A stretch of DNA of 51,400 nt from Candidatus Saccharimonadota bacterium (GTDB lineage Bacteria > Patescibacteriota > Saccharimonadia > Saccharimonadales > 2-12-FULL-41-12): contig JALHOM010000008.1 of NCBI GenBank assembly GCA_022842995.1, positions 1 through 51,400 on the forward strand, written 5' to 3'. The position numbers were made by a program, and so were the translations under genes. This document shows, one piece after another, positions 1 through 51,400 of this stretch. Numbering within the stretch: the stretch's first letter is position 1; the number at the start of each line of letters is the position of its first letter. Below the pieces are notes generated by a model, which had not been told where the DNA came from, did not search any database, and saw only the letters and a list, made by a program, of their open reading frames with translations.

Positions 1-912
1 AGTGAATTCTACAAGGTAGAAGATCCTCGTCTTTTCACGAACAGTGTCGTTAGTGAGCCGTTGGAGGTTGGGTCTGTCATGAAAGCCTTGACTGTTGCTG
101 CGGGAATGGACAGTGGAGCTATATCGCAGAATATGACTTATTACGATCCTGGATTTTATAAAATCGGTGACGCTACAGTACGTAACGTAGAAGAAGATGG
201 CGGCGCCGCGACGCGTTCAACGTCTGACATTTTGAGATACTCGTTAAACACTGGAGCGACCTATCTTCTGATGCAACTGGGTGTCTGTAAAATTAACGAA
301 AAAGCTCGCGTGGCGTGGCATAGCTATCTCGTGGATCGCTTTATGTTTGGTAAAAAAACTGGCATCGAGCAGGGCTATGAGGCCGAGGGCTCTGTGCCAG
401 ATCCTGTAGAAGGCTTTGGCCTGGAAATCCAATACGCCAATACGACATTTGGACAGGGGATCATGGTTTCACCAATTCAAATGTTGTCGGCATTTTCGGC
501 GACAATTAATGGCGGAACTTACTATAAGCCCCATGTTCTGAAATCGGGCGATAGTGCCAATTTTGTTGTGGCTAAGGATATTATTCGGCCTGAACTATCG
601 CCTGTGCTAAGAAGTATGCATGAGAATTCGGTAGTAAAAAACTACACATTCCTTAAAAGAGATGGCTATCGCATCGGTGGAAAAACGGGAACTGCCGAAA
701 TTACGAAACCCGGTGGCGGCTATTATGACGATCGTTTCAATGGGACGTTCGTTGGATACGTCGGTGGTGATCAGCCTGAATATGTTATTATGGTTACGAT
801 AATTGAGCCGAAAAATGGCGGTTATGCCGGTAGGGCGGCCGCAGCACCAATGTTCGGAAAAGTAGCCGATATGCTGATAGGCAATTACGCAGTGAATAAG
901 GTTTCTAACTAA
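1..912 (+). CDS. ftsI: Penicillin-binding protein (FtsI/PBP2-type transpeptidase), 5'-partial
   Basis: Frame is open from base 1; SxxK (SVMK), SxN (SLN) and KTG motifs; lies upstream of mraY-ftsW-murG. Confidence 0.9.
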   Translation, partial: SEFYKVEDPRLFTNSVVSEPLEVGSVMKALTVAAGMDSGAISQNMTYYDPGFYKIGDATVRNVEEDGGAATRSTSDILRYSLNTGATYLLMQLGVCKINEKARVAWHSYLVDRFMFGKKTGIEQGYEAEGSVPDPVEGFGLEIQYANTTFGQGIMVSPIQMLSAFSATINGGTYYKPHVLKSGDSANFVVAKDIIRPELSPVLRSMHENSVVKNYTFLKRDGYRIGGKTGTAEITKPGGGYYDDRFNGTFVGYVGGDQPEYVIMVTIIEPKNGGYAGRAAAAPMFGKVADMLIGNYAVNKVSN

Positions 913-931
913 CGAATAGCAGGAAAATACA

Positions 932-1978
932 GTGATTCCAGAAACGTTGACGATCAATCTCCAAGCAACAAAGTTAGTAGAAATTATGCTCATGGCTTTT
1001 CTTGGTTTTGCGCTCAGCAGCCTTGTTACGCCACTCTATACCCGCTATGCGTATCGTTGGCAGTGGTGGAAGAAGCCGCGAACGACAGCTGTTACCGGAG
1101 AAAGATCGAAAGTTTTCCTTAAATTACATGCTGCAAAACATCGTCGAAATATCCCGACAATGGCCGGTATCATCTTTGTCTTTAGTGTCGTTGTTATAAC
1201 GCTCATGTTCAATCTCAGCCGGGACCAGACGTGGTTGCCACTGGCTGCTTTTGTGGGCGCTGCCGCTATAGGGCTCATCGATGACATTATTAATATTAAG
1301 GGTACAGGAGCAGGGGTCGCCGGATTGCCTTCAAAGCTTAAGTTGCTGCTTATTACTCTCGTAGCACTGATTGGCGGGATTTACTTCTATACCAAACTCG
1401 ACGTTTCCTCAATACATGTGCCTTTTTATGGTGAATTAGGTTTGGGATGGCTTATAATCCCACTGTTTGTGATTACGATAATCAGTACAGCCAATGCGGT
1501 AAATATTACCGATGGATTAGACGGACTGGCTGGTGGTCTGGCCGCAATCGCGTTCGGTAACTATGCGATTATTGCCTTTTTGCAAGGTCGTATTGGCGTG
1601 GCGGGTTTCTGTATGACGATTGTCGGTGTGCTGCTTAGCTATACCTGGTTCAATATACACCCAGCACGCTTTTTTATGGGCGATGTTGGTTCGTTTTGTC
1701 TGGGTACTGCGTTGGGCGTTGTGGCGATGATTACCGATACCGTGCTTATTTTACCAATCATTGGTGCTATCTTTGTCGCAGAGGCGGGATCGAGTTTGAT
1801 CCAAATTCTCTCTAAGAAATACAGGGGAGGAAAGCGAATTTTCAAGATTGCACCCGTCCATCATCATTTCGAGGCATCTGGCTGGCCAGAGACCAAGGTT
1901 ACCATGCGGTTTTGGGTGCTCGGTCAGGTATTTGGATTCCTCGGTATTGTTGTATTTCTTCTCGGTAGCTACGCGTAG
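932..1978 (+). CDS. mraY: Phospho-N-acetylmuramoyl-pentapeptide transferase
   Basis: PTMAG, IGLIDD, NAVNITDGLDGLA, FMGDVGS and APVHHHFE motifs; multi-TM. Confidence 0.97.
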   Translation: MIPETLTINLQATKLVEIMLMAFLGFALSSLVTPLYTRYAYRWQWWKKPRTTAVTGERSKVFLKLHAAKHRRNIPTMAGIIFVFSVVVITLMFNLSRDQTWLPLAAFVGAAAIGLIDDIINIKGTGAGVAGLPSKLKLLLITLVALIGGIYFYTKLDVSSIHVPFYGELGLGWLIIPLFVITIISTANAVNITDGLDGLAGGLAAIAFGNYAIIAFLQGRIGVAGFCMTIVGVLLSYTWFNIHPARFFMGDVGSFCLGTALGVVAMITDTVLILPIIGAIFVAEAGSSLIQILSKKYRGGKRIFKIAPVHHHFEASGWPETKVTMRFWVLGQVFGFLGIVVFLLGSYA

Positions 1979-1995
1979 GCTAGGGGGAGGGGGTT

Positions 1996-3270
1996 ATGGC
2001 AGATTTTCGTTCACGACAAGTCGATAAGCGTCCTAGGAGAGACCGCAGTTCTTCGCAAATGGGGACCGAACCTAGTCGAAAGCATAAGCCAGACTATCTT
2101 CTGTTGATCATTTCGTTACTTCTGTGTGTGGTGGGGCTTATCGTGGTTTACGCAATCAGTCCTGGATTGGCTATTACGAATAATGTCGATAATAACTTTT
2201 ACGTTATTAAACAGTCTGTGGCGATTGTGCTGGGATTGATCGCCTTTACGATTTTTGCGTTATTGAAACTAGAAGTTTTGCAGTATTTTCGCAAGATTTT
2301 AATTGGCCTTGCAGTCGCCGGTGTGATCGCAGTCGAGGTCATGAATGATGGAACTTCGCGCTGGATCCAGATTGGAGGCTTATCTTTCCAGGTCGCCGAA
2401 CTAGTAAAATTAGCCTTGATAATCGGACTTGGCTATTTCTTGATCCAGAGACAGCGAGAAGGGCTTTTGGACGATACGCGAAAGACGCTGTTGCCGCTGA
2501 TGGCCGTTTTGCTATTAATCGGTATAGTTGTCGCGTTTATCGAGAGTGATCTTGGTTCAACGGCTGTTATGGTAGCGATAATGGCAGCCATGGCTTTTGT
2601 TATCGGTTTGCCTCTTAAAAAAATTGGTATAGTTGCCGCAATAATCACAGTAGGGACGGTGTTGGCAGTAGTGTCGACGCCATATAGGCGGGATAGAGTC
2701 TCGACGTTCCTTAATCCGACAAGCGATTGTCAGGACGCAGGTTACCAAGCGTGCCAAGCTCTTATTGCTGTTGGAAGCGGTGGAGTTATTGGTAAGGGCC
2801 TCGGCAACAGCGTGCAGGCTTATGGGTACTTGCCAGAAGCTGCCAATGATTCTATTTTTGCCGTATATGCTGAAAAATTTGGTTTTATCGGCAGTGTTAT
2901 TGTTTTGTTCCTATATGTATTGCTATTCTCGAGACTTAAACGGATTATTGAACGAACAGCAGATGGGTTCTCTCGTTTGATCGTTGTTGGTGTGCTGGCA
3001 TGGATTAGTACACAGGCCATTATAAATATTGGTGCAATGCTCGGTCTTTTGCCGCTTAAAGGTATAACTTTGCCATTTATCAGCTATGGAGGCACGTCAA
3101 TTCTGTTTATTATGGCGGCTCTCGGGATTGTTTATAACATATCGCGGTATACTAATTATGAAACCATTCGTAGCGCCAAAATAGATAGGGGAAACAATAG
3201 CTATGACAATAGTCTTCTGCGGGGGCGGGTCAGCCGGACATATAACACCTCTGCTGGCCGTCGCACGTGA
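1996..3270 (+). CDS. ftsW: SEDS-family peptidoglycan polymerase FtsW
   Basis: RWIQIGGLSFQVAELVK, DLGS, YLPEAANDSIFA and GITLPFISYGGTS motifs; dcw context. Confidence 0.95.
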   Translation: MADFRSRQVDKRPRRDRSSSQMGTEPSRKHKPDYLLLIISLLLCVVGLIVVYAISPGLAITNNVDNNFYVIKQSVAIVLGLIAFTIFALLKLEVLQYFRKILIGLAVAGVIAVEVMNDGTSRWIQIGGLSFQVAELVKLALIIGLGYFLIQRQREGLLDDTRKTLLPLMAVLLLIGIVVAFIESDLGSTAVMVAIMAAMAFVIGLPLKKIGIVAAIITVGTVLAVVSTPYRRDRVSTFLNPTSDCQDAGYQACQALIAVGSGGVIGKGLGNSVQAYGYLPEAANDSIFAVYAEKFGFIGSVIVLFLYVLLFSRLKRIIERTADGFSRLIVVGVLAWISTQAIINIGAMLGLLPLKGITLPFISYGGTSILFIMAALGIVYNISRYTNYETIRSAKIDRGNNSYDNSLLRGRVSRTYNTSAGRRT

Positions 3271-4414
3271 ACTAAGATCTCGTTCGTTGAAAGATCTGCG
3301 CTTGGTGTATGTCGGCGAAAAAGGTGGGAAGCTGTCCTTTATCGCAGAGGATAGTGGTCTGTTTGACGAGTGCTATAGTATTCGTGCCGGTAAATATCGT
3401 CGGTATGCATCTGATAGCTGGTTGACGAAGTTGCTCGATCTGCGGACAAACCTCCTGAATCTCCGAGACGGATTTTGGTTTACGATAGGCATCGTGCAGG
3501 CCAGGCGCCTCATGAAGCGGCTTAATCCGGACGCTGTATTTTTAAAAGGTGGCTTTGTTTGCGTTCCTTTGAGTATGGCGGCAGCTAAAACAGAGGCATT
3601 TATCGTGACTCACGATTCCGACGCTATTGCGGGCTTGTCGAATCGACTGGCCGCTCGCTATGCTGACGTTATTTGCACCGGAATGCCTGAAGAATATTAT
3701 TCATATCCAAAGTCCAAAATGCTTTATACGGGGTTGCCGTTAGATAAAGGATATCGACCGTATTCAACTCATGAAAAACGGTTTTTGAAAGAAAAGTACG
3801 AGCTTAAATCATCATCCAAAGTTGTACTCGTCCTCGGCGGTAGCTTGGGTGCTCGCCGCTTAAACGAATGGTGCTCGAAGGCGCTTGACGCGATCGCGGT
3901 TACTGAGCCCAGCTTGCAGGCAATTATTATGTCGGGTAAAGGTAACGATGCTCAGGTTGCTGCTTTACGAAAAGGGTTGAAAAACCCCGATAATGTTCGG
4001 TTCATTGAGTTTAGCTCTGAGCTATTTCAGCTCATGGCCGTGGCGGACGTCGTCGTGACCCGTACAGGCGCCACCGCGATGGCCGAAGCTGGCGCCATGC
4101 AATGTGCCACCATCACAATTCCGAGTCCCGACCTATCCGGGGGTCACCAGGTTAAGAACGCCCAGATTTTATCAGAAGCCGACGCAACCATTTATATATC
4201 TGAAGATCAGATTGCAGGGAAGGGCGGATCCTCTGACATCCTCAAGGGTGCGATAGTCGACCTCTTGAACGACCGAAGTAGAGCGCTTGAAATAGGGAAG
4301 AAGTTATCGGACTTTTACCCCAGCCAGTCGGCAAGTGTAGCTCTCGCAGATTTGCTCACCAAAAAAACATCCAACAAAGAGGCAAGGTCCTCAGGATCGA
4401 AGGCTGAAAAATAG
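3203..4414 (+). CDS. murG: Lipid II GlcNAc transferase MurG
   Basis: GGGSAGHITP, KGGFV, HDSDA, GGSLGA and HQVKNA motifs. Confidence 0.95.
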   Translation: MTIVFCGGGSAGHITPLLAVARELRSRSLKDLRLVYVGEKGGKLSFIAEDSGLFDECYSIRAGKYRRYASDSWLTKLLDLRTNLLNLRDGFWFTIGIVQARRLMKRLNPDAVFLKGGFVCVPLSMAAAKTEAFIVTHDSDAIAGLSNRLAARYADVICTGMPEEYYSYPKSKMLYTGLPLDKGYRPYSTHEKRFLKEKYELKSSSKVVLVLGGSLGARRLNEWCSKALDAIAVTEPSLQAIIMSGKGNDAQVAALRKGLKNPDNVRFIEFSSELFQLMAVADVVVTRTGATAMAEAGAMQCATITIPSPDLSGGHQVKNAQILSEADATIYISEDQIAGKGGSSDILKGAIVDLLNDRSRALEIGKKLSDFYPSQSASVALADLLTKKTSNKEARSSGSKAEK

Positions 4415-4420
4415 CATGTC

Positions 4421-5323
4421 ATGTTGAAGCGAAAAATAAAAAATCAATCCAGAAGAGAAGGGCAGTTGTCGCAAAAAAAACAACAGTCTTTTCATTATAG
4501 TGCTCGGCGAACGGAAAGCGATAGGCAGTTTGATCGTCAAGAAGTGATGGACGAGCCCGAGAAGCGACCGAAAAAACAGGCCAAAGAAAAATGGCAACTA
4601 AGAATTAGAAGATTTGGTTTGTTGGCGGTGGTTTTGCTTCTCCTATGGATTAACTTCTTGCCTGGATCGGTGACGGTCATGAACCCACAGGCTCTAGATG
4701 CTGATCCCAACGACGTGCGTACGTTTGCGCAAAATGAGGCCAAGAAGAGTCTACTCAATAAAAGTAAATTAACGCTCAAAAGAGACGACCTTTCGCGGGC
4801 CATAAAAGATCACTATGTGGGTTTTAGTGATGTAGATGTCTCCTCTGATTTATTTGGAAAAAACATTGTGCTTGATATTACGTCCTCGCGTCCGGCAGTT
4901 CTGCTTAGTACAGGTAGTAATATCTATATTGTTGGTCAGGACGGCGTAGCCTTGGCCGAGGCGAACAAGAAGAAGGCCAGTTTCGATAGTTCGTCAGTTC
5001 CTCTTGTGCAAGATCAGAGTGCTATTTCGATAGAAGTAGGCAAACAAGCGTTATCGACCGAGCAAGTTACCTTTATTGAAGAGGTTGCCTATCAGCTGGA
5101 AACTGGCGGTTTGCCAATAGCGACGATGATTTTGTTGCCGGGTGGTGGTGAGCTTCAAGTGAGGTTCGGCAAGGTTAATTACTACGGGAAGTTTAGTATG
5201 TATGAAGATGCCCGGAAGAGTAGTGGCACGTTTTTGGCGATGAAAGCCGAGTCGGATAAATCGGGCCCTAAACCACAGGAATATATAGATGTACGGATCC
5301 CTGAACGCGCGTATATAAAATAG
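4421..5323 (+). CDS. ftsQ: FtsQ/DivIB-like cell division protein
   Basis: Basic N-tail, single TM, POTRA-like region, C-terminal YIDVRIPER; follows murG. Confidence 0.65.
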   Translation: MLKRKIKNQSRREGQLSQKKQQSFHYSARRTESDRQFDRQEVMDEPEKRPKKQAKEKWQLRIRRFGLLAVVLLLLWINFLPGSVTVMNPQALDADPNDVRTFAQNEAKKSLLNKSKLTLKRDDLSRAIKDHYVGFSDVDVSSDLFGKNIVLDITSSRPAVLLSTGSNIYIVGQDGVALAEANKKKASFDSSSVPLVQDQSAISIEVGKQALSTEQVTFIEEVAYQLETGGLPIATMILLPGGGELQVRFGKVNYYGKFSMYEDARKSSGTFLAMKAESDKSGPKPQEYIDVRIPERAYIK

Positions 5324-5525
5324 ATGTAAACTAACCCTCTCTTCTCTTCTGTTCGTAAAATGTTCGCATTGCTGGAATGAGGTTAAAATAAAAAAACTAT
5401 ATAAACATACAAAAGTGGGGGAATGTCAAAAAAATATATAAAGTCAGGGAAAAGGGGGAATGTCAAAATTTATTGGACGACGCGTGAAAATCCGTGAAAA
5501 TCACATACCATGTGTGGAAAACTAT

Positions 5526-5560
5526 CTAACGGCTAACGGCTAACGGCTAACGGCTAACGG
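5526..5560. repeat. Heptamer tandem repeat (CTAACGG)x5
   Basis: Counted directly. Confidence 0.95.
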
Positions 5561-5937
5561 CTGATAGTTGATGTGTGAGTGATAAAAAAGATGAAACATT
5601 TTTGAAACGAAGACTCGTGGTTTAGGTTATTCGAGGAACCCCTCCCTCCATGGGGGCTAAATCAATAGTATTGCCAATTATCTATAATTCTCTCACCCAC
5701 GTCGCAAAATATACATTGTGCGACGTTTAATCACTGACTTTTGTTCTGGTGATTTATGCCTCTAAATTTTGGTATTTATTGTTCCCTGCGATTTTCGTGC
5801 GATTAATTTTTGCTCCCACTGCCCGACTCTCTACTATGGCTAGAATATGCTTTACATGCGTCGTGGTTTTTAATAGATTTTATATCGCGCGTGTTCGTAT
5901 TTTGCTCTTATTCAATGTTCGCCAAATGTTCGCTTAT

Positions 5938-6546
5938 TTATAGCCTAAGCAATGGATCTATGTCATGGATAATGATCGACGGTTCCGTAATTGATAAAGT
6001 GGTGCCAAATGATATTTGTCTAGGTATTGAGAAATTTAGTCCTTCGTCTTGAAAATCCGAAAGCGTTCGTGCCCCATCGCCGAGCCACCTCCTTCCGTAG
6101 TAATCTGTTACCCCTTTTTGAATTTGATCATTCGACGGTTCGCCCATGATTCTGATTATTTCTACGCGGGCAGCTAAAATATAGTCCCGCGGTAGCCAGC
6201 GTGGGGTGAAGGATTGGTGGCTAGTATGAACGCCTCTAGGCAGGCTTTTTTGTACGTCACTTGGGGCTTTAACTATCCCCCAGACGTGCGGTACGACAAA
6301 CCCGCCACAGTAACTAGCTAACTCAGCGAGCTGTTCGTCAACCACCCCTAAGAGCTCAGGTATTGGAAGACCTTCTTTAACTGCAAATTTTACTGGTCGA
6401 ACGATATTCGTCCTACCCTCTTGTAATGCTCCCTTTGTGTTGAAATCGTATAAATTAGTAACTAGTTCAGTTGGGTCAAACACTTGGAGTTTTACAGGAT
6501 CAAGTTCGAGGCTCGTTGGCTGAAATTCGACTGAAGGCTTAGACAT
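5938..6546 (-). CDS. Hypothetical protein
   Basis: 202-aa ORF co-oriented with its neighbour; no recognised family. Confidence 0.7.
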   Translation of the reverse strand: MSKPSVEFQPTSLELDPVKLQVFDPTELVTNLYDFNTKGALQEGRTNIVRPVKFAVKEGLPIPELLGVVDEQLAELASYCGGFVVPHVWGIVKAPSDVQKSLPRGVHTSHQSFTPRWLPRDYILAARVEIIRIMGEPSNDQIQKGVTDYYGRRWLGDGARTLSDFQDEGLNFSIPRQISFGTTLSITEPSIIIHDIDPLLRL

Positions 6547-6589
6547 GGCAAAAATTTCTCAAGCGAAGATATCTCAGAGATGATATGTG

Positions 6590-7618
6590 CTAAGCTTCGT
6601 CCAGGGCGTAGGTGGCTTTGCTGACACGCTTGAACTGCTTTTTGCCTTGTAGGTTGAGTAGAATGGTCGTTTCTTTAACGTAGCGGCTTCTGAGAACGCG
6701 CTTGACGATCTCGTCGCGGTGAAGTGGTTCTTGGGCTTCTTTCAGTACCTCGGTGATGATGTCGGCGACTGTTCCCTTTTTGTAGCCCCATTCTTTCAGG
6801 GCGTAGATACCGCGGCCGATCAAGACAAAGCGCTTGTCTTTGATGAGCTCATTATGGATAGCTTGCGTCGTAACGTCTTTGCGCTTGAAGTCTGAATCTT
6901 TGATAGCTTTGGCAATGTCGCTAAAGTGCATGTGTTTGCCGTTTTGCTGCAAAATCACGTAGATCTTGTCGCGAATGTTCTTTGGGTTGACTGTTGGCCA
7001 CTTGATAAGCCCCCACTGCCCGTTAAGGGTTGCAAGATTCTTTGAAGTTGTGGCTAAGGCTTCAGTTTGCTTTACGTCGCTACTGCTCAGCTCTTTGGCG
7101 ATGGCGTCGATAGTCGACGGCTTGCCGAGATCTTTCAGTTTGGCAACGATCTTCCCTGTTGCTTCAGAGGCGGCTTTGTCGTCGATTACTTTCGTAATGG
7201 TTGCGCTGGGGTAAAAATCGTCATTTTCAGCAACAAGGCTGAGGTTTGGGCATAAATCAACAATAAAGCTGATTCGGGACTGATCGATTTTAGTGCTCCC
7301 TTCCCCGCAAATTTCTTGGCTGAGTTTGGCAATTCGTGCCACGTTGCCAAGGGGTTGCAATACTTCTACGAGGGTAGCTTCAAAAGTCTTGAGGCTTTCC
7401 ATCTCTTCGGCTTCGGCGTTGAGGCGCAGACGAGTCATAGTCGCCTTCTCTAGCTGCCTGACGCGTTCACGAGTGATGCCGAGTAGTTCACCTATCTGTT
7501 CGAGGGTTTCTTTTCGGTCGTATAGGCCGTAGCGTCTGGATATAATTTCGCGTTCACGCTCACGGTCGATTGTTTCTAGAATTTCTTTAGTCAGAGTCTC
7601 TACATCTTGTTGGGTCAT
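6590..7618 (-). CDS. Sigma-70 region-4 HTH plus HARE-HTH (RNA polymerase delta-like) domain protein
   Basis: ETLEQIGELLGITRERVRQLE (sigma region 4); C-terminal HNELIKDKRFVLIGRGIYALKEWG wHTH repeats. Confidence 0.85.
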   Translation of the reverse strand: MTQQDVETLTKEILETIDREREREIISRRYGLYDRKETLEQIGELLGITRERVRQLEKATMTRLRLNAEAEEMESLKTFEATLVEVLQPLGNVARIAKLSQEICGEGSTKIDQSRISFIVDLCPNLSLVAENDDFYPSATITKVIDDKAASEATGKIVAKLKDLGKPSTIDAIAKELSSSDVKQTEALATTSKNLATLNGQWGLIKWPTVNPKNIRDKIYVILQQNGKHMHFSDIAKAIKDSDFKRKDVTTQAIHNELIKDKRFVLIGRGIYALKEWGYKKGTVADIITEVLKEAQEPLHRDEIVKRVLRSRYVKETTILLNLQGKKQFKRVSKATYALDEA

Positions 7619-7668
7619 CTGTATGGCCTTCTCTACTTACACATCGATATTCAATTGACTTTAAGTAT

Positions 7669-7697
7669 ACTATATAACCTAAAATCGTCAAAGTCAA
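7669..7697 (-). promoter_or_regulatory. Sigma70-type promoter TTGACT-N17-TATAGT
   Basis: Near-consensus boxes with a 17-bp spacer upstream of the 7618 start. Confidence 0.6.
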
Positions 7698-7894
7698 CTA
7701 TTTTGTGTTTATATTGCTTTTACTGTGAATTTATCGTGTTGTCTAGTTACGCCTTACTAGCCAGACCAGAATTAATCACAATTGTGAATATATAGTACCA
7801 CAAAATAATATCGACTTCCAATATATGCAGAAGCATTTTGACAAGCGCCGTTTCTTATCTGAGAAACAGTTGAAAAAATAGCCCACTAATGTTG

Positions 7895-10183
7895 TTATTT
7901 TTTGCGTCTTACTGTTCGCTTCTTGCGCGCTGGAGCTTTGTCGAGCATGTCACGAGCCATGGCTTCGTCGATGGAATTTGGGTCGGTAGATTTTGGAATT
8001 CGGGCATTCTTTTTACCGTCTGTGATATATGGTCCGTAAGGCCCGTTGACGATCGATACGCCACCGTCGAACTGCTTAATGTACTTGTTCGCCTCTTTTT
8101 CGAGTTTTTGAGCGTAGAGATCGCGGGCTTCTGCCTCAGCAATCGTCAATGGATCAAGTGGCTTTATAGAGACATAGAGCTTGTCTACTTGGATATATGG
8201 ACCAAAACGTCCGATATTGGCTTTGATAGCTTGGCCGTCGGGAGTGGTGCCTACAAGGCGTGGGAGCTTGAACATCTCAAGGGCTTGTTCAAAGGTGACG
8301 GTCTTAAGAGTCGTGCCTTCAGGCAGCGGCGCAAAAGCCGGCTTTTCTTCGCCTTCGGTTTCGCCTTTTTGGAGCATGGCACCGAAGCGACCATAGCGCG
8401 CCACAATCATTTTGCCGGAAGTTGGGTCAACCCCGAGCTCTCGGGCTTTAGAAGTCTCGGCGCGACTTACATCGGCCGATTTTTCGATTAACGGACGAAA
8501 GTCTTTATAAAAATCACCAATTAATTTTTGCCATTTGATGTTCCCGTCGGCTACTTGGTCGAGCTCTTTTTCGGCTTTGGCGGTAAAGTCATAATTAATA
8601 ATTGATGAAAAGTGTGCCACGAGGAAGTCTGTGGCGATTTCGGCGAGATGCGTCGGGAATAATTTCGCGCGTTCTACCCCTGTTGTTTCAGTTGTGGTGC
8701 CTTCTGAAATAGTGCCGTTTTTTAATATAAGCGTATTTAGCTGACGTTCCACTCCTTCAGAATCGCTTTTTTCTATATAGCCTCGACTTTGGATGGTCGA
8801 GATAGTCGGCGCGTAGGTGCTCGGACGGCCGATACCGAGCTCTTCTAGCTTGCGTACCAAAGATGCTTCCGAATAACGTGCCGCTGGCTTGTCGAAGCTT
8901 TGGAGGGCTTGTATTTCGTCGACATCGAGAACTTGGCCAACAGTTACCTTTGGTAAGATGGTGTCGTCTTTGCCCCCGCCGTAGACCTTTAAGTAGCCGT
9001 CAAAAACCATGATCTCGCCTTTGGCGACGAAGAATTTATCGGAGTTATCGATGGCGATTTGGATTTCTGAACGCTGTAATTCGGCGCTAGCCATCTGAGT
9101 CGCCAGGGTGCGCTTCCAGATCAGTTGATAGAGTTTACGTTGTTGTTCGTCATCTCCGGCAGATAAAACGTTGAAATCGGTTGGTCGGATGGCTTCGTGG
9201 GCCTCTTGAGCCGAGGAGTTTTTAGTCTTGAAAGTCCGTCGGTTGTGGTAGTTGGCGCCAAATTCTCCGATGATATATTTTCCGGCGGCTTCGAGAGACA
9301 GCTCGGATAAGTTGGTGCTGTCGGTACGCATGTAAGTGATATTACCGGTTTCATAGAGCCGCTGGGCTAGGGTCATGGTTTGTTTGACGCTATAGCCAAG
9401 TTTTGTCGATGCTTCTTGCTGAAGGCTAGAGGTTGTGAACGGCGGGCTGGGATTGCGCTTACCTGGTTTGGTTATCAGATCAGAAACGCTGAAAGTCTTG
9501 CCATTGATCTCCTCGAAAAAGGCCTTCGCATCGTTAAAATCGGCTATTGAACGAGGCAATTCTGCCTTGAGGGGTTGGCCGTCGACCATAAATACGGCCG
9601 AAACCTTGTATTTAGATGATGCTTCGAAATTCTCTATCTCGCGCTCACGTTCGACGATCAGTCGGACGGCAACAGATTGGACTCTCCCGGCGCTGAGGCC
9701 CGTTTGGACCTTTTTCCAGAGGACGGGCGACAGTTCGTAGCCCACTAATCTATCGAGCACTCTCCGGGCCTGCTGAGCGTCCACCAGGTGAACGTCGACC
9801 GTACGAGGGTTTTTGACGGCTGCTTCGATGGCCGGCTTGGTAATTTCGTGAAAGACAATGCGCTTGGTTTCTTCTGGTTTAAGACCGAGGGCGTGACAGA
9901 GATGCCAGGCAATCGCCTCTCCTTCACGGTCTTCATCACTCGCGAGCCATACTTCGTTGACGGTTTTGGCGATTTTCTTGAGCTCGCTCACGACCTTCTT
10001 TTTATCTGATGGAATTTCGTATGTTGGTTCGAAGTTGTTGTCTTTGTCGATGGACAGGCCCTTTGAAGGCAGGTCGCGGATATGGCCAAAACTACTTTTT
10101 ACGATGAAATCTTTACCTAAGTATTTCTCAATAGTCTTGGCCTTAGCCGGACTCTCTACAATGACGAGATTTTGAGCAGCCAC
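7895..10183 (-). CDS. topA: DNA topoisomerase I
   Basis: LVIVESPAKAKTI, ASDEDREGE, SAGRVQS, ITYMRTDS and C-terminal GRFGPY repeats. Confidence 0.98.
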   Translation of the reverse strand: MAAQNLVIVESPAKAKTIEKYLGKDFIVKSSFGHIRDLPSKGLSIDKDNNFEPTYEIPSDKKKVVSELKKIAKTVNEVWLASDEDREGEAIAWHLCHALGLKPEETKRIVFHEITKPAIEAAVKNPRTVDVHLVDAQQARRVLDRLVGYELSPVLWKKVQTGLSAGRVQSVAVRLIVEREREIENFEASSKYKVSAVFMVDGQPLKAELPRSIADFNDAKAFFEEINGKTFSVSDLITKPGKRNPSPPFTTSSLQQEASTKLGYSVKQTMTLAQRLYETGNITYMRTDSTNLSELSLEAAGKYIIGEFGANYHNRRTFKTKNSSAQEAHEAIRPTDFNVLSAGDDEQQRKLYQLIWKRTLATQMASAELQRSEIQIAIDNSDKFFVAKGEIMVFDGYLKVYGGGKDDTILPKVTVGQVLDVDEIQALQSFDKPAARYSEASLVRKLEELGIGRPSTYAPTISTIQSRGYIEKSDSEGVERQLNTLILKNGTISEGTTTETTGVERAKLFPTHLAEIATDFLVAHFSSIINYDFTAKAEKELDQVADGNIKWQKLIGDFYKDFRPLIEKSADVSRAETSKARELGVDPTSGKMIVARYGRFGAMLQKGETEGEEKPAFAPLPEGTTLKTVTFEQALEMFKLPRLVGTTPDGQAIKANIGRFGPYIQVDKLYVSIKPLDPLTIAEAEARDLYAQKLEKEANKYIKQFDGGVSIVNGPYGPYITDGKKNARIPKSTDPNSIDEAMARDMLDKAPARKKRTVRRKK

Positions 10184-10500
10184 TAACAGCTACCCTCCCA
10201 ATAGAAGGTTGCTCGTGCTTGGTTATAACTGTAATGAACCATGATAGCAGTGAGGATTTTTTGCGGGCCATGAAGACCATTTATTACTATTTTTGGCATA
10301 CTTTCTTCTTGTGCTTACTATAGATTACTGCAAAGCCGAGGGCTATGCAAAGCCGATTGTCGGCCTTTTCTCAGTTGCAGGACGTTGATCTTGCCTGAGT
10401 TTGTTGAGCCGTTTGTTTTTGGGCTCGCAAGGAATAACCCTACCGTATTTGAAATACCTTTGCAAGTCATTAATTGTTACGTTGTGGGTTTACGACGCAG

Positions 10501-11364
10501 TTATTTTGCCGACCATTTACCGAAATTAACAGAGGCGACGCCTTTGATTTCGAGCATTGTTAAGTGGGTTTGAATAATCTGTGGTTCATGCACTCCCGCT
10601 ACGAGCAGTTCGTCAATGGTTGAGGGCTTTTTTGTAACTATGTCTAATATGTATTTTTCTATCTCATTTTCGGGCATGTAGGCTACGGCGTGACTTTGAT
10701 CTTTGATGTTAAGGATTTCTAGAATATCGGCCGTTTCTAGGACGGGGGTGGCGCCCTGTTTGATGAGGCGATTTGTTCCGCTACTCGTCGCACTGGTGAT
10801 GTTGCCAGGGACGGCTAAGACAGGAATCCCGAGATCGAGGGCGTAATGGGCAGTGTTGAGGCTGCCACTCGCTGTTGCCGCCTCTGTAATCAAGATGGCG
10901 TCGGCACAGGCAGCGATGAGCCTGTTGCGCTCTAAAAAGCGGTATTTAAGGATGGTTGCGTCGTCGGGCCTGTGCTCGCTTATGAGTAGTCCACCATTCT
11001 CGATAATTCTCGAGGCTAGGCCCAGGTGCGAGCGAGGGTAGATATGATTGATCCCCGATGGCAGTACGGCAATAGTTTGGCCGCCAGCATCTAGGCAAGC
11101 TCTGTGAGCCAGGCTGTCTATACCTAAAGCTAATCCACTAACGATAATGACCCCTGCTCTTGCGAGCTCACTGGCGAGCTTTGTCGTTACTGTTTGGCCG
11201 TAAGGGCTATATTTCCTGGCGCCGACTATGGCGACACGTGGCCTGCCGGTTTCGAGCAATGAAGTATCGCCCTTCCCTGTTAGTAACAGAGGTGGTTTAT
11301 GAAGCTGATGAATGGCTTCGGGGAGCGTAGCACCGCTTAAGCTTACTATTAATTCTTCTTGCAT
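10501..11364 (-). CDS. dprA: DNA-processing protein DprA
   Basis: VAIVGAR, IVSGLALGIDSLAH, FLERNRLIA and SGSLNTA motifs; C-terminal wHTH; dprA-topA synteny. Confidence 0.96.
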   Translation of the reverse strand: MQEELIVSLSGATLPEAIHQLHKPPLLLTGKGDTSLLETGRPRVAIVGARKYSPYGQTVTTKLASELARAGVIIVSGLALGIDSLAHRACLDAGGQTIAVLPSGINHIYPRSHLGLASRIIENGGLLISEHRPDDATILKYRFLERNRLIAACADAILITEAATASGSLNTAHYALDLGIPVLAVPGNITSATSSGTNRLIKQGATPVLETADILEILNIKDQSHAVAYMPENEIEKYILDIVTKKPSTIDELLVAGVHEPQIIQTHLTMLEIKGVASVNFGKWSAK

Positions 11365-11388
11365 TTATAACAAAATAGTTAATAAGTA

Positions 11389-11417
11389 TTGACATAGTCA
11401 AAGATTTTTGATATTAT
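11389..11417 (+). promoter_or_regulatory. Consensus-like promoter TTGACA-N17-TATTAT inside the inverted repeat ATTGACATA...TATGTCAAT
   Basis: Read directly; a second TTGACA lies on the minus strand. Confidence 0.65.
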
Positions 11418-11483
11418 GTCAATCTGTAAGCTTTGGAGTACTAAAGCTTATGTACCTTCCATACCCCCAATGTTAGATTGTTT

Positions 11484-11726
11484 TAGAGTGCACATGCCTG
11501 CATCGATAATCCCCTGCCCAGCGGGCAACCCGCTAGCCCGGAATTATCTTTCAGCGATCTGCTGCGTTACTTTATCCAATGCTCCCTTCATCGTACCACA
11601 GTACGACTCAGGTCCGCTTGAATAAAGTGCCTCGCATCTCATCTGAATGCAGACATGTGCAGGCTCTACTGGGAAAGGTAAATACCCTCCACCTCCTCCC
11701 GACTGTAGCCGACTCAGGGTTTACCT
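11484..11726 (-). ncRNA. Unidentified structured RNA candidate
   Basis: Helices of 15, 11 and 9 bp plus hairpins; six A-C mismatches on + become G-U pairs on -. Confidence 0.65.
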
Positions 11727-11933
11727 GGGTCCTCTAAAGCATACTAACCCCTTTAACCCCGCGTTCCCCCCTCGTGTTGATTGAGCTGTGGCGGATACGA
11801 CGGAAATACCTATGAGTGGGCTGACGAGTTCAATTGCGAGATTACTTGTCAGAGGCCTTCAAGGTGGGTTGAAGGGTGTTTTAGTGGGCTCGACGCGTTC
11901 GAGCCCGATAATGAACCTCCAGCGGTGCCCACC

Positions 11934-12110
11934 CCCTCTGGAGGTTCTTTATTTTACGCGGGAATTAACGACACTTCGCTCGCGACTACAAAAAGCCAAG
12001 CCCTTGGCTTTTTGCCCTCTGGAGGTTCTTTTTGATTTCAGGACAAGACGACGCTTCGCTCGTGACTACAGAATGGCAAGCCCTTGCCATTCTGCCCTCT
12101 GGAGGTTCTT
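11934..12110. repeat. Tandem array with 80-81-bp period, covarying hairpins and 17-18-nt variable segments
   Basis: CCCTCTGGAGGTTCTT at 11934, 12015 and 12095. Confidence 0.9.
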
Positions 12111-12138
12111 GCGATATGCTCAGGAACAGTACATTTTT

Positions 12139-12168
12139 TTGCAAATAAGCATAAACGTTTGGTATAAT
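12139..12168 (+). promoter_or_regulatory. Promoter TTGCAA-N18-TATAAT with extended -10
   Basis: 11 nt upstream of the ATG at 12180. Confidence 0.55.
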
Positions 12169-12179
12169 ATAAACCTAGT

Positions 12180-12761
12180 ATGTCGGTTGCATTACTAGAA
12201 ACAGGTCCTCAAGTGTCGTCCTGTTTCAGCGACCGCAGGAAACGAAGACAGGCTTGCCTTGACGAAGTTCAACGCATGGGGACTGTTGAGGCGCAGGGCC
12301 GAATTTATACTCGTGGAGAATTCTTTTTAGAACTCGATACTGCAACTCAGTCTGCATTGGCCGGGTTATTTTGTCATGTAGAACAGCATGGATACGGGCA
12401 AGTTTTAAATCAAGGCGTTGTACCGTCTCATATTGCTAGTGAAGGCTTTGCGCTGATGACGACAGAGTTTCGTACCGTCGGCGGGGTGCAAGTATTTTTG
12501 ACGAAGCACGAGATCCCTGATTCTATTGGTATGCGATCTATTTATAACGGAGGTTTTGGCCGTTATGCTAGATGCTCGAAGATTAGTAATGCAAAAGAAT
12601 CAGTTAAGTTTTTAACGTTTTTACCTGATAGGTATCATTACCAATCTTCTGATGATCTGCAGGCTCATTATTTACACGGTTCGCGTATCGTTAGAGAGCT
12701 AGCTGCGGTTGTCGGTATTCGGTTCTTGGACTCAATGCTAAACTACACGATTCACGAGTGA
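12180..12761 (+). CDS. Hypothetical protein (weak ADP-ribosyltransferase-fold resemblance)
   Basis: 193-aa ORF with its own promoter. Confidence 0.65.
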   Translation: MSVALLETGPQVSSCFSDRRKRRQACLDEVQRMGTVEAQGRIYTRGEFFLELDTATQSALAGLFCHVEQHGYGQVLNQGVVPSHIASEGFALMTTEFRTVGGVQVFLTKHEIPDSIGMRSIYNGGFGRYARCSKISNAKESVKFLTFLPDRYHYQSSDDLQAHYLHGSRIVRELAAVVGIRFLDSMLNYTIHE

Positions 12762-12791
12762 ACCGACTAGTAGAATGCCACTAAACAGGCC

Positions 12792-13457
12792 TTATACGAT
12801 AAAGGTGCGGGTTTCTTCGAGAAGTTGGCCGCCACCGAAACAGTATTCGCTGAGGAGGCTATTTGTTTCGGTCATGAGATTAGGCAATTGTTTTTTGTGT
12901 GTTGGGCCGAAAACCGCGAGCACGAAATCAGAAAGTTCCATTTGGGCTGGTTTTTTAGGGCCTATGCCGATCCGTACTCGGCCGAAATCTTCGCCCAGGT
13001 GGCTAATAAGTGATTTAACACCGTTATGCCCTGCCGCTCCGCCGCCTATTCGGGTCCTGATCTGGCCGAAATTAACGTCTATCTCGTCGTAGACAGCGAG
13101 CGTTGCTGATTGTGGTACCTTGTAGAATTTTTGAACCGCTTGAGCTGCCTCGCCACTGTTGTTCATGAATGTGGTTGGCTTAATAAGTACCACCTTGTAG
13201 GAACCGATGGTCTTGGAGGTTTCTTGGCATTTCCAATCTTTTTTAAATGACCAAACTGGAAAGTCTTGCTTATCGGCAAAATAATCCAGCACTTCAAAGC
13301 CGACATTGTGTCTCGTGCCTTCATATTCGTCGCCAACGTTTCCGAGCCCAATGATCAACAAAGTCTTGTTTTGGCCGGTCGATACGCCGACGTCATTAAC
13401 AATCTGGTAATAACCGTTTCCTTCATTCCCAAAAACATTTCTCTGAAATAATCCCAT
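12792..13457 (-). CDS. pth: Peptidyl-tRNA hydrolase
   Basis: LIIGLGN, TRHNVGF, KPTTFMNNSG, YDEID, GGAAGHNGVKS and RVRIGIG motifs. Confidence 0.97.
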   Translation of the reverse strand: MGLFQRNVFGNEGNGYYQIVNDVGVSTGQNKTLLIIGLGNVGDEYEGTRHNVGFEVLDYFADKQDFPVWSFKKDWKCQETSKTIGSYKVVLIKPTTFMNNSGEAAQAVQKFYKVPQSATLAVYDEIDVNFGQIRTRIGGGAAGHNGVKSLISHLGEDFGRVRIGIGPKKPAQMELSDFVLAVFGPTHKKQLPNLMTETNSLLSEYCFGGGQLLEETRTFIV

Positions 13458-13602
13458 GTAGCGCCCCGCTATTTACTAAAAGAGTATACGACACATCTTG
13501 AATAAACTAAATGCCTAAGATGTACCCCTAGTGCTTTAAAAATACTATGAAACATTAAATCAGTGTTGTAAACCATCAAATTTTTATTATACTTATAATC
13601 AA

Positions 13603-14598
13603 ATGCTAGGTGTAGAGGACAAAAACGAGATGGGAAGATTGCGGGAATCATTGCGTCTTCATCAGGCGCACATGGACCCCGTCTATCAGCAACTAGGTGC
13701 CGTTATGGCTGCTTCAGGCACTCCTCAGGGACGTAAAGTCACCGCACTTGCCGATCGGACGTTACGTTACGACGAAGAAACTAGACGGGCCAAAATCGAA
13801 CAGGAAACTCACAGTAGACGCATCAAGTATGCGGCTGAGAATAATTCATGCATTCTAACTGGATTAGTCGAGGGACTGCCAAAATACCACATGTCAAAGA
13901 GCCAAGATCTTTCTGAAAGTTTTTGTTGGTTTACGGTTGGCTCAAATGAGCTCCACAGGGCTAAGATCATACAGTCCCGAATTATTTGGGCTTCGATATT
14001 CAACTACGATCAGCCTCTGAAGTCGTGGCCCTGGAGGATGCGCCCGTTTTTTGTGATCGGCAGGAATGATACAGCGAGATCGGCACTATTAACTCCGGCA
14101 AGGATGCAGGACAGTACAAACCAGGAGAGTGTATACGAGGGCCATTTCGTATCAGAGCCAGCAAAACGTCTTAACAATGTGTCCGTTTACGAAGTCGCCC
14201 TTGGAGCCATTAGTTATAGGATGATGGGCCGACGAATAGCACTCGGTGCATTTGATTTTTATTCACCGGATGAGCTGGAGTTAATGCACGATCAGGTGAG
14301 CGGTAATTATGTAGTCAGTTATAGTTCACCTGGCTCAATGCATTTGACAAGCCGACTTAGTCCTTCTTTTATCGGGCGTTCAAATGCTCTCCGACGTAGG
14401 GGGAGTTGGATAGTGCCGGCGTTAAGTGATGAAGTGTGTAGAGATTTTAAAGTTGCTGAGCATTTACAAGGACTTGCGATTGCTTTTGGGCAGGCAGAAA
14501 GACTCGATGCAGCTTATGTGGAGATATTCAGAGATCAAAAACGACAGCGGGTTGCTGAAACAAGTCAAAGGCAGTACGCTATCTGTTTTGCCCGCTAG
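13603..14598 (+). CDS. Hypothetical protein
   Basis: 331-aa ORF with an upstream -10-like box; no recognised motif. Confidence 0.75.
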   Translation: MLGVEDKNEMGRLRESLRLHQAHMDPVYQQLGAVMAASGTPQGRKVTALADRTLRYDEETRRAKIEQETHSRRIKYAAENNSCILTGLVEGLPKYHMSKSQDLSESFCWFTVGSNELHRAKIIQSRIIWASIFNYDQPLKSWPWRMRPFFVIGRNDTARSALLTPARMQDSTNQESVYEGHFVSEPAKRLNNVSVYEVALGAISYRMMGRRIALGAFDFYSPDELELMHDQVSGNYVVSYSSPGSMHLTSRLSPSFIGRSNALRRRGSWIVPALSDEVCRDFKVAEHLQGLAIAFGQAERLDAAYVEIFRDQKRQRVAETSQRQYAICFAR

Positions 14599-14605
14599 AC
14601 TGTCT

Positions 14606-15973
14606 CTAGTTCTCTTTCGTTGGGCTCTGGCCGTGCTTGTGCGTTACGTGCTTTTCGATAAACCAAAATTGGATCGGCGTGCCGTTGTAGCCGTATTCTT
14701 CGCGCATGCGGCGCTCGAGGTGGCGTTTGTAGCTCCAGTGTAGGAATTTGGTGTGTGAACCAAAGACTTTAAAGGCCGGGATAGGGTTATCGGTTTCTTG
14801 AGTTATGTAGTTAAGCTTAGGGAGGCGGTTTTTGAGCCCGGCGGGTGGATGACGCTCAATAACTCGTTTTAGCCAGCGATTGAGTTCGACGGTCTTGATT
14901 CGCTTACTGCGCTCTTCCATGATTTCAAGCACGAGGTCAAAAATTTTAGTTACATTTTGCCCAGTGACAGACGAAGTAAATAACAGTGAAGCCCAGGGGA
15001 CGAAATCGTATTCGTTGACAATTTTTGGTGCTAGCTCGTCTCTTGTATACGGAGTTTTATCTAAGCTATCCCATTTGCTGACGGTCAAGATTAGCCCCTT
15101 GCCCGACTCTTTGATCATACCGGCGATTTTTTGGTCAAGCTGTACCTTTGGTTCATTGACGTCAATTAGTAACAAACAGACATCTGCTTGTTCGATTGCC
15201 GAGAGGCTCCGAATAACACTGAAATACTCTATGCCCTTTTCTATCTTGCCGCTTCTACGAATGCCGGCGGTGTCTAAGAGTTCTATTTCTTTGCCTTTGT
15301 AGCGGATGATACTGCGATTAATATCGCGGGTAGTCCCGGCTCTGTCGGCCACGATAGCCTGCTGTTTCTTTGAAAGAGCGTTAAAGAGTGCCGATTTACC
15401 GACGTTTGGTCGACCGAGTAGCGCGATCCTTATGCGGTCATCGTCTTCTTTGATGCTGGCAGGAATTAATAATTCGTGCAGATATTCTAGTAGGTCATCA
15501 ACACCGCGCATTTGAGTTACTGATGTCTGGAAGATGGGTTTTATTCCCAGGCGTTCAAAATGTGAGAGGTCCCTTCCCTTTGCTTGGTCGGCCTTGTTAA
15601 CAGCCAAGATGACGGGTTTGCGAGATTTCAAGGCCATTTTTGCGACGCGGCGATCCTCTTCGGTGATGGTGGTTGCTGCTTCGGTCATAACGATGATAAT
15701 ATCGGCGCTGTCGGCAGCTTGGATAATCTGCTCTTGAATGGTAAATTCAAAGTCGTCTTTGGCGTCTTTTAGCCCAGCGGTATCGACAAGCCAAAAGTCT
15801 TTGACATCAGATCCGATGCTAACACTCGCCTTAGCCATGATGCTGTCGCGTGTTGTGCCGGGTTCGTCGGCGACGATGGCTTCGCGCCGTTCAATGACGG
15901 CGTTAAACAGACTCGATTTTCCGACATTGGCACGCCCAACAATGGCCACAATTGGCACTTTATTTTTACTCAT
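14606..15973 (-). CDS. der: Ribosome biogenesis GTPase Der (EngA)
   Basis: Two tandem G domains (GRANVGKSSLFN, GRPNVGKSALFN, DTAG) and a KH-like C-terminus. Confidence 0.97.
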   Translation of the reverse strand: MSKNKVPIVAIVGRANVGKSSLFNAVIERREAIVADEPGTTRDSIMAKASVSIGSDVKDFWLVDTAGLKDAKDDFEFTIQEQIIQAADSADIIIVMTEAATTITEEDRRVAKMALKSRKPVILAVNKADQAKGRDLSHFERLGIKPIFQTSVTQMRGVDDLLEYLHELLIPASIKEDDDRIRIALLGRPNVGKSALFNALSKKQQAIVADRAGTTRDINRSIIRYKGKEIELLDTAGIRRSGKIEKGIEYFSVIRSLSAIEQADVCLLLIDVNEPKVQLDQKIAGMIKESGKGLILTVSKWDSLDKTPYTRDELAPKIVNEYDFVPWASLLFTSSVTGQNVTKIFDLVLEIMEERSKRIKTVELNRWLKRVIERHPPAGLKNRLPKLNYITQETDNPIPAFKVFGSHTKFLHWSYKRHLERRMREEYGYNGTPIQFWFIEKHVTHKHGQSPTKEN

Positions 15974-16012
15974 TGTTGTATATTATACCACTCTTGTTGC
16001 GGATTCGCAAAA

Positions 16013-16675
16013 CTAAACTACCTTTATTTCTCCTGGGAGGAGCTTGCCGAGATGGTAGTCGCCAAAGTGCGTGCGGTTGAGCATGGAAACATGGTAGCCG
16101 AGGGCGGCAAAAGTTCGTCGTATTTGACGGTTACGCCCTTCTGCCATGGTGATTCTGAGCTTTGTCCCTTGGTCGTTTAGCTTCTCTACCTGGAGTTTGC
16201 TCGGCCCGTCTTCGAGTTGGATGCCAAAGTCGCTTATCATCTGGTGATGGAGAGGCTGAAGAGGTTCTTTGAGGGCAATTTCATAAACTTTAATCTTGCC
16301 GTATTTTGGGTGCGTGAGTTGGTTGGCGAGGTCCCCGTCATCGGTTAAAACGAGCAGTCCTGAAGAGTTTTTATCGAGTCTCCCTGCTGGATTAAGTCTT
16401 TGGAATTCTTGTGGCAGTAGCTCGTAAATAGTCTTGGAACCTTGCCCGTCCCGACTGCAGACGTAGCCGGTCGGCTTGTTTAGAAGTAGTAAGGTTTTAG
16501 ATGTGGAGTGAGGCATGACCAGTTTGTCGTTTAGGTAAACTTGGTCGGAAGCCTGGACCTGGTGCCCGGGGCTTGGATTTTGGCCATTAACAACAACCCT
16601 GCCCTCGGAAATAGCGGTGTCGGCTCCACGACGACTGAGTTGAGTATTTTGGGCTAAATATTGATTGAGGCGCAT
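16013..16675 (-). CDS. RsuA/RluB-family rRNA pseudouridine synthase
   Basis: N-terminal S4 domain, NKPTGYV, GRLDKNSSGLL (catalytic Asp), EGRNRQIRR. Confidence 0.95.
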   Translation of the reverse strand: MRLNQYLAQNTQLSRRGADTAISEGRVVVNGQNPSPGHQVQASDQVYLNDKLVMPHSTSKTLLLLNKPTGYVCSRDGQGSKTIYELLPQEFQRLNPAGRLDKNSSGLLVLTDDGDLANQLTHPKYGKIKVYEIALKEPLQPLHHQMISDFGIQLEDGPSKLQVEKLNDQGTKLRITMAEGRNRQIRRTFAALGYHVSMLNRTHFGDYHLGKLLPGEIKVV

Positions 16676-16732
16676 CTTAATTGTCAGTGTAGCGTATTTT
16701 GAAACAGTAGTTTAGGGGGATTGTGCAAACTC

Positions 16733-18499
16733 TCAGAGCGCGATACTGTCGTGATCTTTAGTGGCTACTGGACTGTTGGGTGCTGACATTGGGGTTGGAT
16801 TTGGCACGATCTCGTTGCCGACTAGCTGGGGTGTGACGACGGTGGTCGCGGCCGGCGGCATAACGGCTTCGAGGGCTTTTTCTTTCTCCAGTAGAGCATT
16901 GAGGTCTGGGCCACTGTTTAGGTCATGGAGTGGCTGGATAACGAGTTTTTTCTTGGTGTCGTCGTTAAGCGGATTTGGCGCGGGCTCTTCGGCCGGTGCC
17001 GGCTCTCTTTCGGTGTCTGGTTGCTGAGCTGCTTCTGTCTGCTGTGATGTTGCAGGCGGTGTCGCTTCGACTGCTGGAGCTGGCTCTTCAGGGGAAGCCG
17101 TAGTTGTAGAAGGTAAAACTGGAGCTGATTGTGGCTCGACTGCTGGAGCTGGTTCGGGCGTTGAAGGTAGCGTAATATTCCCGACCAGAGGAGTTGTGTC
17201 GGCTGCTGCTGGTGTAGCGGGCTGCGCAGAAGGCAGACTTCCCTGCTCGGCGGCGGCTTCTTCAGCTTGGAGTGCTTCGGCCAGGTTTGGTCCAACGAAT
17301 GGCTCGGCTGCTGCTGGTGTAGCACTTTCAGCCGATAGAGGAGTTAGATCACCGGCAGATGGCGTTGGGCTAGGTGATGTAATTGGCGTGGCCAAGGTGG
17401 CTGGTTCGGCGCCAACGGCAGTCACTTGGTTTTGGCTCGGCAACTGGACGTTAAATGTTGGCGCTGGTTCGCTTGGCTGGACAATCTCTGGTTGTGCGGT
17501 CGTTGGTTCTGTGGTGACTGAGATTGGATCGGGCATGACCACAGGGTTTTCTGGTTGCGCGACCGTAGTCGTTGGCTTGGCTACAGGAGCTGGCTCGCTC
17601 ACCTCAGGAGTTGCTTGGTCTGAAATAGGAGGCATCGGTTGACTTGTTGACGTAGGGTCAGGGGCGGTTGGTGCTGTTGAGCTAACGGCCGGCGAATCCA
17701 CGACAGGATCCGCAACAGGAACGGCTACCACCTGGTCTTGTACTTGCGATGCTGTAGAATCGTCGGCTGGCACTGCATCCGCTAAAGCTGCTTGGGTGGT
17801 AGGTTGAGGTGGCTGGGTCACTGGTTCGGGAATTTGGCTGACGGGGTTTAGCGGATCATTTTGCACAGTAGAAACCGGATCGGCAACTGGCGAGGTTACT
17901 GGTGCGGCTGGTTCTGTTATCGGGATAACTTCTGGGTTTGGCGCTACGGCAGGTTCGGTTGCTTCGCTGGCAGGTGCTGGGGCTGGGTTTTCGGTTGACT
18001 GCTCGGGTTCGACAGTGGCTACTTGGGTCGTTGCCGGTTCGGTCGTGGCGCTGACGCCAGGAGTTTCTGTTGATACCGGCTCTTCGACCTGGATTACCTC
18101 TGGTGTGATCGGTTCTGGGCTGTCTTCGGTTTTGCCTTCTAATACATCGCGCACGACGCGGGCGACATCTTCAAGGGTTACCTGGGATTTGACTAAATAG
18201 CGGTCGGCGCCTAAATTGTCGGCTCGGGCTTTGTCTTCAGCTTGAGAAAGAGCGGTCATCATAATGACTTTTGTAAACTTCGTTTCTGGAGCATTTCTAA
18301 GGATATCGAGCATGTCAAAACCGCTGATGCGAGGCATCATCACATCAGAAATTATGAGGTCGGGCTTTTCTTTAACAGCAGTCGCCAAGGCTTCTTCGCC
18401 GTCTTTGGCAGTTACAATTTCGTGTCCTTCAGCCAGTAGTCTGGCCCCGTAGATTTCTCGAAGATTATTATCATCCTCGACAAGCATGATTTTTGCCAT
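16733..18499 (-). CDS. Response regulator receiver fused to a ~460-aa Pro/Ala/Thr/Glu-rich tail
   Basis: KIMLVEDD, DLIISDVMMP and YLVK receiver motifs; low-complexity remainder. Confidence 0.9.
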   Translation of the reverse strand: MAKIMLVEDDNNLREIYGARLLAEGHEIVTAKDGEEALATAVKEKPDLIISDVMMPRISGFDMLDILRNAPETKFTKVIMMTALSQAEDKARADNLGADRYLVKSQVTLEDVARVVRDVLEGKTEDSPEPITPEVIQVEEPVSTETPGVSATTEPATTQVATVEPEQSTENPAPAPASEATEPAVAPNPEVIPITEPAAPVTSPVADPVSTVQNDPLNPVSQIPEPVTQPPQPTTQAALADAVPADDSTASQVQDQVVAVPVADPVVDSPAVSSTAPTAPDPTSTSQPMPPISDQATPEVSEPAPVAKPTTTVAQPENPVVMPDPISVTTEPTTAQPEIVQPSEPAPTFNVQLPSQNQVTAVGAEPATLATPITSPSPTPSAGDLTPLSAESATPAAAEPFVGPNLAEALQAEEAAAEQGSLPSAQPATPAAADTTPLVGNITLPSTPEPAPAVEPQSAPVLPSTTTASPEEPAPAVEATPPATSQQTEAAQQPDTEREPAPAEEPAPNPLNDDTKKKLVIQPLHDLNSGPDLNALLEKEKALEAVMPPAATTVVTPQLVGNEIVPNPTPMSAPNSPVATKDHDSIAL

Positions 18500-18593
18500 C
18501 TGCTATTTTTCGTCCTTGTCCTTTTGTTGATGCCTATTGTATGTCGCTCATTATATCATCAAGCTTATGGTTTACCTATCGAAGCCAGACTGC

Positions 18594-19859
18594 CTAAACT
18601 TGCGCTGGTGGTGCGGCGCTTTGCTGGGTTTGAAGATGGGCTGCCTGCTGGGATGTTAAGCGCGGTAAATTGATATAAAATGTGCTTCCCTCGCCAAGTT
18701 TGCTCTCGGCCCAGATAGTCCCGTTATAGAGCTTGACGATTGCCGCACAAATAAAGAGGCCGAGGCCCGTTCCGCCGATAGATCGAGTTGCCGAGTTGTC
18801 GACGCGGTAGAATTTTTGGAACAGATGCGGAATATCTTCTTCGGGTATGCCTGCCCCACTGTCGGCGACGTGCAGCTGGACCACTTCATCGTTTCCAGTT
18901 ATGCCGACGCGAATGGTGCCACCTTCGGTGTATTTGACGGCGTTATCGAAGAGGTTGGTTATGACTTCGCGCATACGATCGGGGTCGATATTGGCATAAA
19001 ACAGTGGTGCGATTGTCCGGCCGACTGCCCCGCCGCCGGCCAGTGGTGAATCTGGTTTTTGGGTACTTTGAGTGCCTTGCAAGAACTCGACATGAAGTCC
19101 TTTCTTTTCAGCGCTGAACTTCATATCTTCAACTAATTGCTCCAGGTAAGCTCCCATTTCTGTAACGACGGGGTGACTGGTGAGTCGGCCGTCTTCGGCC
19201 TTGGCGGAGGTCAAAAGGTCCTGGAAAAGCTGGCCAAGGTGCTGGGTGCTGGCATGGGCTTTTTCGAGGTATTCGCGGGCTTTGGCGTCGATTTTAGAAA
19301 CCTTGTCATTAAGAGCTAGCGCCAAGTAGCCTTCGATAGCAGCCACCGGGGTGCGCATTTCGTGAGAGGCGGTGCTGATAAAGTCGGCGCTCCTCTGTTC
19401 TTCCGTGCGTTCTTTGCTGACGTCGCGTATGACGGCAACGATTCCAACGAGCGTATTGTCTTTAGGGTTTACGACTGGTGAAATTACTAACGATACGTAG
19501 ATATGTTTGTTATTTCGGCTGGTTAATATCGACGCGACTGTTTCGGGCTGGAGTTTAGTGAGTACACTGCTGAAAGGATGATCAGCGTCGGAAATGAGTT
19601 CGCTGGTTTTTTCGTCGGCGATGAGCTTGACGATCAGCCTAGCGTCGAGCCCAAGCGCCTCCTCGGGACTCCATTCTGAAAGTAGGCCGGCGGCTTTGTT
19701 GATGAGCACGATGTGACCTGCTGTATCGGTGGCGATGATCCCATCGGTAATTGACTGGATGAGGATCTCGGCCTGTAGCTCCTTATTCTTGAGGGCGCCA
19801 CTTAATTGGGCCACCTGAGAAGAAGCCGGATCTTGCTGTTTTCTGCCGAAGAGCCCCAT
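18594..19859 (-). CDS. PAS-HisKA-HATPase sensor histidine kinase, no clear TM
   Basis: SHEMRTP H-box, NLFDNAVKY, DSGAGI, LFQKFYR, GGTGLGL. Confidence 0.95.
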   Translation of the reverse strand: MGLFGRKQQDPASSQVAQLSGALKNKELQAEILIQSITDGIIATDTAGHIVLINKAAGLLSEWSPEEALGLDARLIVKLIADEKTSELISDADHPFSSVLTKLQPETVASILTSRNNKHIYVSLVISPVVNPKDNTLVGIVAVIRDVSKERTEEQRSADFISTASHEMRTPVAAIEGYLALALNDKVSKIDAKAREYLEKAHASTQHLGQLFQDLLTSAKAEDGRLTSHPVVTEMGAYLEQLVEDMKFSAEKKGLHVEFLQGTQSTQKPDSPLAGGGAVGRTIAPLFYANIDPDRMREVITNLFDNAVKYTEGGTIRVGITGNDEVVQLHVADSGAGIPEEDIPHLFQKFYRVDNSATRSIGGTGLGLFICAAIVKLYNGTIWAESKLGEGSTFYINLPRLTSQQAAHLQTQQSAAPPAQV

Positions 19860-20029
19860 TACATAGCCCTGCCTTTATTCGGGATAAGATGCATTGACGT
19901 AACAGATAACATCGTTCGGTATAGCCCACTTTTTACCATAATCGTGATAGTTAGAAGTATAGCCCACAAACACCGTAAATGCCACCAATAACGGAGACTC
20001 ATATTTGACAATCATGGTATAATATTACA

Positions 20030-20383
20030 TTGATGAGTGAAGATCTGGATCTCGAGAGGTGTTTGGTTTATGCAGGCGAAGCATACTCTACTTTTTTGCA
20101 ACTGCGGGATAACGGCGAAGAGCAAAGCCCGAGATGTCAGGCATTGGGTATGTATTTCACTGCTCTGATGAAGCGCGTCTCGTTTTTGAAAGATGATGCA
20201 GCCTTAGCTGGTTTAGGTGAGAAGCTTCGTGTACTTGATTCAGTAATTAAAGAAGGTCAAGACGAAGGCCGTCAATTGGAGGCTCTTCATTCCTGGAGAA
20301 GTCAGATATTCGTAGACGCGAAAGCAAGAATGAGTCTCGAGTTAGGAGCGCGTAGTACTAGCGCCAATTCCATGTTGCGATAA
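20030..20383 (+). CDS. Hypothetical protein
   Basis: 117-aa ORF preceded by TGGTATAAT. Confidence 0.55.
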   Translation: MMSEDLDLERCLVYAGEAYSTFLQLRDNGEEQSPRCQALGMYFTALMKRVSFLKDDAALAGLGEKLRVLDSVIKEGQDEGRQLEALHSWRSQIFVDAKARMSLELGARSTSANSMLR

Positions 20384-21053
20384 TTTTGTCATAGCCAGCG
20401 ACTGATTCTGGGCGTGCTTTGTCGTACAGCCCGGCAAGAACAAAGCCTCGAACTTCTTGGCCAAGATTTTTGTACTGCAAGCCGGTCGTGGCCACGATTA
20501 CAACGACATGGTCTTTGGTGTATTCGCCTGAAGTGGCGTTATAGGTGATTTTTGTAGCATCGACACCGTCTAGCTTGAGGGGGGTCTCGGCGGTAATATT
20601 GATATCTTTGCGAGAATTAATCCATTGCTGTCGTATTTCAGGGAGGTTAGCACCCTTCCCTATGGGGATAATAGAGAATGTGCTGCTCATTTTCTCGCCG
20701 TAGGTTTGGCCCAAAGCGTCACAGTGTCCGTCGGTCGGGATTGGGTCGTGCGGTGATGGCATCTCGAACTCATAGCAGGCAGTTACAAAGCGATGCGCCG
20801 GGTCAATTGTCGGGGTTGAAGCGTCAGATGGCGTGCTTGAATTGCTGGTGGCGGCCGTGGGCTTGCTGTCGTTTTTCTTCAGGGTTCCAAGCGAGAATAC
20901 CGCCAGCAAAATCAAAACCAAAATAAGCGTACTAGATATGAAACGCTGGTTGTTATTAAACGACGTCTTTAGCGTTGACTTACGACGCTGTGTTGAAGAT
21001 TTAACGGTAGTGTCATCTGTTGATAGAGTTTTTTGTTTTTCATTTTTTGGCAT
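20358..21053 (-). CDS. Single-TM membrane-anchored protein (possible PsbP-like fold)
   Basis: Basic N-tail, one TM, S/T linker, globular C-domain. Confidence 0.7.
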   Translation of the reverse strand: MPKNEKQKTLSTDDTTVKSSTQRRKSTLKTSFNNNQRFISSTLILVLILLAVFSLGTLKKNDSKPTAATSNSSTPSDASTPTIDPAHRFVTACYEFEMPSPHDPIPTDGHCDALGQTYGEKMSSTFSIIPIGKGANLPEIRQQWINSRKDINITAETPLKLDGVDATKITYNATSGEYTKDHVVVIVATTGLQYKNLGQEVRGFVLAGLYDKARPESVAGYDKIIATWNWR

Positions 21054-21161
21054 GTATTTATTTTTAATTGTTGCTAATGTTTATAACTATACCACTCTTC
21101 TGCTCAAAACTGTTCTAAAAAGTCGATTATATGTTAAAATAACCACAACTTATAAAAAAGA

Positions 21162-21290
21162 GGCCCCTTCGTCTAACGTGAGATCCGCCAGTTGGCGGAT
21201 TGCAAGGCCGGAAGCCCGGATCCAAAGGACCGAGCTGAGGCGGGGTCGACCGCAATTTCAAGGAAATTGACGGGTGACTAGGACACCAGG
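21162..21290 (+). pseudogene. tRNA-Glu-like 5' fragment interrupted by a 100-nt insert in the D-loop
   Basis: GGCCCCTTCGTCTAACG (21162-21178) and TAGGACACCAGG (21279-21290) match the adjacent tRNA-Glu; no T-arm or 3' acceptor follows. Confidence 0.6.
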
Positions 21291-21355
21291 CTGTCCTAAC
21301 ACCCCTCAGCAGATCGTACATTTCCAAATTCAAGGTATAATATACAAAATTACGT

Positions 21356-21430
21356 GGCCGCATCGTCTAACGGTTAGGACACCAGGTTCTCATCCTGGCA
21401 ATCGGAGTTCGATTCTCCGTGCGGTCACCA
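21356..21430 (+). tRNA. tRNA-Glu (CTC)
   Basis: Full cloverleaf: CCAGG-TTCTCAT-CCTGG anticodon arm, GTTCGATTC T-loop, encoded CCA. Confidence 0.97.
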
Positions 21431-21465
21431 AAACAAGAGCCCCACTGTTGTGGGGTTTTTGTTTT
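21430..21465 (+). terminator. Intrinsic terminator after tRNA-Glu
   Basis: AAGAGCCCCAC/GTGGGGTTTTT stem followed by a T-tract. Confidence 0.75.
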
Positions 21466-21571
21466 GGTCGATTTTCACAGAAAATCGAGAACTCCGCAGG
21501 AGTTCGTTCATAAGGAGCTCTCGCAGATGCTTGCATCGAGAAAGCGACGCAATGGTTGCTTTAGCAACGGA

Positions 21572-21587
21572 TCCGTGCGGTCACCAA
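21572..21587 (+). repeat. 16-bp duplicate of the tRNA-Glu 3' end (att-like)
   Basis: TCCGTGCGGTCACCAA is identical to 21416-21431. Confidence 0.9.
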
Positions 21588-21614
21588 TAAATACTAAGAA
21601 ATAATAACTAAGTA

Positions 21615-21643
21615 TTGACAAATTCACTTTACTTTAGTAAACT
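21615..21643 (+). promoter_or_regulatory. Promoter TTGACA-N17-TAAACT
   Basis: 6 nt upstream of the ATG at 21650. Confidence 0.65.
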
Positions 21644-21982
21644 GTGTTTATGTCGCAAGATGTAAGTAAAGTTTGGAAAGATGATAAAGCCCAACAGCTA
21701 GTTGAGGCATTAGTTTCTATATCCAATAAAACTACTATGCAAAACTTCCTCCGTGATGTTATGACCGAAAAAGAAATTGTGGAGATTAGCTCAAGATTTG
21801 AAGCCGCTCGCATGCTTGCAGAAGGTAAGAAATATACTGAAATTATGGCCAAGACTAAGCTAAGCAGTCGCACAGTCGCTCGTATCAGCGACTGGTTACA
21901 GAACGGATGTAATGGTTACCAGGCCGCATTGAAAACTGTGAATCATCACAACTCGCATATTCTGCCAGCCCGTGCTGATTAG
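21644..21982 (+). CDS. YerC/YecD-family TrpR-related protein (likely start ATG 21650)
   Basis: FLRDVMTEKEIVEISSRFEAARML and SSRTVARIS HTH pattern. Confidence 0.88.
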   Translation: MFMSQDVSKVWKDDKAQQLVEALVSISNKTTMQNFLRDVMTEKEIVEISSRFEAARMLAEGKKYTEIMAKTKLSSRTVARISDWLQNGCNGYQAALKTVNHHNSHILPARAD

Positions 21983-22005
21983 CAAGTTACGTTCAAGTAA
22001 ATACT

Positions 22006-22040
22006 AAGCGCCAGCACGTTGCTGGCGCTTTTAGTTATTT
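22006..22040 (+). terminator. Intrinsic terminator or possible attenuator
   Basis: 11-bp stem AAGCGCCAGCA/TGCTGGCGCTT with a T-rich tail. Confidence 0.8.
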
Positions 22041-22068
22041 ATTTTGTCAATTTTTTAAAAGGAATAGT

Positions 22069-22902
22069 ATGAAAGATATTTATACGCCTCCGGAAAAAGC
22101 TTTAGAGCTATTAGAGAACCGTAGGCAAAACTCGCAACTTCAATCTAGAGTTGCTGAATACTTAGGTAATTTACTGCCAACATCTATCTTTGAAGGTGAG
22201 CAACCAGTAGCGTTTCTAGCTCGTTATGTGCCTCGTGCGACTGGTGAGGATAGATTGTTTGCAGAAGTAGCGCAAGAGGCCGGCTTCGTCCCCTATTGGG
22301 CTTCTTATGTGTCGGACCGTTTCACGACACGTAATCCAGAAAAGGTCGAAACAGTTCGTCCGCCTTTACTCTGGCCGAAAGGCCAGAAAACGAGGGGGTG
22401 GGTTGTTGAGGTCGACAAACGCCAAGGGGGCATTGGCGAGCTTGACACCATTTACGGTTACTCGTCATCAGATTATCAACAAGGAATACGCCAGCTAGTA
22501 TTCGGCAATGACGGTTTAGACGAGCTTACGGACAATGCCTTTGATATGGGTAAATGGTACAAAGCTCAAGCCTCGCGATTTGGATATATCCAGGGTAATC
22601 TTGCGCCGTTTTATTACCCGGCTGCAATGGCTCTAGCGACAACTTACGGCGTATTGTATGAAGATTTTGAGGGCGGACCGAACGCAAGTAGCGGGGACTT
22701 GGCGAAATTTAGAAATGAAGTTGTATACCCTTCAATTGATAAGGTTCAAAAGGACTTAGGACTAAGACCTGTAATCGTTCAACTTCCGTTTTATCAAGGA
22801 ATGAACGTAACAGATTTATCATTTTTAGATAAGGATGAAGTGGAGCAGTTTAAGAAGTTTGGTAGTTTGTCGCTTCAATCTGCTAGAGTAGGAATATCAT
22901 GA
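22069..22902 (+). CDS. Hypothetical protein
   Basis: 277-aa ORF overlapping the next start by 4 nt. Confidence 0.8.
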   Translation: MKDIYTPPEKALELLENRRQNSQLQSRVAEYLGNLLPTSIFEGEQPVAFLARYVPRATGEDRLFAEVAQEAGFVPYWASYVSDRFTTRNPEKVETVRPPLLWPKGQKTRGWVVEVDKRQGGIGELDTIYGYSSSDYQQGIRQLVFGNDGLDELTDNAFDMGKWYKAQASRFGYIQGNLAPFYYPAAMALATTYGVLYEDFEGGPNASSGDLAKFRNEVVYPSIDKVQKDLGLRPVIVQLPFYQGMNVTDLSFLDKDEVEQFKKFGSLSLQSARVGIS

Positions 22903-23867
22903 GTAGTTTCGAGCCGATGAAAGAAGGGGATGAAATACGCATTATTGCGCCATCTATTAGTAAGTCACGAAGCAAAGATCAGCGTCGGTCCCAGCGTGCT
23001 AAGGAAAGACTAGAAAGCCTTGGCTATAAGGTTACTTTCGGTAATTACTTAGACGAGCAATATCAATTAGGAACAGCTAAAGCTGAAAGTAGGGCTAGAG
23101 ACTTTAATGAGGCTTACGCTGACAAAGATGTAAAAGCTGTAATGGCATTGACTGGTGGGTGGTCGGCAAATGAGATATTGCCCTTAATTGACTGGCAGAC
23201 AGTTGGAGCAAATCCAAAACCGTTGATTGGCTACTCCGATATAACAGTTTTAATAAACGCCATATATGCAAAAACTGGCATTGAAGGGTATCTTGGTCCT
23301 AATTTCCTAACTTTGAGCAGAATGATTTCTTGGCAATATACCTTAGATAATTTTCAAGCAGTGCTTAGACAAGGGTATCCATTACAGTTAAAACGGAGTC
23401 AGGTATGGGGTTCTAAGCCGTCAGCCCGATTTAAGACTAAGCCATGGAAGGTGCTACAGGCAGGAGGTGCAGAAGCCATATTGATTGGCGGGAACCTTGG
23501 TACTTTTTATCTGTTGCAAGGCACTGAGTATCAGCCAAAGTTTGATAAACCCTTTATTCTGGTGGCCGAAGATGATGACGAAAGCGGAAAAATGACCGCT
23601 CGCGAATTTTCTAGGCGACTTGAATCTATACTCCAACTACCAAATGTCCGTACCAATATACAAGGACTACTTATCGGTCGTTTCGAGCCGAACAGCAAAG
23701 TAACGCCTAAAGTCCTTGCGAGCATAGTAGAGTCAAAGCAGTTAGGCGATATCCCTGTCATAGCCGATGTGGACTTTGGTCACAATGCCCCTACACTAAC
23801 TTTGCCTATTGGCAGAAAAGCGAAGATAAGCACTAATAAAATCAGAATATCTATATGGAGAAATTAA
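22899..23867 (+). CDS. S66 family LD-carboxypeptidase/MccF-like peptidase
   Basis: IIAPS, IGYSDIT (Ser), GGNL, AED (Glu), DFGH (His). Confidence 0.93.
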   Translation: MSSFEPMKEGDEIRIIAPSISKSRSKDQRRSQRAKERLESLGYKVTFGNYLDEQYQLGTAKAESRARDFNEAYADKDVKAVMALTGGWSANEILPLIDWQTVGANPKPLIGYSDITVLINAIYAKTGIEGYLGPNFLTLSRMISWQYTLDNFQAVLRQGYPLQLKRSQVWGSKPSARFKTKPWKVLQAGGAEAILIGGNLGTFYLLQGTEYQPKFDKPFILVAEDDDESGKMTAREFSRRLESILQLPNVRTNIQGLLIGRFEPNSKVTPKVLASIVESKQLGDIPVIADVDFGHNAPTLTLPIGRKAKISTNKIRISIWRN

Positions 23868-24856
23868 CTAAGAAACAGAAAATTGCTGACGCTGAAAACC
23901 TTAGAAAGCAAGCAAAGGAAGTGGCTGAAAAAGGCGATTATATGAGTGCGTCTTTTTTCGCAGTAAAAGCATTGAAAATATTTGGTGAGGTAAACGACAG
24001 CACTGCAATAAAAGAGCTTAAAAAGTTAGCCGTTGCATATACAAGGAAATCAGAAGAAACAATGCAGAGCCGCGAAATTTCAGTGCCTTTGGACAAAGAG
24101 TTAGTGACTTTTCTAGAGAGTATGGTAAACGAACTTACTTCATCTGATTCGCTCTTAGGGAATCTTGAAAAAATTGTAAACACAAAGGAAATGCTTCCCA
24201 GCTTTTCAGCCGTGAAGAAGACTTCGGAAGAAATTGTACCTATAACGGCTCAGCTAGTTACTCACATGTCTATTGGTGACGAAGGACATGTTACTTCCTT
24301 TGATGACTTTGAAACTAGTTGGTTTATTGAAAACTACGGAATGAATATGAATCTTTCCATTAGTTCCATAAATAGAGTATTTTCTGAACTTATTAAAAAG
24401 AAGCAATTTACGCAAGAAAATTTAATGGGCTTAGTAATAAGTAAAGGGATATTCACTGGAGAATTCCTACTGAAACTGGAAGCTGTGCTGGAGAGAAGAT
24501 TTGCAAACGATTACTTGTCAGCCATACATATACTCGTTCCAATGTTTGACAAGGTTTTTATGCACTTTTCAGGTTTGCTCGGACTAGACATATACACATA
24601 TAACGGAAGGCAGACAAGTACTAGGAACAAGACCCTGTCGGTGGAAATACTTAAATCAGAGGAATTTATTAAAGTTTGGGGCGAGGATTTTTGCTATATG
24701 CTTAGTTATTTTCTATACGACCCTAACGCCCAGCGATTCCGACATAAAGTTGCTCATGGTGATATAACGGTGAGCGAGTGTAACTTTACTACTTTTAATA
24801 TCGTTTTCTTCTTTCTGCTCAGAGTGATTATTAAGGTTCAGGTTAATAGTAAATAA
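23855..24856 (+). CDS. DUF4209-like protein with a C-terminal HEPN-type RxxxxH motif
   Basis: SAIHILVP...RFRHKVAHG; visibly AT-rich. Confidence 0.65.
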   Translation: MEKLTKKQKIADAENLRKQAKEVAEKGDYMSASFFAVKALKIFGEVNDSTAIKELKKLAVAYTRKSEETMQSREISVPLDKELVTFLESMVNELTSSDSLLGNLEKIVNTKEMLPSFSAVKKTSEEIVPITAQLVTHMSIGDEGHVTSFDDFETSWFIENYGMNMNLSISSINRVFSELIKKKQFTQENLMGLVISKGIFTGEFLLKLEAVLERRFANDYLSAIHILVPMFDKVFMHFSGLLGLDIYTYNGRQTSTRNKTLSVEILKSEEFIKVWGEDFCYMLSYFLYDPNAQRFRHKVAHGDITVSECNFTTFNIVFFFLLRVIIKVQVNSK

Positions 24857-25058
24857 CCAGTTATATTCTGCTCAGGGGGATATTAATTAGTAGCAACCTG
24901 TAAACTATCACCAGAGGTGCTAATACCCCTGAGAAGTTCATTCCATCTTATGATTTCTGATACTATAATTTTATTGGTGATTATAAGTGCGTCGAACTCC
25001 GATATTGAAAATGCTTAGACATTTTCAATGAATCGGTAGTTTAGTACTCCCTAAGATC

Positions 25059-25817
25059 TTATACTTCCGAAGCTTTGTCGACGATATAGGGCTGTAGTTT
25101 ATATGGCGTTACTCGAACGAAGATATTCGTGAGGAATCGGTTCCACCAGCCATATGTCGTCTCGGCCTTGCCGGCCATCATGGCGTTGTAGCCGTGGAGG
25201 GCGACTTTGTACGGTGACGCTCCTTTTGAAATGTTAGACGCTTGGGCTGCATTGAAGAAATTAGTCTTCGTCACCCCCGGATGCAGCGTGGTCGCCGTAA
25301 CCCCGCTGGAGCGCAGATTATAGGCGAGGGCTCTGCCAAAACTTCGTACAAATGCTTTTGAAGCGTAATAAACTGGCTGTTTAGGACCGGGAAAGAAAGC
25401 TGCTATCGAACCGATATTAAGAATCCTGCCCTGCCCTTTCTTGACGAAATCTCCGCCAAAAAAGTGTGTCATTTCTGTCAGCGCTTCAATATTTAGGCGC
25501 ATCATCGTTGCAGTGCCCTTTGGGTCAGTGTCGAAGAAGTCGCCGACCAGCCCAATACCTGCATTATTTACAAGAATTTCGATCCCTTTATCTTTTAGCT
25601 TGTCGTGTAGGTTGCTTGCCGCTCCTGCCTCGGATAGATCCTGGGCAATAATTTCGACTTCAACCTTATAGTTTTGCAAGATCTCCTGGCGAACCTGATT
25701 GAGCTTCTTTTGATCACGAGAAACAAGCACTAAATCATGTCCTTTTGCTGCCATTATTTTAGCGAGTTCATGGCCAATTCCGCTTGATGCGCCGGTTATT
25801 AATGCTTTTTGCATCAT
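25059..25817 (-). CDS. Short-chain dehydrogenase/reductase
   Basis: TGASSGIG, LVNNAG, YYASK. Confidence 0.95.
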   Translation of the reverse strand: MMQKALITGASSGIGHELAKIMAAKGHDLVLVSRDQKKLNQVRQEILQNYKVEVEIIAQDLSEAGAASNLHDKLKDKGIEILVNNAGIGLVGDFFDTDPKGTATMMRLNIEALTEMTHFFGGDFVKKGQGRILNIGSIAAFFPGPKQPVYYASKAFVRSFGRALAYNLRSSGVTATTLHPGVTKTNFFNAAQASNISKGASPYKVALHGYNAMMAGKAETTYGWWNRFLTNIFVRVTPYKLQPYIVDKASEV

Positions 25818-27247
25818 TTTGTCTCCGGGCTGTTTTTTTGAAATTTACCTCCGTAAAACCAGCCATGTAACGGCGGCGGTATTGCTTGAGGTAGGCTCGC
25901 TTTCGAGATCACGCTCAGATCGGCGGCGTCAAGCACCATGAGCTCGGCTTTATTCGTTGCCGTGCTGTGACATAGTACGATCAACGTTCCGTCGTCTTCT
26001 TTCTTGCCGTTCGGATTGGCTACAAAAATTGGTTCGCCAACCGTCATCCCCGCCTCACTCCAGTAGGTGGCGCTATTCTTGTCGAAGTCATATTTCACGA
26101 TTTCTGCAGCAAGATGCGTGTTTAGTGCCGGTGAGTGAACCCCGTATGCGTATCTGTGCTGTCGGTTGCGGTAAGCATCATTAATATTTGGCAACTCAAT
26201 ATTGATCTTGAAATCTTCCATGCTGGCGCTTGATTCGCCCAGGCCAAGCCGTATGCGTCGGAGCGACGATTTGTGGCTATCTGGAATGCCCGACGTTGTG
26301 AGGTTGTCTATGTAGAAATCGTCTACAATCTTGTTGTCGTCATAGCCGCAAAGATCAATGACTATCGACCCGTCTTCTTCGAAGCTATTGATGGTGTGAA
26401 AGAAAAAGAACGATAGGTCGCTTTGGATTTTTTGTATCTCGCCCGTTTGTCTATCGTAAATATGGAAGATATTTTTGAAAGACGTGTCCCAGTTAAAGCA
26501 TTCGTAGAACGATTTGTTCTTTGGACCGCTTAGTGCCAGTTTGCCGAAGTCGAGTCGCATTGGCTGCTCGATTGCTATCAGGTATCGGTCGGTGTTTCCG
26601 AAGCTGTGGAAATAAAATAATTTGTCCGTGGCAAAAGAGCTGTGTTTTTGGGATGTCAGGTCGTCAGAAAGTGATACGAAGGTGTTTTTGGTCCGTGGTC
26701 CGAACGACGCGGTCATGTTCCATACCTGGAGATCATCGGTATATGAGGGGTGGGCCGCCATAACGCCCCCCTTGCCCGGTGTGAAGGTCGAAAGAGTCTC
26801 TAGGCTGTCGACATCAAACTGGGTGAGTGTGGCTATGTCGCTGGTGGTAAAGTATTTTTCACCGATCTTAATAACATTGACATTGGTATTTGTTGGTGTT
26901 GCTGAAAAATTAGCCATAAATCTGCGGAAAATCGAACGGCACGGATCAGAGGCAGTCCCCCATGCAACGGTAGACACACGTCCCGATGATGTGGCATTAA
27001 GATATTCCTCTGACTCGGTGTAGCGAGATTGATAATAGACATCGCCGTCATCGAATAAGAAGCTATGGAGCATACCGTAGCCGTCAAACCAATGTTGAAG
27101 CGTCGTGTCGCGAAGGTTGAACATGGCCGGTCCGTTGCGGATCAACTTGCCGCGTAACCAAACCGGTAGTGGTCTGCTGGCTTTGAGTTTTGTTAGTTCT
27201 GTATTGCTCGGGTTTGCACTGAATGTGCTTGTTGTGGCGTTTTTCAT
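25814..27247 (-). CDS. Carotenoid oxygenase (RPE65/CCD) family protein
   Basis: HWFDGYGMLH, NTNVN and four iron-ligand His (AHP, YFHSF, FFHTIN, PLHG), EPIFV. Confidence 0.93.
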   Translation of the reverse strand: MKNATTSTFSANPSNTELTKLKASRPLPVWLRGKLIRNGPAMFNLRDTTLQHWFDGYGMLHSFLFDDGDVYYQSRYTESEEYLNATSSGRVSTVAWGTASDPCRSIFRRFMANFSATPTNTNVNVIKIGEKYFTTSDIATLTQFDVDSLETLSTFTPGKGGVMAAHPSYTDDLQVWNMTASFGPRTKNTFVSLSDDLTSQKHSSFATDKLFYFHSFGNTDRYLIAIEQPMRLDFGKLALSGPKNKSFYECFNWDTSFKNIFHIYDRQTGEIQKIQSDLSFFFFHTINSFEEDGSIVIDLCGYDDNKIVDDFYIDNLTTSGIPDSHKSSLRRIRLGLGESSASMEDFKINIELPNINDAYRNRQHRYAYGVHSPALNTHLAAEIVKYDFDKNSATYWSEAGMTVGEPIFVANPNGKKEDDGTLIVLCHSTATNKAELMVLDAADLSVISKASLPQAIPPPLHGWFYGGKFQKNSPETK

Positions 27248-27277
27248 ACATCTCTTTATAAATCAATCTATGTTGAC

Positions 27278-27760
27278 ATGTCAATATTGTATATTAAACA
27301 ACTTAATGGTAATCTACTCTTTATGAAAAATATATCTGCGACAGATGGCTATCATACGTTTGCGCTCCATCATTTCGTTAGAGCGTTAGATAAATACGCC
27401 GATACATATCTAAGCGCGGAACACGGGATAAGTTACTCGAGGTTTCTGTGTTTGGTTGCGATACACGCTAAGAAAGAAACCACTCAGCACGATATTGCCG
27501 AGTGGCTACAGGTGGGCGACGCGGTTGTTTCTCGTGTTCTGAGGCCTCTTGAAAAGCAAAAGTTTGTAGTAATCCGTGAAGATCCTGGACATGGGCTTAA
27601 GAAAAAAGTATCCCTGACTCCTAAAGGTGAAAAACTCGTTCTCGCAGCAGCTTCAGATCTCGAAAAGCAGTATCAGGAATTAGCAAAAATATCGAAGATC
27701 AATGCTCTTGAAGTGCATGATGCAATTTTGCGAATGCACCGAGTGTTGACGGACGAGTAA
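27278..27760 (+). CDS. MarR-family transcriptional regulator (start may be downstream)
   Basis: wHTH pattern TQHDIAEWL...VSRVLRPLEKQKFV...LTPKG; divergent from the oxygenase. Confidence 0.85.
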   Translation: MSILYIKQLNGNLLFMKNISATDGYHTFALHHFVRALDKYADTYLSAEHGISYSRFLCLVAIHAKKETTQHDIAEWLQVGDAVVSRVLRPLEKQKFVVIREDPGHGLKKKVSLTPKGEKLVLAAASDLEKQYQELAKISKINALEVHDAILRMHRVLTDE

Positions 27761-27853
27761 GTAATGCGCCAATAACGATAGCCTCGTATTGGGTTGTTTT
27801 TGATTCGACCCAGAAAGCTCTAACTCAGCCTTCTTTACTGTTGAGTCTACACT

Positions 27854-28486
27854 TTAGCTAATCGAGGAGATCGGAGAATCCAGAATTTCGTAAGTGATTC
27901 CGTCGCGCGTAAGGATCGCTTGGTCATCTCGGCATTCTACTATTTTGATCATTGATTTGTACTCTTGTCGAAATGTATCAAATGCATCTTTATATTTTTC
28001 TCTGTCGACGTGAGGCAACGGGAAAAAGTCGATCAGTCCAAGCCCACTGTAACCTGCTAAGTCTGGTGCTTTGGCCGGGTCGTCGATGGCTTTGGCGGGT
28101 TCTATGGATTGGCAGAGTAATACTGCCCCAGCACTCTCACCGAAATACAGTAGTCCCGACTTTACTCTATTGATGAGTGGCCCGTATAGCTGTTTTTTAT
28201 GAAGCTGATCAAGCAAGTAGAATGTATTGCCTCCTGCGACGTATACTCCATCGACTGAGCCAAGCTTTTCAGACAACCGATAGCTTGCTTCATTCGTGAG
28301 ATCTAGTTCGACAAGCTCGAAACCGAGCATCTCAAGCCTGGTCCGAGATTCTTGCACAAAGTAGGGATTTTCATAAGCATCTCCTGCTGTCGGGATAAAA
28401 CCTAGTCTGGCATTGGTCGGAAGTTGCCCTTCGTCTACTGCCCTTTTTATGGCCTCAACCCCTTTTGAAAGACACAGTATGTACAT
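27854..28486 (-). CDS. Peptidase E (S51) / glutamine amidotransferase-like protein
   Basis: FIPTA, VAGGNTFYLL, GESAGA, PH. Confidence 0.92.
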   Translation of the reverse strand: MYILCLSKGVEAIKRAVDEGQLPTNARLGFIPTAGDAYENPYFVQESRTRLEMLGFELVELDLTNEASYRLSEKLGSVDGVYVAGGNTFYLLDQLHKKQLYGPLINRVKSGLLYFGESAGAVLLCQSIEPAKAIDDPAKAPDLAGYSGLGLIDFFPLPHVDREKYKDAFDTFRQEYKSMIKIVECRDDQAILTRDGITYEILDSPISSIS

Positions 28487-28582
28487 AGTTAACTAGTTTA
28501 GCAAAAAACTATGTCGTGTATCTTTAATTTCATAGTTCAAAGGAAAGCGTGAATTATATTTGACAATTCGCAAGAATATAGT

Positions 28583-29296
28583 ATGATTAATGAAATTATG
28601 CGTGATTCATTTTCTGGTGATATTCTTCGGCGAGGTTCTGTACGCCGAGCTACCAAGAAACTTATAGGTGCTGCGGGATTGTTGACCATTAATGGACTTC
28701 TTTTTGCTGGCTGTGGTGGTGAGGGTGATGTTAACGGTCAGCCTGGCATTGATGTTAAGGCCAATGATTCGCCGTTGTTTCAACTAGCAAATCATAGTGG
28801 CGCTGTAGTTATAGCCCCTCACGAAACACGCTTTACCTCAGTAGCAAGACCTCAAGAAGTCCCTAAGATTAAAACCGATAACCCAATTCGCCGGGTTTAT
28901 CGAGGTTTCGAGCACAATAAGGGTGTAGGAGTTAGGCCTGGAAGAGTCTACTTCTTTGACACCAGGACCGATGTTGACCAAGCAAGTAGTGACGATGATA
29001 TCCTGCCCGTCACGGAACAGTTAAACAACAGCTATGCTTGTGACGTGCACTATATTACCGACCTTGATCCTGTCCGGCACCGAATTGTTGCGTTGTCTAT
29101 AGATCCTGAGGGACGGAAAAATAACTATGGGATGGTAATCTGGCAAAGAGATCGAGCAACTGGTGAAGTGAGTAATCGATTTGCCTTATGCTTTGCCGAA
29201 GGAACCGAAGCTAAAGGGATGGCCGTAGCGGTAGTAGCGTTGTCTGAATCCGCACCGGATGTTGAGCCGTCCCCTGTTGTTACGACCCCGCAATAA
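28583..29296 (+). CDS. Putative lipoprotein (likely start 28598)
   Basis: Signal peptide with lipobox FAGC; promoter TTGACA-N16-TATGAT at 28560-28587. Confidence 0.7.
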   Translation: MINEIMRDSFSGDILRRGSVRRATKKLIGAAGLLTINGLLFAGCGGEGDVNGQPGIDVKANDSPLFQLANHSGAVVIAPHETRFTSVARPQEVPKIKTDNPIRRVYRGFEHNKGVGVRPGRVYFFDTRTDVDQASSDDDILPVTEQLNNSYACDVHYITDLDPVRHRIVALSIDPEGRKNNYGMVIWQRDRATGEVSNRFALCFAEGTEAKGMAVAVVALSESAPDVEPSPVVTTPQ

Positions 29297-29344
29297 ATAA
29301 AAGTCCAATTGCAACTGGGTTGATTAAATGGCAAAATTATTTTC

Positions 29345-29998
29345 ATGAGTATTGAGACCTTTGATAATTTTGAAGGAACGACCGCCGGTGAGGCGGTCCG
29401 TTTAGCGGTGAGATCTTTAGACGGTTTTGCCGAGACTGCAAAAGAAATAATCCAACGACCGAGGCGTCGCGCAGAAAGAGATATCTATGTAGTGGCCAAC
29501 AACTTGTCTGGGCAAGTAGGTGGTCTTTTGGTGCCACGGTCTGTGTCTGTTGGTGTGAACCGATATTCTGCTAGTGTTACATCTGCAAACGTTTCTTTTC
29601 TTCCTGCAGAAAAAATTACGATGCCAGAAGGCTACACTTTCGGGGAATCTGAGGATATTTATAACTTGCGTTTGGGAATTGGTTATAAAAGAGGTTTGCT
29701 TACAAGAGTTTATTTAACGTCGTGGGTATTGCCGATTAGTGATCTTAATCGGCGCGAGTTAGAGGTTTTGGATGCATACGATTACTATATGGCATATAAT
29801 CAATTTAAATTGTTCAGAGACAACTTTTTTGCAATTGACGAGACTGGTATTCATAGAGGTGCTACACATAGAAATTCGAGCAGGCTAAGTGGTGCACGGC
29901 TAGTCACTCAAAGCGAAGCACTTAAACTTACTTGGTTCTTTGGAGCAATAAATATAGCGAAATCTTGTATGGCCGATAGTCCTGGTGATGTTGGTTAG
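29345..29998 (+). CDS. Hypothetical protein
   Basis: 217-aa ORF. Confidence 0.7.
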   Translation: MSIETFDNFEGTTAGEAVRLAVRSLDGFAETAKEIIQRPRRRAERDIYVVANNLSGQVGGLLVPRSVSVGVNRYSASVTSANVSFLPAEKITMPEGYTFGESEDIYNLRLGIGYKRGLLTRVYLTSWVLPISDLNRRELEVLDAYDYYMAYNQFKLFRDNFFAIDETGIHRGATHRNSSRLSGARLVTQSEALKLTWFFGAINIAKSCMADSPGDVG

Positions 29999-30011
29999 AG
30001 TCTGTTAAAAT

Positions 30012-30239
30012 TTGAATCACATGAAAGGTATTTCTCTCGGTAAAAGCTTACTTTTGCTAACTGTTTTTGCAGTTCTGCCCTTTCTCTTGTTTTTGGGTTG
30101 GGCAATCGTGAATGGCAGTGCCATTGCTGGTGTATTTGCGATTCTTTTTGCCCCGGTGGCTTTGGTGACTCTTGCACTCGATATCCGCCAGATATTCTTA
30201 AAAAGACTAAAGACCAAAGATAGAAGAGGCAAGAGTTAG
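30012..30239 (+). CDS. Small two-TM membrane protein
   Basis: Two hydrophobic stretches; C-terminus encoded by heptamer repeats. Confidence 0.55.
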   Translation: MNHMKGISLGKSLLLLTVFAVLPFLLFLGWAIVNGSAIAGVFAILFAPVALVTLALDIRQIFLKRLKTKDRRGKS

Positions 30240-30662
30240 GAGTCAGGAGTCAAGATTCGCCTTACGGCGAAGGAAATCGGATCTAGTAACTAGTATCTAG
30301 CAACTAGTTCCCTGGATTCTCGTAGCTCTCTTTAATCTTTCGTCTTTCGTCTAACGGCTCTTGTCTCATAACTCATGACTCTAGATTTGAAATTTGAAAT
30401 TGGAAAATAGAAATTTGAAATCAGAGTAAAGTTTAAAGACTAAAGATTAAAGGTACTGAAACAGTAGCTACTCTTATCTCCTGTCTCTAAATCAGAAAAT
30501 AGAAAATAGAAAATAGAAATTAGGATTTGGCAGACGTCAAAATAAAGCCATTGCCAACCACAACCGAATAAAACATACTCAGTTAATTCCTAATTCCTAA
30601 TTCCTAATTCCTAATTCCTAATTCCTAATTCCTAATTCCTAATTCCTAATTCCTAATTCCTA
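30202..30662 (+). repeat. Modular heptamer-based dispersed element, copy A, ending in (CTAATTC)x10
   Basis: Exact blocks shared with copies B and C; array spans 30590-30659. Confidence 0.9.
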
Positions 30663-31439
30663 CCCTCTATCATGTCCCAGTCGCGAAAGTGTCTGCGTAA
30701 GTTCTTGTTTGGTTTGGTGCGAAATGTCGATCTGGTTATGCTGCGCGATGATGTAACCTTGGATTATATGTTTAAGATGTATAGCGTCTTTGCGCCAGAG
30801 AAAGTTGATAGTGTGATGGTCTTCTGAGCTCAAGACGCGCACGACAATCGTGACTGAGCCAAAAAACGGCCCCAGAGCGACTTTGACGTTCAAGACATCT
30901 TCTATACGTATACTCATAACCTGGCTGGTGAAGAAGAAATCACGCTTGGTAATGGTTATTTTTGTTCTGTCTACTACGATGTCATCGCGGAATAATGTTA
31001 AGGGGAAAACGGTTTTTGCAGAGGCAAGAACCTCGTTAGATCGAAAGATGGTGGTCTCGAGGTCATCGAGGTGGTCCATTAGATAGAGGGCTTCCAGTTG
31101 AACGGGTTGTTGAACGATGTCTTTAACCCGTTGGCGGAGCAGATCCGGTTGCGGTAGCGTGACTTCTTGGGCTAAGAAAGCCCGAATACCGTGGTCCGTC
31201 CGTGTTGCTAGTTGGCCAACGCGCTGGTATGACTTGGTGACCAACTCACTTCTAAGACTTGGCCGAGAAGATAAAAAAACGGGAGAACCTGCTCCCGTAT
31301 ATAACATTGTTTGTGTCGTGCTCGCTGTCCCTATTGCTGCCATTTGGTGCCTCCCTTGGTCCTTGTGGTAATTTAAGTATAAACCGGCAGTGGTAGCGTA
31401 TGGCGTGATACTGCTCACACTATATGTGTGAAAATTCAT
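30660..31439 (-). CDS. Bacterial PH-like domain protein (true start uncertain)
   Basis: C-terminal FPLTLFRDDIVVDRTKITI...IEDVLNV...GPFFGSVTI pattern. Confidence 0.7.
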   Translation of the reverse strand: MNFHTYSVSSITPYATTAGLYLNYHKDQGRHQMAAIGTASTTQTMLYTGAGSPVFLSSRPSLRSELVTKSYQRVGQLATRTDHGIRAFLAQEVTLPQPDLLRQRVKDIVQQPVQLEALYLMDHLDDLETTIFRSNEVLASAKTVFPLTLFRDDIVVDRTKITITKRDFFFTSQVMSIRIEDVLNVKVALGPFFGSVTIVVRVLSSEDHHTINFLWRKDAIHLKHIIQGYIIAQHNQIDISHQTKQELTQTLSRLGHDRG

Positions 31440-31478
31440 ATATAGTTATGAGTTATAAAACCATAAGAATTATCGCAT

Positions 31479-32147
31479 ATGGCAGGCATAACTCGCGACT
31501 ACAAATCACATTTGGAAGTACGATTTGCCCGTGAACTGGCTCCTGATAAATGGCCAGCATTAGGGCGCAGTGTTTATGAAGTTGCTTCCCGGTCTTGGGC
31601 GTATCATGGGGCGCAGTGTTTATTTTTGGTTAGCCATTGGGATAGTATGCAGCCACGCTACCGTGCTCGCCCTAAGGAGGCTGAAGGTGAGGTTTTGGCT
31701 CCAGAAGTTGGTTCATTATTTAAGGTTCTACAGCATGGCTTAGGCGTAGGCGCGATGCATCGGACTCCTTGCGTTGAAATCAGACAGATTGGGTTACATC
31801 GTTCGTCGTTGATTATTGTGACGGCTCAGGAGAATACTCCCGAAGTCGAGCAAACAATTGAGGCAAAATTGGGCGCAGCAGCCTTGCAGCTAAGGCACCC
31901 GTGGTTTAGGCAGGCGTTTTCGCGGCCCAGAACTCTTGGGATACACACTCCAGATGAGCGTTTAAATTGGATGAAGAGGACTATTAAAGACAACCTTGCG
32001 ACGCGGGATCGAATAAAACAGGAACAAGCCCGTGCTCGCCTTGCCGAGATAGATGCGAAGTCGAGCCAGGGAGGGTTTCCGAGGCGACTGTCGACAACAA
32101 CGCCGGCTGCTTCAAAGGAAGACGCGACAATGTCTCTAGGCGAATAG
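31479..32147 (+). CDS. Hypothetical protein
   Basis: 222-aa ORF. Confidence 0.65.
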   Translation: MAGITRDYKSHLEVRFARELAPDKWPALGRSVYEVASRSWAYHGAQCLFLVSHWDSMQPRYRARPKEAEGEVLAPEVGSLFKVLQHGLGVGAMHRTPCVEIRQIGLHRSSLIIVTAQENTPEVEQTIEAKLGAAALQLRHPWFRQAFSRPRTLGIHTPDERLNWMKRTIKDNLATRDRIKQEQARARLAEIDAKSSQGGFPRRLSTTTPAASKEDATMSLGE

Positions 32148-32261
32148 CTCACAAGGATGATCTTGCATTTTAAAAGTCGCATGGCTTGAGTGCCTATATT
32201 TGATATAGCTTCTGCATGTTAAAATAAAAAAGTTACAATACCTAACTTGTGAAGGAATATT

Positions 32262-32777
32262 ATGGAAGAACAAGAAAATCAGCAACCTAAAGCGACTGAG
32301 ACGCGTCCGGTTGCTAAGAAAAAATCTCCAGTTGTATCAATTTTAACTACAATCATTATTATAGCTATTGCTGGAGCGATAGGTTTTTTCTTGATGGGCG
32401 GTAAAGACGAAAATAATAAAACCGTAGATACGACCACGAATAACTCCACTGTACAGACAACAACAGATAATCCAGAGCAGAAATCCACTGCACAAACCTC
32501 CGATATGGCCTCTGCGCCCACTAAAGAGCAGGTTGCCCTTCATAACAAGCAGTCCGATTGCTGGACTATCGTAGAGGGTGTCGTGTACGATATCACCGAA
32601 TATATTCCGAAACACCCTGGCGGTGAATCAATTTTGGAAGCTTGTGGAACCGATGGAACTAGCTTGTTTGCTGAGCGAAAAACGGCCGATGGCCAAAAAG
32701 TCGGATCAGGTACGCCTCATAGTAATCGTGCTGAAGGCATGCTCAAAGAATATGAAGTTGGCAAACTCGCTAACTAA
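32262..32777 (+). CDS. Membrane-anchored cytochrome b5-like heme-binding protein
   Basis: HNKQSDCWT, VYDITEYIPKHPGG and HS motifs; both His ligands present. Confidence 0.92.
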   Translation: MEEQENQQPKATETRPVAKKKSPVVSILTTIIIIAIAGAIGFFLMGGKDENNKTVDTTTNNSTVQTTTDNPEQKSTAQTSDMASAPTKEQVALHNKQSDCWTIVEGVVYDITEYIPKHPGGESILEACGTDGTSLFAERKTADGQKVGSGTPHSNRAEGMLKEYEVGKLAN

Positions 32778-32857
32778 TATTATTCCCGTATAGTTTTAAA
32801 GAATACTAAAATCACTCCGCGTGAGACTGACTTTGTCGGATTACCACTGGGGTGATT

Positions 32858-33388
32858 TTAAAAATTCTTCAAAAATTCGACGAGTTGTGAAGGAGTTATC
32901 TCGGCTTTGATAATGTAGGCGTCGGCTTCTTTTTCGACGGCAGCCCGCGTTTCATCGTCTTGTTCGAGGTTGGTTGCAATAATAATTTTACTCTTTAAGT
33001 CAGGATTTTTGCGGAGTTCATGTAGGACGTCAATTCCGAGCAGTTGCGGAATGACAATATCTAGCAAAATGATATCGTAGTCACCACTGAGCGCGCGCTC
33101 GAGACCAGCTTTACCGTCGTTGATGATGTCCGCTTCGTAGCCGGCTTTTTGGAGTGCATGCTTATAGAGATCACCAATGAAGGCTTCATCTTCGATGCAA
33201 AGTACCTTCTTGCCGCTACCACTACCGGGGTCTGACGTGACACTTGAAGCAATATCCGAGAACTCCGGTGTTTTATATAAGCTGGGCGTGGCGTCGTCGG
33301 TTACGGGCTTAGGTATGTTGTCGCTGTCTTGTTGCATAGTCTCTTCCATACTACCATTATTTGAGTTATGGGCTATCTTCCTGTTCAC
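32858..33388 (-). CDS. Single-domain response regulator (start probably 33337)
   Basis: VLCIEDE, DIILLDIVIP, YIIKAE. Confidence 0.9.
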   Translation of the reverse strand: MNRKIAHNSNNGSMEETMQQDSDNIPKPVTDDATPSLYKTPEFSDIASSVTSDPGSGSGKKVLCIEDEAFIGDLYKHALQKAGYEADIINDGKAGLERALSGDYDIILLDIVIPQLLGIDVLHELRKNPDLKSKIIIATNLEQDDETRAAVEKEADAYIIKAEITPSQLVEFLKNF

Positions 33389-33413
33389 TGTAAACTGTTC
33401 ACTGTATACTGTC
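33380..33413. repeat. Degenerate heptamer array (CTGT at a 7-bp period, x5)
   Basis: CTGT at 33381, 33388, 33395, 33402 and 33409, directly after the kinase stop codon. Confidence 0.75.
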
Positions 33414-33415
33414 TT

Positions 33416-34942
33416 TTATCTTCGTTGCATACTATGATTTTTGATCCAGCCGTGGGCTACAGGAGTAAATCCATTGCTTGCGCCGGATTTATCGGCCTCA
33501 TCGAGCTGGCTAAATGGCATGAGGGTGAAGCCGATGGTAGTGCCCTCGCCTTCCTTGGATTTGACCCAAATGTTGCCATGATGCGCCGAAATAATTTCTT
33601 TGCACAAGTATAGTCCAAGACCGCTACCGGAAATATGATGTCGATTTCGGTGGTTGCGGTAGAACCGATTGAAGAGGTTAGGAACCACGGAGTCTGGTAT
33701 GCCGACGCCGTCATCGCTCACCGTGGTTAAAACTGCTCCGTCGGTGTCGAGTTTGACTTCGATCCTAATAGGTTTTTTGTCATCTGGTGAGTATTTAATC
33801 GCGTTATCAATCAGATTGGTGATAACTTCGCCGAGGCTAATGTTGTCAATCCCGACTTTTGGTAAATTAGGCGCGACGCTGAGCGAAATTGTTTTACCGC
33901 GTACACTGGCTCTGTTTTGTGAGTTGGCAACGATAGAAGTTATATGCTCTTCCCACGAGGATTCCTGAAGCTGAAGATTAAGTTGGTTTTGGTCAACCTT
34001 CAAGACACTGAGGATGTTGGTCATAAAAGTCGTGAGGTTATCTGTCGAGGCGCCGAGTCGATCTATGTAGGTCTGGGTCTGACTATCGACTTTACCTGCC
34101 ATTTCTTGCTGCAAAGCTTCGACGTAGCCTCTCATGATGGTGAGAGGAGTTCTTATTTCGTGCACCGACAAGGCAATCATGCTGAGGGCGGTTTCTTCTT
34201 GGTCGTATTGGTCGTAATGACTGAAGAAAACTAATAAAGTTTCGATACCGCTGGGATGTTTTTGACGGTAATGAGCGGCAACATCGTAGTAGCTTTTTAC
34301 GGTGCCGTCATTGGAACTGACTTCGACTTTTTGCCATTGAGTAGTGGCGTTAATACTTTTTTGTTTGGTCTGGGCGATCCAGTCAGGTAAGGCAATGGAG
34401 TTGGACTTCATGTTAAGCAAATTAGTGAGCGGAACATCTTTCCAGGTGCCAAGCGAAAATGCACTTATGGCGGCAGTATTGGCGAAGGCGATATTGCCTT
34501 GATCATTTAAGCCCAGTACTGATACCGGCAAAGAGTCGAGAAGGTCGGAATTTTGATCTTTAACCATGGGGATATTGGCCGAAGATAAGTTCGACGATAG
34601 GTCGTAAATTTGCCTCGTGAGATTGGCTACTAGTTCACGACCGACGCCGAGCTTATCGACATTTGGCGCGGCAACTAAATGTTCGTTTGGCGAGATATGG
34701 TAAATCGCCTGCGCCAGATATTGAGTTGGTTTGATCAATAGCGCAGCCAAAACATTGCCCACGATAACAGACGCGATAATCACTACCGAAGTGACAATGA
34801 CGATAACGATCTCCCTGTCGAGCACCGTATTGGCAAGTAAAATATAGGCCGTTCCAGAGGCTAATGCTCCAGTGATTATGAGTCCAAAGACTAAATACAG
34901 GCTGAAGGTTTTTTTGAAGGAATCGAGGTGTCCACCGCTCAT
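33416..34942 (-). CDS. Membrane sensor histidine kinase (2 TM, PAS-like, HisKA, HATPase)
   Basis: VHEIRTPL, NLIDNAIKYS, DDGVGI, SGSGLGL. Confidence 0.95.
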   Translation of the reverse strand: MSGGHLDSFKKTFSLYLVFGLIITGALASGTAYILLANTVLDREIVIVIVTSVVIIASVIVGNVLAALLIKPTQYLAQAIYHISPNEHLVAAPNVDKLGVGRELVANLTRQIYDLSSNLSSANIPMVKDQNSDLLDSLPVSVLGLNDQGNIAFANTAAISAFSLGTWKDVPLTNLLNMKSNSIALPDWIAQTKQKSINATTQWQKVEVSSNDGTVKSYYDVAAHYRQKHPSGIETLLVFFSHYDQYDQEETALSMIALSVHEIRTPLTIMRGYVEALQQEMAGKVDSQTQTYIDRLGASTDNLTTFMTNILSVLKVDQNQLNLQLQESSWEEHITSIVANSQNRASVRGKTISLSVAPNLPKVGIDNISLGEVITNLIDNAIKYSPDDKKPIRIEVKLDTDGAVLTTVSDDGVGIPDSVVPNLFNRFYRNHRNRHHISGSGLGLYLCKEIISAHHGNIWVKSKEGEGTTIGFTLMPFSQLDEADKSGASNGFTPVAHGWIKNHSMQRR

Positions 34943-34962
34943 GTAATCTTAGATACTTTCTG

Positions 34963-36198
34963 CTACGGCGTATAAGTGACTTGCGAGTCGTTTTTAAGAA
35001 GAGTGATCCATGTCTGGCCAGGGTTGAGTCCAATAATCTGCCCGGCGGCGTCTGTGAAGACAATCTGTTCTTTTTCGCTGGCTTTGGTCCAGGTTCCTTT
35101 GGTGACTTGGCCATCCTGAAAGATGGTTACCGACCCGCTGCCGACAACTTGGTAGACCGAATATATCCCGTTGCGTGAATACGGGACGCTCATTGCAACC
35201 AAGACAGTCGGGCTTATTTGGACGCCGGATCTATGGTCGGTATGGGGCTGGCCAGCAAGATTTCGCTTATATGTATTGCTTGCAGCGTCGAAAGTGTATG
35301 ACGTGTTGTATAGTGCGCTCGAGATGGCCATATTAATTGATGAGGCAGTTGGTGTTTGACCTTTTTTCTCGGTTTTTCGGGTAAAGCTTTTTACGTCGCT
35401 AGTAGTATAGCCTCGTTTTTGAGAGGCTTTATCAAGTGCTGCTGTGCTGCTGTAGAGATTGTGTGGTGCGTAGCGGTCCGAGGCACGCTGGAATGCGGCG
35501 CCATTGGCTCCGTGGTCCATGTCTTTAAGCCCGAGACTATTTATTTTTGCCAATCCATCAGCGCTTCCTCCGGCATGAACGAAAACAGGGTCAAACGGGG
35601 CTGACAAAACAGCGTAATAAGGCCTAACGGAGCGGATCGGTCCAATATAATCTGGTTGTGTTTCAAGAAAAGAGGCATTGAAGCGTGTAATCCCGCCCTC
35701 GGAGATGGCTTCAAATACCACACCGGCATCTTTGAGGCCGGCTTGCGGTCGGGCTTCCGGGCTGTTTTCTATCTGTACGGACGTAACTGGTCTTTTGTTA
35801 AGCTCGGGGCTTATTTGGACGCCGGTAAGTCGTGAAGCTTCGGTGGTTGGTTTGGGCGGTGGTGTGGGAGTTGGGGTGGCTTGAACGGCTTGCGTTTTTG
35901 GTGGTTCAGGTGCGGGCTTATTGAATACAAAGGCGTAAGCTCCGCCTCCCCCGCCCAGCAGAACAGCTACAGAGGCTAGCGAGATAATCAGTTTTTGTTT
36001 TTTGGTGAGATGGCTTAACCAGCCGAAAGGATTTCGGGCATGAGGCATACTCACATGTTCGGGGACGACGACAAAGCCGTCTTGTGAGTGGTTAGAAAAA
36101 GCGTCCCTTTCGGAGCTCTGTCCTTCGTGGGGTTGGTTTTGGATTTCTTCTTTTTTATTTTGGTCCTCAAAAATAGGAGGACGGATGTCGTCTACCAT
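34963..36198 (-). CDS. DUF3048-like membrane-anchored surface protein
   Basis: IENSPEARPQAGL, EGGITRF, GPIRSVR, APHNLY; Pro-rich linker after the TM. Confidence 0.85.
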   Translation of the reverse strand: MVDDIRPPIFEDQNKKEEIQNQPHEGQSSERDAFSNHSQDGFVVVPEHVSMPHARNPFGWLSHLTKKQKLIISLASVAVLLGGGGGAYAFVFNKPAPEPPKTQAVQATPTPTPPPKPTTEASRLTGVQISPELNKRPVTSVQIENSPEARPQAGLKDAGVVFEAISEGGITRFNASFLETQPDYIGPIRSVRPYYAVLSAPFDPVFVHAGGSADGLAKINSLGLKDMDHGANGAAFQRASDRYAPHNLYSSTAALDKASQKRGYTTSDVKSFTRKTEKKGQTPTASSINMAISSALYNTSYTFDAASNTYKRNLAGQPHTDHRSGVQISPTVLVAMSVPYSRNGIYSVYQVVGSGSVTIFQDGQVTKGTWTKASEKEQIVFTDAAGQIIGLNPGQTWITLLKNDSQVTYTP

Positions 36199-36219
36199 TA
36201 CTTTATTTTACCATATGGG

Positions 36220-36400
36220 GGATTAGAAATTAGCTGATTACGTTTTATTCATTCGTGGTTGGCGATGTCTTTTTGGTATCTATCATTTTCTAATTTCAAT
36301 TTTCTGATTTAGAGACAAGAGATAAGAGTAGCTACTGTTTCAGTACCCTTAAACTTTAGTCTTTAAACTTTAGTCTTTGAACTTTACTCTGATTTCAAAT
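36220..36400 (-). repeat. Modular heptamer-based element, copy C (inverted, partial)
   Basis: 29-nt exact inverted match (36319-36347 vs 30452-30480) plus the shared right-end motif. Confidence 0.9.
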
Positions 36401-36443
36401 TTACCCTAAAATTGTGACGACCGTCACAATTTTAGGGTAAATT
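36398..36443. repeat. Perfect 21-bp inverted repeat with GACC loop
   Basis: AATTTACCCTAAAATTGTGAC-GACC-GTCACAATTTTAGGGTAAATT. Confidence 0.95.
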
Positions 36444-36538
36444 GTTGATATGTCCAAACCGGCTTATTCCGCTTGATTACAGAGGTTGGCTACATAGAAT
36501 AGATGACTCAACTAAAGAGCCAGAAGAACAAAAGAAAA

Positions 36539-36578
36539 TTACCCAATTTTTGTGACGACCGTCACAAAAATTGGGTAA
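36539..36578. repeat. Perfect 18-bp inverted repeat with GACC loop
   Basis: TTACCCAATTTTTGTGAC-GACC-GTCACAAAAATTGGGTAA. Confidence 0.95.
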
Positions 36579-36606
36579 ATAATGGCACGTAACGTTTGCA
36601 ACGAAA

Positions 36607-38037
36607 TTATTGGGAAAGGGCTTCGAGTTGGGTGGAGATGCGGGAGAGGGAGCGGTCTTTGCGCAAAACAGCGAGGCTGCCGGCGAGTTCGGGGCTGGCC
36701 GGGCTTTGGGTGGTGGCAATTCGGATCAAGCTAAAGAGCACGGCGGGTTTTTGACCGGTTGACTCAAGTAGTTCGTTCAGGCAGTCTTGGATCTTCTCCG
36801 TTGACCATTCGCAGTTTTCGAGGGCGGTTTTGGCTTGGGTCAAGATGTCAATGAGTTCTGTGGTCTCAAGTTTTTTAAGTTGTTTGTGTGACGAAATTAG
36901 TTCGTGGTTGATCTGCAAGTCGATAAAGAAGAAGCGGGTTAGCTCGGGTATTTCGCTGTATTTTTTGAGACGTTCTTGAATCAGGCCGAGTACCGACTTT
37001 TTATAATCGTCATCGTATGCGTCAGATTCTTCGGGCCAGTATCTCGACGTTGCATTGTATAGTGACTCGATATCCATTTCACGGATATGAGCACCACTGA
37101 TCCATTGCATCCTGCGTTCGTCAAACCGGGCGCCAGAACTCTGGACTCTATCGAGTGAAAATTTGGCTATGAGTTCATCGACACTGAATATTTCCTGCTC
37201 TGTTCCGTCGTTCCATCCCAGAGTGGCTATGAAATTCAAGAATGCCGGCAACGGGATGCCCTCGTGGATGTATTCAAGCGTATCCTTAGCTCCGTCGCGC
37301 TTGGAAAGTTTTTTGTTCCCTGCCTCGTTCATAATCGGCGGTACGCTTGCAATCACCGGCGGCGTTATCTCGAGAGCCTCATAAAGGTTGAGGTAGTTTG
37401 GGGTGCTGGCTAAAAACTCTTGTCCACGGATAATATGGGTTATCTGCATCTCGGCATCATCGACAATGTGGGCAAAATTATATGTCGGGAAACCGTCTGA
37501 TTTTATAAGGATAAAGTCATCAATTACCTCTGGTCCGGTCTGGCGATCGCCCATGACTGCATCTGTCCATCGGTATTCTTTTGGATCGGATTTGAATCTT
37601 AAAGGTTTGCTGCCGTCCCAGTCGGTGCTCAAAGTTTCTGGTCGGTGATGACGGTACAAAAAAGCTCGCTTTTCTGCTTGGGCTTGCTCGCGAAAGGCTT
37701 GGACTTCTTCTGTAGTATATGGGTCGACGTATGCCCTGCCCGATTCAAGGAGTTTTAATGCCCATTTTTTATAGATATCGAGGCGCTCGCTTTGCCGGTA
37801 AGGACCGTAATCGCCACCAACATCAGGGCCTTCGTCATAGGTTAGTCCGAGTTCTTTTAGTGAACGCATAAGGTGTTCATCTGCGCCGGCGACTTCCCTC
37901 GCCTGGTCGGTATCCTCGAGACGCAAGATAAAATGTCCGTTACCCTGCCGTGCAAGCAGCCAGGCAAAGAGAGCGGTTCGTACGCCACCAACGTGCATAT
38001 AGCCGGTTGGGCTTGGGGCAAAACGTGTTCGTATCAT
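36607..38037 (-). CDS. gltX: Glutamate--tRNA ligase
   Basis: TRFAPSPTGYMHVGG (HIGH), RLEDTDQ, KLSKR (KMSKS). Confidence 0.98.
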   Translation of the reverse strand: MIRTRFAPSPTGYMHVGGVRTALFAWLLARQGNGHFILRLEDTDQAREVAGADEHLMRSLKELGLTYDEGPDVGGDYGPYRQSERLDIYKKWALKLLESGRAYVDPYTTEEVQAFREQAQAEKRAFLYRHHRPETLSTDWDGSKPLRFKSDPKEYRWTDAVMGDRQTGPEVIDDFILIKSDGFPTYNFAHIVDDAEMQITHIIRGQEFLASTPNYLNLYEALEITPPVIASVPPIMNEAGNKKLSKRDGAKDTLEYIHEGIPLPAFLNFIATLGWNDGTEQEIFSVDELIAKFSLDRVQSSGARFDERRMQWISGAHIREMDIESLYNATSRYWPEESDAYDDDYKKSVLGLIQERLKKYSEIPELTRFFFIDLQINHELISSHKQLKKLETTELIDILTQAKTALENCEWSTEKIQDCLNELLESTGQKPAVLFSLIRIATTQSPASPELAGSLAVLRKDRSLSRISTQLEALSQ

Positions 38038-38114
38038 CTGTTAATCATAGCATAGAGCGGTTTATAAATTACTTAAAAACATAGTAGAATAATACACAAT
38101 GATAGTTCAAAGAT

Positions 38115-38588
38115 ATGCCTAAACCACGACGAGGGGGCTTGGACTCACTAATCCTTCCACCGACAAATCCTAACACCCTTGTTTTTAGGAAGGGTGCGCT
38201 CGGCTTTGATCGTCCATACGTTAGTTTTGGAATTTTGGGCGAGTCTGATCTTATGGATAGATCGTTGCCGCCTGATTTACCAGGCGAGTTTGTGGTGTAT
38301 TTGTGCGAAAAATATTCTCGAGTTGTAGACGGAGGATATGTCGTTGATCACAAGGGCCTTAAGGGGGTTGGAGTTGTAGAGCTTGCTCTGAATTTACGTC
38401 GTGATTTAGGCCAAGCCTTGCCTTCGGTTGGGAACATGTTTAGCGAGCTTCAACGAATACTTGGATCGGCGGTCAACGACCAGTCTTTAAATGGTAAGGT
38501 CTTTGTCGACCAAGAACCTGGTTTCTATCTGGTGCTTGGTGGTAAAGCACTCTTTGGAGCCTCGTCAGAATTGCTCGTCGCTGATTAA
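38115..38588 (+). CDS. Hypothetical protein
   Basis: 157-aa ORF divergent from gltX. Confidence 0.6.
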   Translation: MPKPRRGGLDSLILPPTNPNTLVFRKGALGFDRPYVSFGILGESDLMDRSLPPDLPGEFVVYLCEKYSRVVDGGYVVDHKGLKGVGVVELALNLRRDLGQALPSVGNMFSELQRILGSAVNDQSLNGKVFVDQEPGFYLVLGGKALFGASSELLVAD

Positions 38589-38589
38589 G

Positions 38590-39717
38590 TTATAGACTGC
38601 TGGCGATTTTGAGGAGCTGGTCGGTAGATAGATTGGCATTACCTTCTAGCATGTACCAGACTCCCCCGCTGACCCACGTGGCGTTGGAGTTGTCGTAGAC
38701 GTAAACAGTCTTTCCTTCGTTTTGCCAAGTTTGGAAGCAGGTGTTGCAGTGGTTTTTGGTAACGTGATTGGCGAGTAGTGCAGTTGAGTTCCAGTTGCTG
38801 GCTCGTTGTGTCAGGCTGTAGCCTCGGTCGTCGGTGGTTGATTTGTAGCTTACGCGGACCTTACCTGGTTCGGCTTCTACGCCTCCGTTCACGGCATACC
38901 CTGCAGGCTTGTAGCCGGGTAGACTGGCGCTGACGCCAGATCGTTGGGCCGCGACTTTCATCTCGACCAAAGTTTTATTCTGAAAGCCAAAGAATCCTAC
39001 CAACAACAAAAAGGCTGCGCTCATGGCTGCGAGGTTTGCCGCCTTGTTTTTGAGTCCTACACGGCGCAGGAACGGAACTTTTTTAACGACGGTTTCTTCA
39101 AATGTTCTCAGATGAGCATTGGCATCATCGAGGGCGTGTTCCATGCGGTTGATTTCTTTGTGGACTGCTTGAGTTATTGAAGGCAATGACTGAACTGGTG
39201 GTTTAACGACGGGCAGTTCCACTGCTTTTTTAACGACCGGCTTTGGTTCGCCAAATCGTGACACGTGAGGACTGCGTGATAACATTTGGGCACGAGCTTC
39301 GCGAACGGCCGAATGGCCAGGAACTTTAACGGCCGGCTTCAGGGGCGTAACATCGCTTTTAGGCAGCACGGGTTTTTTGACCGATGGCCGCATGAGGGTT
39401 TTGGATTTTTCTAAGCGACGCTTGGCGTTTTGGGCTGCAGTGCGTGAAGTATAGGGTGATTTTCGCTCGGCGGTCTGGTCGGGTTTAGTTGAATGGGAAG
39501 ATTCGGTGGTTGAATGAGCACTTGCGTGCGCTTTGACGGTCACTTTGCGTTTAACAAAGCCGTCCAAGATTTGTCCTGAGCTTTTGGGCACAGTTTTGGC
39601 ATGATGATTGGGGCTCGGCGCTGGCTCGGGTTGGCTCGTAACAGATTTGGAGTCGTCAATAATCTGCCCGGTGCGGGCGTCGTATTTTCTCCCGTTGAGC
39701 TCGATCGTTGCTCCCAT
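38590..39717 (-). CDS. Single-TM protein with a disordered basic N-terminus and DUF4367-like C-domain
   Basis: SLPGYKPAGY...YSLTQRASNW...NATWVSGGVWY pattern. Confidence 0.75.
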   Translation of the reverse strand: MGATIELNGRKYDARTGQIIDDSKSVTSQPEPAPSPNHHAKTVPKSSGQILDGFVKRKVTVKAHASAHSTTESSHSTKPDQTAERKSPYTSRTAAQNAKRRLEKSKTLMRPSVKKPVLPKSDVTPLKPAVKVPGHSAVREARAQMLSRSPHVSRFGEPKPVVKKAVELPVVKPPVQSLPSITQAVHKEINRMEHALDDANAHLRTFEETVVKKVPFLRRVGLKNKAANLAAMSAAFLLLVGFFGFQNKTLVEMKVAAQRSGVSASLPGYKPAGYAVNGGVEAEPGKVRVSYKSTTDDRGYSLTQRASNWNSTALLANHVTKNHCNTCFQTWQNEGKTVYVYDNSNATWVSGGVWYMLEGNANLSTDQLLKIASSL

Positions 39718-40172
39718 TTTTAGCTACCCCTTCTTTTTGTCATATCCGTCCAAGTGCCAGCTGACATGTCAGTCTCTGTGATTTTCTGCGTACTTGTAGT
39801 TTTACGCATGATCGTGACTTTACGTATCTGTTCTTATTTTTAACTTTGTAAGAATTCGATATTTCTAGAATACTGGTTATGTATTCTTTGATACTAGTGT
39901 AAACCGAATTTTTAACTTATACAAAGTTTTTTTGCTTATCGACTTGCGGTCTAATCCTACGATTGCTGCACCGCACTTTCCGATGCGAGCAAATAACAGG
40001 GGCGGATCACGAAGGATTCTACTTTTGTCGACGAGGAAGCTGTGGGCTTTAGTCTGTAGTATAATTAGTCCGAGGCTACAATAGAAACAAACACCTTACT
40101 TCAGAGTTAAAAAACGTTTCTTGCAGTCGCCAAATAGGATAAACACCGTAATAAATATATGCAGAATTAAGC

Positions 40173-41672
40173 ATGGAATTTCTTGATCCAGTAGCAAAAA
40201 AACGTCGTGGCCAGCGTTTAATGATTGGTTATTTTTTGACGGGAGTGCTGATCTTGACGGCTGCGACCATTATTACCTACTGGTCATATGGTTTTAATGT
40301 AGATCGCAAAACTGGAGAAGTTATACAAAATGGCTTGATTTATATCGATAGTGCGCCCGACAACGCTCGGATTACTTTGCTTTCAAGCGCTGGGACTCAG
40401 CGCGCCACAACCAATACCAAGATGATCCTGGCCGAGGGTGAGTACACGCTAACTATTGCTAAAGATGGATATCGGGATTGGTCACGACAGTTATTGGTCA
40501 AGGGCGGCAGTATCCAGCGCATTACCTACCCGCTTTTGGTTCAGTCGACCATGAAGGAAGATCAGGTTGCCGATCTCGGTCAAGCACGCCCACAGGTGAT
40601 GACGCAGTCTCCGGACAGAAAGTGGCTCTTGGTGTCGCGTCCTGGTTCGTTCAAGCAGTACGCACAGTTTGATCTTGGGAATGTAGCTGCCGACACGATC
40701 TCGCCTGCGCAAACCGTCATTACCTTCCCGGATGGCGTCTTCAAAACACCTGACGGTCAGGCTAAGCTCGAGGTTGTAGAATGGTCAACAGACAATAAGC
40801 ACTTTGTGGCAAAGTACACCTACGGTACTGGCTATGAATATTTGATTTTGAATCGTGATCAACCGGAAAAAAGTATTAGTCTTAACCAAGTTCTCGGCGT
40901 TAACCCGGTGGAAGTATCGTTGCGCGACAAACAAACAAATCAACTCTATTTATTTGATCCGGTATCGGGATTTTTGCAACTAGCCGATGTTAACAGCAAG
41001 GTGATTACGCCTATTTTAAATAGCGTCACGGCTTATAAAACTCACGGCGAGGATGTGATTATTTATTCGCAGAAGATTAGTGATAATTCCCAGAACGTCT
41101 ATATTAAAGATAGCGAACAGACCTATCAGCTCTCTACTCTGCCCCTTGGCAAGACGTTGCTTGACGTCGCTCGGTTCCAGAAGAATTGGTTTTATATTGT
41201 TGGTAGCGATGCCGAAAAGAAGACCTATGTTTACAAAAATCCTGTCGAGAAGTTACGCTCTAGTCCTTCAGTCAGGATTGCGCCGTTATCGGTACTCCGA
41301 ACGATCGAAAACCTAGAACGGATTTCATTTTCTACCAATACGCGTTTTGTGATGGCGCACGGAGGCAAGACTATTGGAATTTATGACGTAGAGATGGACG
41401 AAGTGCACAAGATTTTGCTCAATGAACTGCCCGATCCGGCTACGAAGCCGTCCTGGATGGATGGTCACCGCGTTGTGCTGCATAGTGGTGGAAACGTGAG
41501 GATCTTTGATTTTGATGGCTCTAACTCACAGCAATTAGTGGCGGCTTCGGGTGATGAATCGATCTATTTTGACCGAGATTACACTGTTATTTATACTATC
41601 CGGAAGAGCGATCAGAGTGCCGATAGCTTTAAGTTATACTCTACCGATATCCGAGCTGAAGCAGATAAATAG
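40173..41672 (+). CDS. PEGA-like domain and beta-propeller surface protein
   Basis: N-terminal TM, GLIYIDSAPDNARI, GEYTLTIAKDGYRDW, WS and WMDG repeats. Confidence 0.8.
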   Translation: MEFLDPVAKKRRGQRLMIGYFLTGVLILTAATIITYWSYGFNVDRKTGEVIQNGLIYIDSAPDNARITLLSSAGTQRATTNTKMILAEGEYTLTIAKDGYRDWSRQLLVKGGSIQRITYPLLVQSTMKEDQVADLGQARPQVMTQSPDRKWLLVSRPGSFKQYAQFDLGNVAADTISPAQTVITFPDGVFKTPDGQAKLEVVEWSTDNKHFVAKYTYGTGYEYLILNRDQPEKSISLNQVLGVNPVEVSLRDKQTNQLYLFDPVSGFLQLADVNSKVITPILNSVTAYKTHGEDVIIYSQKISDNSQNVYIKDSEQTYQLSTLPLGKTLLDVARFQKNWFYIVGSDAEKKTYVYKNPVEKLRSSPSVRIAPLSVLRTIENLERISFSTNTRFVMAHGGKTIGIYDVEMDEVHKILLNELPDPATKPSWMDGHRVVLHSGGNVRIFDFDGSNSQQLVAASGDESIYFDRDYTVIYTIRKSDQSADSFKLYSTDIRAEADK

Positions 41673-41747
41673 TTAGATTTCTTTCCTGATAAGCTAGGTA
41701 GTATTTGGCTAAATTAAGGTGAGTTTTTGGGCTAGTGTGCGTAAATC

Positions 41748-43031
41748 TTAGAAGAGATTTTTAATTCGTTGCCACATACTGACAGAATTGCTCGGCAGTT
41801 GCTCTGGCTGTACAACAGTGATGTCTTGCGCTTTTGAACTTGGTTTATTTTGCGCAGGATCGGGGAATATTTGTTCAGCTTGGATGATAAGCCGGTTAGT
41901 AGAAGTCCCTGGTGGGTCGCAGGTAATTAGGGTGACGATTGATTTATCGCTGGCCGCCAGGACAGAAAAATCGGTCGGTGGGGTAACGTATTTGTTGTAG
42001 ACTTTATAGACGTAGCGTTTACCGTCCTTTTGGATGATGAAAGTGTCTTCGTCCTCAAGTGATTTCAGTAAAATAAACGCAAATTTATACTTGCCTTTGT
42101 TTAAGATATTGCTGGAGCTGTGGCCAAAGATAACCGCGTTGCCGATCTCGCCGGGGTTTGGAGTCGTCGGGTAATGAACCACTCCCCTTTCTAGACCTTC
42201 TTGAATCGCTTCTTCTTCGATAGTTTGCACGTCATAGATAACCGGAACTTCAACGTTAATCTTGGGGATGATTATTTTGGATTCTGGGCCAACTGGTCCG
42301 GTTGAATTAGGGTCAACGATAATTGGTGTTGCGCTGACGTTGCCGCTGGGGCGGATAAAGGGTGAAATAAATCGTTCGTTAAAGAAGCTGAATAACAGGA
42401 AAAAAACGACCAGCGCTCCCATGCTGAGGCCAAAGGTTGCGGCCTTTACATGGTGTTGGCGTCGTAAACGCTTGAGTTGAATTGCTGATGAGGCGGTAAG
42501 GTTGCGATGATCGTCATGCTCTGATTTATGGCGTCGATTAGTGATTTTGCTCGAGGCCGCCTTGCGCTTATGGGTATTGGTGCTTGCGCGATGTTGGGCG
42601 TCGGCATGGTGCGACGACCCATGTATGGCGGCAGATGTAGATTTTTGGGCTTCTTTTGATTTTACTTTTTCGGCAGCGTCGGAAGCTTCTTGGGCGGCTT
42701 TTTCTTCTTGTTTGAGCTTGCTCTGGGTCGAATAAAATTCTTGCCAGACTTCGTGCTTTTCTTGGTCGTTCAGTGATTGATAGTACTCGTGCCATGCGGT
42801 CTGGACCTCTGCCACGTCTCTGCCAGAGGTGGTGAGCATCTGCATGTATTTCTGGTGTTTAGAAAGGTGCTCGCCGCTAAGCTGGGTAATTTCTTTTTGC
42901 TCTTGCTCGGCGTCTGGTTCGTGAGAATAAATAGAATCCAGTTTGGCACGAGCCACATTTGCGGCTGCGTCACTGGCATGTGCAGATTTTTTCTGTTTAT
43001 GTGGAGGCGGAGTTATTTCGTCTGGATCCAT
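41748..43031 (-). CDS. Sortase with a long cytoplasmic N-terminal extension
   Basis: IPKINV, GVVHY, FGHSS (His), LITCDP (Cys), RLI (Arg). Confidence 0.9.
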   Translation of the reverse strand: MDPDEITPPPHKQKKSAHASDAAANVARAKLDSIYSHEPDAEQEQKEITQLSGEHLSKHQKYMQMLTTSGRDVAEVQTAWHEYYQSLNDQEKHEVWQEFYSTQSKLKQEEKAAQEASDAAEKVKSKEAQKSTSAAIHGSSHHADAQHRASTNTHKRKAASSKITNRRHKSEHDDHRNLTASSAIQLKRLRRQHHVKAATFGLSMGALVVFFLLFSFFNERFISPFIRPSGNVSATPIIVDPNSTGPVGPESKIIIPKINVEVPVIYDVQTIEEEAIQEGLERGVVHYPTTPNPGEIGNAVIFGHSSSNILNKGKYKFAFILLKSLEDEDTFIIQKDGKRYVYKVYNKYVTPPTDFSVLAASDKSIVTLITCDPPGTSTNRLIIQAEQIFPDPAQNKPSSKAQDITVVQPEQLPSNSVSMWQRIKNLF

Positions 43032-43217
43032 AGTGATACTTGTTGACCATTATAGTATAATTAGTGCGTTCAGAGATAGATATGCGTAAGTTTTAAGAAG
43101 TAAAAATCCAAAAACTCTGACTACATTAAAACAACTAAAGCCCTTTAAAACTTATTTGTGCCGCAGCGAGGGGAAAGCGCCTGTGGCTGAGAACTGCTAC
43201 TTTTAGAACTCTTTTGT

Positions 43218-43305
43218 GCCGCGGTGGTGGAATTGGTAGACACGCCAGACTCAAAATCTTGTGAGCTTTATGCTCGTGCCGGTTCAAGTCCGGCCCGCGG
43301 TACCA
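43218..43305 (+). tRNA. tRNA-Leu (CAA)
   Basis: GGTGGAATTGGTAGAC D-arm, CTCAAAA loop, long variable arm, GTTCAAGTC T-loop, encoded CCA. Confidence 0.93.
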
Positions 43306-43418
43306 ATGATTTCTAAATAATTAATCAGAGATTTTTTGAATTTCGTTGCTCGCACGTTTCTCAAAGTAATTTTATCGTCGGTAACATACCAACCCAGTAG
43401 TTTGGTATAGTTGACTCT

Positions 43419-44075
43419 ATGAGCAATGATCAAGTTATCGATAAAACCATTAGATTTCTGCGAGAGAAGTTCCATACAGAGAGTTCCGGGCATGATTATT
43501 GGCATATGTATCGTGTCTGGACTTTGGCAAAGCACATAGCAAAGTACGAGGACAACGTTAATTTATTTGACCTACAACTAGCGGCGCTTTTACATGACGT
43601 AGCTGATTGGAAATTTGTCGATGGCGATGAAGAAGCCGGGCCAAAGGCAGCGCGCGCGTGGCTGGCTAGCTTGGGAGTAAACGAGTCAACTATTTTACAC
43701 GTTGAAGACATTATTAGAAATGTGTCTTTCAAAGGGGCGAACGTTGAAACAAAATTATCCACAATCGAAGGTCGGATAGTACACGATGCCGACAAATTGG
43801 ATGCGATTGGTGCTATCGGTATAGGCCGGACATTCGCTTATGGTGGAGCAAAGGGTCGCCCGTTGTATGACCCAGACATTAAACCAGAGCAACACGACAC
43901 TTTTGTGGCCTATAAAAATAGCAATAGCCCCACGATTAATCACTTTTACGAGAAGCTTATGTTGCTAAAGGATCGTATGTTCACGCAAACCGGCAAGCAG
44001 ATGGCTGAACATCGACACGAAGTTATGGAGCAGTTTTTAACCGAATTTCACGCGGAATGGGATGGCGTTAAGTAA
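43419..44075 (+). CDS. HD-domain phosphohydrolase
   Basis: GHDYWH, ALLHD, VHDADKLDAIGAIG, HFYEKL. Confidence 0.93.
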   Translation: MSNDQVIDKTIRFLREKFHTESSGHDYWHMYRVWTLAKHIAKYEDNVNLFDLQLAALLHDVADWKFVDGDEEAGPKAARAWLASLGVNESTILHVEDIIRNVSFKGANVETKLSTIEGRIVHDADKLDAIGAIGIGRTFAYGGAKGRPLYDPDIKPEQHDTFVAYKNSNSPTINHFYEKLMLLKDRMFTQTGKQMAEHRHEVMEQFLTEFHAEWDGVK

Positions 44076-44096
44076 GGCTGTTAATCGGAAGTAATT

Positions 44097-44702
44097 ATGG
44101 GCGAATTTAAGCGACGAAGCCATGAGCAAGAGAAGCCATCAGTTGATATTGTGCGGGCTGCACCTGAAGATGCCGAGGCGATTTGCGATATTCGTGATCG
44201 AGCTTGGCTGAAAGCCTATACGGTTGATGCGCCGGATCTTAAGATCACAGAAGAAGATGTTTTGCTGGCTGCAAAGGGTCCAGATGATAGGTTTTTTAAA
44301 AACCGCGTTGAATATTTAAAGAAGCGGCTTGCCGAAGATTCTGGCCAAAACCTCTGGTTATATGTCGCAAAAATTGACGGCAAAGTAGTTGGCTATACCG
44401 ACCCGAGTCTTGATGATCGCGGTCGGAGACGTATTGGTGCAATGTATGTTGATCCTGCTCAACAAGGCAAAGGTGTTGGCGGAAAGTTGATTCGTCAGGC
44501 GCTAGAGGCTTTAGGACGCGACCAAGATATCTACCTTGAAGTTGTTGAATACAATCAAAACGCCATTGGTTTTTATGAACATTTTGGCTTTGTAAAAACC
44601 GGCAACCCCGCACCTCCAGAAGAAGGTCGCCCAGAATACCTTGTCACCTTCCCTGAAATAGAAATGGTCCTAAAAGCCCAAAAAAAATCCCACGTCCCTT
44701 AA
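44097..44702 (+). CDS. GNAT-family acetyltransferase
   Basis: MYVDPAQQGKGVGGKL, NQNAIGFYEHFGF. Confidence 0.92.
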   Translation: MGEFKRRSHEQEKPSVDIVRAAPEDAEAICDIRDRAWLKAYTVDAPDLKITEEDVLLAAKGPDDRFFKNRVEYLKKRLAEDSGQNLWLYVAKIDGKVVGYTDPSLDDRGRRRIGAMYVDPAQQGKGVGGKLIRQALEALGRDQDIYLEVVEYNQNAIGFYEHFGFVKTGNPAPPEEGRPEYLVTFPEIEMVLKAQKKSHVP

Positions 44703-44995
44703 GCTTGTTAAAACCTTCAAAAAACCAATTCTTCACAATTTTAAAAAATTGCACCAAGACTTGCCCGTATTCCTATCTGTTATTTCAAAAATCTGCATTT
44801 TCCTCATCTGTTAAAGATCCGACCTTTTTAAATTTCGCTACTGAAGGAATTATTAAACGTCTAAAAAATCAAGCAAGGAACCTGCTTGATGCGGTGCATT
44901 ATGTCGTTGATAACTCGAAGTAGTTTAGTTATTAGCAATAGTTTTTTGCGCAGGTATGCCGTAGATCTACCTTGTTAGTAATTTTTATCGTAACT

Positions 44996-46279
44996 TTAGC
45001 CTGCTTGTTGCGAAGCAGTGTCTAGTTCTGGGATTGATTGGGGTTTGACGCCCATGGGCTGTAGTTGTGGAATATTAAGGCCAGAGAATACGGGTGCAGG
45101 TTCGGATGGGGGTGTGGTTATCGGGACTTCCTCTTTGAACGGTTTGTTGAGCATGCCAACAAGATAATTTGAAGTTTGTGATGGTGTCCCGAACATGCAG
45201 TAAACGGCATTGGGGTTCGGGTTGAAGCCGAACCGCTTGTCGAATTCCCTGATGGTTCGAGCGGATTCTTTGTTAAAAAGAGCTATTCTTTTTTTGATCT
45301 GTTTAGGATTATTTCCAAATGCTCTTCGCGTTTGTTGCAAGTACCAGCCGTCGTTTGGTCCGATCCTGGTAAGTAGCGGGTGGAACAAATAGTTCTTTTT
45401 TGTTATGGCGGAGCTACCGCTTTTAATGAAGTAACAAGGGTCGTACATCGGGGATTTAGGTACCGTTCTTACAATGTCTACAATTCCTCCTGAACCAGTA
45501 GCGCCTGTCATGAACTCTCTTCCCGCGTACACTCCTGTTGCGCTGAATGGGTTTGGATTCAGTGCTTGCGCGCCATACATGTATACGATTTCGCCACGGT
45601 TTGGTTTGCGGGTTTCATTTTTCACTGTGTCGATTGGGAACGGTTTAATTGTGCGATAACGTCTCCTTTGTTGAGGTATTGGTTGTAATCTAAGCAAGGC
45701 GACGTCGTTGTTTAACCCGCTGGGGTCGTTAGAGGTTATTGCGCCGACTACTTTAGCCAAGGGTGTCAGCATAAAATCTCTTGGGTTGGCAATATAGAGC
45801 TGATCTTTCATCTGATCGTCGAGTCTGATGCTTCCCGTTTTTCCTTGAAGGGCTCCTTCTTTAAGCCTCAAGCAATGAGTTGCTGTCTTCACCACGTCGG
45901 GGACCGTTAAGTCGGTATCGGGGTCTCTGATCGCCTCCATGGTTCCATTGCATACTTGAATGTTCTCAAAGCCATCGGAATGGTAGTTCTTGATAACTAT
46001 TGCAACGGCACTTCTTTTGAGCCTTCGGAAGGTCGCCGGTTCTTGGAATCGGCCTATGACCTCAGCACTTACATGGTTCGTAGGGCGTCCAATCCTGTCT
46101 GCTCCCCCGGGAAGTTCGATATGTATTCCAGCCGGTGCTTGTTGGGCGGCATTTGCAGGGGACTGCCCAAAAAATGCAGCCGCGCCTAACGCGCCTATTA
46201 CGGAGACAAGAGCTCTATATGGAGCATTGTTACGCCTGAGGCTAGGGTCGGCTGAAGGGTTAAGCCTTGGCATATTCAC
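44996..46279 (-). CDS. Secreted trypsin-like (S1-fold) serine protease homologue
   Basis: Signal peptide; CNGT, TATHC, NDVALLRL and KSGSS in chymotrypsin motif order. Confidence 0.65.
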   Translation of the reverse strand: MNMPRLNPSADPSLRRNNAPYRALVSVIGALGAAAFFGQSPANAAQQAPAGIHIELPGGADRIGRPTNHVSAEVIGRFQEPATFRRLKRSAVAIVIKNYHSDGFENIQVCNGTMEAIRDPDTDLTVPDVVKTATHCLRLKEGALQGKTGSIRLDDQMKDQLYIANPRDFMLTPLAKVVGAITSNDPSGLNNDVALLRLQPIPQQRRRYRTIKPFPIDTVKNETRKPNRGEIVYMYGAQALNPNPFSATGVYAGREFMTGATGSGGIVDIVRTVPKSPMYDPCYFIKSGSSAITKKNYLFHPLLTRIGPNDGWYLQQTRRAFGNNPKQIKKRIALFNKESARTIREFDKRFGFNPNPNAVYCMFGTPSQTSNYLVGMLNKPFKEEVPITTPPSEPAPVFSGLNIPQLQPMGVKPQSIPELDTASQQAG

Positions 46280-46345
46280 ACCTCAAAATAGTCTTAAAAA
46301 TACCACAAAACATCCAGATACTATATCACTAAATGCTCAAGCTTG

Positions 46346-47107
46346 TCAAAGGAGCGACGATACGACGGCTTCGTAGAGTTTATGTGGCTGCTGGATGGCC
46401 CAGGCGGCAGTCTTGCCAGATGATGACGTTGGTGTTCGGGATTCACAAACAGCGCCACGACTTACTGCCCATTGACTATCGTTGTGCGAGGTCAGAAGGA
46501 CGGCCTCGGTATGCTGTGAAATAAATATCAGGGCTTGGTGGAAGTTGCGAATCGTTATGTCATTGGTTATTGCTATCGTGCTGCCTAGTTCTATGGCGAG
46601 GCTTCTGAGCTGATCGAAGTTAAGGCACAGGACGGTTGAGCTAGGGCGGTTTAAGAATTTGCTCCACCCAGAAGCAAAGCTTTGGTAAGCGTCTTGATCA
46701 AACACCATGATCCCAGGATATTTGGTGATAAATTTTTCCAGCAGTAAACTGGTTTCGCTGTTTTTACCCAAATCACCGGCGAGCAAAACCCCGTCGGACC
46801 AGTGTGCGATATCTTGAAGTTCGGTGAGAGCTTTTTGGCCAAAGCTTCCGCTCGGCGTCGACGGCGCGTACTCGATATGTGGTAAATCTTTGGTGAGTTT
46901 GCGCAGTGAATCTGGCAGCAGTAAACGTATAGTGCCCGCTCCCGCTGTCTCTGCATGAGAAAACAGAGCAGATACATGACCAAGGTCCCCACCGCCTCCA
47001 CCGACAATCAAAAGCTTGCCTGCTCCATGAGCCGTCTCTGGTCGCGCCCACACGACGTCAGGAAACGCAGGATTGTCTGGCGTTTGGGTATTTTTATCTA
47101 TGCCCAT
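46346..47107 (-). CDS. Degenerate NAD(P)HX dehydratase (NnrD/YjeF C-domain)-like protein
   Basis: GKLLIVGG, AGAGTIRL, DGVLLAGDLG; canonical C-terminal ATP motif not recognisable. Confidence 0.7.
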   Translation of the reverse strand: MGIDKNTQTPDNPAFPDVVWARPETAHGAGKLLIVGGGGGDLGHVSALFSHAETAGAGTIRLLLPDSLRKLTKDLPHIEYAPSTPSGSFGQKALTELQDIAHWSDGVLLAGDLGKNSETSLLLEKFITKYPGIMVFDQDAYQSFASGWSKFLNRPSSTVLCLNFDQLRSLAIELGSTIAITNDITIRNFHQALIFISQHTEAVLLTSHNDSQWAVSRGAVCESRTPTSSSGKTAAWAIQQPHKLYEAVVSSLL

Positions 47108-48141
47108 ATTTCGTTAACGAGTTCAGGACCATATGTTGCTAAACTGCCGGGGCAAAGTACCCTCGATGCAGTGCGCGGGGGTTTTGGCTTCTTAGGGTCG
47201 TATTGTTGAGTCGCATCAAGCTCATGCGAAGGCAGCTCTCTATGGGTGTGAAAATCACTCACGATGGGTAGCATAAGTCCGTGTATTCTTGGTCTTACTA
47301 CTCTTCCGTTAACGAGTAGACTAGACATGCCTTTTTTAATCGCGCCTATGCCGCTTATTGCTGAAGCTATTTGAAATCGGTCTTCCGATCCAGCGGTTGC
47401 GCTGAAAGGATCAACAAGCACAATTTTATCAGGGTGCTCGGTGTTTAATAATTTGATAAAGCCGGAATCGCTGGTTGATGAAGTAGTTTGCTGTTCGCAT
47501 ATCTTCAAGATGAAAAGACCAATATCTCTACCACCTTTCTTTCTGAGAGTGTCGCGAATGTATTTATACGCATCTAGAGTTTTTTTACTCACTTTGGCAC
47601 CCGGTAAAACAGGTATTTCGAGAAAAATGGGATTATGGAGATTTGCTAATAAATCGGTTTTTTCAACCAGGCTAGCCTCTTGCTCATCGGTGCTCAGTCC
47701 GGCGATGACTCTTCTGCCAATTAGCCAGTTTTCGTCTATGAGCCTCTCCTCGAGTGCTATTGGACCTAAGTGGCGTACAACCTGACTGCAGCCGGCATGC
47801 ATGAGTTGGACATATGAGCTGGCGGTGGATTCTACTATTTCGTTGTGCTCATCTGCACTAAGGTCCTTTAGCTCGTCGTCTTTATATGATGATGGATCTT
47901 GGAGCAAAAGTATACTCGAAGGAAAATGTTGACGAATCCGTTGTCGTTCTTCGGATATTCTACTGGCGGTTACTGCCGCCTCTTTCAGGTCTGGGTTGTG
48001 TAATTGCACGGTGTGCTTAATCAGAAATACCCCGGTGCTTAATCGACCTTGAGCGCTTTCAAGAAGCGCTTGGGTAGGCGCATCTGTTTCCGTAAAAGGA
48101 AATATAGATTGTGGTCTAGCGGATTCTGTCGTTGTGTTCAT
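47098..48141 (-). CDS. Hypothetical protein, possibly a degenerate class-I DAHP synthase fold
   Basis: Spacing and partial motifs resemble AroG/F; catalytic motifs are absent. Confidence 0.5.
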   Translation of the reverse strand: MNTTTESARPQSIFPFTETDAPTQALLESAQGRLSTGVFLIKHTVQLHNPDLKEAAVTASRISEERQRIRQHFPSSILLLQDPSSYKDDELKDLSADEHNEIVESTASSYVQLMHAGCSQVVRHLGPIALEERLIDENWLIGRRVIAGLSTDEQEASLVEKTDLLANLHNPIFLEIPVLPGAKVSKKTLDAYKYIRDTLRKKGGRDIGLFILKICEQQTTSSTSDSGFIKLLNTEHPDKIVLVDPFSATAGSEDRFQIASAISGIGAIKKGMSSLLVNGRVVRPRIHGLMLPIVSDFHTHRELPSHELDATQQYDPKKPKPPRTASRVLCPGSLATYGPELVNEIWA

Positions 48142-48168
48142 CTTAATTTAAGTCGTAGGTTAGTCGTT

Positions 48169-48198
48169 AAAAAAGCCGCCTGGGTTTCGCAGGCGGCT
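48169..48198 (-). terminator. Intrinsic terminator in the 5' leader of the 48141 gene
   Basis: 9-bp stem AGCCGCCTG/CAGGCGGCT followed by TTTTT on the minus strand. Confidence 0.85.
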
Positions 48199-48264
48199 CG
48201 CTAACTTTGTTTCGATGTTATTTGCCGTATAAGTAGCCTGCTTTATCGTGAGCTAAAAAAACAA

Positions 48265-48321
48265 TTAGCGGACACGAATCGCCACTAGTTGCATCTTTAA
48301 TGCGTAAAACACAGCTCTCAT
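48265..48321 (-). CDS. Candidate 18-aa leader peptide MRAVFYALKMQLVAIRVR
   Basis: ATG 9 nt after TGGTATAAT; upstream of the terminator. Confidence 0.4.
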   Translation of the reverse strand: MRAVFYALKMQLVAIRVR

Positions 48322-48353
48322 ACTGAATATATTATACCACTTCGAGTCAAGAC

Positions 48354-49145
48354 TTAGGCAATCTCGACAGATATCGGACAGTGGTCAGAGCCGAAAACTT
48401 GGTCGTGGATAGACGCTTTGCTGACGCGATCTTTTAGGCTGCTGGATACCATGAAATAATCTATCCGCCAGCCAACGTTTCTAGCGCGGGCGTTGGCCCA
48501 GTGGGTCCACCAGGTGTAGTGCCCGTTGCCTTGGGTAAATAACCTGAATGTATCTATAAAACCCTGGTCGATCATGTTTTCGAAGCCTTCTCGCTCTTCG
48601 TTAGTAAAGCCGTGTTTACCGACATTTGGCTTGGGATTTGCCAGGTCGTCTTCGGTATGGGCCACGTTGAAGTCGCCGCAAAAAATCACCGGTTTGGTGG
48701 CCTCAAGTTGCTTCATATATTCCAAAAAGGCCTTGTCCCAGGCTTGATGTCGGAGCTTAAGACGACTGAGGTCGCCTTTGCTGTTGGGTGTATAAACAGT
48801 GACGAGGTAAAAATCTTCAAATTCGGCGGCCAGTACCCTGCCCTCTTCGTTGGGGTGGCCGTATTTGTCCTCTAGCTCGTATTTGTCGGCGATGCTTCCC
48901 GGGATATCGTTTATGACGCTGATCGGTTTAACTTTGGTAAAAATTGCTGTGCCGGAGTAACCTTTTTTGGTAGCTGAATTCCAGTATTCTTCGTATTCCG
49001 CCAGTTCCACAGGAGACTGCCCTTGCTCCGCTTTGGTTTCCTGCAAGCAAACAATATCAGGCTGCTCGTCTGCTATGAATTTCTGAAATAATTCTTTGCC
49101 CCATACCGCACGGATGCCATTGACGTTCCAAGAGTAAATTTTCAT
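48354..49145 (-). CDS. xth: Exodeoxyribonuclease III
   Basis: SWNVNGIRA, LQETK, GDFNVAH, GWRIDY, SDHCP; start ATG at 49145 preferred over 49181. Confidence 0.97.
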   Translation of the reverse strand: MKIYSWNVNGIRAVWGKELFQKFIADEQPDIVCLQETKAEQGQSPVELAEYEEYWNSATKKGYSGTAIFTKVKPISVINDIPGSIADKYELEDKYGHPNEEGRVLAAEFEDFYLVTVYTPNSKGDLSRLKLRHQAWDKAFLEYMKQLEATKPVIFCGDFNVAHTEDDLANPKPNVGKHGFTNEEREGFENMIDQGFIDTFRLFTQGNGHYTWWTHWANARARNVGWRIDYFMVSSSLKDRVSKASIHDQVFGSDHCPISVEIA

Positions 49146-49206
49146 ATGTTTATAGTAGCTGTCGTGGCAGCCAAGAAGCAAATTCTTCGTAGATATTCTT
49201 TATCAG

Positions 49207-49944
49207 ATGGGTACGCAGGAGTATAATAGAACTTTAATGACATACAAACGCGTTCTTCTCAAGCTTTCCGGCGAGCAACTAGCCGGCCAATTTGAAACAG
49301 GTATTGATCCAGACTTTGCGCACTGGATCGCCAAAGAGATAAAACAAGTCGCCGACACAGGCACGCAAGTAGTGATCATGGTTGGCGGTGGCAACTTGGT
49401 CCGTGGCGCTAACGTAGCCGGAAACGGCATTCGCCGAGTTACGGCCGACCATATGGGAATGCTGGCGACCATGATTAACGCTTTGGCTTTGACCGATATT
49501 ATGGAGTCTGAAGGTGTAAAAACACGCTGTTTAAGTAATATTTTTGCCGAGCAAGTGGCCGAGCCTTTCGTGCATCGTTTGGCTAACAAGCACCTCGAAA
49601 AAGGGCGTGTAGTAGTGGCTGCTGGGGGGATTGGTAGGCCGTACATGACTACCGATACAGCGGCAGTTGCTTTGGCTTTGGAGCTTGACTGCGAAGCTGT
49701 GCTCAAAGCCACCAAGGTTGACGGCGTCTATGACAAAGACCCTAACAAGCACGATGATGCCGTAAAATTCGATAATCTTGGCTTCGAACAAGCGGTAGCC
49801 GATGCCGATATTAAAATCATGGACAAAGCAGCCATTGGCCTGGCTATGGAACAGGGCATGAAAGTCGTTGTCTTTAACCCCATGGAAGACGGTGCTATTG
49901 CTAAGGTCGTGAATGGCAATGATATTGGAACGACCATCTCGTAA
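49207..49944 (+). CDS. pyrH: Uridylate kinase
   Basis: RVLLKLSGE, VGGGN, DHMGMLAT, TTDTAA, DGVYDKDP. Confidence 0.97.
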   Translation: MGTQEYNRTLMTYKRVLLKLSGEQLAGQFETGIDPDFAHWIAKEIKQVADTGTQVVIMVGGGNLVRGANVAGNGIRRVTADHMGMLATMINALALTDIMESEGVKTRCLSNIFAEQVAEPFVHRLANKHLEKGRVVVAAGGIGRPYMTTDTAAVALALELDCEAVLKATKVDGVYDKDPNKHDDAVKFDNLGFEQAVADADIKIMDKAAIGLAMEQGMKVVVFNPMEDGAIAKVVNGNDIGTTIS

Positions 49945-50243
49945 ACTAGCTATGAGCTAGTAGCTAGCAGTGAGTCATGAGACATGAGTTATGAGTTTAG
50001 ATTCGCCTCCGGCGAAAGGAGATAATAACTTGTAGCTCTCTTTAATCTTTCGTCTATAATTTTTAGGCTTTCGTCTGTCGATTCTTATCTCTTGACTCTT
50101 AACTCATGACTCTAGTTCAGAAATTTGAAATTGGCATTAACCCAAAAAGTCGCTATTGCCAACCACCAATGGATAAAACATACTCAGCTAGTTTCTAGTT
50201 TCTAGTTTCTAGTTTCTAGTTTCTAGTTTCTAGTTTCTAGTTT
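49945..50243 (+). repeat. Modular heptamer-based element, copy B, ending in (CTAGTTT)x8
   Basis: Exact blocks of 24, 16, 15, 12 and 15 nt shared with copy A; array spans 50188-50243. Confidence 0.9.
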
Positions 50244-50815
50244 CGAATCCCATGGATGTCGGCGCTCGAGAAGTCCATAGCGTTAGAGTCTATGGTTATT
50301 CCTGACAGATCAGGATTGTCGCGCAGGCCTCTAAATAGTGTGATGTGCGGGCTGAGTTCAAGGGCCCATTTGAAGTTGATGCTCGACTTCATGAATTCTT
50401 CTGGGTCGTCTACCCCACAGCCTTTCAAAAAAGTTGTGAGATCTAAAAGGGCTTGGTCGTGACTTTTTATTAGGTCGTCGTTGGGTAGTAGCCTGAGTGC
50501 CAAAACCGAGCGATTAATACCAAATAACGATAACTCGGTAGGTGTTAAGGATGTTGGAGATGGTAAATGCTGTTTGGCGGTTTCGATATATAGCGTTAGG
50601 TTTTCCTGGAATACGCTATTGGTCAGATTTGGCATTACCCTACGAATGTCGTGAAAGACATGCTCTGCCACGCCAAAATGAAGTACGGTAACGTGCCACT
50701 TGCTTGGTTCGACTGGACGACCCTTAATGGTATTTTTGAGTGCGTCAGTCAACTCGCCGAGTCTGTCGCGCGTTTCATCTGACGGGATAAGCTCAATATA
50801 TAACCTCGTGTCCAT
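50237..50815 (-). CDS. 2H phosphoesterase (2'-5' RNA ligase-like) family protein
   Basis: Two HxT motifs (WHVTV, PHITL). Confidence 0.8.
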   Translation of the reverse strand: MDTRLYIELIPSDETRDRLGELTDALKNTIKGRPVEPSKWHVTVLHFGVAEHVFHDIRRVMPNLTNSVFQENLTLYIETAKQHLPSPTSLTPTELSLFGINRSVLALRLLPNDDLIKSHDQALLDLTTFLKGCGVDDPEEFMKSSINFKWALELSPHITLFRGLRDNPDLSGITIDSNAMDFSSADIHGIRN

Positions 50816-50852
50816 GAGGGTATTCTAGCAAGATTATTAAGAAATGCGGCTA

Positions 50853-51254
50853 CTATTCAATGTTTTGAAAGCGTCCTTCTTGGTATGGAGGATAGCATAT
50901 TTCATAAAAAACCAAATCAGAGTCTGCAAGCCACTGCATCGTATCCCCAATGCCCACAATAACTTCAGTAGTTATTCCTTGAAAGGAATATGTTTTTTGG
51001 GCGCCTGTTGGCGATGTCACTGTTAAAGTACCGGTGCCGCTGAGATAGCCCTCAATTGTCATTTCTCCGAAAAGGATCTTTTGTTTTGGAGTTTTGTAGC
51101 CTTTTTTGACACTGACTATTCCAAGGTCGCACGAACTGTCGTTGGTGAACACGTAGATATCACAAGAGACCCCTTCTTGTACTTGCTGAGTTTCGATATA
51201 GGCAACGGGGTGAACCTTGCCGTCACGTTCGAAGGTGGTCAATTTTACACTCAT
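50853..51254 (-). CDS. Hypothetical protein, possibly cupin-like
   Basis: CDLGIVSV...TIEGYLSGTGTLTV beta-rich pattern. Confidence 0.65.
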   Translation of the reverse strand: MSVKLTTFERDGKVHPVAYIETQQVQEGVSCDIYVFTNDSSCDLGIVSVKKGYKTPKQKILFGEMTIEGYLSGTGTLTVTSPTGAQKTYSFQGITTEVIVGIGDTMQWLADSDLVFYEICYPPYQEGRFQNIE

Positions 51255-51256
51255 TG

Positions 51257-51400
51257 TTACATGATAACAGAGAGGGCTTCAGTATATTCAATTGCTGGGA
51301 TGTTTGGCGGAGGGAGAGGGATATCTGGATTTTGCTTACAAAATCCATCCTCCGAAGTGCTCGACAGATAAGAAAGCAAGACTTTCTTATCTTCCTGTGC
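51257..51400 (-). CDS. 3' end of a CDS running off the window edge
   Basis: 47 open codons from the window end to the TAA at 51257. Confidence 0.55.
   Translation of the reverse strand, partial: AQEDKKVLLSYLSSTSEDGFCKQNPDIPLPPPNIPAIEYTEALSVIM

What the first reader, a model, noticed from the sequence alone, without database searches (positions are those of the whole stretch)
11484..11726. Orphan multi-helix structured RNA candidate upstream of dprA, with strand-diagnostic G-U pairs
Seen: a 15-bp helix 11489-11503/11647-11661, extended by TAGAG/CTCTA; an 11-bp helix 11569-11579/11618-11628 enclosing the TCGTAC/GTACGA hairpin; a 9-bp helix 11505-11513/11540-11548 enclosing an 8-bp hairpin; and a further domain 11676-11688/11716-11726 with an inner hairpin. 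All six non-Watson-Crick positions in these helices are A-C on + and therefore G-U on -, the pattern expected from selection on a minus-strand single-stranded structure. I could not find the hallmark motifs of tmRNA, RNase P, SRP or group I/II introns. The closed 185-nt core is 6S-sized but carries an atypical 44-nt side arm. Inference: a divergent housekeeping RNA or a new ncRNA/ssDNA structure, lying 5' of and co-oriented with the competence gene dprA.
Basis: partly seen in the sequence, partly recalled or inferred. Interest (0 to 1): 0.85.

Follow-up and report, generated by a model that had tools for sequence, protein, structure and literature searches.

The report
Structured repeat nested backwards in RNA gene
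The flagged fold is real, but it is one copy of a roughly 155-base, three-armed repeat scattered through Saccharibacteria genomes, inserted backwards into a hairpin of a larger conserved RNA gene, which shows how mobile folded modules can enlarge essential RNAs.

Summary
The helices are present at the stated coordinates. All six non-Watson-Crick pairs of the closed core are A-C on + and G-U on - (fold -62.8 versus -93.0 kcal/mol).

The element is not an orphan RNA and not a leader of dprA. It lies inside a larger + strand RNA gene (about 11424-11955). That gene has a near-consensus promoter, a terminator with an invariant loop, covarying helices and conserved topA-dprA / RNA / pth synteny in 135 Saccharimonadales loci. 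No Rfam family matches it.

The closed core (11484-11668) is a copy of a multi-copy, roughly 155-nt, three-way-junction repeat that I call M. A covariance model built only from sense-strand insertions in three other genomes hits the window full length on the minus strand (41 bits, E 2.4e-9).

- M occurs 0-20 times per genome in 39 of 61 relatives.
- This genome has eight matches, including one inside the RNase P RNA gene and one between rplU and rpmA.
- In 22 copies, 38 of 42 pairs show compensatory changes, and the model-hit strand folds better in 21.

The minus-strand G-U signature is therefore the repeat's own polarity: it was inserted in reverse into the loop of hairpin P3.1. Whether this copy still acts on its own strand is unresolved. 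No RNA data exist for this organism.

The parts
11389..11417 (+). Promoter of the host RNA: -35 TTGACA (11389-94), 17-nt spacer, extended -10 TGATATTAT. It overlaps the divergent dprA promoter on the minus strand (11401-11372).
   Evidence: scores it 11 of 12 with a TG extension. All 135 homologous loci have TTGACA (122) or TTGACT (13), a 16-18-nt spacer and a -10 of the TGCTAAAAT type.
11424..11955 (+). Host gene: the conserved Saccharimonadales dprA-pth non-coding RNA (about 532 nt here, about 300-450 nt in most relatives). Helices P1, P3ext/P3, P3.1 (holding the insert), P3a/P3b, P3c, P4, P5 and P6.
   Evidence: The + fold is -207.5 kcal/mol with z -8.3 and contains all family helices. 50 of 61 relatives match by blastn and 120 or more species genomes match by pattern. 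Synteny holds in 109-117 of 135 loci. The + strand folds better in 122 of 133 homologues. No Rfam hit in the window or in 20 relatives' loci.
11472..11488 (+). 5' strands of P3ext (GUUAG 11472-76) and P3 (11478-88). They pair with 11732-11748 and bracket the whole P3 domain, including the insert.
   Evidence: On a sequence-only MAFFT alignment of 88 homologues, 92.8% of cells are paired, 17 of 23 pairs change on both sides, and 0 of 500 shuffles reach this. G-U on + outnumbers A-C by 95 to 13. The window itself has U11481-G11739.
11484..11668 (-).
   Evidence: The base UGCAC...GUGCA is the pre-existing hairpin P3.1. L011 shows the empty site UGCAC-UUCUAA-GUGCA.
11499..11654 (-). Core of the M repeat as defined by the covariance model. 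It is a three-way junction. Arm A (11549-11646) ends in the conserved tip CGGACC-UGAG-UCGUAC-UGUG-GUACGA-UGAAGGGAG (tip hairpin 11591-11606). Arm B is 11505-11548.
   Evidence: Model R1, built only from L112, L141 and L033, matches full length on the minus strand at 41 bits, E 2.4e-9. The sense fold is -71.9 against -46.9 kcal/mol for the antisense. Four compensatory double changes and three one-sided WC/A-C(+) changes are seen against sister lineages.
11662..11731 (+). Host RNA hairpins P3a (11662-69/11708-13), P3b (11672-11700, invariant loop UACCCUCCAC 11683-92) and P3c (11714-31).
   Evidence: The loop TTACCCTCCAC is found in all 30 first loci. The P3b stem covaries. The + strand MFE forms these hairpins.
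11732..11759 (+). P3 and P3ext 3' strands (CUCUAAAGCA 11732-41, CUAAC 11744-48) and the P4 5' strand (CCCUUUAACCC 11749-59).
   Evidence: P4 has an invariant U-G on + in 122 of 123 homologues.
11866..11955 (+). P4 3' strand (GGGUUGAAGGG 11866-76), P5 (11886-11906), terminator hairpin P6 (11913-22/11938-47) with the invariant loop CGGUGCCCACCCCCU (11923-37), and the U tail (11948-55).
   Evidence: In 123 homologues P6 has 1248 WC, 49 G-U(+) and 0 A-C(+) cells, with rich covariation. The loop is invariant.
10501..11364 (-). dprA, divergent from the host RNA gene.
   Evidence: Pfam DNA_processg_A, E 2.9e-68. Synteny in 117 of 135 loci.

Best explanation
The flagged structure is one copy of a dispersed, non-autonomous, roughly 155-nt structured repeat of Saccharimonadales, here called M. 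M folds as a three-way junction with a closing stem, a long arm ending in the conserved tip ..CGGACC-UGAG-nCGUAC-loop-GUACGn-UGAAGG.., and a second hairpin arm.

**Shown**
- This copy sits in reverse orientation in the loop of hairpin P3.1 of the conserved dprA-pth non-coding RNA.
- The host RNA is read from the + strand, from a consensus promoter to a terminator with an invariant loop.
- M's fold is kept by compensatory change on one defined strand in all copies. The G-U pairs on the window's minus strand are the repeat's own polarity, not a sign of a gene serving dprA.

**Inferred**
- M entered the loop of a pre-existing small hairpin. Relatives show the empty site, and other copies are likewise flanked by short inverted repeats.
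- Other M copies entered P2 of the same RNA in other lineages and the RNase P RNA of this genome.
- In the + strand transcript the copy forms the mirror-image closed hairpin, with A-C mismatches, and is carried as a peripheral expansion segment.
- Selection keeps it closed. The core is 92% identical to a sister lineage, against 72-75% for the flanking genes.

**Not decided**
Whether the copy also acts in its own polarity, as an antisense RNA or as single-stranded DNA.
For: **Identity as an M copy**
- Model R1 was built only from sense-strand inserts of L112, L141 and L033. It matches window 11654->11499 on the minus strand, full length, at 41 bits and E 2.4e-9.
- The same model matches the sister contig L152 on the strand antisense to its RNA gene.

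**The family**
- 39 of 61 relatives carry M, at 0-20 copies per genome. G000 has 8 matches.
- These include C1:23251-23383, inside the RNase P RNA gene (C1:22972-23534, same strand), and the rplU-rpmA spacer on C2.
- In 22 copies, 87.8% of cells are paired, 38 of 42 pairs change on both sides, and 0 of 500 shuffles reach this.
- The sense strand folds better in 21 of 22 copies, by 11.9 kcal/mol on average. For this copy the gap is 25.0.

**Host RNA on the + strand**
- A consensus promoter precedes all 135 loci.
- In 122 of 133 homologues the + strand is the more stable. The window is the most extreme outlier (+20.3 kcal/mol), and the insert alone accounts for this.
- In the host helices, G-U on + outnumbers A-C by 367 to 24.
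- P3, which brackets the insert, covaries.

**Insertion into a hairpin loop**
- L011 has UGCAC-UUCUAA-GUGCA at the same place.
- Most of the 22 copies are flanked by short inverted repeats.

**Conservation of this copy**
- The insert is 92% identical to L152. dprA is 72% and pth 74%.
- There are four compensatory double substitutions: 11522/32, 11525/29, 11574/11623 and 11587/11610.
Against: - There is no expression data for this organism, so the strand of the host RNA and the silence of the minus strand both rest on sequence evidence.
- How M moves is unknown. No target-site duplication, transposase or reverse transcriptase was found, and copies within one genome are too diverged for blastn. 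'Mobile' is therefore inferred from patchy, multi-copy distribution and from filled versus empty sites.
- If only the + strand RNA were under selection, the A-C mismatches should tend to be repaired. Five are shared by all three lineages, and all three one-sided changes toggle WC and A-C(+). This also fits continuing selection on the minus strand.
- The alignment used for M covariation was fitted to the model.
- E-values from the short calibration are rough.
Confidence: 0.8

Rival explanations
1. The nested M copy is still active in its own polarity. The minus strand would be expressed as an antisense RNA, or exposed as single-stranded DNA, and its three-way-junction fold would be what selection maintains here. 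It might regulate or insulate the host RNA gene, or serve as a substrate for whatever machinery recognises M.
For: - All six non-WC pairs are G-U on the minus strand, and five are shared by three lineages.
- The three one-sided polymorphisms all toggle WC and G-U(-).
- Four double compensations are present.
- The M-specific tip motif is intact.
- The core is far better conserved than the flanking genes.
Against: - No sigma-70-type promoter lies on the minus strand between 11420 and 12600.
- None lies upstream, in M sense, of any of the 22 copies examined.
- Terminator-like hairpins at 11998-12010 (found by the scan) and about 12070-12095 (read by eye) lie between pth and the RNA gene.
- With only 7.5% divergence in the insert, five unchanged A-C pairs are not surprising.
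- GC skew makes the + strand the leading strand, so the minus-strand sequence is not the one most exposed during replication or during transcription of the host RNA.
Confidence: 0.17
2. One reading: an independent, orphan minus-strand structured RNA gene, either a divergent housekeeping RNA such as 6S or a new ncRNA, lying 5' of dprA and acting with it.
For: The minus-strand fold is very stable. There is no Rfam match. The orientation is the same as dprA.
Against: - The element is multi-copy and patchily distributed.
- It is nested between the two strands of a covarying + strand helix.
- It has no promoter or terminator of its own.
- dprA has its own promoter next to its start codon.
- 115 of 117 relatives with the same dprA arrangement do not have the strict tip motif in antisense orientation inside the RNA gene.
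- The 6S architecture, a closing stem plus a central bubble, is absent.
Confidence: 0.03
3. An ordinary expansion segment that grew in place on the + strand RNA, or was flipped by recombination between the arms of its own closing stem. On this view the A-C excess is a chance or historical artefact and there is no relation to any repeat family.
For: - Other members of the host RNA family carry large, unrelated expansions at P2, P3a, P3c and elsewhere that the M model does not match.
- L003 and L004 have 53- and 101-nt expansions at the same hairpin.
Against: - The M model, built from other genomes, matches full length on the minus strand.
- The conserved tip motif and the arm order are shared.
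- The same module is found in RNase P RNA and in intergenic spacers.
- Nine of nine wobble-type positions point to the minus strand.
Confidence: 0.03

Closest known systems
Rickettsia palindromic elements (RPE) and bacterial MITE-like structured repeats (Correia/CREE, ERIC/IRU, RUP, BOX, REP/REPIN). Their properties are given from my own knowledge of the literature.
   Same: - Short (about 100-170 bp), non-autonomous and multi-copy.
- Patchy between related genomes.
- Fold into a closed hairpin-like structure.
- Tolerated inside transcribed units. For RPEs this includes protein genes and RNA genes, at sites that do not destroy function.
- Here 1 of 22 copies lies in a fully open reading frame.
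   Different: - M is a three-way junction with a conserved internal-loop tip, not a simple palindrome.
- Copies are so diverged that blastn does not link them, yet 38 of 42 pairs covary and the fold is strand-specific.
- No terminal inverted repeats of fixed sequence and no target-site duplication were seen.
- No cognate transposase is known.
- No paper in the library links such repeats to Patescibacteria.
Expansion segments and intervening sequences of rRNA, and variable peripheral helices of RNase P RNA such as P12
   Same: - A lineage-specific, self-closed extra domain sitting at the tip of a peripheral helix of a conserved structured RNA.
- In this genome the same module also enlarges RNase P RNA, to 563 nt against about 350.
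   Different: - Here the extra domain can be traced to a dispersed repeat family.
- In the window it lies in the reverse orientation, so the host transcript carries the complement of the module.
Large lineage-restricted bacterial ncRNAs of unknown function (OLE, raiA motif, ROOL, GOLLD). This comparison is for the host RNA.
   Same: It is a 300-550-nt, highly structured, strongly conserved, promoter-to-terminator RNA restricted to one lineage, with invariant loops.
   Different: - There is no sequence or structure match to any Rfam family.
- The exact motif was found only within Saccharimonadales (0 of about 376 genomes from other orders of the phylum).
- It holds a fixed place between dprA and pth.
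6S RNA (RF00013)
   Same: The size of the closed core (about 185 nt) and its long irregular helix.
   Different: - No Rfam match on either strand.
- It is a three-way junction rather than a closing stem, central bubble and terminal stem.
- It is multi-copy and has no promoter of its own.

Membership tests
   Window 11654->11499 on the minus strand, model positions 1-155 of 155, 41 bits, E 2.4e-9. The window was not in the training set.
   Fold. The strict motif gives 3 matches in G000 and 0 for the reversed control. The looser motif gives 6 matches and 0 for the control.
   21 of 22 copies, by 11.9 kcal/mol on average. This copy: -71.9 against -46.9.
   39 of 61 genomes, 0-20 copies each, 8 in G000.
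Saccharimonadales dprA-pth RNA (host gene) | Conserved promoter, blocks B1-B5, invariant P6 loop, and synteny with dprA and pth | tested here: met
Saccharimonadales dprA-pth RNA (host gene) | Covarying helices with G-U on the promoter-to-terminator strand | tested here: met
   17 of 23 pairs, 0 of 500 shuffles. G-U(+) 367 against A-C(+) 24.
6S RNA | Match to RF00013, or a closing stem with a central bubble | tested here: not met
   No hit at E up to 10 on either strand. The fold is a three-way junction.
RNase P RNA / tmRNA / SRP RNA | Rfam match at this locus | tested here: not met
   RNase P RNA is at G000:C1:22972-23534. tmRNA lies elsewhere in the relatives. Neither SRP model finds anything in 13 genomes, and PF00448 (the SRP54-type GTPase of Ffh and FtsY) is absent from 12 of 13.
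Retron msr-msd or other reverse-transcribed template RNA | A reverse transcriptase gene in the genome | tested here: not met
   PF00078 is absent from G000, which is 96% complete.
MITE | Fixed terminal inverted repeats and a target-site duplication | tested here: inconclusive
   The flanks of 22 copies show variable inverted repeats that extend the closing stem. No direct duplication was seen by eye.
IS200/IS605-derived element (PATE) or TnpB/IscB guide RNA scaffold | Co-occurring TnpA, TnpB or IscB gene, with a guide segment next to the scaffold | not tested
HEARO (RF02033) did not match.

The most novel reading that the evidence does not exclude
M is a strand-specific mobile module that targets hairpin loops and seeds expansion segments in housekeeping RNAs (RNase P RNA and the dprA-pth RNA). 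Its recognised form would be a folded single strand, either RNA or single-stranded DNA. The reverse-oriented copy in this window would still be read in its own polarity. That would make this locus a natural case of two overlapping, oppositely oriented structured nucleic acids under simultaneous selection.
Probability: 0.17. Interest if true: 0.8.

Novelty: new variant of a known kind. Interest (0 to 1): 0.6.

Why it matters
- **A resolved puzzle.** A domain whose wobble pairs point to the 'wrong' strand of a well-supported RNA gene is explained by tracing it to a dispersed repeat with its own polarity.
- **Origin of expansion segments.** This is direct sequence evidence that expansion segments of conserved bacterial RNAs can arise by insertion of a ready-made folded module into a peripheral hairpin loop, in either orientation. 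The same module enlarges RNase P RNA in this genome and helix P2 of the dprA-pth RNA in other lineages.
- **Undescribed elements.** Neither the repeat family nor the host RNA is in Rfam. No paper found in the library searches describes either. They occur in ultra-small genomes where non-coding DNA is scarce, so their retention needs explaining.
- **Annotation.** RNA-gene finders will mis-size or miss RNase P RNA and other RNAs that carry M.

Tried and rejected
- **Known RNA families.** cmscan found nothing in the window (gathering threshold), in 11300-12300 (E up to 10), in 20 relatives' loci, or in four other M loci.
- **Divergent SRP RNA.** Neither SRP model finds anything in 13 genomes, but the SRP54-type GTPase (PF00448) is also absent from 12 of 13. 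There is no protein partner, so this was dropped.
- **tmRNA or RNase P RNA.** Both lie elsewhere.
- **Retron-like or reverse-transcribed template.** This would explain complementary-strand selection, but the genome has no reverse transcriptase.
- **Inversion between the arms of the closing stem.** Superseded by the model hit showing a whole M copy in reverse.
- **Genome-wide antisense bias.** The enlarged RNase P RNA folds better on its sense strand, -243.4 against -214.7 kcal/mol.
- **Phage or plasmid origin.** No blastn match in phages or plasmids, and no exact match in IMG/VR.
- **Phage copies of the P6 loop as attP sites.** 24 of 25 have unrelated stems, so they are not copies of the gene's 3' end.
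- **Expression data.** No RNA run holds this sequence. Metatranscriptome contigs hold only relatives' conserved 3' module and carry no strand information.
- **Other expansions of the host RNA.** L138, L044, L064, L027, L013, L086, L130, L101, L003 and L004 are not M.
- **Neighbouring ORFs.** 12180-12761 and 13603-14598 have no Pfam domain.

Full report
**1. The observation**

- The 243-nt stretch 11484-11726 folds to -115.6 kcal/mol on the minus strand (z -8.3) and to -81.7 on the plus strand (z -5.0). No shuffle did as well on either strand.
- The 173-nt closed core 11489-11661 gives -62.8 on + and -93.0 on -.
- In the minus-strand fold of the core, six pairs are G-U and therefore A-C on +: 11497/11653, 11511/11542, 11519/11535, 11555/11641, 11576/11621 and 11590/11607. 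None is G-U on +.

The observation, including the strand claim, holds.

**2. The surroundings: a larger + strand RNA gene**

A blastn search of 11430-11960 against 60 relatives hit 50 genomes. The hits fell only in blocks on either side of the flagged core, never in the core. The distance between those blocks is 256-345 nt in most relatives and 482 nt here.

I extracted 135 homologous loci from the relatives and from a pattern scan of species genomes, nearly all titled Saccharibacteria or Saccharimonadales.
- Every locus has a near-consensus promoter, TTGACA or TTGACT, a 16-18-nt spacer and a -10 of the TGCTAAAAT type, pointing the same way.
- Every locus ends in a covarying stem with the invariant loop CGGUGCCCACCCCCU and a U tail.
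- The gene lies between a divergent topA-dprA pair and a convergent pth in 109-117 of 135 loci.

Evidence that the RNA is read from the + strand:
- The promoter-to-terminator strand folds better in 122 of 133 homologues, by 12.4 kcal/mol on average.
- In helices P3, P3ext, P3b, P4 and P6, G-U on that strand outnumbers A-C by 367 to 24.
- On a sequence-only alignment of 88 homologues, P3 and P3b show 92.8% paired cells and 17 of 23 pairs with changes on both sides. None of 500 shuffles reaches this, and sliding the partner drops pairing to 51% or less.

No Rfam family matches the window or 20 relatives' loci. RNase P RNA lies elsewhere in this genome, and tmRNA lies elsewhere in the relatives. 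The exact 3' motif was found in none of about 376 genomes from other orders of the phylum.

In the window the RNA runs from about 11424 to 11955. Its + strand MFE (-207.5 kcal/mol, z -8.3) contains P1, P3ext, P3, the flagged hairpin, P3a/P3b, P3c, P4, P5 and P6.

**3. The anomaly**

The window is the most extreme outlier of the family: its minus strand is favoured by 20.3 kcal/mol, and the insert alone accounts for this. Other large expansions of the family favour the + strand by 6.5-22 kcal/mol, apart from one that is roughly neutral (L138, +3.6). The enlarged RNase P RNA of the same genome favours its sense strand by 28.7 kcal/mol. This is therefore not a genome-wide bias.

**4. The insert is conserved and its pairs are maintained**

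DNA contigs from other metagenomes, and the metagenome contig L152, carry the same insert in two further lineages.

Nucleotide identity between the window and L152:

| Region | Identity |
|---|---|
| dprA | 72% |
| pth | 74% |
| Insert | 92% |
| 5' part of the host RNA | 100% |
| 3' part of the host RNA | 95% |

Of the 13 substitutions in the insert, eight form four compensatory pairs:
- 11522/11532, C-G to U-A
- 11525/11529, G-C to C-G
- 11574/11623, A-U to U-A
- 11587/11610, U-A to C-G

The three one-sided changes at paired positions (11519, 11575, 11581) all switch between a Watson-Crick pair and A-C(+), which is G-U(-). L152's insert shows the same bias, -64.9 on + against -92.5 on -.

**5. 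What the insert is**

A weak blastn hit linked window 11582-11616, in reverse complement, to the P2 expansion of the same RNA in L112. Alignment showed that the reverse complement of the window's insert shares three features with the sense-strand P2 inserts of L112, L141 and L033:
- the arm order;
- the tip motif CGGACC-GAG-nCGUAC-loop-GUACGn-UGAAGGGAG;
- the second hairpin arm.

I built a covariance model from those three sequences alone. It matches the window at 11654->11499 on the minus strand, full length, at 41 bits and E 2.4e-9. It also matches L152 on the strand antisense to its RNA gene.

Searched over 61 genomes, the model finds 0-20 copies per genome in 39 of them. G000 has eight matches, among them:
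- C17, C3, C11 and C4;
- the rplU-rpmA spacer on C2;
- C1:23251-23383, which lies inside the RNase P RNA gene on the same strand and explains why that RNA is 563 nt long.

For 22 copies from 16 genomes:
- 87.8% of cells are paired and 38 of 42 pairs change on both sides. None of 500 shuffles reaches this. The alignment was fitted to the model.
- The model-hit strand folds better in 21 of 22 copies, by 11.9 kcal/mol on average.
- None has a promoter upstream in its own sense.
- Most are flanked by short, variable inverted repeats, as if sitting in the loop of a hairpin.
- One lies in a fully open reading frame.

Relatives of the same family show the empty site at P3.1, for example UGCAC-UUCUAA-GUGCA in L011. 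Other big expansions of the host RNA are not M. Copies within G000 are too diverged for blastn. There is no match in phage, plasmid or IMG/VR collections.

**6. Reading**

The flagged domain is an M repeat inserted in reverse into the P3.1 loop of the dprA-pth RNA. The 'strand-diagnostic' G-U pairs are the repeat's own polarity. In the + transcript the copy forms the mirror-image closed hairpin and behaves as an expansion segment.

How M spreads is not shown. I found no reverse transcriptase and no target duplication, and I did not test for IS200/IS605-type genes.

Whether this copy is still selected on its own strand stays open.
- For: nine of nine wobble-type positions point to the minus strand.
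- Against: there is no minus-strand promoter; terminator-like hairpins lie between pth and the RNA gene (for 11998-12010; the second at about 12070-12095 was read by eye); and the insert's low overall divergence makes five unchanged A-C pairs unsurprising.

**7. Comparison and novelty**

M works like the MITE- and RPE-type structured repeats that are tolerated inside genes (from my own knowledge of those families). It differs in three ways: it is a three-way junction, it shows deep strand-specific covariation, and its copies are very diverged. It is not in Rfam, and no paper in the library links such repeats to Patescibacteria.

Earlier notes of this scan describe both the host RNA and a 156-168-nt three-armed Saccharibacteria repeat. 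I reached both independently from the sequence before reading them, and I tested the parts used here.

What is specific to this window:
- the nested, reverse-oriented arrangement;
- the population-level compensatory changes;
- the link between M and the enlargement of RNase P RNA.

**8. Verdict**

The thing is a new variant of a known kind, a dispersed structured repeat, sitting inside an undescribed conserved RNA. Interest is moderate to high as a worked example of how expansion segments arise.

Noticed in passing
window 11934-12110: The last 17 nt of the host RNA gene (CCCTCTGGAGGTTCTTT) recur three times at an 80-bp period. Each of the two full units also holds a bidirectional terminator-like hairpin. 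The sister contig L152 has two copies of the 17-mer. This looks like tandem duplication of the gene's 3' end.
   Followed up: partly
G000:C1:22972-23534 (M copy at 23251-23383): The RNase P RNA of this genome is 563 nt, against about 350 in relatives. The extra domain is a sense-oriented M copy in a peripheral helix.
   Followed up: partly
G000 and 12 relatives (whole genomes): Neither the small nor the large bacterial SRP RNA model finds anything in 13 of 13 Saccharimonadales genomes. The SRP54-type GTPase domain of Ffh and FtsY (PF00448) is absent from 12 of 13. All 14 control genomes are positive for PF00448. The SRP pathway may be missing from this lineage.
   Followed up: partly
G000 (whole genome): No tmRNA match above the Rfam cut-off in G000 (nor in G001), although 27 of 31 genomes searched have one. 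It may be unassembled or disrupted by an insert.
   Followed up: no
L153-L177 (IMG/VR contigs): The invariant P6 loop AGCGGTGCCCACCCCCTCT occurs in 25 viral contigs. In 24 of them it sits on hairpins with unrelated stems. These are independent displays of the loop, not copies of the gene's 3' end.
   Followed up: partly
G000:C2:16713-16828 (L184, L193): An M copy fills the spacer between rplU (L21) and rpmA (L27), in the sense of the operon.
   Followed up: partly
G000:C11:21061-22238 (L186): A tandem array of units about 357 nt long lies upstream of, and opposite to, a dnaK-like gene. Each unit contains an M-like tip hairpin (CUGAAGCGUACUUUUAGUACGCUGAGG) and a second conserved hairpin.
   Followed up: no
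window 12180-12761 and 13603-14598: Two ORFs without Pfam domains lie between or beside the RNA gene and pth. Homologues were found in only 1-2 of 135 related loci. They look like lineage-specific inserted DNA next to the duplicated RNA 3' end.
   Followed up: partly
window 11389-11420: The promoters of dprA and of the host RNA overlap back to back in a near-palindrome (TTGACAT...ATGTCAA), so the -35 of each overlaps the -10 region of the other. The arrangement is conserved in relatives.
   Followed up: partly
host RNA family (e.g. L012, L018): GUUAGA can pair either with UCUAAC (hairpin P2) or with ACUAAY downstream of P3 (P3ext). The two pairings exclude each other, which suggests a possible conformational switch. 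The window's family lacks the P2 5' strand.
   Followed up: no

What the first reader, a model, noticed from the sequence alone, without database searches (positions are those of the whole stretch)
11934..12110. 80-bp-period mini-array: constant structured repeat with short variable segments and compensatory hairpin changes
Seen: CCCTCTGGAGGTTCTT occurs three times. It is followed twice by a 17-18-nt variable segment (TATTTTACGCGGGAATTA, TTTGATTTCAGGACAAG), then ACGACRCTTCGCTCGYGACTA, then a 12-bp palindrome (CAAAAAGCCAAG/CTTGGCTTTTTG vs CAGAATGGCAAG/CTTGCCATTCTG). The two palindromes differ at three positions per arm, all compensatory. Inference: a REP/BIME-like unit (GTAG lies next to the palindrome on the minus strand) or a processed small-RNA array with guide-like variable segments. 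It abuts the orphan structured RNA region. No nuclease or RAYT gene is visible in the window.
Basis: partly seen in the sequence, partly recalled or inferred. Interest (0 to 1): 0.75.

Follow-up and report, generated by a model that had tools for sequence, protein, structure and literature searches.

The report
Small hairpin insertion element, two tandem copies
The 80-base "mini-array" is two side-by-side insertions of a roughly 50-base hairpin element that has spread patchily through Saccharibacteria, landing at the edges of tRNA and other genes and always adding about 80 bases, by a mechanism that is not yet known.

Summary
Window 11934-12110 reads A-X1-A-X2-A. A is CCCTCTGGAGGTTCTT. Each X is a 17-nt arm, a 21-nt block and a 12-bp hairpin.

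A is not part of the element. It is the last 4 loop bases, the 3' arm and the start of the T-tract of the terminator hairpin of a conserved, unidentified RNA gene next to dprA.

The block+hairpin core belongs to a dispersed family in Saccharimonadales. It occurs in 37 of 401 genomes, with 1-17 copies each. In the window's own genome it occurs only here.

Elsewhere the core sits in two settings:
- directly against the first base of a tRNA gene, with no repeat;
- just after a gene end (tRNA CCA, this RNA's terminator, or a stop codon), followed by a 9-32-nt copy of that gene end.

Two filled/empty site pairs show real insertion. Hairpin pairing covaries strongly. The two repeat starts are always about 80 nt apart, whatever the repeat length. 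The right junction is almost always hairpin|GG or hairpin|CC.

Reverse transcriptase, Y1/RAYT transposase and extra integrases do not track carrier genomes. Arrays never exceed 2-3 units.

Verdict: a non-autonomous insertion element of a new type. It is not REP/BIME and not a guide array. The enzyme and any host function are unknown.

The parts
11389..11417 (+). Promoter-like site TTGACA-17-TATTAT (TG-extended) in front of the conserved RNA region
   Evidence: 11 of 12 matches. It lies in the block 11365-11494, which is conserved across the order.
11424..11956 (+). Conserved unidentified RNA-like region, always divergent from dprA. This is the target gene of the insertions. The start coordinate is inferred from the promoter.
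   Evidence: 52 of 61 relatives match the 11365-12179 query; the conserved blocks lie upstream of the array. dprA is adjacent in all 22 fetched relatives' loci tested. No Rfam match. It is not RNase P RNA, which lies on C1.
11913..11947 (+). Terminal hairpin of that RNA: 5' arm 11913-11922, invariant 15-nt loop 11923-11937 (CGGTGCCCACCCCCT), 3' arm 11938-11947. It is followed by a T-tract.
   Evidence: I1. In 23 relatives the stem covaries while the loop is invariant. The loop's CCCACC is complementary to the GGTGGG loop of hairpin 11856-11875 (read from the sequence).
11934..11950 (+). A1: the native target sequence (last 4 loop nt, the 3' arm and TTT). This is the left copy of the duplication.
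11951..11967 (+). Left arm of unit 1 (ATTTTACGCGGGAATTA)
   Evidence: It is unrelated to the sequence after the right repeat.
11968..11988 (+). 21-nt conserved block of unit 1 (ACGACACTTCGCTCGCGACTA)
   Evidence: 73.3 bits for block plus hairpin
11989..12014 (+). 12-bp hairpin of unit 1
12015..12030 (+). A2: duplicated target
   Evidence: period 81
12031..12047 (+). Left arm of unit 2 (TTTGATTTCAGGACAAG)
   Evidence: It shows weak likeness to the native sequence after A3 and to the arm in G029.
12048..12068 (+). 21-nt conserved block of unit 2
   Evidence: 68.5 bits
12069..12094 (+). 12-bp hairpin of unit 2, with three compensated pair changes relative to unit 1
12095..12110 (+). A3: duplicated target, followed by the native downstream sequence
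   Evidence: period 80

Best explanation
Window 11951-12110 holds two tandem copies of a small, non-autonomous insertion element.

The element's core is a 21-nt block (ACGACGCTTCGCTCGYGWCTA) followed directly by an 11-12-bp hairpin, 47-48 nt in all. It is preceded by a left arm of variable length.

Both copies went in at the same point, in front of CCCTC in the loop of the terminator hairpin of a conserved RNA gene next to dprA. Each insertion left a fresh copy of the 16-17-nt target (A) behind it. The RNA gene therefore keeps an intact terminator, and the target site is regenerated for the next insertion.

Shown here:
- The element is inserted DNA: two filled/empty site pairs exist.
- It lands 5' of GG or CC.
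- It lands at gene borders: the first base of a tRNA gene, the 3' part of a tRNA, this RNA's terminator, or a stop codon.
- Insertions inside a gene's 3' end carry a 9-32-nt duplicate that restores the gene end.
- Each such insertion adds about 80 nt whatever the split between duplicate and arm.
- The hairpin is kept by compensatory change.

Inferred:
- The array arose by repeated insertion into the regenerated target, or by unequal recombination between the A copies.
- The hairpin and block are the recognition site for the inserting activity.
- The fixed 80-nt increment reflects integration of a unit of fixed length, linear or circular, whose first bases are replaced by the target's own sequence.

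The enzyme is not identified. It is not a reverse transcriptase, a Y1 transposase or a dedicated integrase that can be seen in the carrier genomes.
For: Dispersed family:
- CM R1 hits 12 of 30 genomes of the family and 37 of 401 of the order, in 31 of 255 genera, with 1-17 copies each.
- The best copies score 73-76 bits in two different families, f1 and f51.
- More than 120 metagenome contigs hold the block.

Insertion shown by site pairs:
- G028:C2 has a 54-nt insert flanked by a perfect 30-nt repeat. The orthologous site in G029:C36 has that 30-mer once.
- The orthologous tRNA-Met is filled in G028 and empty in G022, G025, G017 and G010.
- The upstream side of tRNA-Glu(ctc) is filled in G022 and empty in G010, with alignable flanks.

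Context of 129 distinct units:
- 52 abut the first base of a tRNA gene on the same strand, none with a repeat.
- 28 lie just 3' of a tRNA, 27 of them with a repeat that ends at or just after CCA.
- 18 others have repeats.
- When right flanks are swapped among units, only 3% give a repeat.

Other regularities:
- The period is 71-85 nt in 44 of 45 repeat-bearing units; in the first 39 scored it averaged 79.5 (sd 2.5), while repeat length runs 9-32 nt.
- The right junction is GG or CC in 122 of 131 units.
- Hairpin covariation: 9 of 11 pairs change on both sides, the score is 0.476 against 0.143 +/- 0.012 in shuffles, and the slid controls are lower.

Same target hit in other lineages: G029, G010, G039, G289 and G315. 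In G289 two units at this RNA have different junctions, which means independent insertions.
Against: - No enzyme is identified.
- The window's genome has no other copy and no obvious donor.
- The three A copies are identical, while the arms beside them are only about 50% alike. That is odd for neutral DNA and hints at selection or conversion acting at this site.
- 40% of family members sit exactly at the first base of a tRNA gene, without a repeat. That could mean a working tRNA leader and not a parasite.
- Orthologous old copies (G029 versus G022 at tRNA-Arg) keep the hairpin through a compensated change. This again suggests function.
- No known mechanism explains the 80-nt rule.
- No transcript data exist.
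Confidence: 0.72

Rival explanations
1. The core is a working RNA module of stable-RNA transcripts, such as a 5' leader or 3' trailer hairpin used in processing, termination or regulation. It spread among tRNA and RNA genes by duplication and gene conversion. On this reading the two units here are part of the 3' trailer of the dprA-adjacent RNA and act in it. This can be true together with mobility, as a domesticated element.
For: - 52 of 129 units end exactly at the first base of a tRNA gene on the same strand, which is where RNase P cuts.
- The block is nearly invariant.
- Hairpin pairing is kept by covariation, also between orthologous copies.
- The A copies are conserved here while the arms are not.
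- The unit between tRNA-Gly(tcc) and tRNA-Arg(tct) recurs in three families.
Against: - Only 9% of genomes of the order have it, and sister species lack it at orthologous genes.
- It also sits after stop codons of protein genes, with duplicated codons.
- In three cases it abuts a tRNA 3' end on the opposite strand.
- No Rfam family matches.
- No expression data exist.
Confidence: 0.18
2. An ordinary REP/BIME-type extragenic palindrome moved by a RAYT (Y1) transposase.
For: - A hairpin with CTAC directly 5' of it, which reads GTAG on the other strand.
- The window's genome has five Y1_Tnp-like ORFs on other contigs.
Against: - Y1_Tnp is absent from all six genomes of genus g5 (5-17 copies each), from G018, and from G174, G217, G278, G289, G065 and G132. 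It is present in non-carriers G002, G003, G005, G008, G015 and G019.
- Copy numbers are 1-17, not hundreds.
- Target duplications of 9-32 nt are not a REP feature.
Confidence: 0.03
3. A processed small-RNA or CRISPR-like array whose 17-18-nt variable segments act as guides.
For: Regular 80-nt spacing of a structured constant part and a variable part.
Against: - No locus has more than 3 units among more than 200 loci.
- Most family members are solitary and next to tRNAs.
- The 'variable' part is the element arm plus duplicated target.
- No phage contig holds the block.
- No cas-like gene is near.
Confidence: 0.02
4. A neutral local tandem duplication with no wider meaning.
For: There are two adjacent copies and no other copy in this genome.
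Against: - Homologues with the same architecture occur in 36 other genomes and in more than 120 metagenome contigs.
- The three stem differences between the two units are all compensated.
Confidence: 0.03

Closest known systems
tRNA/tmRNA-targeting integrative elements (attL/attR duplication of the gene's 3' end)
   Same: The insert lies at the 3' part of a stable-RNA gene. The gene's last bases, CCA included, are duplicated so that the gene stays whole. The displaced copy lies on the far side of the insert. Repeated insertion at one site gives tandem arrays.
   Different: The insert is 50-70 nt with no integrase. Carriers hold only the one housekeeping Xer-like recombinase. There are dozens of different targets, including protein-gene ends and tRNA 5' ends. 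Repeat length trades off against arm length.
REP/BIME and REPIN elements
   Same: A short extragenic hairpin repeat with a conserved tetranucleotide beside the stem. Pairing is kept by compensatory change. Small clusters occur.
   Different: There is no link to RAYT. Copy number is low. Long target duplications occur. Placement at gene borders is precise.
MITEs, and 5'-truncated SINE/LINE copies
   Same: Non-autonomous, with filled/empty sites and a patchy, lineage-specific spread. The copies form a nested series truncated from the 5' side, with target duplications of variable length, as in target-primed reverse transcription.
   Different: There are no terminal inverted repeats. Most carriers have no reverse transcriptase. 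Duplication length and truncation add up to a constant.
Casposon and CRISPR spacer integration (Cas1-type)
   Same: Long target duplications of up to about 30 bp. Casposons prefer a tRNA 3' end (PMC5137440, listed; abstract only read).
   Different: No Cas1 was looked for or seen. The duplication length is not fixed. The insert is a tiny hairpin element.
Bacterial class C group II introns
   Same: Insertion just after intrinsic terminator hairpins (from my own knowledge, not tested here).
   Different: There is no intron RNA structure and no IEP, the element is about 50 nt long, and duplications are present.

Membership tests
REP/BIME (RAYT-mobilised) | Co-occurrence with a RAYT / Y1 transposase gene | tested here: not met
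   PF01797 is absent from 13 of 14 carrier genomes tested and present in 6 of 14 non-carriers.
REP/BIME (RAYT-mobilised) | Tens to hundreds of extragenic copies per genome | tested here: not met
   2 copies in the own genome; 1-17 in carriers.
REP/BIME (RAYT-mobilised) | GTAG/GTGG tetranucleotide 5' of the palindrome | tested here: inconclusive
   CTAC is nearly invariant directly 5' of the stem on the + strand. On the other strand GTAG lies 3' of the stem, which is not the canonical side.
MITE | Terminal inverted repeats | tested here: not met
   The ends are ...TTTCAC-NA-ACGAC and ...TTTTG. No inverted repeat joins them.
MITE | Target-site duplication of fixed length | tested here: not met
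   Repeats are 9-32 nt, or absent in class I.
MITE | Filled and empty orthologous sites | tested here: met
   G028 versus G029; G022 versus G010.
IS200/IS605-derived hairpin element (PATE) | Y1 transposase in the genome; insertion without target duplication | tested here: not met
   duplications are present in 45 of 129 units.
Integrase-driven tRNA-site integrative element | Duplication of the gene's 3' end that restores the gene | tested here: met
   27 of 28 units 3' of tRNAs have a repeat that ends at or just after CCA. The same holds here for the RNA's terminator arm.
Integrase-driven tRNA-site integrative element | A cognate integrase and one specific att site | tested here: not met
   Carriers have a single Xer-like recombinase, as do non-carriers. 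There are more than 15 distinct targets.
Retroelement-derived (SINE-like / retron-like) | Reverse transcriptase available in carrier genomes | tested here: not met
   PF00078 is absent from 11 of 14 carriers tested, including G022 with 17 copies and the closed genome G217.
CRISPR-like array | Long arrays of repeats with unrelated spacers, and cas genes | tested here: not met
   At most 3 units per locus. The 'spacers' are duplicated target plus arm. The five neighbouring genes scanned are topoisomerase, dprA, peptidyl-tRNA hydrolase and two ORFs without any Pfam match.
Any Rfam RNA family | Covariance-model match | tested here: not met
   Nothing reaches gathering score. The best match is NsiR1 at 15.8 bits, E=3, on the terminator hairpin only.

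The most novel reading that the evidence does not exclude
This is a new kind of bacterial insertion element that needs no transposase, reverse transcriptase or integrase of its own. It integrates as a unit of fixed length (about 80 nt), 5' of GG/CC at the borders of stable-RNA genes and gene ends. The first 0-32 nt of the unit are overwritten by the target's own sequence, so that the hit gene is repaired in the same event. That would point to a measuring intermediate, such as an 80-nt circle or a wrapped synaptic complex, or to a host activity tied to RNA 3'/5' ends. Neither has been described.
Probability: 0.3. Interest if true: 0.85.

Novelty: new variant of a known kind. Interest (0 to 1): 0.66.

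Why it matters
Saccharibacteria and other CPR bacteria have tiny, tightly packed genomes, and very little is known about their mobile DNA.

This family shows that very small elements can colonise such genomes by landing exactly at gene borders and rebuilding the gene end they interrupt.

The fixed 80-nt increment, the GG/CC junction and the absence of any matching enzyme give a concrete puzzle about mechanism that can be tested.

The element also marks the 3' end of a conserved, unannotated RNA next to dprA, which deserves its own study. It inserts promoter-like arms and hairpins in front of many tRNA genes, so it may shape tRNA expression in these organisms.

Tried and rejected
**Identity of the units and the upstream RNA**
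- Rfam at gathering and E-value thresholds, on the window and on four relatives' loci, found nothing.
- ARAGORN and RF00023 found no tmRNA in the genome. The weak hit on C5 is a tRNA-Met with an intron.
- RNase P RNA is elsewhere.

**Structure**
- A 5-bp stem inside the 21-nt block shows no change on both sides, so it is not supported.

**Candidate enzymes**
- RAYT/Y1 transposase, reverse transcriptase and tyrosine recombinase do not correlate with carriers.

**Sources and expression**
- Phage origin: no viral contig holds the block.
- Transcript evidence: no RNA run holds the locus.
- DNA runs from drinking water hold it. Their contigs break at the repeats and gave no 0/1/2-unit polymorphism. 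They did show a related organism with a variant unit, and other Saccharibacteria with the same terminator and no unit.

**Models for the 80-nt rule**
- A fixed 32-nt duplication whose distal part has eroded: rejected, because the arms are unrelated to the sequence after the right repeat in 22 of 25 cases.
- A pseudo-tRNA fold of arm, core and tRNA 3' fragment: rejected by inspection, because the arm does not pair with the acceptor strand.

**Neighbouring gene and literature**
- The ORF 12180-12761 beside the array is not conserved next to the RNA gene in relatives and has no Pfam match.
- Three literature searches found no description of such an element.

Full report
**1. The observation**

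Window 11934-12110 reads A-X1-A-X2-A.
- A is CCCTCTGGAGGTTCTT, at 11934, 12015 and 12095.
- Each X is a 17-nt variable arm, a 21-nt block (ACGACRCTTCGCTCGYGACTA) and a perfect 12-bp palindrome.
- The two palindromes differ at three stem positions. Each difference is matched on the other arm.

BLAST finds no other copy in the 1.11-Mb, 96%-complete genome.

**2. The surroundings**

The organism is a member of Candidatus Saccharibacteria, order Saccharimonadales. Relatives have genomes of 0.6-1.6 Mb.

The array lies in an 815-nt gap between dprA (10501-11364, minus strand) and an unknown ORF (12180-12761).

Most of this gap is a conserved RNA-like region.
- It has a near-consensus promoter at 11389-11417.
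- Its blocks at 11365-11494, 11732-11757 and 11857-11956 recur in 52 of 61 relatives.
- It is always divergent from dprA.
- It ends in a hairpin whose stem covaries and whose 15-nt loop is invariant in 23 genomes.
- It matches no Rfam family. It is not RNase P RNA and has no tRNA-like ends.

A is the last four loop bases, the 3' arm and the first Ts after this terminal hairpin. A is therefore target sequence, not element sequence.

**3. The family**

The same block+hairpin occurs in relatives. A covariance model, R1, gives this census:
- 12 of 30 genomes of the family. All six genomes of genus g5 carry it, with 5-17 copies each. In the window's own genus, only this genome has matches below E 1e-5.
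- 37 of 401 genomes of the order, in 31 of 255 genera, with up to 14 copies at that stricter setting.
- The best-scoring copies (73-76 bits) lie in two different families, f1 and f51.
- More than 120 metagenome contigs hold the block.

The distribution is patchy, and near-identical copies occur in distant lineages. This is the pattern of a horizontally spreading element.

Hairpin pairing is strongly supported on 97 copies. Nine of 11 pairs change on both sides. The covariation score is 0.476, against 0.143 +/- 0.012 in shuffles, and all slid controls are lower. A stem inside the block is not supported.

**4. Where the units sit**

I classified 129 distinct units.
- Class I, 52 units: the hairpin's last base touches the first base of a tRNA gene on the same strand. 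None has a flanking repeat.
- Class II at tRNAs, 28 units: they lie 5-24 nt after a tRNA's CCA. In 27 of them the hairpin is followed at once by a copy of the tRNA's last 11-28 nt, which ends at or just after CCA.
- Eighteen further units have such repeats at other targets. These are the terminator of the dprA-adjacent RNA (G029, G010, G039, G289, G315 and this window), another conserved hairpin, and the last codons plus stop of protein genes such as an L7/L12-like C-terminus.
- Swapping right flanks among units gives a repeat in only 3% of trials.

The two bases after the hairpin are GG or CC in 122 of 131 units.

**5. Proof of insertion**
- G028:C2 carries a 54-nt insert between two perfect copies of a 30-mer at the end of an ORF. 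The orthologous site in G029:C36 has that 30-mer once. The flanks are 81-82% identical.
- The orthologous tRNA-Met is filled in G028 and empty in four sister species.
- Upstream of the orthologous tRNA-Glu(ctc), G022 carries a roughly 93-nt class I insert that G010 lacks. The 45 nt upstream, including the -10 box, can be aligned.
- That class I insert brings its own long arm, with the GTGGCTGGCGCAC-like and TAYACTG motifs. The shorter arms of class II copies are nested 3' parts of this arm.

**6. The 80-nt rule**
- In the first 39 repeat-bearing units the two repeat starts are 73-85 nt apart (mean 79.5, sd 2.5). In the 129-unit set, 44 of 45 are 71-85 nt apart.
- Over the same units the repeat length runs from 9 to 32 nt and the arm from 24 to 0 nt.
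- The arms are not worn copies of the sequence after the right repeat.
- Every insertion therefore adds about 80 nt, whatever its make-up.
- Class I copies have arms of 32 nt or more and no repeat, so they fit the same sum.
- I know of no mechanism that gives this rule. It is recorded as unexplained (note).

**7. Arrays**

Pairs with spacing of about 76-85 nt recur.
- They occur in G174, G065, G025 and G289 and in several metagenome contigs. None has more than three units.
- In G065 the two units are identical, which indicates a recent tandem duplication.
- In G289 two units behind the same RNA gene have different junctions and scores, which indicates independent insertions.
- In G174 the upstream of the two units is followed by a tRNA-Ala-like 3' fragment that does not match the tRNA-Arg gene beside it.
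- In G029 the second unit behind the RNA gene is followed by a terminator arm of another species' type.
- The last two cases suggest that units travel with a piece of their previous target.

In this window both junctions are the same, hairpin|CCCTC. The units are 87% alike and all stem changes are compensated. Either they came from two donors, or one was duplicated and the hairpin was then kept by selection.

**8. Enzymes**

None of three candidate enzyme families tracks the carriers.
- Reverse transcriptase (PF00078) is absent from 11 of 14 carriers tested.
- Y1/RAYT transposase (PF01797) is absent from 13 of 14 carriers and present in 6 non-carriers. The window's genome has five such ORFs on other contigs.
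- Tyrosine recombinases: carriers have the one Xer-like gene that every genome has.
- No phage contig holds the block.
- No RNA run holds the locus.
- Drinking-water DNA runs hold the locus. They also show a related organism with a variant unit, and others with the bare terminator.

**9. Reading**

The array is two insertions of a non-autonomous element at a hot spot that each insertion regenerates.

It is not REP/BIME (no RAYT link, low copy number, long duplications). It is not a guide array (at most three units, and the 'spacers' are target plus arm).

A working role as a tRNA leader or RNA trailer module cannot be excluded and may coexist with mobility. The points in its favour:
- the exact placement at the first base of tRNA genes;
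- the near-invariant block;
- hairpin conservation between orthologous copies;
- the identical A copies beside diverged arms here.

The mechanism is unknown. My best guess is integration of a fixed-length unit, recognised through the block and hairpin, at N|GG/CC sites exposed at RNA-gene borders. The target's own bases would replace the start of the unit where a gene end must be rebuilt.

Noticed in passing
window 11365-11956 (+): A conserved, unannotated RNA-like gene that is always divergent from dprA across Saccharimonadales (52 of 61 relatives). It is about 365 nt in some relatives and about 530 nt here because of inserts. Two invariant loops, GGTGGG at 11863-11868 and CCCACC at 11928-11933, are perfectly complementary, which suggests a kissing interaction. 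It has no Rfam match and is neither RNase P RNA nor a recognisable tmRNA.
   Followed up: partly
genome contig C5:33927-34280 (-), outside the window: A tRNA-Met(CAT) gene interrupted in the anticodon loop by an insert of about 280 nt. It has intact 5' and 3' halves and ends in CCA. It surfaced as a weak tmRNA hit.
   Followed up: no
whole genome G000: Neither ARAGORN nor RF00023 finds a tmRNA gene in a genome that is 96% complete.
   Followed up: partly
window 21416-21587: An unrelated 140-nt hairpin-rich insert after tRNA-Glu(ctc), flanked by a 14-nt repeat (CCGTGCGGTCACCA) that ends in CCA. It has the same style as the element studied here but belongs to a different family.
   Followed up: partly
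genome contig C4:28130-28330 and C4:28840-29400: tRNA-Gly(tcc) is followed by tandem 35-nt repeats that each start with CCATTCGAC. tRNA-Arg(tct) has an insert of about 170 nt with a repeat of over 20 nt of its 3' end. The hairpin motif GAAGTTCCGGGCYCGCCRAAGGTG occurs both before and after it. This motif also occurs in G029 (L033). A run of N masks part of the region.
   Followed up: no
genome contigs C14:4047, C4:56923, C18:10488, C11:42655, C3:14347: Five Y1_Tnp (IS200/RAYT-like) ORFs of 179-277 aa lie in this small genome. Sister species have one or none.
   Followed up: no
window 5526-5562, 30202-30662, 33381-33412, 36349-36390, 49971-50244: Many perfect tandem heptamer arrays, for example CTAACGG x5, TAATTCC x11 and CTAGTTT x8. 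They are clustered in a few regions.
   Followed up: no
L033 (G029:C30:11800-14300): A type IV pilin-like gene (216 aa) is bracketed by two units in the same orientation. Each has the same arm and is followed by the same 15-mer, CCCTTGAGGTCACCA. The units may therefore flank or move whole genes.
   Followed up: no
runs X1-X4, 111-nt contig laid on window 11934-12031: A second organism in the same drinking-water samples carries a variant unit behind the same terminator arm. The unit has 9 differences. The contig runs on with AATTACTTCAGGA, which resembles arm 2 of the window.
   Followed up: no

What the first reader, a model, noticed from the sequence alone, without database searches (positions are those of the whole stretch)
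21162..21300. tRNA-Glu-like gene split in the D-loop by a 100-nt structured insert and lacking its 3' half
Seen: a tRNA-Glu-type 5' acceptor and D-stem (21162-21178) and the continuation TAGGACACCAGG (21279-21290), both matching the intact neighbour, are separated by exactly 100 nt. The insert contains ATCCGCC/GGCGGAT and AATTTC/GAAATT hairpins. The acceptor strand (GGCCCCT) differs from the intact tRNA (GGCCGCA), so it derives from a different isoacceptor. After CTGTC no T-arm or 3' acceptor follows, and TAGGACA/TGTCCTA can form a hairpin. Inference: a tRNA-targeting mini-element that destroyed a second tRNA-Glu, or half of a split or non-canonically processed tRNA.
Basis: partly seen in the sequence, partly recalled or inferred. 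Interest (0 to 1): 0.7.

Follow-up and report, generated by a model that had tools for sequence, protein, structure and literature searches.

The report
Folded insertion module in spare tRNA-Glu fragment
The "split tRNA" is a leftover front piece of a tRNA-Glu gene carrying one copy of a roughly 100-base, three-hairpin insertion module that sits beside most tRNA genes in Saccharibacteria. The module seems undescribed, and nothing yet shows how it moves.

Summary
**Observation:** confirmed to the base. Positions 21162-21178 copy nt 1-17 of tRNA-Glu. Positions 21179-21278 are a 100-nt insert. Positions 21279-21290 resume the tRNA, and no 3' half follows.

**What it is:**
- It is not a split or intron-bearing tRNA. 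Intact tRNA-Glu(CTC) lies 78 nt downstream, and intact tRNA-Glu(TTC) lies on another contig with its own copy of the same unit.
- The insert belongs to a family of 85-120-nt three-hairpin modules:
  - at least 28 copies in this 1.1-Mb genome, nearly all within about 400 nt of a tRNA gene;
  - more than 119 matching stretches, almost all in Saccharibacteria;
  - no match in Rfam 15, viral contigs, phage or plasmid records, or the literature I searched.
- Covariation is strong: 95% of cells pair, and 25 of 30 pairs show compensatory change.
- Copies sit in D-, anticodon-, variable- and T-loops of truncated spare tRNA copies. They also sit inside one another and once in the 3' end of a topA gene.
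- In 42 of 52 clean junctions exactly two tRNA nucleotides are replaced, always after a G.
- Orientation follows the tRNA strand, not the replication strand.

**Best reading:** a non-autonomous, structure-defined mobile module lodged in a redundant tRNA fragment. The mobilising enzyme and the origin of the spare copies are unknown.

The parts
21132..21156 (+). Candidate promoter of the spare fragment: TGTTAAAAT (21132-21140, extended -10 type) and TATAAA (21151-21156).
   Evidence: Read by eye. The simple consensus scan did not call it. This is inference only.
21162..21178 (+). Spare 5' fragment of tRNA-Glu (nt 1-17: acceptor 5' strand, D-stem 5' strand, first D-loop bases). Its acceptor is GGCCCCU, against GGCCGCA in the working gene.
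   Evidence: The junction analysis places its end at tRNA position 17.
21179..21278 (+). Three-hairpin insertion module, 'type A'. P1 is 21179-21204, P2 is 21207-21241 (with a conserved GGA/GA internal loop) and P3 is 21245-21278. Conserved joints are (G)UGAGA, UGCAAGG and GGCGGGGUCG. It replaces the two tRNA nucleotides GT.
   Evidence: Covariance-model hit at 21178-21278, 103.5 bits, E 1.5e-24. Fold. Covariation. Two-nucleotide replacement.
21279..21290 (+). Short continuation of the spare tRNA copy (end of D-loop, D-stem 3' strand, anticodon-stem 5' strand).
   Evidence: It is identical to the working gene.
21292..21300 (+). Antisense copy (TGTCCTAAC) of tRNA nt GTTAGGACA. It forms the fold-back hairpin 21279-21298 with the continuation, and it includes the complement of the two nucleotides that the module replaced.
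   Evidence: The same hairpin is present in C4, G001, G003 and G011 copies. Antisense stretches of at least 8 nt lie on the gene-facing side in 27 of 53 upstream units, against 0 of 53 shuffled controls.
21336..21341 (+). TATAAT -10 box of the working tRNA-Glu(CTC) gene. The surrounding AAGGTATAATAT is shared with the C4 locus.
   Evidence: Its role as a promoter is inferred.
21356..21430 (+). Intact tRNA-Glu(CTC), the working gene.
   Evidence: ARAGORN. Rfam tRNA model at 59.3 bits.
21437..21465 (+). Terminator-like hairpin plus T-run after the working gene.
21469..21586 (+). Mirror-image downstream unit. It has hairpins that include an antisense T-arm (GAACTCC GCA GGAGTTC), then T-arm GGAGTTCG (21499-21506), a different structured insert ('type C', about 21507-21570), and a displaced tRNA 3' end ATCCGTGCGGTCACCA (21571-21586).
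   Evidence: Paralogues at C4:57860-58102. Dispersed matches in relatives.

Best explanation
Positions 21162-21300 are a redundant, truncated copy of the front of a tRNA-Glu gene. It holds, in its D-loop, one copy of a small non-autonomous insertion module. It is not a working, split or intron-containing tRNA.

**Shown**
1. The module is a structure-conserved element of three hairpins. It folds on the tRNA-sense strand.
2. It is repeated about 30 times in this genome and is present throughout Saccharibacteria.
3. It lies in exposed loops of partial tRNA copies next to the intact gene. It also lies inside other module copies, and once in a protein-coding gene.
4. It usually replaces two target nucleotides directly after a G.
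5. Its orientation follows the tRNA strand, not the replication strand.
6. The copy here is a mosaic of the copy at the other tRNA-Glu locus and of a relative's copy. Two same-genus genomes lack it at this locus.

**Inferred**
- The module moves, or is copied by gene conversion, as a folded single strand. That strand could be sense-strand DNA exposed during heavy tRNA transcription, or RNA.
- An unlinked host or helper enzyme mobilises it.
- It survives only where a redundant tRNA-like hairpin can take the hit.
- The unit (spare front, module, fold-back hairpin, then a -10 box) either arose by local duplication of the gene end or came in with the module.
- The working tRNA is transcribed from the promoter just downstream of the fold-back.
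For: **Anatomy:**

**Both isoacceptors are intact:**

**Family size and tRNA linkage**
- At least 28 copies in the genome.
- 95 modules in 80 Saccharibacteria loci. Of these, 71 lie within 500 nt of a tRNA and on its strand, across 27 anticodon types.
- More than 119 genome stretches match, nearly all labelled Saccharibacteria.

**Structure**
- 19 of 30 pairs are compensatory in the seed alignment.
- On 29 distinct copies, 95.1% of cells pair and 25 of 30 pairs change on both sides. No shuffle in 500 reaches this, and slid controls give 34-51%.
- A G-U pair in P3 is kept in 24 of 29 copies.
- The sense strand folds better than the antisense in 16 of 19 copies.

**Insertion behaviour**
- Different loops are hit; there are nested copies, doubly and triply hit fragments, and a topA site.
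- At the topA site the downstream reading frame fits a small replacement at the insertion point. It fits two nucleotides if the module is taken to begin at its leading G.
- 42 of 52 clean junctions replace exactly 2 nt, and the last retained base is G in all 52.

**Turnover**
- The copy here is a mosaic.
- It is absent upstream of the CTC gene in G004 and G005.
- At the orthologous TTC site, G000 and G001 carry type A and G003 carries type B.

**No known family or carrier:**
Against: - No transposase, integrase or reverse transcriptase is linked to the copies.
- Nearly every copy sits in a fragment that ends 7-25 nt beyond the module, in an antisense fold-back. A free-standing insertion into a spare copy does not explain this; it fits a cassette that moves as a whole.
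- The unit upstream of tRNA-Glu is shared by several genera. That could mean selection for a host function rather than selfish spread.
- The covariation alignment was fitted to the model, so it leans towards the model's structure.
Confidence: 0.6

Rival explanations
1. The mobile thing is the whole unit, not the module. A protein-less cassette of about 150-200 bp (module, short tRNA piece, antisense hairpin, promoter or terminator, replacement gene end) integrates by recombination inside the tRNA gene. The recombination could be site-specific, or Campbell-type homologous recombination of a small circle. This pushes the old gene end outward and regenerates an intact gene. The module would then be the cis-acting site next to the crossover.
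For: - Upstream units keep a promoter plus the 5' part. Downstream units keep the 3' part plus a terminator. Fold-backs always face the working gene.
- Exact tandem stacks occur (C7 tRNA-Gln, C4 tRNA-Arg).
- A 70-nt perfect direct repeat of promoter plus nt 1-17 flanks the C4 unit.
- Outer 3' ends in the C7 stack carry an older acceptor allele.
- Some spare copies are distinct alleles with compensatory anticodon-stem changes (L147, L111).
- Known precedent: accretion of partial tRNAs by tRNA-targeting integrative elements (tycheposons, 10.1101/2020.12.28.424599).
Against: - Modules also occur alone in topA and nested in other modules, with no gene-end duplicate.
- Spare copies without any module exist (L038-L040).
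- In L147 the short piece after the module belongs to the same allele as the spare 5' part. A cassette that brings that piece in would not predict this.
- At this locus the repeat is only 17 nt with 2 mismatches, too short for present-day homologous recombination.
- No recombinase recurs among 148 neighbouring ORFs.
Confidence: 0.2
2. The unit is a host-selected structured leader RNA of the tRNA operon, for example a processing, stability, decoy or regulatory element. The resemblance to an insertion is historical only.
For: - Strong structure conservation with a conserved G-U pair and conserved joints.
- The unit upstream of tRNA-Glu is retained across genera in very small genomes.
- -10-like boxes lie upstream of the fragment.
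- The fold-back abuts the working gene's -10 box in several species.
Against: - The same module lies downstream of terminators, in different loops of different tRNAs, in tandem, nested, once inverted (tRNA-Phe) and in a protein gene.
- Many tRNA genes in the same genome, and the orthologous CTC gene in G004 and G005, lack it.
Confidence: 0.12
3. It is a tRNA intron, or half of a split tRNA that is joined at the RNA level.
For: - The insert is bounded by contiguous tRNA sequence and lies in a loop, as non-canonical archaeal introns do.
- A 3' fragment with its own insert lies downstream, with its displaced 3' end at 21571-21586.
Against: - An intact gene lies alongside.
- No T-arm or 3' acceptor follows the fragment, and the acceptor GGCCCCU has no partner anywhere in the genome.
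- The downstream 3' fragment pairs with the working gene's acceptor, not with this one.
- No stand-alone interrupted gene was found among 154 sites.
- No group I model matches.
Confidence: 0.03
4. It is an ordinary decaying tRNA pseudogene whose hairpins are chance.
For: It lacks a 3' half, and its acceptor has two changes.
Against: E 1.5e-24 to a family model, about 30 paralogues, hundreds of homologues and compensatory changes.
Confidence: 0.01

Closest known systems
tRNA-gene-targeting integrative elements and the partial-tRNA arrays they leave (phage or island att sites; tycheposons of Prochlorococcus, 10.1101/2020.12.28.424599; integrase-less cis-mobilizable remnants)
   Same: - Partial copies of a tRNA gene lie beside the intact gene.
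- Repeated events stack, and older ends are pushed outward.
- A working gene is regenerated.
   Different: - Here the 5' end is duplicated as often as the 3' end.
- Units are only about 150-200 bp and carry no integrase or cargo.
- The repeated tRNA block is interrupted in a loop by a conserved folded module.
- An antisense fold-back is present.
- Many different tRNAs and loop positions are used by one module family.
REP/REPIN elements mobilised by RAYT (Y1/HUH) transposases (PMC3116915, PMC3479197) and IS200/IS605-derived hairpin elements
   Same: - Short, protein-less, hairpin-forming repeats are recognised by shape.
- They are probably handled as single strands.
- They persist vertically in a lineage.
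- A Y1 transposase gene exists in this genome.
   Different: - That gene is flanked by its own unrelated palindrome, which has only 5 copies.
- The module has three hairpins with conserved joints, not a 20-40-nt palindrome.
- It lands inside tRNA-like loops, replaces 2 nt, and follows the gene strand rather than the replication strand.
Rickettsia palindromic elements and other hairpin mini-insertions in genes (sponge mitochondrial repetitive hairpin elements, PMC2800124; yeast mitochondrial GC clusters, PMC4478555). What I say about RPEs is from my own knowledge.
   Same: - Structured elements of about 100 nt with no gene of their own.
- They sit inside genes, RNA genes included.
- Their mobilisation mechanism is unknown.
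   Different: - No sequence relation.
- The Saccharibacteria module is almost confined to redundant tRNA fragments next to working genes.
- It shows a fixed G|NN replacement signature.
tRNA-linked repeats of the E. coli tyrT operon (rtT RNA, Rfam RF00391; recalled from my own knowledge)
   Same: Tandem units of about 180 bp lie downstream of a tRNA gene, and each ends in a copy of the tRNA 3' end.
   Different: - No Rfam match here.
- The E. coli repeats have no conserved multi-hairpin module shared among many tRNA species, and no 5'-side counterpart.
Folded single-strand recombination substrates: integron attC sites and the CTX-phage attP(+) hairpin used by XerCD (from my own knowledge)
   Same: - The site is defined by structure and is strand-specific.
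- New arrivals stack next to a regenerated functional site.
- A sense/antisense stem can mimic the double-stranded target.
   Different: - No integron integrase was found in the ORFs scanned. No link to a Xer-type recombinase or to a dif or attI site was found or tested.
- The target is a tRNA loop.
- This is an analogy of logic only.

Membership tests
Bacterial group I intron in a tRNA gene | It lies in the anticodon loop of an otherwise complete tRNA gene. | tested here: not met
   The insert is in the D-loop (after nt 17), and the gene copy lacks everything beyond the anticodon-stem 5' strand.
Bacterial group I intron in a tRNA gene | It has the conserved group I catalytic core (P3-P9, 200 nt or more), detectable with the Rfam model. 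| tested here: not met
   The insert is 100 nt. There is no group I hit, even at E up to 10 on 611 nt.
Archaeal-type (bulge-helix-bulge) intron or split tRNA | Both exons or halves exist and can form a full cloverleaf with a paired acceptor stem. | tested here: not met
   There is no 3' partner for GGCCCCU in the genome. Virtual splicing of 154 module sites gives no stand-alone gene.
Archaeal-type (bulge-helix-bulge) intron or split tRNA | There is a bulge-helix-bulge motif at the junctions and a splicing endonuclease in the genome. | not tested
   No complementarity between the two junctions is visible by eye. There was no formal search, and no search for the enzyme.
Integrase-mediated att scar or integrative element at a tRNA gene | A partial tRNA copy lies as a direct repeat beside the intact gene. 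| tested here: met
   (a 17-nt repeat here, a 70-nt repeat at C4).
Integrase-mediated att scar or integrative element at a tRNA gene | The repeat is an uninterrupted block of the tRNA 3' part that contains the crossover. | tested here: not met
   The repeat here is the 5' part, and the tRNA sequence is interrupted by the module.
Integrase-mediated att scar or integrative element at a tRNA gene | A recombinase gene (or its remnant) lies between or beside the repeats. | tested here: not met
   Only 177 nt lie between the repeats. No recombinase family recurs among 148 ORFs next to modules; there is a single large serine recombinase, in L105.
REP/REPIN-RAYT system | A Y1 (HUH) transposase gene is present in the genome. 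| tested here: met
   PF01797 at 32.5 bits (cut-off 23), on contig C3.
REP/REPIN-RAYT system | The repeat family flanks its RAYT gene and shares its palindrome. | tested here: not met
   The gene is flanked by the GTACAAGGAC(A/T)GTCCTTGTAC palindrome (5 copies), which is unrelated to the module.
IS200/IS605-type hairpin element | Insertion is 3' of a fixed short target word, with no loss of target bases, and orientation is tied to the replication strand. | tested here: not met
   Only a single G is constant, and 2 nt are replaced in 42 of 52 junctions. Orientation agrees with the GC-skew strand on 6 contigs, disagrees on 4, and is mixed on 1.
Any Rfam 15 RNA family | A match at the family's gathering score. 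| tested here: not met
   Only the two tRNAs match in the window. There are only chance-level hits below 20 bits around the module.

The most novel reading that the evidence does not exclude
The three-hairpin module is a new class of structure-defined mobile element specific to Saccharibacteria. It would be a folded single strand, RNA or sense-strand DNA, that inserts itself after a G in exposed hairpin loops of tRNA-like structures and replaces two nucleotides. The chemistry would be unlike that of known transposases, integrases or introns; the element might be catalytic itself, or it might borrow RNA or DNA repair enzymes. Its insertion would be coupled to the making of a replacement gene end, so that the essential tRNA survives.
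Probability: 0.2. Interest if true: 0.9.

Novelty: new variant of a known kind. Interest (0 to 1): 0.7.

Why it matters
- Saccharibacteria have some of the smallest and most streamlined bacterial genomes. Yet this one devotes about 30 sites, next to most of its tRNA genes, to one folded repeat family that no database or paper I could search describes.
- If the module is a selfish element, it shows a new way of living inside an essential gene family: hit a loop, and leave or create a working copy alongside.
- If the module has a host role, it is a new RNA or DNA motif of tRNA operons.
- Either way it explains a recurrent annotation problem in these genomes: tRNA fragments, "split" tRNAs, and contig breaks and scaffold gaps at tRNA loci.
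- It also gives a concrete, testable signature: a G, then two replaced nucleotides, then (U)GAGA ... GUGAC, with a fold-back facing the gene.

Tried and rejected
1. **Split or intron tRNA.** I searched for an orphan 3' half and cut out 154 modules in silico with ARAGORN. Only truncated copies beside intact genes turned up.
2. **Known RNA families.** Rfam gathering and permissive scans found nothing. By eye the module lacks the hammerhead core (CUGAUGA/GAAA), the hairpin-ribozyme loop A and a standard kink-turn, because its internal loop is 3x2 (GGA/GA).
3. **Phage or plasmid carrier.** Two viral-contig pattern scans were run. The looser one gave 60 hits, but none matched the model, so they are chance. 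Phage and plasmid BLAST found nothing.
4. **Replication-strand rule, as for IS200/IS605.** GC skew is uniform on every contig examined, but module orientation agrees with it on 6 contigs, disagrees on 4 and is mixed on 1. The rule is rejected; orientation follows the tRNA.
5. **RAYT as mobiliser.** The Y1 transposase gene is real but has its own unrelated palindrome. There is no link.
6. **Linked recombinase.** A Pfam tally of 148 ORFs within 2.5 kb of modules shows only housekeeping families recurring.
7. **Extra genes 20030-21053 as cargo of an older unit.** There is no tRNA fragment or module at 19860-20400.
8. **Exact footprint from topA orthologues.** The frame fits a small replacement. 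Whether 0, 1 or 2 nt were lost depends on where the module is taken to start.
9. **A single-event model** in which the upstream and downstream fragments here are the two halves of one disrupted gene. The break points (17/20 and 57/58) and the modules (A and C) differ, so these were separate events.
10. The look-up of sequencing runs, the genome search after its first use and the fetch from genomes for regions. Reads, expression and phyletic profiling could not be done.

Full report
**1.

The window is contig C8 of a 1.11-Mb, 30-contig genome. Matching sequences elsewhere are labelled Saccharibacteria.

- At 21162-21178 the sequence GGCCCCTTCGTCTAACG repeats nt 1-17 of the tRNA-Glu(CTC) gene at 21356-21430. 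It differs at acceptor positions 5 and 7.
- Exactly 100 nt follow (21179-21278).
- TAGGACACCAGG (21279-21290) then resumes the tRNA.
- CTGTCCTAAC follows. It is the reverse complement of tRNA nt GTTAGGACA, so TAGGACA and TGTCCTA form a hairpin.
- Nothing resembling a T-arm or a 3' acceptor strand follows.
- A perfect TATAAT box sits at 21336-21341, 15 nt before the working gene.
- The stretch folds far better than shuffles do (z = -3.53, 0 of 200).

**2. It is not a lost isoacceptor, a split tRNA or an intron**

- ARAGORN finds 39 tRNAs in the genome, including intact tRNA-Glu(TTC) at C4:57689-57763.
- That second locus carries the same arrangement (83% identity over 272 nt). There, a 70-nt perfect direct repeat of promoter plus nt 1-17 brackets the module and the hairpin.
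- No sequence in the genome could pair with GGCCCCU as a 3' acceptor strand behind a T-arm.
- Removing modules in silico at 154 sites, over a grid of end positions, gave junction-spanning tRNA predictions at only 10 sites. The three I inspected are truncated copies with the intact gene directly downstream.
- Rfam has no match for the insert, even at E up to 10.

**3. The insert is one member of a large family**

- nhmmer finds at least 28 copies in this genome. All but one (at a contig end) lie within 405 nt of a tRNA gene, upstream or downstream.
- I distinguish two variants.
  - Type A (this copy): GUGAGA-P1-UGCAAGG-P2(CCGGAAGCCCGG...CCGAGCUGAGGC)-GGGGUCG-P3-GUGAC.
  - Type B: the same P1 and joints, with a different P2.
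- A covariance model built from 11 type A copies also finds type B copies over its full length. They are therefore one superfamily.
- Relatives carry the modules beside tRNA-Glu, Gln, Arg and Pro.
- A pattern scan of one genome per species returned more than 119 stretches, almost all labelled Saccharibacteria or Saccharimonadales.
- In 80 of those loci, 71 of 95 modules lie within 500 nt of a tRNA and on its strand. These tRNAs cover 27 anticodon types.
- Viral contigs, phage records and plasmid records have none.
- Two literature searches aimed at Saccharibacteria and tRNA genes found no description. Two further searches served to find citations for the closest known systems.

**4. The fold is real and strand-specific**

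- RNAalifold on the seed alignment gives three hairpins, with 19 of 30 pairs showing compensatory change.
- On 29 distinct copies, 95.1% of cells pair and 25 of 30 pairs change on both sides. No shuffle in 500 reaches any measure, and sliding partners by 1-3 columns drops pairing to 34-51%. Caveat: this alignment was fitted to the model.
- A G-U pair in P3 is kept in 24 of 29 copies, and another pair is G-U in 11.
- The sense strand folds better than the antisense in 16 of 19 copies.
- The folded form is therefore the tRNA-sense strand, as RNA or as single-stranded DNA. I could not tell which.

**5. How copies sit in their targets**

I compared each fragment with its neighbouring intact tRNA. 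This gave 52 clean left and right junction pairs.

- In all 52 the last retained base is G (GG in 34).
- In 42 of them exactly two tRNA nucleotides are missing: TT 18, GT 16, CG 4, and others 4.
- Sites are the D-loop (as here, ...AACG|GT|TAGG...), the D-stem/position 26 region, the anticodon loop, the variable region and the T-loop (G53|T54 T55|C56, or one base earlier).
- Modules also sit inside other modules, at the module's own GG|GU|C joint.
- Two or three can occupy one fragment (L030, L023).
- One copy interrupts the 3' end of a topA gene in another genus. There the downstream frame of the original C-terminal tail is restored if a small replacement occurred at AAG|..|AGGG.
- One copy lies in a 5' fragment of an unidentified RNA gene upstream of dprA.
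- One insertion, downstream of tRNA-Phe, is inverted. It is present in three genomes and keeps the same ends and a 2-nt replacement.

**6. Anatomy of the units**

- Upstream units run: promoter, tRNA 5' part up to the site, module, 7-25 nt of continuing tRNA, an antisense stretch, a -10 box, then the intact gene.
- Downstream units are the mirror image. After the intact gene and its terminator come an antisense T-arm, a short sense piece, the module, the tRNA 3' part and a second terminator.
- This window has both. The downstream unit (about 21469-21586) carries a different insert, 'type C', in the T-loop.
- Antisense stretches of at least 8 exact nt lie on the gene-facing side in 27 of 53 upstream units and 33 of 63 downstream units. 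Shuffled controls give 0 and 1.
- The TTCGAACC-like motif upstream of promoters occurs only at tRNAs that have an upstream unit.
- Units can be stacked as exact tandems.
- Spare 5' parts are mostly near-identical to the neighbouring gene (0-4 differences in about 50 nt). A few are distinct alleles whose anticodon stems differ by compensatory changes (L147, L111).

**7. Turnover at this locus**

- Same-genus genomes G004 and G005 have the syntenic histidine-kinase gene followed by tRNA-Glu(CTC), with no upstream unit.
- G004's gene has the same GGCCGCA acceptor as the working gene here. The working gene is therefore the lineage's own allele, and the unit was gained later.
- The module here shares its P1 only with the C4 copy of the same genome. 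Its P2 tip matches G001's copy, and its P3 matches both. This is a mosaic, as expected from exchange among copies.
- At the orthologous tRNA-Glu(TTC) site the hairpin AGGACACCAGGCTGTCCT is constant. The module there is type A in G000 and G001 and type B in G003.

**8. What moves it?**

- Orientation does not follow the replication strand. It agrees with the GC-skew strand on 6 contigs, disagrees on 4 and is mixed on 1. This argues against the IS200/IS605 rule and for recognition of the gene strand, either as transcript or as the displaced non-template strand.
- The genome encodes one Y1 (IS200/RAYT-like) transposase (PF01797, 32.5 bits). It is flanked by its own unrelated palindrome, which has 5 copies.
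- Among 148 ORFs within 2.5 kb of modules in 80 loci, no recombinase, transposase or reverse transcriptase family recurs. One large serine recombinase abuts a tRNA-Gln locus.
- The enzyme is therefore unknown.

**9. Reading**

- The best-supported statement is that 21162-21300 is a redundant tRNA-Glu front piece holding a non-autonomous, structure-defined insertion module. I put this at about 0.6.
- The main rival, at about 0.2, is that the whole unit of about 150-200 bp is the mobile thing, a gene-end-replacing mini-cassette in the manner of integrative-element accretion (10.1101/2020.12.28.424599). The fixed truncation and the fold-back favour this. The solitary and nested modules, and the L147 allele pattern, speak against its simplest form.
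- A host-function leader RNA (about 0.12) cannot be excluded without expression data.
- Intron or split tRNA, and chance, are effectively excluded.

**10. Earlier notes of this scan**

Earlier notes describe the same module family at tRNA-fMet and tRNA-Gln loci of this genome, and comparable gene-end stacking at cobO and smpB. I treated them as leads. I re-derived independently the 2-nt replacement, the family-wide covariation, the RAYT gene and the tRNA linkage.

New here are:
- the rejection of the replication-strand rule;
- the constant G before the junction;
- the topA frame test;
- the antisense statistics;
- the virtual-splicing test;
- the allele evidence;
- the mosaic origin of this particular copy.

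**11. Limits**

The module boundaries are uncertain by about 1 nt. The promoters are inferred by eye.

Noticed in passing
window 21466-21586: A mirror-image unit lies downstream of the working tRNA-Glu. It has an antisense T-arm hairpin, then T-arm GGAGTTCG, a different structured insert ('type C', about 64 nt) at T-loop position 57/58, and a displaced 3' end ATCCGTGCGGTCACCA. Types C and D form a second insert family, with copies at C4:57860-58150 and in other genera.
   Followed up: partly
genome contig C3:14098-14845 (not in window): A 216-aa Y1/IS200-like (RAYT-type) transposase gene (PF01797, 32.5 bits) is bracketed by two perfect palindromes with core GTACAAGGAC(A/T)GTCCTTGTAC. The genome has only 5 copies of this palindrome.
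   Followed up: yes
L033 (G057:C3, minus strand, module at locus 469-573): A type A module interrupts the last ~30 codons of a topoisomerase I gene. Read-through gives a new 20-residue basic tail, and the original tail remains in frame downstream once the module is discounted.
   Followed up: yes
L029 (G003:C10, module at locus 512-613); compare window ~11484-11726: A module sits in a duplicated 5' fragment (…CCAGAGG|module|TGGGCAC) of an unidentified structured RNA gene upstream of dprA. ARAGORN finds no tmRNA in this genome, and Rfam finds none in the window.
   Followed up: no
whole genome: The tRNA set lacks Arg(ACG), Ser(GCT) and a third CAU-anticodon gene. Module-rich tRNA loci also coincide with a scaffold gap (N-run at about C4:28917-28926) and with one contig end (C29). 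The missing genes may therefore be lost in assembly breaks.
   Followed up: no
window 20030-21053: Two ORFs (117 aa on the plus strand; a 231-aa membrane-anchored protein on the minus strand) lie between the histidine-kinase gene and the tRNA-Glu locus. They are absent from the syntenic interval in same-genus genomes G004 and G005.
   Followed up: partly
L154:5300-7900: Two near-identical 'tRNA 3' end, terminator, module, 3' end' units lie 1.5 kb apart and bracket two prepilin-like genes. Next to them is a gene of unknown function. This may be an example of cargo between units.
   Followed up: partly
genome C18:14430-14620; L112; L140: This is the only inverted module insertion seen. It lies downstream of tRNA-Phe(GAA), is present in three genomes, and has the same ends and a 2-nt replacement.
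   Followed up: partly
L035, L036, L038, L039, L105; genome C4:28470-29030: Spare 5' copies that lack a D-loop module often have the D-loop rewritten exactly at the module's D-loop site (for example TCTAACGG changed to TCAGAGCGG or TACAGGCGG, and AAGTGGTAAGG changed to AAGCTTTAAGG). These could be excision footprints, other alleles, or inactivating changes.
   Followed up: no
L105:1060-2700: A large serine recombinase gene (Resolvase domain, E 3e-10) converges on the 3' end of a tRNA-Gln(TTG) gene that has two upstream spare copies. This is the only recombinase among 148 ORFs neighbouring modules.
   Followed up: partly

What the first reader, a model, noticed from the sequence alone, without database searches (positions are those of the whole stretch)
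30202..50243. Three-copy modular dispersed element built from heptamer units with a conserved right-end motif
Seen: copies at 30202-30662 (A), 49945-50243 (B) and, inverted, 36220-36400 (C). A and B share, in order: GAGTYAK-type heptamers, a TTCGCC/GGCGAA hairpin, GTAGCTCTCTTTAATCTTTCGTCT (24 nt exact), TAACTCATGACTCTAG and GAAATTTGAAATTGG. A and C share a 29-nt exact block and differ by one heptamer unit. All three end in ATYGCCAACCAC-N4-GRATAAAACRTAMTCAG followed by a heptamer array whose unit differs per copy: (CTAATTC)10, (CTAGTTT)8 and CTAATTT-CTAATCC. The 5' heptamers are complementary to internal ones, so the element can fold back. There are no terminal inverted repeats, target duplications or transposase. 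Inference: a non-autonomous element family in which 7-nt periodicity, not unit sequence, is conserved, possibly produced by a templated or slippage synthesis mechanism.
Basis: partly seen in the sequence, partly recalled or inferred. Interest (0 to 1): 0.8.

Follow-up and report, generated by a model that had tools for sequence, protein, structure and literature searches.

The report
Heptamer-array mosaic intergenic repeat family
The three flagged stretches are real copies of a repeat family found only in this species: non-coding, fold-back DNA built from runs of 7-base units that fills gene-end spacers in a tiny (about 1.1 Mb) uncultured bacterium, a more elaborate version of the unexplained heptamer repeats known from cyanobacteria and Xanthomonas.

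Summary

**What it is.** A, B and C belong to a family with 13 copies of the left hairpin module and 12 copies of the right "core" in this 1.11-Mb genome. The core was not found in 400 other genomes of the order or in three public contig collections. Each copy is an ordered mosaic of short heptamer arrays and their complements, plus two unique modules: a GC hairpin and a 65-73 nt core that looks like a sigma-70 promoter.

**Evidence it is real and recent.**
- Independent assemblies from four samples reproduce A and B.
- A co-occurring strain differs by 7- and 14-nt indels.
- Relatives have 3-165 nt spacers with no element at two of the sites.
- Copies align colinearly over about 270 nt and prefer spacers between convergent genes.

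**Best reading.** A non-autonomous, BIME/STRR-like structured repeat that is copied as a unit, then remodelled by unit slippage and exchange between arrays. No reverse transcriptase and no cognate transposase was found.

**New lead.** The genome's only PF05635 (23S-rRNA-IVS-type four-helix-bundle) gene is bracketed by the same D/D' heptamers. In 49 of 70 metagenomic loci (62 of 70 at the looser cut-off), genes of this family sit between complementary arms with 7-nt periodicity.

**Unresolved.** Function and copying mechanism are inferred, not shown.

The parts
30199..30662 (+). Copy A, long form. It fills the whole spacer between the small ORF 30012-30239 (+) and ORF 30660-31439 (-).
   Evidence: contigs of independent runs are identical over 29800-30579.
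30202..30252 (+). Copy A, left arrays. Module A (AAAGACT/AAAGACC/AAAGATA) is followed by module B (GAGTYAW type). These arrays also encode the last roughly 12 codons and the stop codon of ORF 30012-30239.
   Evidence: TRF; ORF list.
30256..30271 (+). hp1, the conserved GC hairpin TTCGCC-TTAC-GGCGAA. It has 13 copies in the genome, always preceded by GAGTYAW units.
30281..30308 (+). Module C: self-complementary CTAGTAA/AGCTAGT-type heptamers.
30322..30384 (+). 24-nt block shared exactly with B, then A' units (TCTTTAA/TCTTTCG, complement of module A), then B' units (CTCWTRA, complement of module B).
   Evidence: inverted repeat I18, 30330-30347 against 30435-30452, 94% complementary.
30385..30530 (+). 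D array (GAAATTW), a second A array (30423-30452), hairpin hp2 within the 29-nt block shared with C (30452-30480), a second B' array, and a second D array (30489-30523).
30518..30590 (+). Core module of copy A. It contains the right-end motif 30550-30582, read as TTGCCA (30551-30556), 17 nt, CATACT (30574-30579).
   Evidence: Promoter scan; profile R1 score 69 bits; conservation table.
30584..30662 (+). D' array, (TAATTCC) x 11.3, the complement of GGAATTA. The stop codon of the converging ORF 30660-31439 lies in its last unit.
49945..50244 (+). Copy B, short form. It fills the whole spacer between pyrH (49207-49944, +) and a LigT-like gene (50237-50815, -). Module order: C-type units 49945-49969, B units 49970-49999, hp1 50002-50016, 24-nt block 50032-50055, B' 50083-50115, D 50120-50134.
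   Evidence: Empty site in congener G004, where the two stop codons are about 3 nt apart.
50122..50195 (+). Core module of copy B. Motif 50155-50187, read as TTGCCA (50156-50161), 17 nt, CATACT (50179-50184).
   Evidence: 74 bits.
50188..50244 (+). D' array, (CTAGTTT) x 8.1. The last unit supplies the final codons and the stop of the converging LigT-like gene.
36220..36402 (-). Copy C, a truncated right part of the long form. It holds an A array (36349-36390), hp2, B', D, the core (36226-36295, motif 36234-36266) and two D' units. It lies in the gltX-to-DUF3048 spacer and has no fold-back on its own.
   Evidence: The spacer is 29-165 nt and free of heptamers in six relatives, against 408 nt here.

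Best explanation
A, B and C are members of a young, species-specific family of non-coding, non-autonomous composite repeats, each about 180-470 bp long.

**Anatomy.** Each copy is an ordered mosaic of short tandem arrays of a few heptamer families and, further along, their reverse complements:
- A = AAAGAYT, B = GAGTYAW, C = AGCTAGT (self-complementary), D = GAAATTW.
- Two unique modules are interleaved with the arrays: the GC hairpin hp1, and a 65-73 nt core.
- The result is a set of nested inverted pairs (B..B', A'..A, D-core-D') that fold a single strand of DNA or RNA into a long branched hairpin. Because the stems are made of repeated units, they still pair after whole-unit gains or losses.

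**Shown**
1. The composite is copied as a unit into very short spacers at gene ends, preferentially between converging genes.
2. It is absent from the same sites in relatives.
3. Arrays then gain and lose whole 7-nt units.
4. Modules are reshuffled or inverted between copies.

**Inferred**
- Array length changes arise by replication slippage.
- Mosaicism arises by recombination or template switching between arrays of the same unit at different loci.
- When transcribed as the tail of the flanking genes, the fold-backs act like REP/BIME elements: 3'-end structures, or double-stranded RNA substrates for RNase III. Otherwise they are tolerated selfish DNA.
- Because the arrays carry stop codons in every frame, they simply re-terminate the genes they abut.

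The enzyme that copies the element to new sites is unknown.
For: **Family size and specificity**
- 9 close and 3 diverged cores, and 13 hp1 modules.
- Profile R1 gives 12 hits of 46-81 bits in the own genome and no more than 20.8 bits in 400 other genomes of the order.
- No match in genome, metagenome or viral contig collections, in phages or plasmids, or in Rfam at gathering score.

**Copied as a unit**
- Copies C1, C7b, C9, C18 and B align colinearly over about 270 nt.
- Cores are up to 97-100% identical.

**Empty sites**
- In G004 the pyrH and LigT stop codons are about 3 nt apart.
- The gltX-DUF3048 spacer is 29-165 nt and free of heptamers in six relatives, against 408 nt here.

**Location**
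- 17 of 37 occupied spacers are convergent, against 174 of 1061 in the background (odds ratio 4.7, p = 1.7e-5).

**Unit-step change**
- -14 nt at 30396, -7 nt at 30494 and +AGCTGTG at 49947 in the strain of run X4.

**Mosaicism**
- The core is inverted relative to hp1 at C8:54509-54580.
- The core is absent at C3:29504-29763.
- There is a tandem duplication on contig C7.

**Folding**
- 12 of 14 copies fold with z = -3 to -12 against shuffles.

**Not coding and no cognate enzyme**
- The short ORF in the core is not conserved (my own reading).
- No RVT_1 match.
- The Y1 genes carry other, private palindromes.
Against: - No RNA data exist for this organism (one search found DNA runs only), so every RNA-level function is inferred.
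- No copying enzyme, target-site duplication or fixed left boundary was found, so "copied as a unit" rests on colinearity and empty sites only.
- The hairpins are not followed by T-runs, so they are not canonical intrinsic terminators.
- The core keeps a promoter-like layout in all 12 copies. A purely structural or selfish reading does not explain that.
- Folding shows no consistent strand bias, so it does not say whether the DNA or the RNA form matters.
- Gene calls are my own crude ORF calls.
Confidence: 0.6

Rival explanations
1. The core is a working outward-facing sigma-70 promoter, and the element is a mobile promoter cassette. It would start transcripts in the first units of the D' array. 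These would be antisense RNAs against the 3' end of the converging neighbour or, in tandem spacers, the mRNA of the next gene.
For: - TTGCCA, 16-17 nt, CATACT/CATAAT is kept in all 12 copies, while the middle of the spacer varies.
- Column identity is 0.90 for the -35 hexamer, 0.93 for the -10 hexamer and 0.85 overall for the spacer, falling to 0.5-0.6 at motif positions 13-17.
- In copy C and in C9:32474-32546 the core points at the 5' end of the next gene, 28 and 108 nt away.
- By analogy, the PF05635 cassette has its own extended -10 just inside the left arm.
Against: - 9-10 of 12 cores point at the 3' end of a converging gene. This follows from the convergent location and gives no sense target.
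- The DUF3048 gene downstream of copy C keeps its own TGnTAAAAT -10, as its relatives do.
- The copies are young, so conservation says little about selection.
- In one copy the core is inverted inside the element.
- The promoter scan of the region found no more sites than shuffles (12 against 10.3).
- There are no RNA data.
Confidence: 0.2
2. The mosaics are gene-less, non-autonomous relatives of PF05635 (S23p/IVP four-helix-bundle) cassettes. Such a cassette is a small gene held between complementary heptamer arms, like an rRNA intervening sequence. D-core-D' would be the same frame with the gene replaced. The family would depend on, or derive from, the single PF05635 cassette between dnaN and recF.
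For: - The only PF05635 gene (C16:19883-20251) is bracketed by TAGAAAT.. and ..AATTTCT arrays. These match D/D' modules at 30/32, 26/27 and 21/21 positions.
- Twelve of 13 PF05635 loci from eight other genomes of the class, plus this genome's own, have complementary arms at or above the 99th percentile of control genes (p = 1e-9). Eleven more show the same by eye.
- In 70 metagenomic loci, 49 exceed the 99th percentile of permuted pairs (p = 1e-31). Arm self-identity is 0.63 at lag 7 against 0.23-0.37 at other lags.
- Within the genus, D-type arrays occur only in the two PF05635-positive genomes: G000 has 85 and G004 has 23, while the others have 0-3.
- PF05635 is present in 6 of 7 genomes with GAGTYAW arrays against 89 of 294 without (p = 0.005).
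Against: - The core has no similarity to any PF05635 cassette.
- There are no PF05635 pseudogene remnants in the genome.
- This genome has the highest heptamer load but only one PF05635 gene. G258 has ten such genes and no GAGTYAW arrays.
- Arms of other cassettes are private, not dispersed.
- The protein has no known enzymatic activity.
- The associations are not corrected for phylogeny.
Confidence: 0.15
3. A REP/REPIN-type system. One of the five Y1 (HUH, RAYT-like) transposases would recognise the hp1 hairpin and move the element as single-stranded DNA.
For: - There are five PF01797 matches of 131-226 aa with HUH and YxxxNP-type motifs.
- Four or more such genes occur in 5 of 7 genomes with GAGTYAW arrays against 0 of 20 others (p = 3e-4).
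- hp1 is a conserved GC hairpin with variable loops.
Against: - Each of the five Y1 genes has its own palindrome or repeat in its flanks (on both sides in four), and none resembles hp1.
- One of those palindromes forms its own gene-less doublet at C12:~1840-1975. The Y1 genes therefore appear to serve other repeats.
- hp1 lacks the GTAG/CGTC tag of REPs (PMC3733652).
- Copy C and the core-only parts spread without hp1.
Confidence: 0.07
4. The arrays are DNA binding sites for a protein that reads one heptad per protomer, as plasmid omega/ParB-type repressors do on 7-bp iterons. The element would be a nucleoid or regulatory landmark.
For: - Strict 7-bp spacing of a few unit families.
- Arrays in both orientations.
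Against: - No candidate protein was identified.
- Units differ between arrays and genomes.
- Array length varies between strains.
- Placement at gene 3' ends rather than at promoters.
Confidence: 0.05
5. Assembly or binning artefact.
For: Perfect arrays longer than the assembler's word size break contigs.
Against: - Four runs give identical contigs across the unique parts and junctions of A and B.
- A second study (X5, 2015) also holds the organism.
- Copies sit on many contigs, next to ordinary housekeeping genes of this lineage.
Confidence: 0.01

Closest known systems
STRR (short tandemly repeated repetitive heptanucleotide sequences) of heterocystous cyanobacteria; Calothrix PCC 7601, as cited in PMC4692102, details from my own knowledge
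   Same: - Dispersed intergenic tandem arrays of several different 7-nt units.
- Lineage-specific.
- Function and origin unknown.
   Different: - Here the arrays are joined in a fixed order with their complements and with two unique modules, and the whole composite is copied.
- The host is a roughly 1.1-Mb CPR-type genome.
- I found no paper containing both "Saccharibacteria" and "heptamer".
GGGAATC (Xanthomonas) and GGGGAYT (Nostoc) heptamer repeats (Rehm et al. 2015, PMC4692102); TAACTGA repeats of Beggiatoaceae, cyanobacteria and Bacteroidetes (MacGregor 2015, PMC4679880)
   Same: - Heptamer simple-sequence repeats over-represented in non-coding DNA.
- Variable unit number.
- Placed close to gene ends.
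- Patchy phylogenetic distribution.
   Different: - Those are single-unit arrays, G-rich and quadruplex-forming in Xanthomonas and Nostoc, and placed just upstream of start codons in Beggiatoaceae.
- Here the units are AT-rich, several unit families occur in each element, they are arranged as inverted pairs, and they prefer spacers between convergent genes.
BIMEs (bacterial interspersed mosaic elements built from REP/PU units) and REPIN-RAYT systems (PMC3116915, PMC3733652; BIME details from my own knowledge)
   Same: - Extragenic, non-coding mosaics of palindromic units in alternating orientation with conserved linkers.
- Located at 3' ends and between convergent genes.
- Form RNA and DNA hairpins.
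   Different: - The building blocks are heptamer arrays, not 20-40 bp REP palindromes with a GTAG/CGTC tag.
- No RAYT gene is flanked by the element's own hairpin.
BOX elements of Streptococcus pneumoniae (boxA, boxB repeated n times, boxC; from my own knowledge)
   Same: - Modular and non-autonomous.
- An internal module varies in copy number.
- Strong predicted folding.
- No known transposase.
   Different: - The repeated BOX module is about 45 bp, not 7 bp.
- There is no sequence similarity.
ORF-bearing 23S rRNA intervening sequences encoding S23p (Coxiella burnetii IVS, PMC4990558)
   Same: - Complementary arms bracket a central module.
- The one PF05635 gene of this genome is framed by the same D/D' heptamers as the core.
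- In Coxiella the arms form an RNase III substrate.
   Different: - The elements studied here carry no gene, are not in rRNA, and their core is unrelated to PF05635 cassettes.
- Excision was not tested.
MITEs
   Same: - Small, non-autonomous, multi-copy and structured.
- Present or absent at orthologous sites.
   Different: - No shared terminal inverted repeats.
- No detectable target-site duplication.
- The left boundary is variable.
- There is no parent insertion sequence.

Membership tests
Heptamer SSR / STRR-type repeats | Tandem head-to-tail arrays of 7-nt units, dispersed in non-coding DNA | tested here: met
   174 period-7 TRF arrays. Lag-7 islands cover 9.4 kb against at most 2.7 kb for other lags.
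Heptamer SSR / STRR-type repeats | Unit number varies between strains in whole-unit steps | tested here: met
   -14 nt, -7 nt and +7 nt in contigs of run X4.
MITE | Terminal inverted repeats shared by all copies | tested here: not met
   Left ends differ between copies (A-type, C-type or D-type arrays). The right end is an array of variable unit and length.
MITE | Target-site duplication | tested here: inconclusive
   None is visible at A, B or C. The empty sites in relatives are too diverged (58-66% and 78% protein identity of the flanking genes) to define junctions.
MITE | Related autonomous insertion sequence with matching ends in the genome | tested here: not met
   No RVT_1 match. The Y1 genes have unrelated private palindromes. 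Other transposase families were not searched.
REP / REPIN-RAYT | A 20-40 bp imperfect palindrome with a GTAG or CGTC tag at one end (PMC3733652) | tested here: not met
   hp1 is a 6-bp stem preceded by GAGTTAAGA, with no tag at the foot of the stem.
REP / REPIN-RAYT | A cognate RAYT gene flanked by the same repeat | tested here: not met
   All five PF01797 genes are flanked by other palindromes.
BIME-like mosaic (architecture only) | Alternating-orientation palindromic units joined by conserved linkers; extragenic, with a 3'-end bias | tested here: met
   Module order. Convergent-spacer enrichment, odds ratio 4.7. This is a resemblance in design, not homology.
S23p/PF05635 IVS-type cassette | Complementary arms bracketing the insert | tested here: met
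   D and D' arrays bracket the core. The same arms bracket the genome's PF05635 gene.
S23p/PF05635 IVS-type cassette | A PF05635 ORF, or its remnant, inside the arms | tested here: not met
   hmmsearch of the six-frame translation finds only the intact gene on C16. The core has no similarity to the cassettes.
S23p/PF05635 IVS-type cassette | Excision of the arm stem by RNase III | not testable with these tools
   No RNA runs exist for this organism.
Any Rfam RNA family | Match at gathering score | tested here: not met
   Only two tRNAs in the window. At E <= 1 there is only a chance long-hairpin hit to MIR812, 35 bits against a gathering score of 80.

The most novel reading that the evidence does not exclude
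Heptamer-array repeats and PF05635 (S23p/IVP, TIGR02436-type four-helix-bundle) genes may be two faces of one widespread selfish system.

- The small gene travels between complementary arms made of tandem 7-nt units. Here this held for 49 of 70 metagenomic loci at the 99th percentile of permuted controls, and for 12 of 13 Saccharimonadales-type loci.
- Gene-less mosaics such as A, B and C would be its non-autonomous offspring or by-products.
- In this reading the four-helix-bundle protein, a relative of the Avd protein of diversity-generating retroelements, binds or chaperones the repeat stem.
- The arms would be written or kept matched by a fold-back copying step.

If true, this would explain both the long-unexplained excess of heptamer repeats in bacteria (STRR, GGGAATC) and the function of a very common orphan protein family.
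Probability: 0.12. Interest if true: 0.85.

Novelty: new variant of a known kind. Interest (0 to 1): 0.55.

Why it matters
**The known puzzle.** Heptamer tandem repeats have been known in cyanobacteria since 1990 (my own knowledge) and in Xanthomonas and Beggiatoaceae since 2015 (PMC4692102, PMC4679880). No origin or function has been established.

**What this genome adds.**
- An extreme and clean case in a minimal genome: about 0.85% of the DNA, with one young family whose copies can be ordered.
- Empty sites in sister species.
- Unit-step polymorphism between co-occurring strains.
- Repeated-unit stems that tolerate slippage, and re-termination of genes by the arrays.

**A concrete handle.** The element is linked to the PF05635 four-helix-bundle gene family, which I found to be generally framed by complementary arms with 7-nt periodicity. 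The papers I could search mention these genes only as inserts in cas loci or in rRNA (PMC3936711, PMC4990558), and I found no description of such arms there. This turns a descriptive oddity into testable hypotheses: protein binding, RNase III processing and promoter activity.

**Practical point.** In ultra-small CPR genomes, where every spacer is short, a repeat that fills spacers and supplies stop codons, and possibly promoters, also matters for annotation.

Tried and rejected
1. **Small ORF in the core.** The reverse strand reads MFYSVVVGN.., but length and frame differ between copies (14, 18 and about 40 codons; my reading). Rejected.
2. **Known RNA family.** None found.
3. **Phage or plasmid origin.** No match.
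4. **Reverse-transcriptase or DGR-type synthesis.** No RVT_1 in the genome.
5. **Y1/RAYT link.** The genes carry other, private palindromes.
6. **Core as a remnant of a PF05635 cassette.** No similarity and no pseudogene fragments.
7. **Homology to the 32 Clostridia/Eubacteriales loci found with GAGTTAAGATTCGCC-N3-4-GGCGA.** Those are arrays of 21-22 nt units (GAGTTAAGAT plus a variable GC hairpin) without plain heptamer arrays. Only one module is alike, so I did not pursue this as homology.
8. **Strand asymmetry of folding, to decide between RNA and DNA.** No consistent bias.
9. **Covariation between D and D' units across copies.** None. D stays GAAATTW while D' is CTAATTY or CTAGTTT, and pairing survives through G-U pairs and one mismatch per unit (my reading).
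10. **Run X5 as a source of an empty allele.** It holds the same organism at very low depth and is uninformative.
11. **Canonical intrinsic terminators in the elements.** No T-runs follow the hairpins.
12. **First literature search.** The term "STRR" was swamped by an exercise trial acronym. Elhai et al. 2008 is not held in the library.

Full report

Yes, and at the stated coordinates.
These are the 24-mer at 30322/50032, the 16-mer at 30369/50100, the 15-mer at 30389/50120, and an exact 29-mer shared by A and inverted C.
- The repeat finder links A and C by a 92-nt inverted match at 93% complementarity.
- The right-end motif ATYGCCAACCAC-N4-GRATAAAACRTAMTCAG occurs three times in the window, against zero in 100 dinucleotide-preserving shuffles.
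- TRF reports perfect arrays (TAATTCC) x 11.3 and (CTAGTTT) x 8.1 directly after the motif.
- A and B fold far better than shuffles (z = -3.2 and -3.95).
- C is only the right-hand part of the long form and has no fold-back of its own (z = -0.7).

**2. Not an artefact**

The window is contig C8 of a 1.11-Mb, 30-contig genome at 46% GC, about 96% complete.
- Its relatives across the class have genomes of 0.4-2.2 Mb. Earlier notes of this scan call it Saccharibacteria/Saccharimonadales; I did not verify the name.
- Four drinking-water metagenome runs and one older run from another study hold the sequence.
- Their independently built contigs reproduce 29800-30579 and 49876-50190 without a single difference.
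- Contigs break only inside the long perfect arrays, so array lengths remain unverified.
- A second strain, in run X4, differs by -14 nt at 30396, -7 nt at 30494 and an inserted AGCTGTG at 49947. These are whole heptamer units.

**3. The family**

Across the genome the motif has nine close copies and three diverged ones.
- A sequence profile of the 73-nt core (R1) scores these 12 at 46-81 bits. Nothing in 400 other genomes of the order scores above 20.8 bits.
- Exact-pattern scans of 185,579 species genomes, the JGI metagenome contigs and IMG/VR found nothing.
- The left hairpin module, (GAGTYAW)n-AAGATTCGCC-N3-4-GGCGAA-AGG-(AGCTAGT)n, has 13 copies (plus copy B).

Module order in the short form (C1, C7b, C9, C18, B):
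- [C- or D-type units] - B(GAGTYAW)n - hp1 - C(AGCTAGT)n - B'(CTCWTRA)n - D(GAAATTW)n - core - D'(CTAATTY/CTAGTTT)n.
- These copies align colinearly over about 270 nt.
- The long form (A, C5, C16) adds an A'(TCTTTAA)..A(AAAGAYT) pair, a second hairpin and second B' and D arrays.

The family is a mosaic, not a rigid element:
- One copy lacks the core (C3:29504-29763).
- One has the D-core unit inverted relative to hp1 (C8:54509-54580).
- Contig C7 carries a tandem duplication.

Heptamers are a genome-wide habit:
- 174 period-7 TRF arrays.
- 81 lag-7 islands covering 9.4 kb, against 0.4-2.7 kb for lags 5, 6 and 8-10.

**4. Where the copies sit, and what relatives have there**

With my own crude ORF calls, 17 of 37 spacers holding an island of at least 60 nt lie between converging genes. 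The background is 174 of 1061 (odds ratio 4.7, p = 1.7e-5).

The elements fill the spacer from stop codon to stop codon:
- The A module encodes the last codons and the stop of ORF 30012-30239.
- The last D' units supply the stops of ORF 30660-31439 and of the LigT-like gene 50237-50815.
- Because 7 and 3 share no factor, an array meets a stop in any frame within seven codons.

Orthologous sites in relatives are empty:
- In congener G004, pyrH and the LigT-like gene converge with about 3 nt between their stops (L046).
- The gltX-DUF3048 spacer is 29-165 nt and free of heptamers in G001, G002, G004, G005, G007 and G014. Here it is 408 nt.

So the copies were gained in this lineage.

**5. What the core looks like**

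It reads as TTGCCA, 17 nt, CATACT.
- All 12 copies keep both hexamers and a 16-17 nt spacing, while the middle of the spacer varies. This is what a promoter would show.
- However, the copies are young.
- Nine or ten of 12 cores point at the 3' end of a converging gene. That follows automatically from the convergent location.
- Only two clearly point at a downstream 5' end.
- Several copies also carry TTGGCA..N19-21..TGCCAA around the left part of the core (my reading).
- A short reverse-strand ORF is not conserved.

No RNA run exists, so promoter activity is open.

**6. Search for a machine**

- No reverse transcriptase was found.
- There are five Y1/HUH (PF01797, RAYT-like) genes. Each is bracketed by its own private palindromes, none like hp1. 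One of those palindromes forms a gene-less doublet of its own inside another heptamer mosaic at C12:~1840-1975.
- Y1 genes are more numerous in genomes that have GAGTYAW arrays: four or more in 5 of 7, against 0 of 20 others. This may only reflect general richness in mobile DNA.

**7. The four-helix-bundle lead**

In this genome:
- There is exactly one PF05635 gene, inserted between dnaN and recF.
- It is framed by TAGAAATTAGAAAATAGAAATTCGGAATTAG on the left and AATTTCTAATTTCTATTTCCTAATTTCT on the right.
- These are the same D/D' units that frame the core, matching at 30/32, 26/27 and 21/21 positions.

In other genomes:
- In 13 PF05635 loci from this genome and eight other genomes of the class, arm complementarity is at or above the 99th percentile of 1035 control genes in 12 cases (Mann-Whitney p = 1.3e-9). 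Eleven further loci show the same by eye.
- In 70 usable metagenomic loci found with a protein profile, 49 exceed the 99th and 62 the 95th percentile of permuted arm pairs (p = 1e-31).
- Self-identity within the arms is 0.63 at lag 7, against 0.23-0.37 at lags 4-6 and 8-11.
- Some arms are GGGACTA/GGGATTA arrays, like the G-rich heptamers described in Nostoc and Xanthomonas (PMC4692102).
- In the genus, D-type arrays occur only in the two PF05635-positive genomes. G000 has 85 and G004 has 23; the others have 0-3. G004 is not the closest relative by pyrH identity.
- PF05635 is present in 6 of 7 genomes with GAGTYAW arrays, against 89 of 294 without (p = 0.005).

Against a direct parent-offspring relation:
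- The core is unrelated to any cassette.
- There are no pseudogene remnants.
- This genome has only one such gene.
- Arms of other cassettes are private.

The papers I could search mention these genes as inserts in cas loci and in rRNA (PMC3936711, PMC4990558), and I found no mention of heptamer arms. My search was limited.

**8. Comparison with what is known**

- The phenomenon belongs with heptamer simple-sequence repeats: STRR, GGGAATC/GGGGAYT (PMC4692102) and TAACTGA (PMC4679880).
- In design it belongs with mosaic palindromic repeats such as BIMEs and BOX elements.
- It fails the defining tests for a MITE: no shared terminal repeats and no parent insertion sequence.
- It fails the tests for REP/REPIN-RAYT: no tagged palindrome and no RAYT flanked by it.
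- Short GAGTYAW arrays, often as inverted pairs at gene junctions and once inside tsaD, occur patchily in a few other genomes of the order and class.
- Congener G004 has only simple 3-5-unit arrays.
- The composite described here is therefore an elaborate, species-specific variant.
- I found no paper containing both "Saccharibacteria" and "heptamer". Earlier agents of this scan have reported similar mosaics in other Saccharibacteria genomes. I treated those notes as leads and re-tested them.

**9. Verdict**

- This is a real, recent, lineage-specific family of heptamer-array mosaics.
- Shown: the anatomy, the copy number, species specificity, gain relative to relatives, the convergent-spacer preference, unit-step polymorphism and strong fold-back.
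- Inferred: slippage and inter-array exchange as the remodelling processes, a REP-like RNA or DNA hairpin role, possible promoter activity of the core, and any relation to PF05635 cassettes.

Noticed in passing
window 36398-36443 and 36535-36580: Two long perfect palindromes, AATTTACCCTAAAATTGTGACG/CGTCACAATTTTAGGGTAAATT and a 19+19 variant, lie 138 nt apart start to start and bracket about 95 nt of non-coding DNA. They sit in the gltX-DUF3048 spacer directly next to copy C. The design looks the same as the twin-palindrome cassettes around small genes elsewhere in this genome.
   Followed up: partly
G000 C16:19820-20293 (outside the window); L070-L082, L099-L111, L122-L201: PF05635 (23S rRNA IVS-type four-helix-bundle) genes are almost always framed by locus-specific complementary arms made of 3-8 tandem heptamers, and they sit between operon genes. 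Examples: dnaN|recF in three different genera, atpG|atpD, and a site immediately downstream of a probable efp gene. I could not find this described in the papers I could search.
   Followed up: yes
G000 C14:3870-4478, C4:56710-57390, C18:10296-10721, C11:42451-43074, C3:14146-14796; C12:~1840-1975: There are five RAYT-like Y1 transposase genes, each bracketed by its own private palindrome. The palindrome of the C14 gene recurs as a gene-less inverted doublet (REPIN-like) nested inside a heptamer mosaic on C12.
   Followed up: partly
L010-L041 (gut Clostridia/Eubacteriales/Oscillospiraceae MAGs): These loci hold arrays of 21-22 nt units, each GAGTTAAGAT plus a GC hairpin whose stem differs from unit to unit. 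They often end in an AATTTCCGC..GCGGAAATT hairpin and occur many times per genome. They share the GAGTTAAGATTCGCC..GGCGA module with hp1 of this family.
   Followed up: partly
window 11934-12111: Three tandem units of about 80 nt, each ending in CCCTCTGGAGGTTCTT. Two of them contain a hairpin (AAAAAGCCAAGCCCTTGGCTTTTT and a compensated variant, AGAATGGCAAGCCCTTGCCATTCT). They lie just upstream of ORF 12180-12761.
   Followed up: no
window 5391-5562: A convergent spacer with two 37-nt direct repeats (5391-5464), CGTGAAAATC x 2 (5483-5502) and a perfect (CTAACGG) x 5.3 array (5526-5562). This heptamer unit is not used in the mosaics.
   Followed up: no
L056 (G122:C2:~32121-32150) and L202 (G004:C1:~690380-690460): Heptamer arrays lie inside coding regions of conserved genes in relatives: (GAGTCAA) x 4 within a probable tsaD gene (judged from the flanking sequence), and an inverted D..D' pair within what looks like truB.
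   Followed up: no
G000 C21:2300-2490 and C24:1393-1486: Further D..X..D' frames without the core. X is about 125 nt of unique non-coding sequence on C21 and only 17 nt on C24.
   Followed up: no
L085 (G320:C7:21350-22050): In another family of the order, three repeats of (CTCWTGW)n-CATTGGCAYCAAAAAAGCGCC-loop-GGCGC. On the opposite strand these read as GC hairpin plus T-run, an intrinsic-terminator shape, embedded in heptamer arrays.
   Followed up: no

What the first reader, a model, noticed from the sequence alone, without database searches (positions are those of the whole stretch)
36398..36578. Twin perfect palindromes 138 bp apart with identical core, covarying arms and a CRP-like centre
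Seen: TTACCC-TAAAAT-TGTGACGACCGTCACA-ATTTTA-GGGTAA and TTACCC-AATTTT-TGTGACGACCGTCACA-AAAATT-GGGTAA. The 6-bp segments differ between copies yet each copy stays perfectly self-complementary. The core fits TGTGA-N6-TCACA, the established CRP/FNR-family site geometry. The first palindrome is fused to the end of heptamer element C. The pair brackets a ~95-bp segment with a ~39-codon open frame. Inference: recombination or cassette boundaries, cruciform-forming ends of a mini-element, or a DNA-looping operator pair, rather than a simple gltX terminator.
Basis: partly seen in the sequence, partly recalled or inferred. Interest (0 to 1): 0.7.

Follow-up and report, generated by a model that had tools for sequence, protein, structure and literature searches.

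The report
Palindrome-ended mini-element behind gltX
The two 40-base mirror-symmetric sites are the ends of a 181-base unit found twice in this Saccharibacteria genome. They match the palindromes that bracket a small PaaX-like DNA-binding-protein gene elsewhere in the genome, so they are most likely that protein's recognition sites rather than CRP sites or a plain terminator.

Summary
Two long palindromes (36398-36443 and 36539-36578) share the core TGTGACGACCGTCACA, lie 138 bp apart, and differ in a 6-bp arm segment that stays mirror-symmetric. They are not isolated. The genome holds seven copies of TTTACCC-N6-TGTGACG-RY-CGTCACA-N6-GGGTAAA. Two of them tightly bracket a 161-aa gene for a winged-helix plus Cas2-fold (PaaX-like) protein on another contig. 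Two paralogous genes are bracketed by their own CGATCG-centred palindrome families. In 47 of 80 homologous loci across Patescibacteria, similar palindromes sit at the gene ends. A second twin on contig C4 has the same 138-bp spacing and a spacer that is 43% identical without gaps (P=0.0003), so the twin is a discrete 181-bp duplicated unit. The sister species carries its own twin at the same gltX-DUF3048 gap, with the same outer box but a different core. More distant relatives have only 28-161 bp in that gap. My best reading is that these are cognate recognition palindromes of the PaaX-like protein, carried on a once-mobile mini-element inserted into an old gltX-DUF3048-kinase operon. The CRP resemblance looks coincidental, and terminator function is at most secondary.

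The parts
36398..36443 (.). Palindrome 1 (type a). It has 22-bp arms around the centre AC: outer box AATTTACCC, variable TAAAAT, core TGTGACG-AC-CGTCACA.
   Evidence: hairpin -28.4 kcal/mol on either strand. Near-identical copies lie at C7:33371-33410 and C4:52133-52172.
36444..36538 (.). Spacer of the unit (about 92-95 bp). It is 40/92 identical, ungapped and only in register 0, to the spacer of the C4 twin. A 39-codon open + frame occurs in both copies.
   Evidence: It shows no similarity to the PaaX-like gene ends or to the sister species' spacer.
36539..36578 (.). Palindrome 2 (type b). It has 19-bp arms around the centre AC: outer box TTACCC, variable AATTTT, same core. On the minus (coding) strand it is followed by TTTTCTTTTG.
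   Evidence: A related copy lies at C4:52269-52302.
36398..36580 (.). The whole palindrome-bounded unit (about 181 bp), paralogous to C4:52130-52305.
   Evidence: centre-to-centre distance is 138 bp in both copies. The palindromes are 94-98% identical, the spacers 43%, and the flanks are unrelated.
36222..36397 (-). Separate repeated upstream element made of short words, including three 14-nt tandem repeats at 36349-36390. It is paralogous to window 30411-30600 and to other loci. Its homology ends where palindrome 1 begins.
36205..36213 (-). TGGTAAAAT, an extended -10-like box 6 nt before the DUF3048 start codon and conserved in the sister species. This places the likely promoter about 185-370 bp from the palindromes.
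   Evidence: sequence only; inference.
36607..38037 (-). gltX (glutamyl-tRNA synthetase). Its stop codon lies 28 nt before palindrome 2.
   Evidence: PF00749 at 1.5e-82, PF19269.
34963..36198 (-). DUF3048 protein gene, the first gene after the unit. It is followed by a histidine kinase (33416-34942).
   Evidence: The synteny gltX-DUF3048-HK-RR is seen.

Best explanation
The twin palindromes are the two ends of a roughly 181-bp palindrome-spacer-palindrome unit. The unit was copied to at least two places in this genome. It sits inside what was ancestrally a tight gltX-DUF3048-histidine kinase-response regulator operon. Its ends belong to a seven-copy family, TTTACCC-N6-TGTGACG-RY-CGTCACA-N6-GGGTAAA. 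I infer that this family is the recognition site of a small winged-helix plus Cas2-fold (PaaX-like, lacking the ligand domain) protein encoded at C7:26382-26867, because that gene is itself bracketed by two copies of the same site.

The inferred mechanism is as follows. The protein binds as a dimer, or a dimer of dimers, to the conserved outer box and to the core around the CGRYCG centre. The A/T-rich 6-bp segment between them is not read base by base, yet it stays mirror-symmetric. Either the site must be able to form a hairpin or cruciform, or arm-to-arm templated correction keeps it symmetric. At this locus the bound pair, held at a fixed 138-bp spacing, would act as a protein-dependent boundary or roadblock between gltX and the two-component operon. 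RNA hairpin effects such as 3'-end protection or partial termination would be a by-product.

Shown here: family membership, the bracketing of the gene, the paralogous unit, the positional conservation in the sister species, and the association across the phylum. Inferred: binding itself, the binding stoichiometry, and the regulatory effect.
For: 1. There are seven family copies in the 1.11-Mb genome and none in 60 relatives.
2. Copies at C7:26331-26371 and C7:26870-26910 lie 10 nt before the start and 2 nt after the stop of a 161-aa gene. That gene matches PF20803 PaaX_M (4.5e-17) and weakly Cas2. Its model has pLDDT 86.6, and the best PDB fold match is E. coli PaaX 8a39, followed by Cas2/VapD.
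3. Two paralogues (C1:44295-44768 and C1:4280-4861) are bracketed by two other CGATCG-centred families.
4. In 80 homologous loci across Patescibacteria, 61 of 160 gene-end windows hold a palindrome with arms of at least 12 bp, against 2 of 145 control windows. The centre is CGRYCG in 42 of those 61.
5. The sister species (DUF3048 83% identical) has a twin at the same intergenic spot. It shares the outer box TACCCTAAA, but both copies carry the core GGTACCG-RY-CGGTACC. This is concerted change, as expected for sites that track a species-specific factor.
6. Between the C8 and C4 units the palindromes stay 94-98% identical. The spacers have fallen to 43% identity without a single indel. This indicates selection on the ends and on their spacing.
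7. The gene-flanking copies are poor hairpins (-9 to -15 kcal/mol) yet keep the outer box and the CGATCGTCACA half-site. This argues for sequence-specific reading.
8. Closer protein homologues have more similar half-sites: 0.35 identity below 35% protein identity, and 0.62 at 50-80%.
Against: No binding or expression data exist. Only four DNA metagenomes hold this sequence.

The palindromes lie about 185-370 bp from the likely DUF3048 promoter, which is unusual for a repressor operator.

The protein-to-site correlation is weak (Mantel P = 0.08) and is confounded by phylogeny.

Mirror covariation of the supposedly unread N6 segment is not explained by double-stranded DNA binding alone.

The sister species' twin is 166 bp apart rather than 138 bp, so no universal helical phasing holds.

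I could not find the sister species' cognate protein. The closest database homologue of the C7 protein is only 49% identical.

The PaaX-like module is absent next to the UvrD-like gene in the sister species, and the solo site at the VanY locus is not conserved there either. These turnovers fit a mobile element as well as they fit a regulon.
Confidence: 0.5

Rival explanations
1. The unit is a selfish, REPIN-like non-autonomous element. The wHTH-Cas2-fold protein would not be a regulator. It would be the trans-acting mobilisation or maintenance factor, a functional analogue of a RAYT. It would recognise hairpin or cruciform forms of the palindromes and cut or join at the CGRYCG centre. The twin would then be a doublet spread by that activity, with no host function.
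For: The unit is discrete, with palindromic termini and two paralogous copies. The master gene is bracketed by the same sites, as RAYT genes are by REPs. Chimeric copies are joined exactly at the centre: C7:26870 has a type-b left arm with a type-a right arm, C1:71958 has a family-2 left half with a family-1 right half, and C2:64730 is similar. The centre dinucleotide is flipped relative to the homologous spacer, AC in C8 and GT in C4. Mirror covariation of arms implies hairpin pairing or templated copying. The Cas2-type Asp after strand 1 (FDI) is invariant. The module and the solo site are absent at syntenic places in the sister species. The same genome runs true RAYT-like palindrome systems in parallel.
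Against: There are only seven copies. The spacers are near saturation while the ends are conserved in place. That pattern points to purifying selection at each locus rather than recent replicative spread. No target-site duplication can be read, because the flanking AATT is itself palindromic. No nuclease or recombinase activity is known for PaaX-type Cas2-like domains. No relatives were found in viral contigs. The spacers show no similarity to the gene ends, so the unit is not an obvious deletion derivative.
Confidence: 0.25
2. The palindromes are RNA-level elements only. They would be a duplicated intrinsic terminator or mRNA-stabilising hairpins behind gltX, as REP hairpins act in E. coli operons, with no dedicated protein.
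For: Palindrome 2 on the coding strand is an 18-bp stem followed by TTTTCTTTTG, 28 nt after the gltX stop. The region folds with z = -8.5. All four twin palindromes read CGGTCG on the local coding strand.
Against: Palindrome 1 has no T-tract, and neither sister-species palindrome has one. Typical terminators in this genome are short GC-rich stems with T-runs. Relatives have a 28-bp gltX-DUF3048 gap, so no terminator is needed there. Family copies occur in front of genes and around a specific gene. The gene-flanking copies fold poorly but keep the sequence boxes. G-U versus A-C asymmetry does not follow the transcribed strand.
Confidence: 0.12
3. The palindromes are an operator pair for a CRP/FNR-family regulator (TGTGA-N6-TCACA).
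For: The core fits the CRP consensus geometry. Two genes with a CRP-type HTH exist, at C4:10162 and C8:57550.
Against: Four of the five TGTGA-N6-TCACA matches in the genome are copies of this one 40-bp palindrome family. There is no degenerate regulon. The N6 (CGRYCG) is the most conserved part across families and phyla. The gene-flanking copies have TATGCCG or TATGACG in place of one TGTGA half. The sister species' sites have GGTACC arms. The motif is absent from 60 relatives.
Confidence: 0.04
4. The unit is a tiny gene cassette. The 35-37-codon + strand frame between the palindromes would encode a micro-protein, in the same layout as the palindrome-gene-palindrome module.
For: The same frame is open in both paralogous units, and no indels have occurred. 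Identity by codon position is 11/31, 18/30 and 11/31, highest at position 2.
Against: The periodicity is marginal (about P = 0.05 after allowing for three phases). The peptides share only 6 of 29 unique residues. No ribosome-binding site or conserved start is evident. The frame is antisense to the neighbouring genes in C8. The sister species' twin has no equivalent frame.
Confidence: 0.05

Closest known systems
REP / REPIN elements with their RAYT (Y1 HUH) genes in Proteobacteria
   Same: Short intergenic palindromes occur singly and as doublets. The gene of the presumed partner protein is bracketed by the same palindromes. Each paralogue has its own palindrome family. Arm changes are compensatory. 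The elements lie inside operons behind gene ends.
   Different: The bracketed gene is a wHTH plus Cas2-fold (PaaX_M) protein, not a Y1 transposase. The genome's five Y1_Tnp genes go with other palindromes. There is no 5' GTAG. The palindromes are long (38-46 bp), perfect and centred on CGRYCG. Copy number is very low. The doublet spacer has diverged while the ends are conserved.
PaaX repressor and its operators (E. coli, Pseudomonas; PDB 8a39)
   Same: Best fold match and a Pfam PaaX_M hit. An N-terminal winged helix is joined to a Cas2-like dimerisation domain. A palindromic site overlaps the likely -10 of its own gene.
   Different: There is no PaaX_C ligand domain and no paa genes. The sites are 40-bp perfect palindromes with a conserved CGATCG centre. 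A second copy follows the stop codon. Orphan copies are carried on a duplicated mini-unit.
MITE-type elements with regulatory side effects (for example Neisseria Correia elements, Rickettsia RPEs)
   Same: It is a discrete unit of about 180 bp with inverted-repeat termini. It is inserted between co-transcribed genes, has paralogous copies, and forms strong RNA or DNA hairpins.
   Different: Each terminus is itself a full palindrome. No target-site duplication is readable. Only two copies exist. No transposase has been identified.
CRP/FNR binding site TGTGA-N6-TCACA
   Same: The core has the same letters and spacing.
   Different: See the membership test. The conservation pattern is inverted (the N6 is conserved and the arms are replaceable), and the site is embedded in a 40-bp palindrome tied to another protein family.

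Membership tests
CRP/FNR operator | A 5-6-5 inverted repeat, TGTGA-N6-TCACA | tested here: met
   both copies match exactly.
CRP/FNR operator | Half-sites are the conserved part and the N6 is variable; a degenerate regulon of sites exists | tested here: not met
   Four of the five genome matches are copies of one 40-bp palindrome. The CGRYCG centre is the conserved element across three families and 42 of 61 flanking palindromes in other genomes. The sister species' sites have GGTACC arms.
CRP/FNR operator | A CRP-family regulator is encoded in the genome | tested here: met
   PF13545 hits over cut-off at C4:10162 and C8:57550. No site lies next to either gene.
Intrinsic (Rho-independent) terminator | A GC-rich stem immediately followed by a U-tract on the transcribed strand | tested here: inconclusive
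   Palindrome 2 passes the scan. Palindrome 1 does not, and neither do the sister species' two palindromes. No RNA data exist.
REP/RAYT (REPIN) system | The palindromes flank a Y1 HUH transposase (RAYT) gene | tested here: not met
   This family flanks a PaaX_M/Cas2-like gene. Y1_Tnp genes at C3:14146-14796, C11:42451-43074 and C4:56710-57390 are flanked by other palindromes.
REP/RAYT (REPIN) system | Dispersed intergenic copies, often as doublets, with compensatory stem changes | tested here: met
PaaX family regulator plus operator | The protein has a PaaX N-terminal wHTH, a central Cas2-like domain and a C-terminal ligand domain | tested here: not met
   Only PaaX_M is detected, and 161 aa leaves no room for PaaX_C. 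The fold search places PaaX first, but with TM 0.38.
PaaX family regulator plus operator | The protein binds the palindromic site | not testable with these tools
   This needs EMSA, footprinting or DAP-seq.
MITE / non-autonomous transposon | A discrete unit with terminal inverted repeats and homologous internal sequence in several copies | tested here: met
   there are two units. Their spacers are 40/92 identical ungapped (P = 0.0003), and homology ends at the palindrome edges.
MITE / non-autonomous transposon | Target-site duplication and an identifiable transposase | tested here: inconclusive
   The flanks read AATT on both sides, but AATT is part of the palindrome. The right end of the C4 unit is truncated. 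No transposase is linked to the unit.

The most novel reading that the evidence does not exclude
wHTH-Cas2-fold (short PaaX-like) proteins and their CGRYCG-centred palindromes would form a previously undescribed selfish or semi-domesticated partnership that is widespread in Patescibacteria. It would be analogous to RAYT/REPIN but built on a Cas2 fold. The protein would recognise hairpin or cruciform forms of its own palindromes and break or join DNA at the centre. That activity would explain four observations: the perfect arm symmetry, the chimeric half-site copies, the flipped centres, and the spread of units such as this twin.
Probability: 0.2. Interest if true: 0.85.

Novelty: new variant of a known kind. 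Interest (0 to 1): 0.55.

Why it matters
Patescibacteria have very few recognisable regulators and almost no described regulatory or mobile DNA. This finding gives a testable pairing between one small protein family and a distinctive class of 40-bp palindromes. The pairing is seen from Saccharibacteria to Parcubacteria and Microgenomates. The twin behind gltX shows that such sites also travel as small units into operons. If the protein is a regulator, this provides a first operator code for the group. If it acts on DNA, it would be a new Cas2-fold mobile-element partner. That would bear on the origin of Cas2 and PaaX.

Tried and rejected
- Rfam gave no family at the locus or at the C4 and C7 copies.
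- The core is absent from 60 relatives.
- Only four DNA metagenomes hold the sequence, so there is no RNA evidence. Their contigs break at the palindromes, and no empty-site variant was seen.
- Local alignment of the two twin spacers found nothing. Only the ungapped, centre-anchored comparison revealed the homology.
- The spacers do not resemble the ends of the PaaX-like gene or the sister species' spacer.
- The IS200/IS605 or RAYT link was rejected for this family.
- A restriction-modification explanation for the CGATCG centre was rejected: 241 sites were observed against 286 expected, so the site is neither avoided nor enriched.
- The metagenome protein scan found no close orthologue, and none from the sister genome. 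The best database homologue is 49% identical.
- No relatives were found in viral contigs.
- The literature searches found nothing linking PaaX-like proteins, palindromes and CPR bacteria.
I therefore could not scan the sister genome for its cognate gene or test the C4 and C7 copies for population polymorphism.

Full report
**Observation**

Palindrome 1 spans 36398-36443, with 22-nt arms that are 100% complementary. Palindrome 2 spans 36539-36578, with 19-nt arms that are also 100% complementary. Each surrounds a 2-nt centre, AC, so the sites are perfect apart from that dinucleotide. Both contain TGTGACGACCGTCACA and both have the outer box TTACCC/GGGTAA.

The 6-bp segment between box and core is TAAAAT in the first and AATTTT in the second. 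It is mirrored exactly on the other arm. The centres are 138 bp apart. Chance does not explain this. The core with up to 3 mismatches is expected 0.14 times in the window. Shuffled genomes give no perfect palindromes with arms of 12 bp or more, whereas the real genome has 44. Folded as RNA, the region scores z = -8.5 against shuffles.

**Setting**

Both palindromes lie in the 408-bp gap between the stop of gltX (36607-38037, minus strand; PF00749 at 1.5e-82) and the start of a DUF3048 gene (34963-36198, minus strand). A histidine kinase follows.

The order gltX-DUF3048-kinase-response regulator is conserved in relatives. The gltX-DUF3048 gap is 28 bp in a 67%-identical relative, 161 bp in a 62% relative and 525 bp in the 83% sister species. 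The gap here has therefore been expanded by inserted material. One insert is a word-repeat element shared with window 30411-30600 and other loci; its homology ends where palindrome 1 begins. The other insert is the twin.

A conserved TGGTAAAAT lies 6 nt before the DUF3048 start in both species. The likely promoter is therefore about 185-370 bp from the palindromes. This is inference from sequence only.

**The family**

The genome (1.11 Mb, 30 contigs; earlier notes call it Saccharibacteria) holds seven copies of TTTACCC-N6-TGTGACG-RY-CGTCACA-N6-GGGTAAA. They are the twin here, a second twin at C4:52133-52172 and C4:52269-52302, a solo copy at C7:33371-33410, and two imperfect 41-nt copies at C7:26331-26371 and C7:26870-26910. 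None of 60 relatives has the core.

The last two copies sit 10 nt before the start and 2 nt after the stop of a 161-aa gene, C7:26382-26867. That protein matches PF20803 (the PaaX central Cas2-like domain, 4.5e-17) and matches Cas2 weakly. Its AlphaFold model (pLDDT 86.6) has an N-terminal helical or winged-helix half and a C-terminal ferredoxin-like half. The best PDB match is E. coli PaaX (8a39), followed by Cas2 and VapD.

Two paralogues are bracketed in the same way by two other palindrome families. C1:44295-44768 is bracketed by TACYACACTTTTTGAACGATCGTTCAAAAAGTGTRGTA. C1:4280-4861 is bracketed by GTAAAT-N6-CGCGATCGCG-N6-ATTTAC. Together the three families account for about 22 long CGRYCG-centred palindromes, and nearly all of them are intergenic.

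**Generality**

I examined 80 loci from other Patescibacteria that encode homologues. In these, 61 of 160 gene-end windows carry a palindrome with arms of at least 12 bp, against 2 of 145 control windows 600 bp away. Forty-seven loci have at least one such palindrome and 14 have both. The centre is CGATCG in 31 of the 61, CGRYCG in 42, and CATATG in 8.

The tripartite layout recurs in unrelated genomes: a conserved outer box, a variable but mirror-symmetric middle, and a conserved core. Half-site similarity rises with protein identity, from 0.35 below 35% identity to 0.62 at 50-80%. The overall correlation is weak, however (Mantel P = 0.08). Earlier notes of this scan (e1-1071578, e1-2065078) had flagged the C1 and C7 bracketed genes. 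I re-derived both from the sequence.

**The twin is a unit**

The C4 twin has exactly the same centre-to-centre distance of 138 bp. Local alignment of the spacers found nothing. Anchored on the centres and compared without gaps, however, the spacers share 40 of 92 positions. Shuffles give 24.4 +/- 4.1 (P = 0.0003), and every other register gives 17-28.

The flanks outside the palindromes are unrelated. The palindromes themselves are 94-98% identical. The whole roughly 181-bp palindrome-spacer-palindrome unit was therefore duplicated. Since then the spacer has drifted nearly to saturation without a single indel, while the ends were kept. That points to selection on the ends and on their spacing.

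The two centre dinucleotides are flipped relative to the homologous spacer: AC in C8 and GT in C4. This could reflect parallel mutation from GATC or flip-flop through a hairpin. The same 39-codon + strand frame is open in both units, and identity is highest at codon position 2 (18/30 against 11/31 at the other positions). That signal is marginal.

**Sister species**

At the same gltX-DUF3048 gap, the 83% relative has its own pair. One is a perfect palindrome, TACCCTAAATTAGGTACCGACCGGTACCTAATTTAGGGTA. The other is an imperfect CGATCG-centred copy 166 bp away. The outer box is shared with our sites, but the core is GGTACCG in both copies.

The two sites thus changed in concert within each genome, as expected if they follow a species-specific trans factor. 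The sister's spacer shows no similarity to ours. The sister lacks a family-1-type site at the VanY locus, and it lacks the PaaX-like module next to the UvrD-like gene. Sites and module therefore turn over.

**Symmetry**

In family 1, positions 9-13 from the centre show two Watson-Crick pair types and no mismatched cell among the five dispersed copies. This includes an independent compensated A-T to G-C change in the decayed C4 copy. In family 3, positions 5-10 show 2-4 pair types.

Chimeric copies also exist, joined at the centre. C7:26870 has a type-b left arm and a type-a right arm. C1:71958 has a family-2 left half and a family-1 right half. C2:64730 is a similar chimera. The gene-flanking copies are poor hairpins but keep the boxes.

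I conclude that sequence-specific reading of the outer box and core is likely. Something else, either hairpin or cruciform formation or arm-to-arm templated correction, keeps the unread middle symmetric.

**Rejected or weakened readings**

- CRP: the conservation pattern is the reverse of a CRP site, and four of five genome matches are this one palindrome. Two CRP-type genes do exist, so binding cannot be excluded.
- Plain terminator: only palindrome 2 has a T-rich tail. The sister species' sites have none, and relatives need no terminator there.
- RAYT/IS200: five Y1_Tnp genes exist, and three are tightly flanked by palindromes, but those belong to other families.
- Restriction-modification bias at CGATCG: none was found.

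**Verdict**

The twin is best seen as a palindrome-ended mini-unit. Its ends are probable recognition sites of a PaaX-like wHTH-Cas2-fold protein, and it is inserted into an old operon (confidence about 0.5).

The main rival is that the protein-palindrome pair is a REPIN/RAYT-like selfish system (about 0.25). It shares most of the evidence and differs mainly in what the protein does.

Noticed in passing
G000 C3:14091-14840, C11:42400-43111, C4:56665-57390 (outside the window): Three of the five Y1_Tnp (RAYT-like, HUH plus YIHxNP) genes are tightly flanked by their own perfect palindromes: TGTACAAGGAC-T-GTCCTTGTACA, TGCGCAGGGTC-T-GACCCTGCGCA and TTTGCAAGGATAAACCCTGCA. Further copies are dispersed, for example at window-contig C8:51574. 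The variable outer arms are again mirror-symmetric.
   Followed up: partly
window 36222-36397; also window 30411-30600, C8:50083-50197, C8:54402-54540, C7:39001-39308: A repeated upstream element built from short words (ATTTTCT, CTTTAGTCTTTAAA and a 40-nt TAGAAATTAGCTGATTACGTTTTATTC block) precedes several genes. The sister species has the CTTTAGTCTTTAATCTTT words before its DUF3048 gene too.
   Followed up: partly
window 36205-36213 (minus strand); C7:26364-26372: TGGTAAAAT / GGGTAAAAT lie 6-7 nt before the start codons of DUF3048 and of the PaaX-like gene. This suggests leaderless or near-leaderless transcription. In the PaaX-like gene the -10-like box is the right outer box of its upstream palindrome.
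   Followed up: no
G000 C1:71958-71997 and C1:72020-72060; C4:46918-46963 and C4:47037-47052; C2:24248-24333; C3:54005-54129: Other palindrome families also occur as pairs 55-105 bp apart. Some members are chimeras of half-sites from different families or subtypes, joined at the CGATCG centre.
   Followed up: partly
L095 3853-3950: A 62% relative has, in the same gltX-DUF3048 gap, an 18-bp inverted repeat (GTACCTAGGTTATTCCTC ... GAGGAATAACCTAGGTAC) split by about 62 nt, with CGATCG next to the left arm. It could be a decayed or interrupted member of the same kind of site.
   Followed up: no
L126 10916-11494; G000 C4:51800-52100: In the sister species, the VanY-to-membrane-protein gap holds a roughly 500-bp non-coding block bounded by CACTACTTTTTG...CAAAAAGTAGTG-type hairpins. 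It resembles the non-coding stretch just upstream of the C4 twin in this genome and may be a structured RNA or a repeat. Rfam finds nothing.
   Followed up: no
window 36560: One contig of metagenome X3 reads T instead of C at the inner edge of palindrome 2's right arm, giving a G-T opposition on the + strand. The same samples hold a 90-95% identical strain across gltX.
   Followed up: no
G000 C7:26382-26867: The public gene call for the PaaX-like protein is only 97 aa (P0121, 60% of the query). Homologues of 156-171 aa align over the full 161 aa, so the deposited start appears to be too far downstream.
   Followed up: partly
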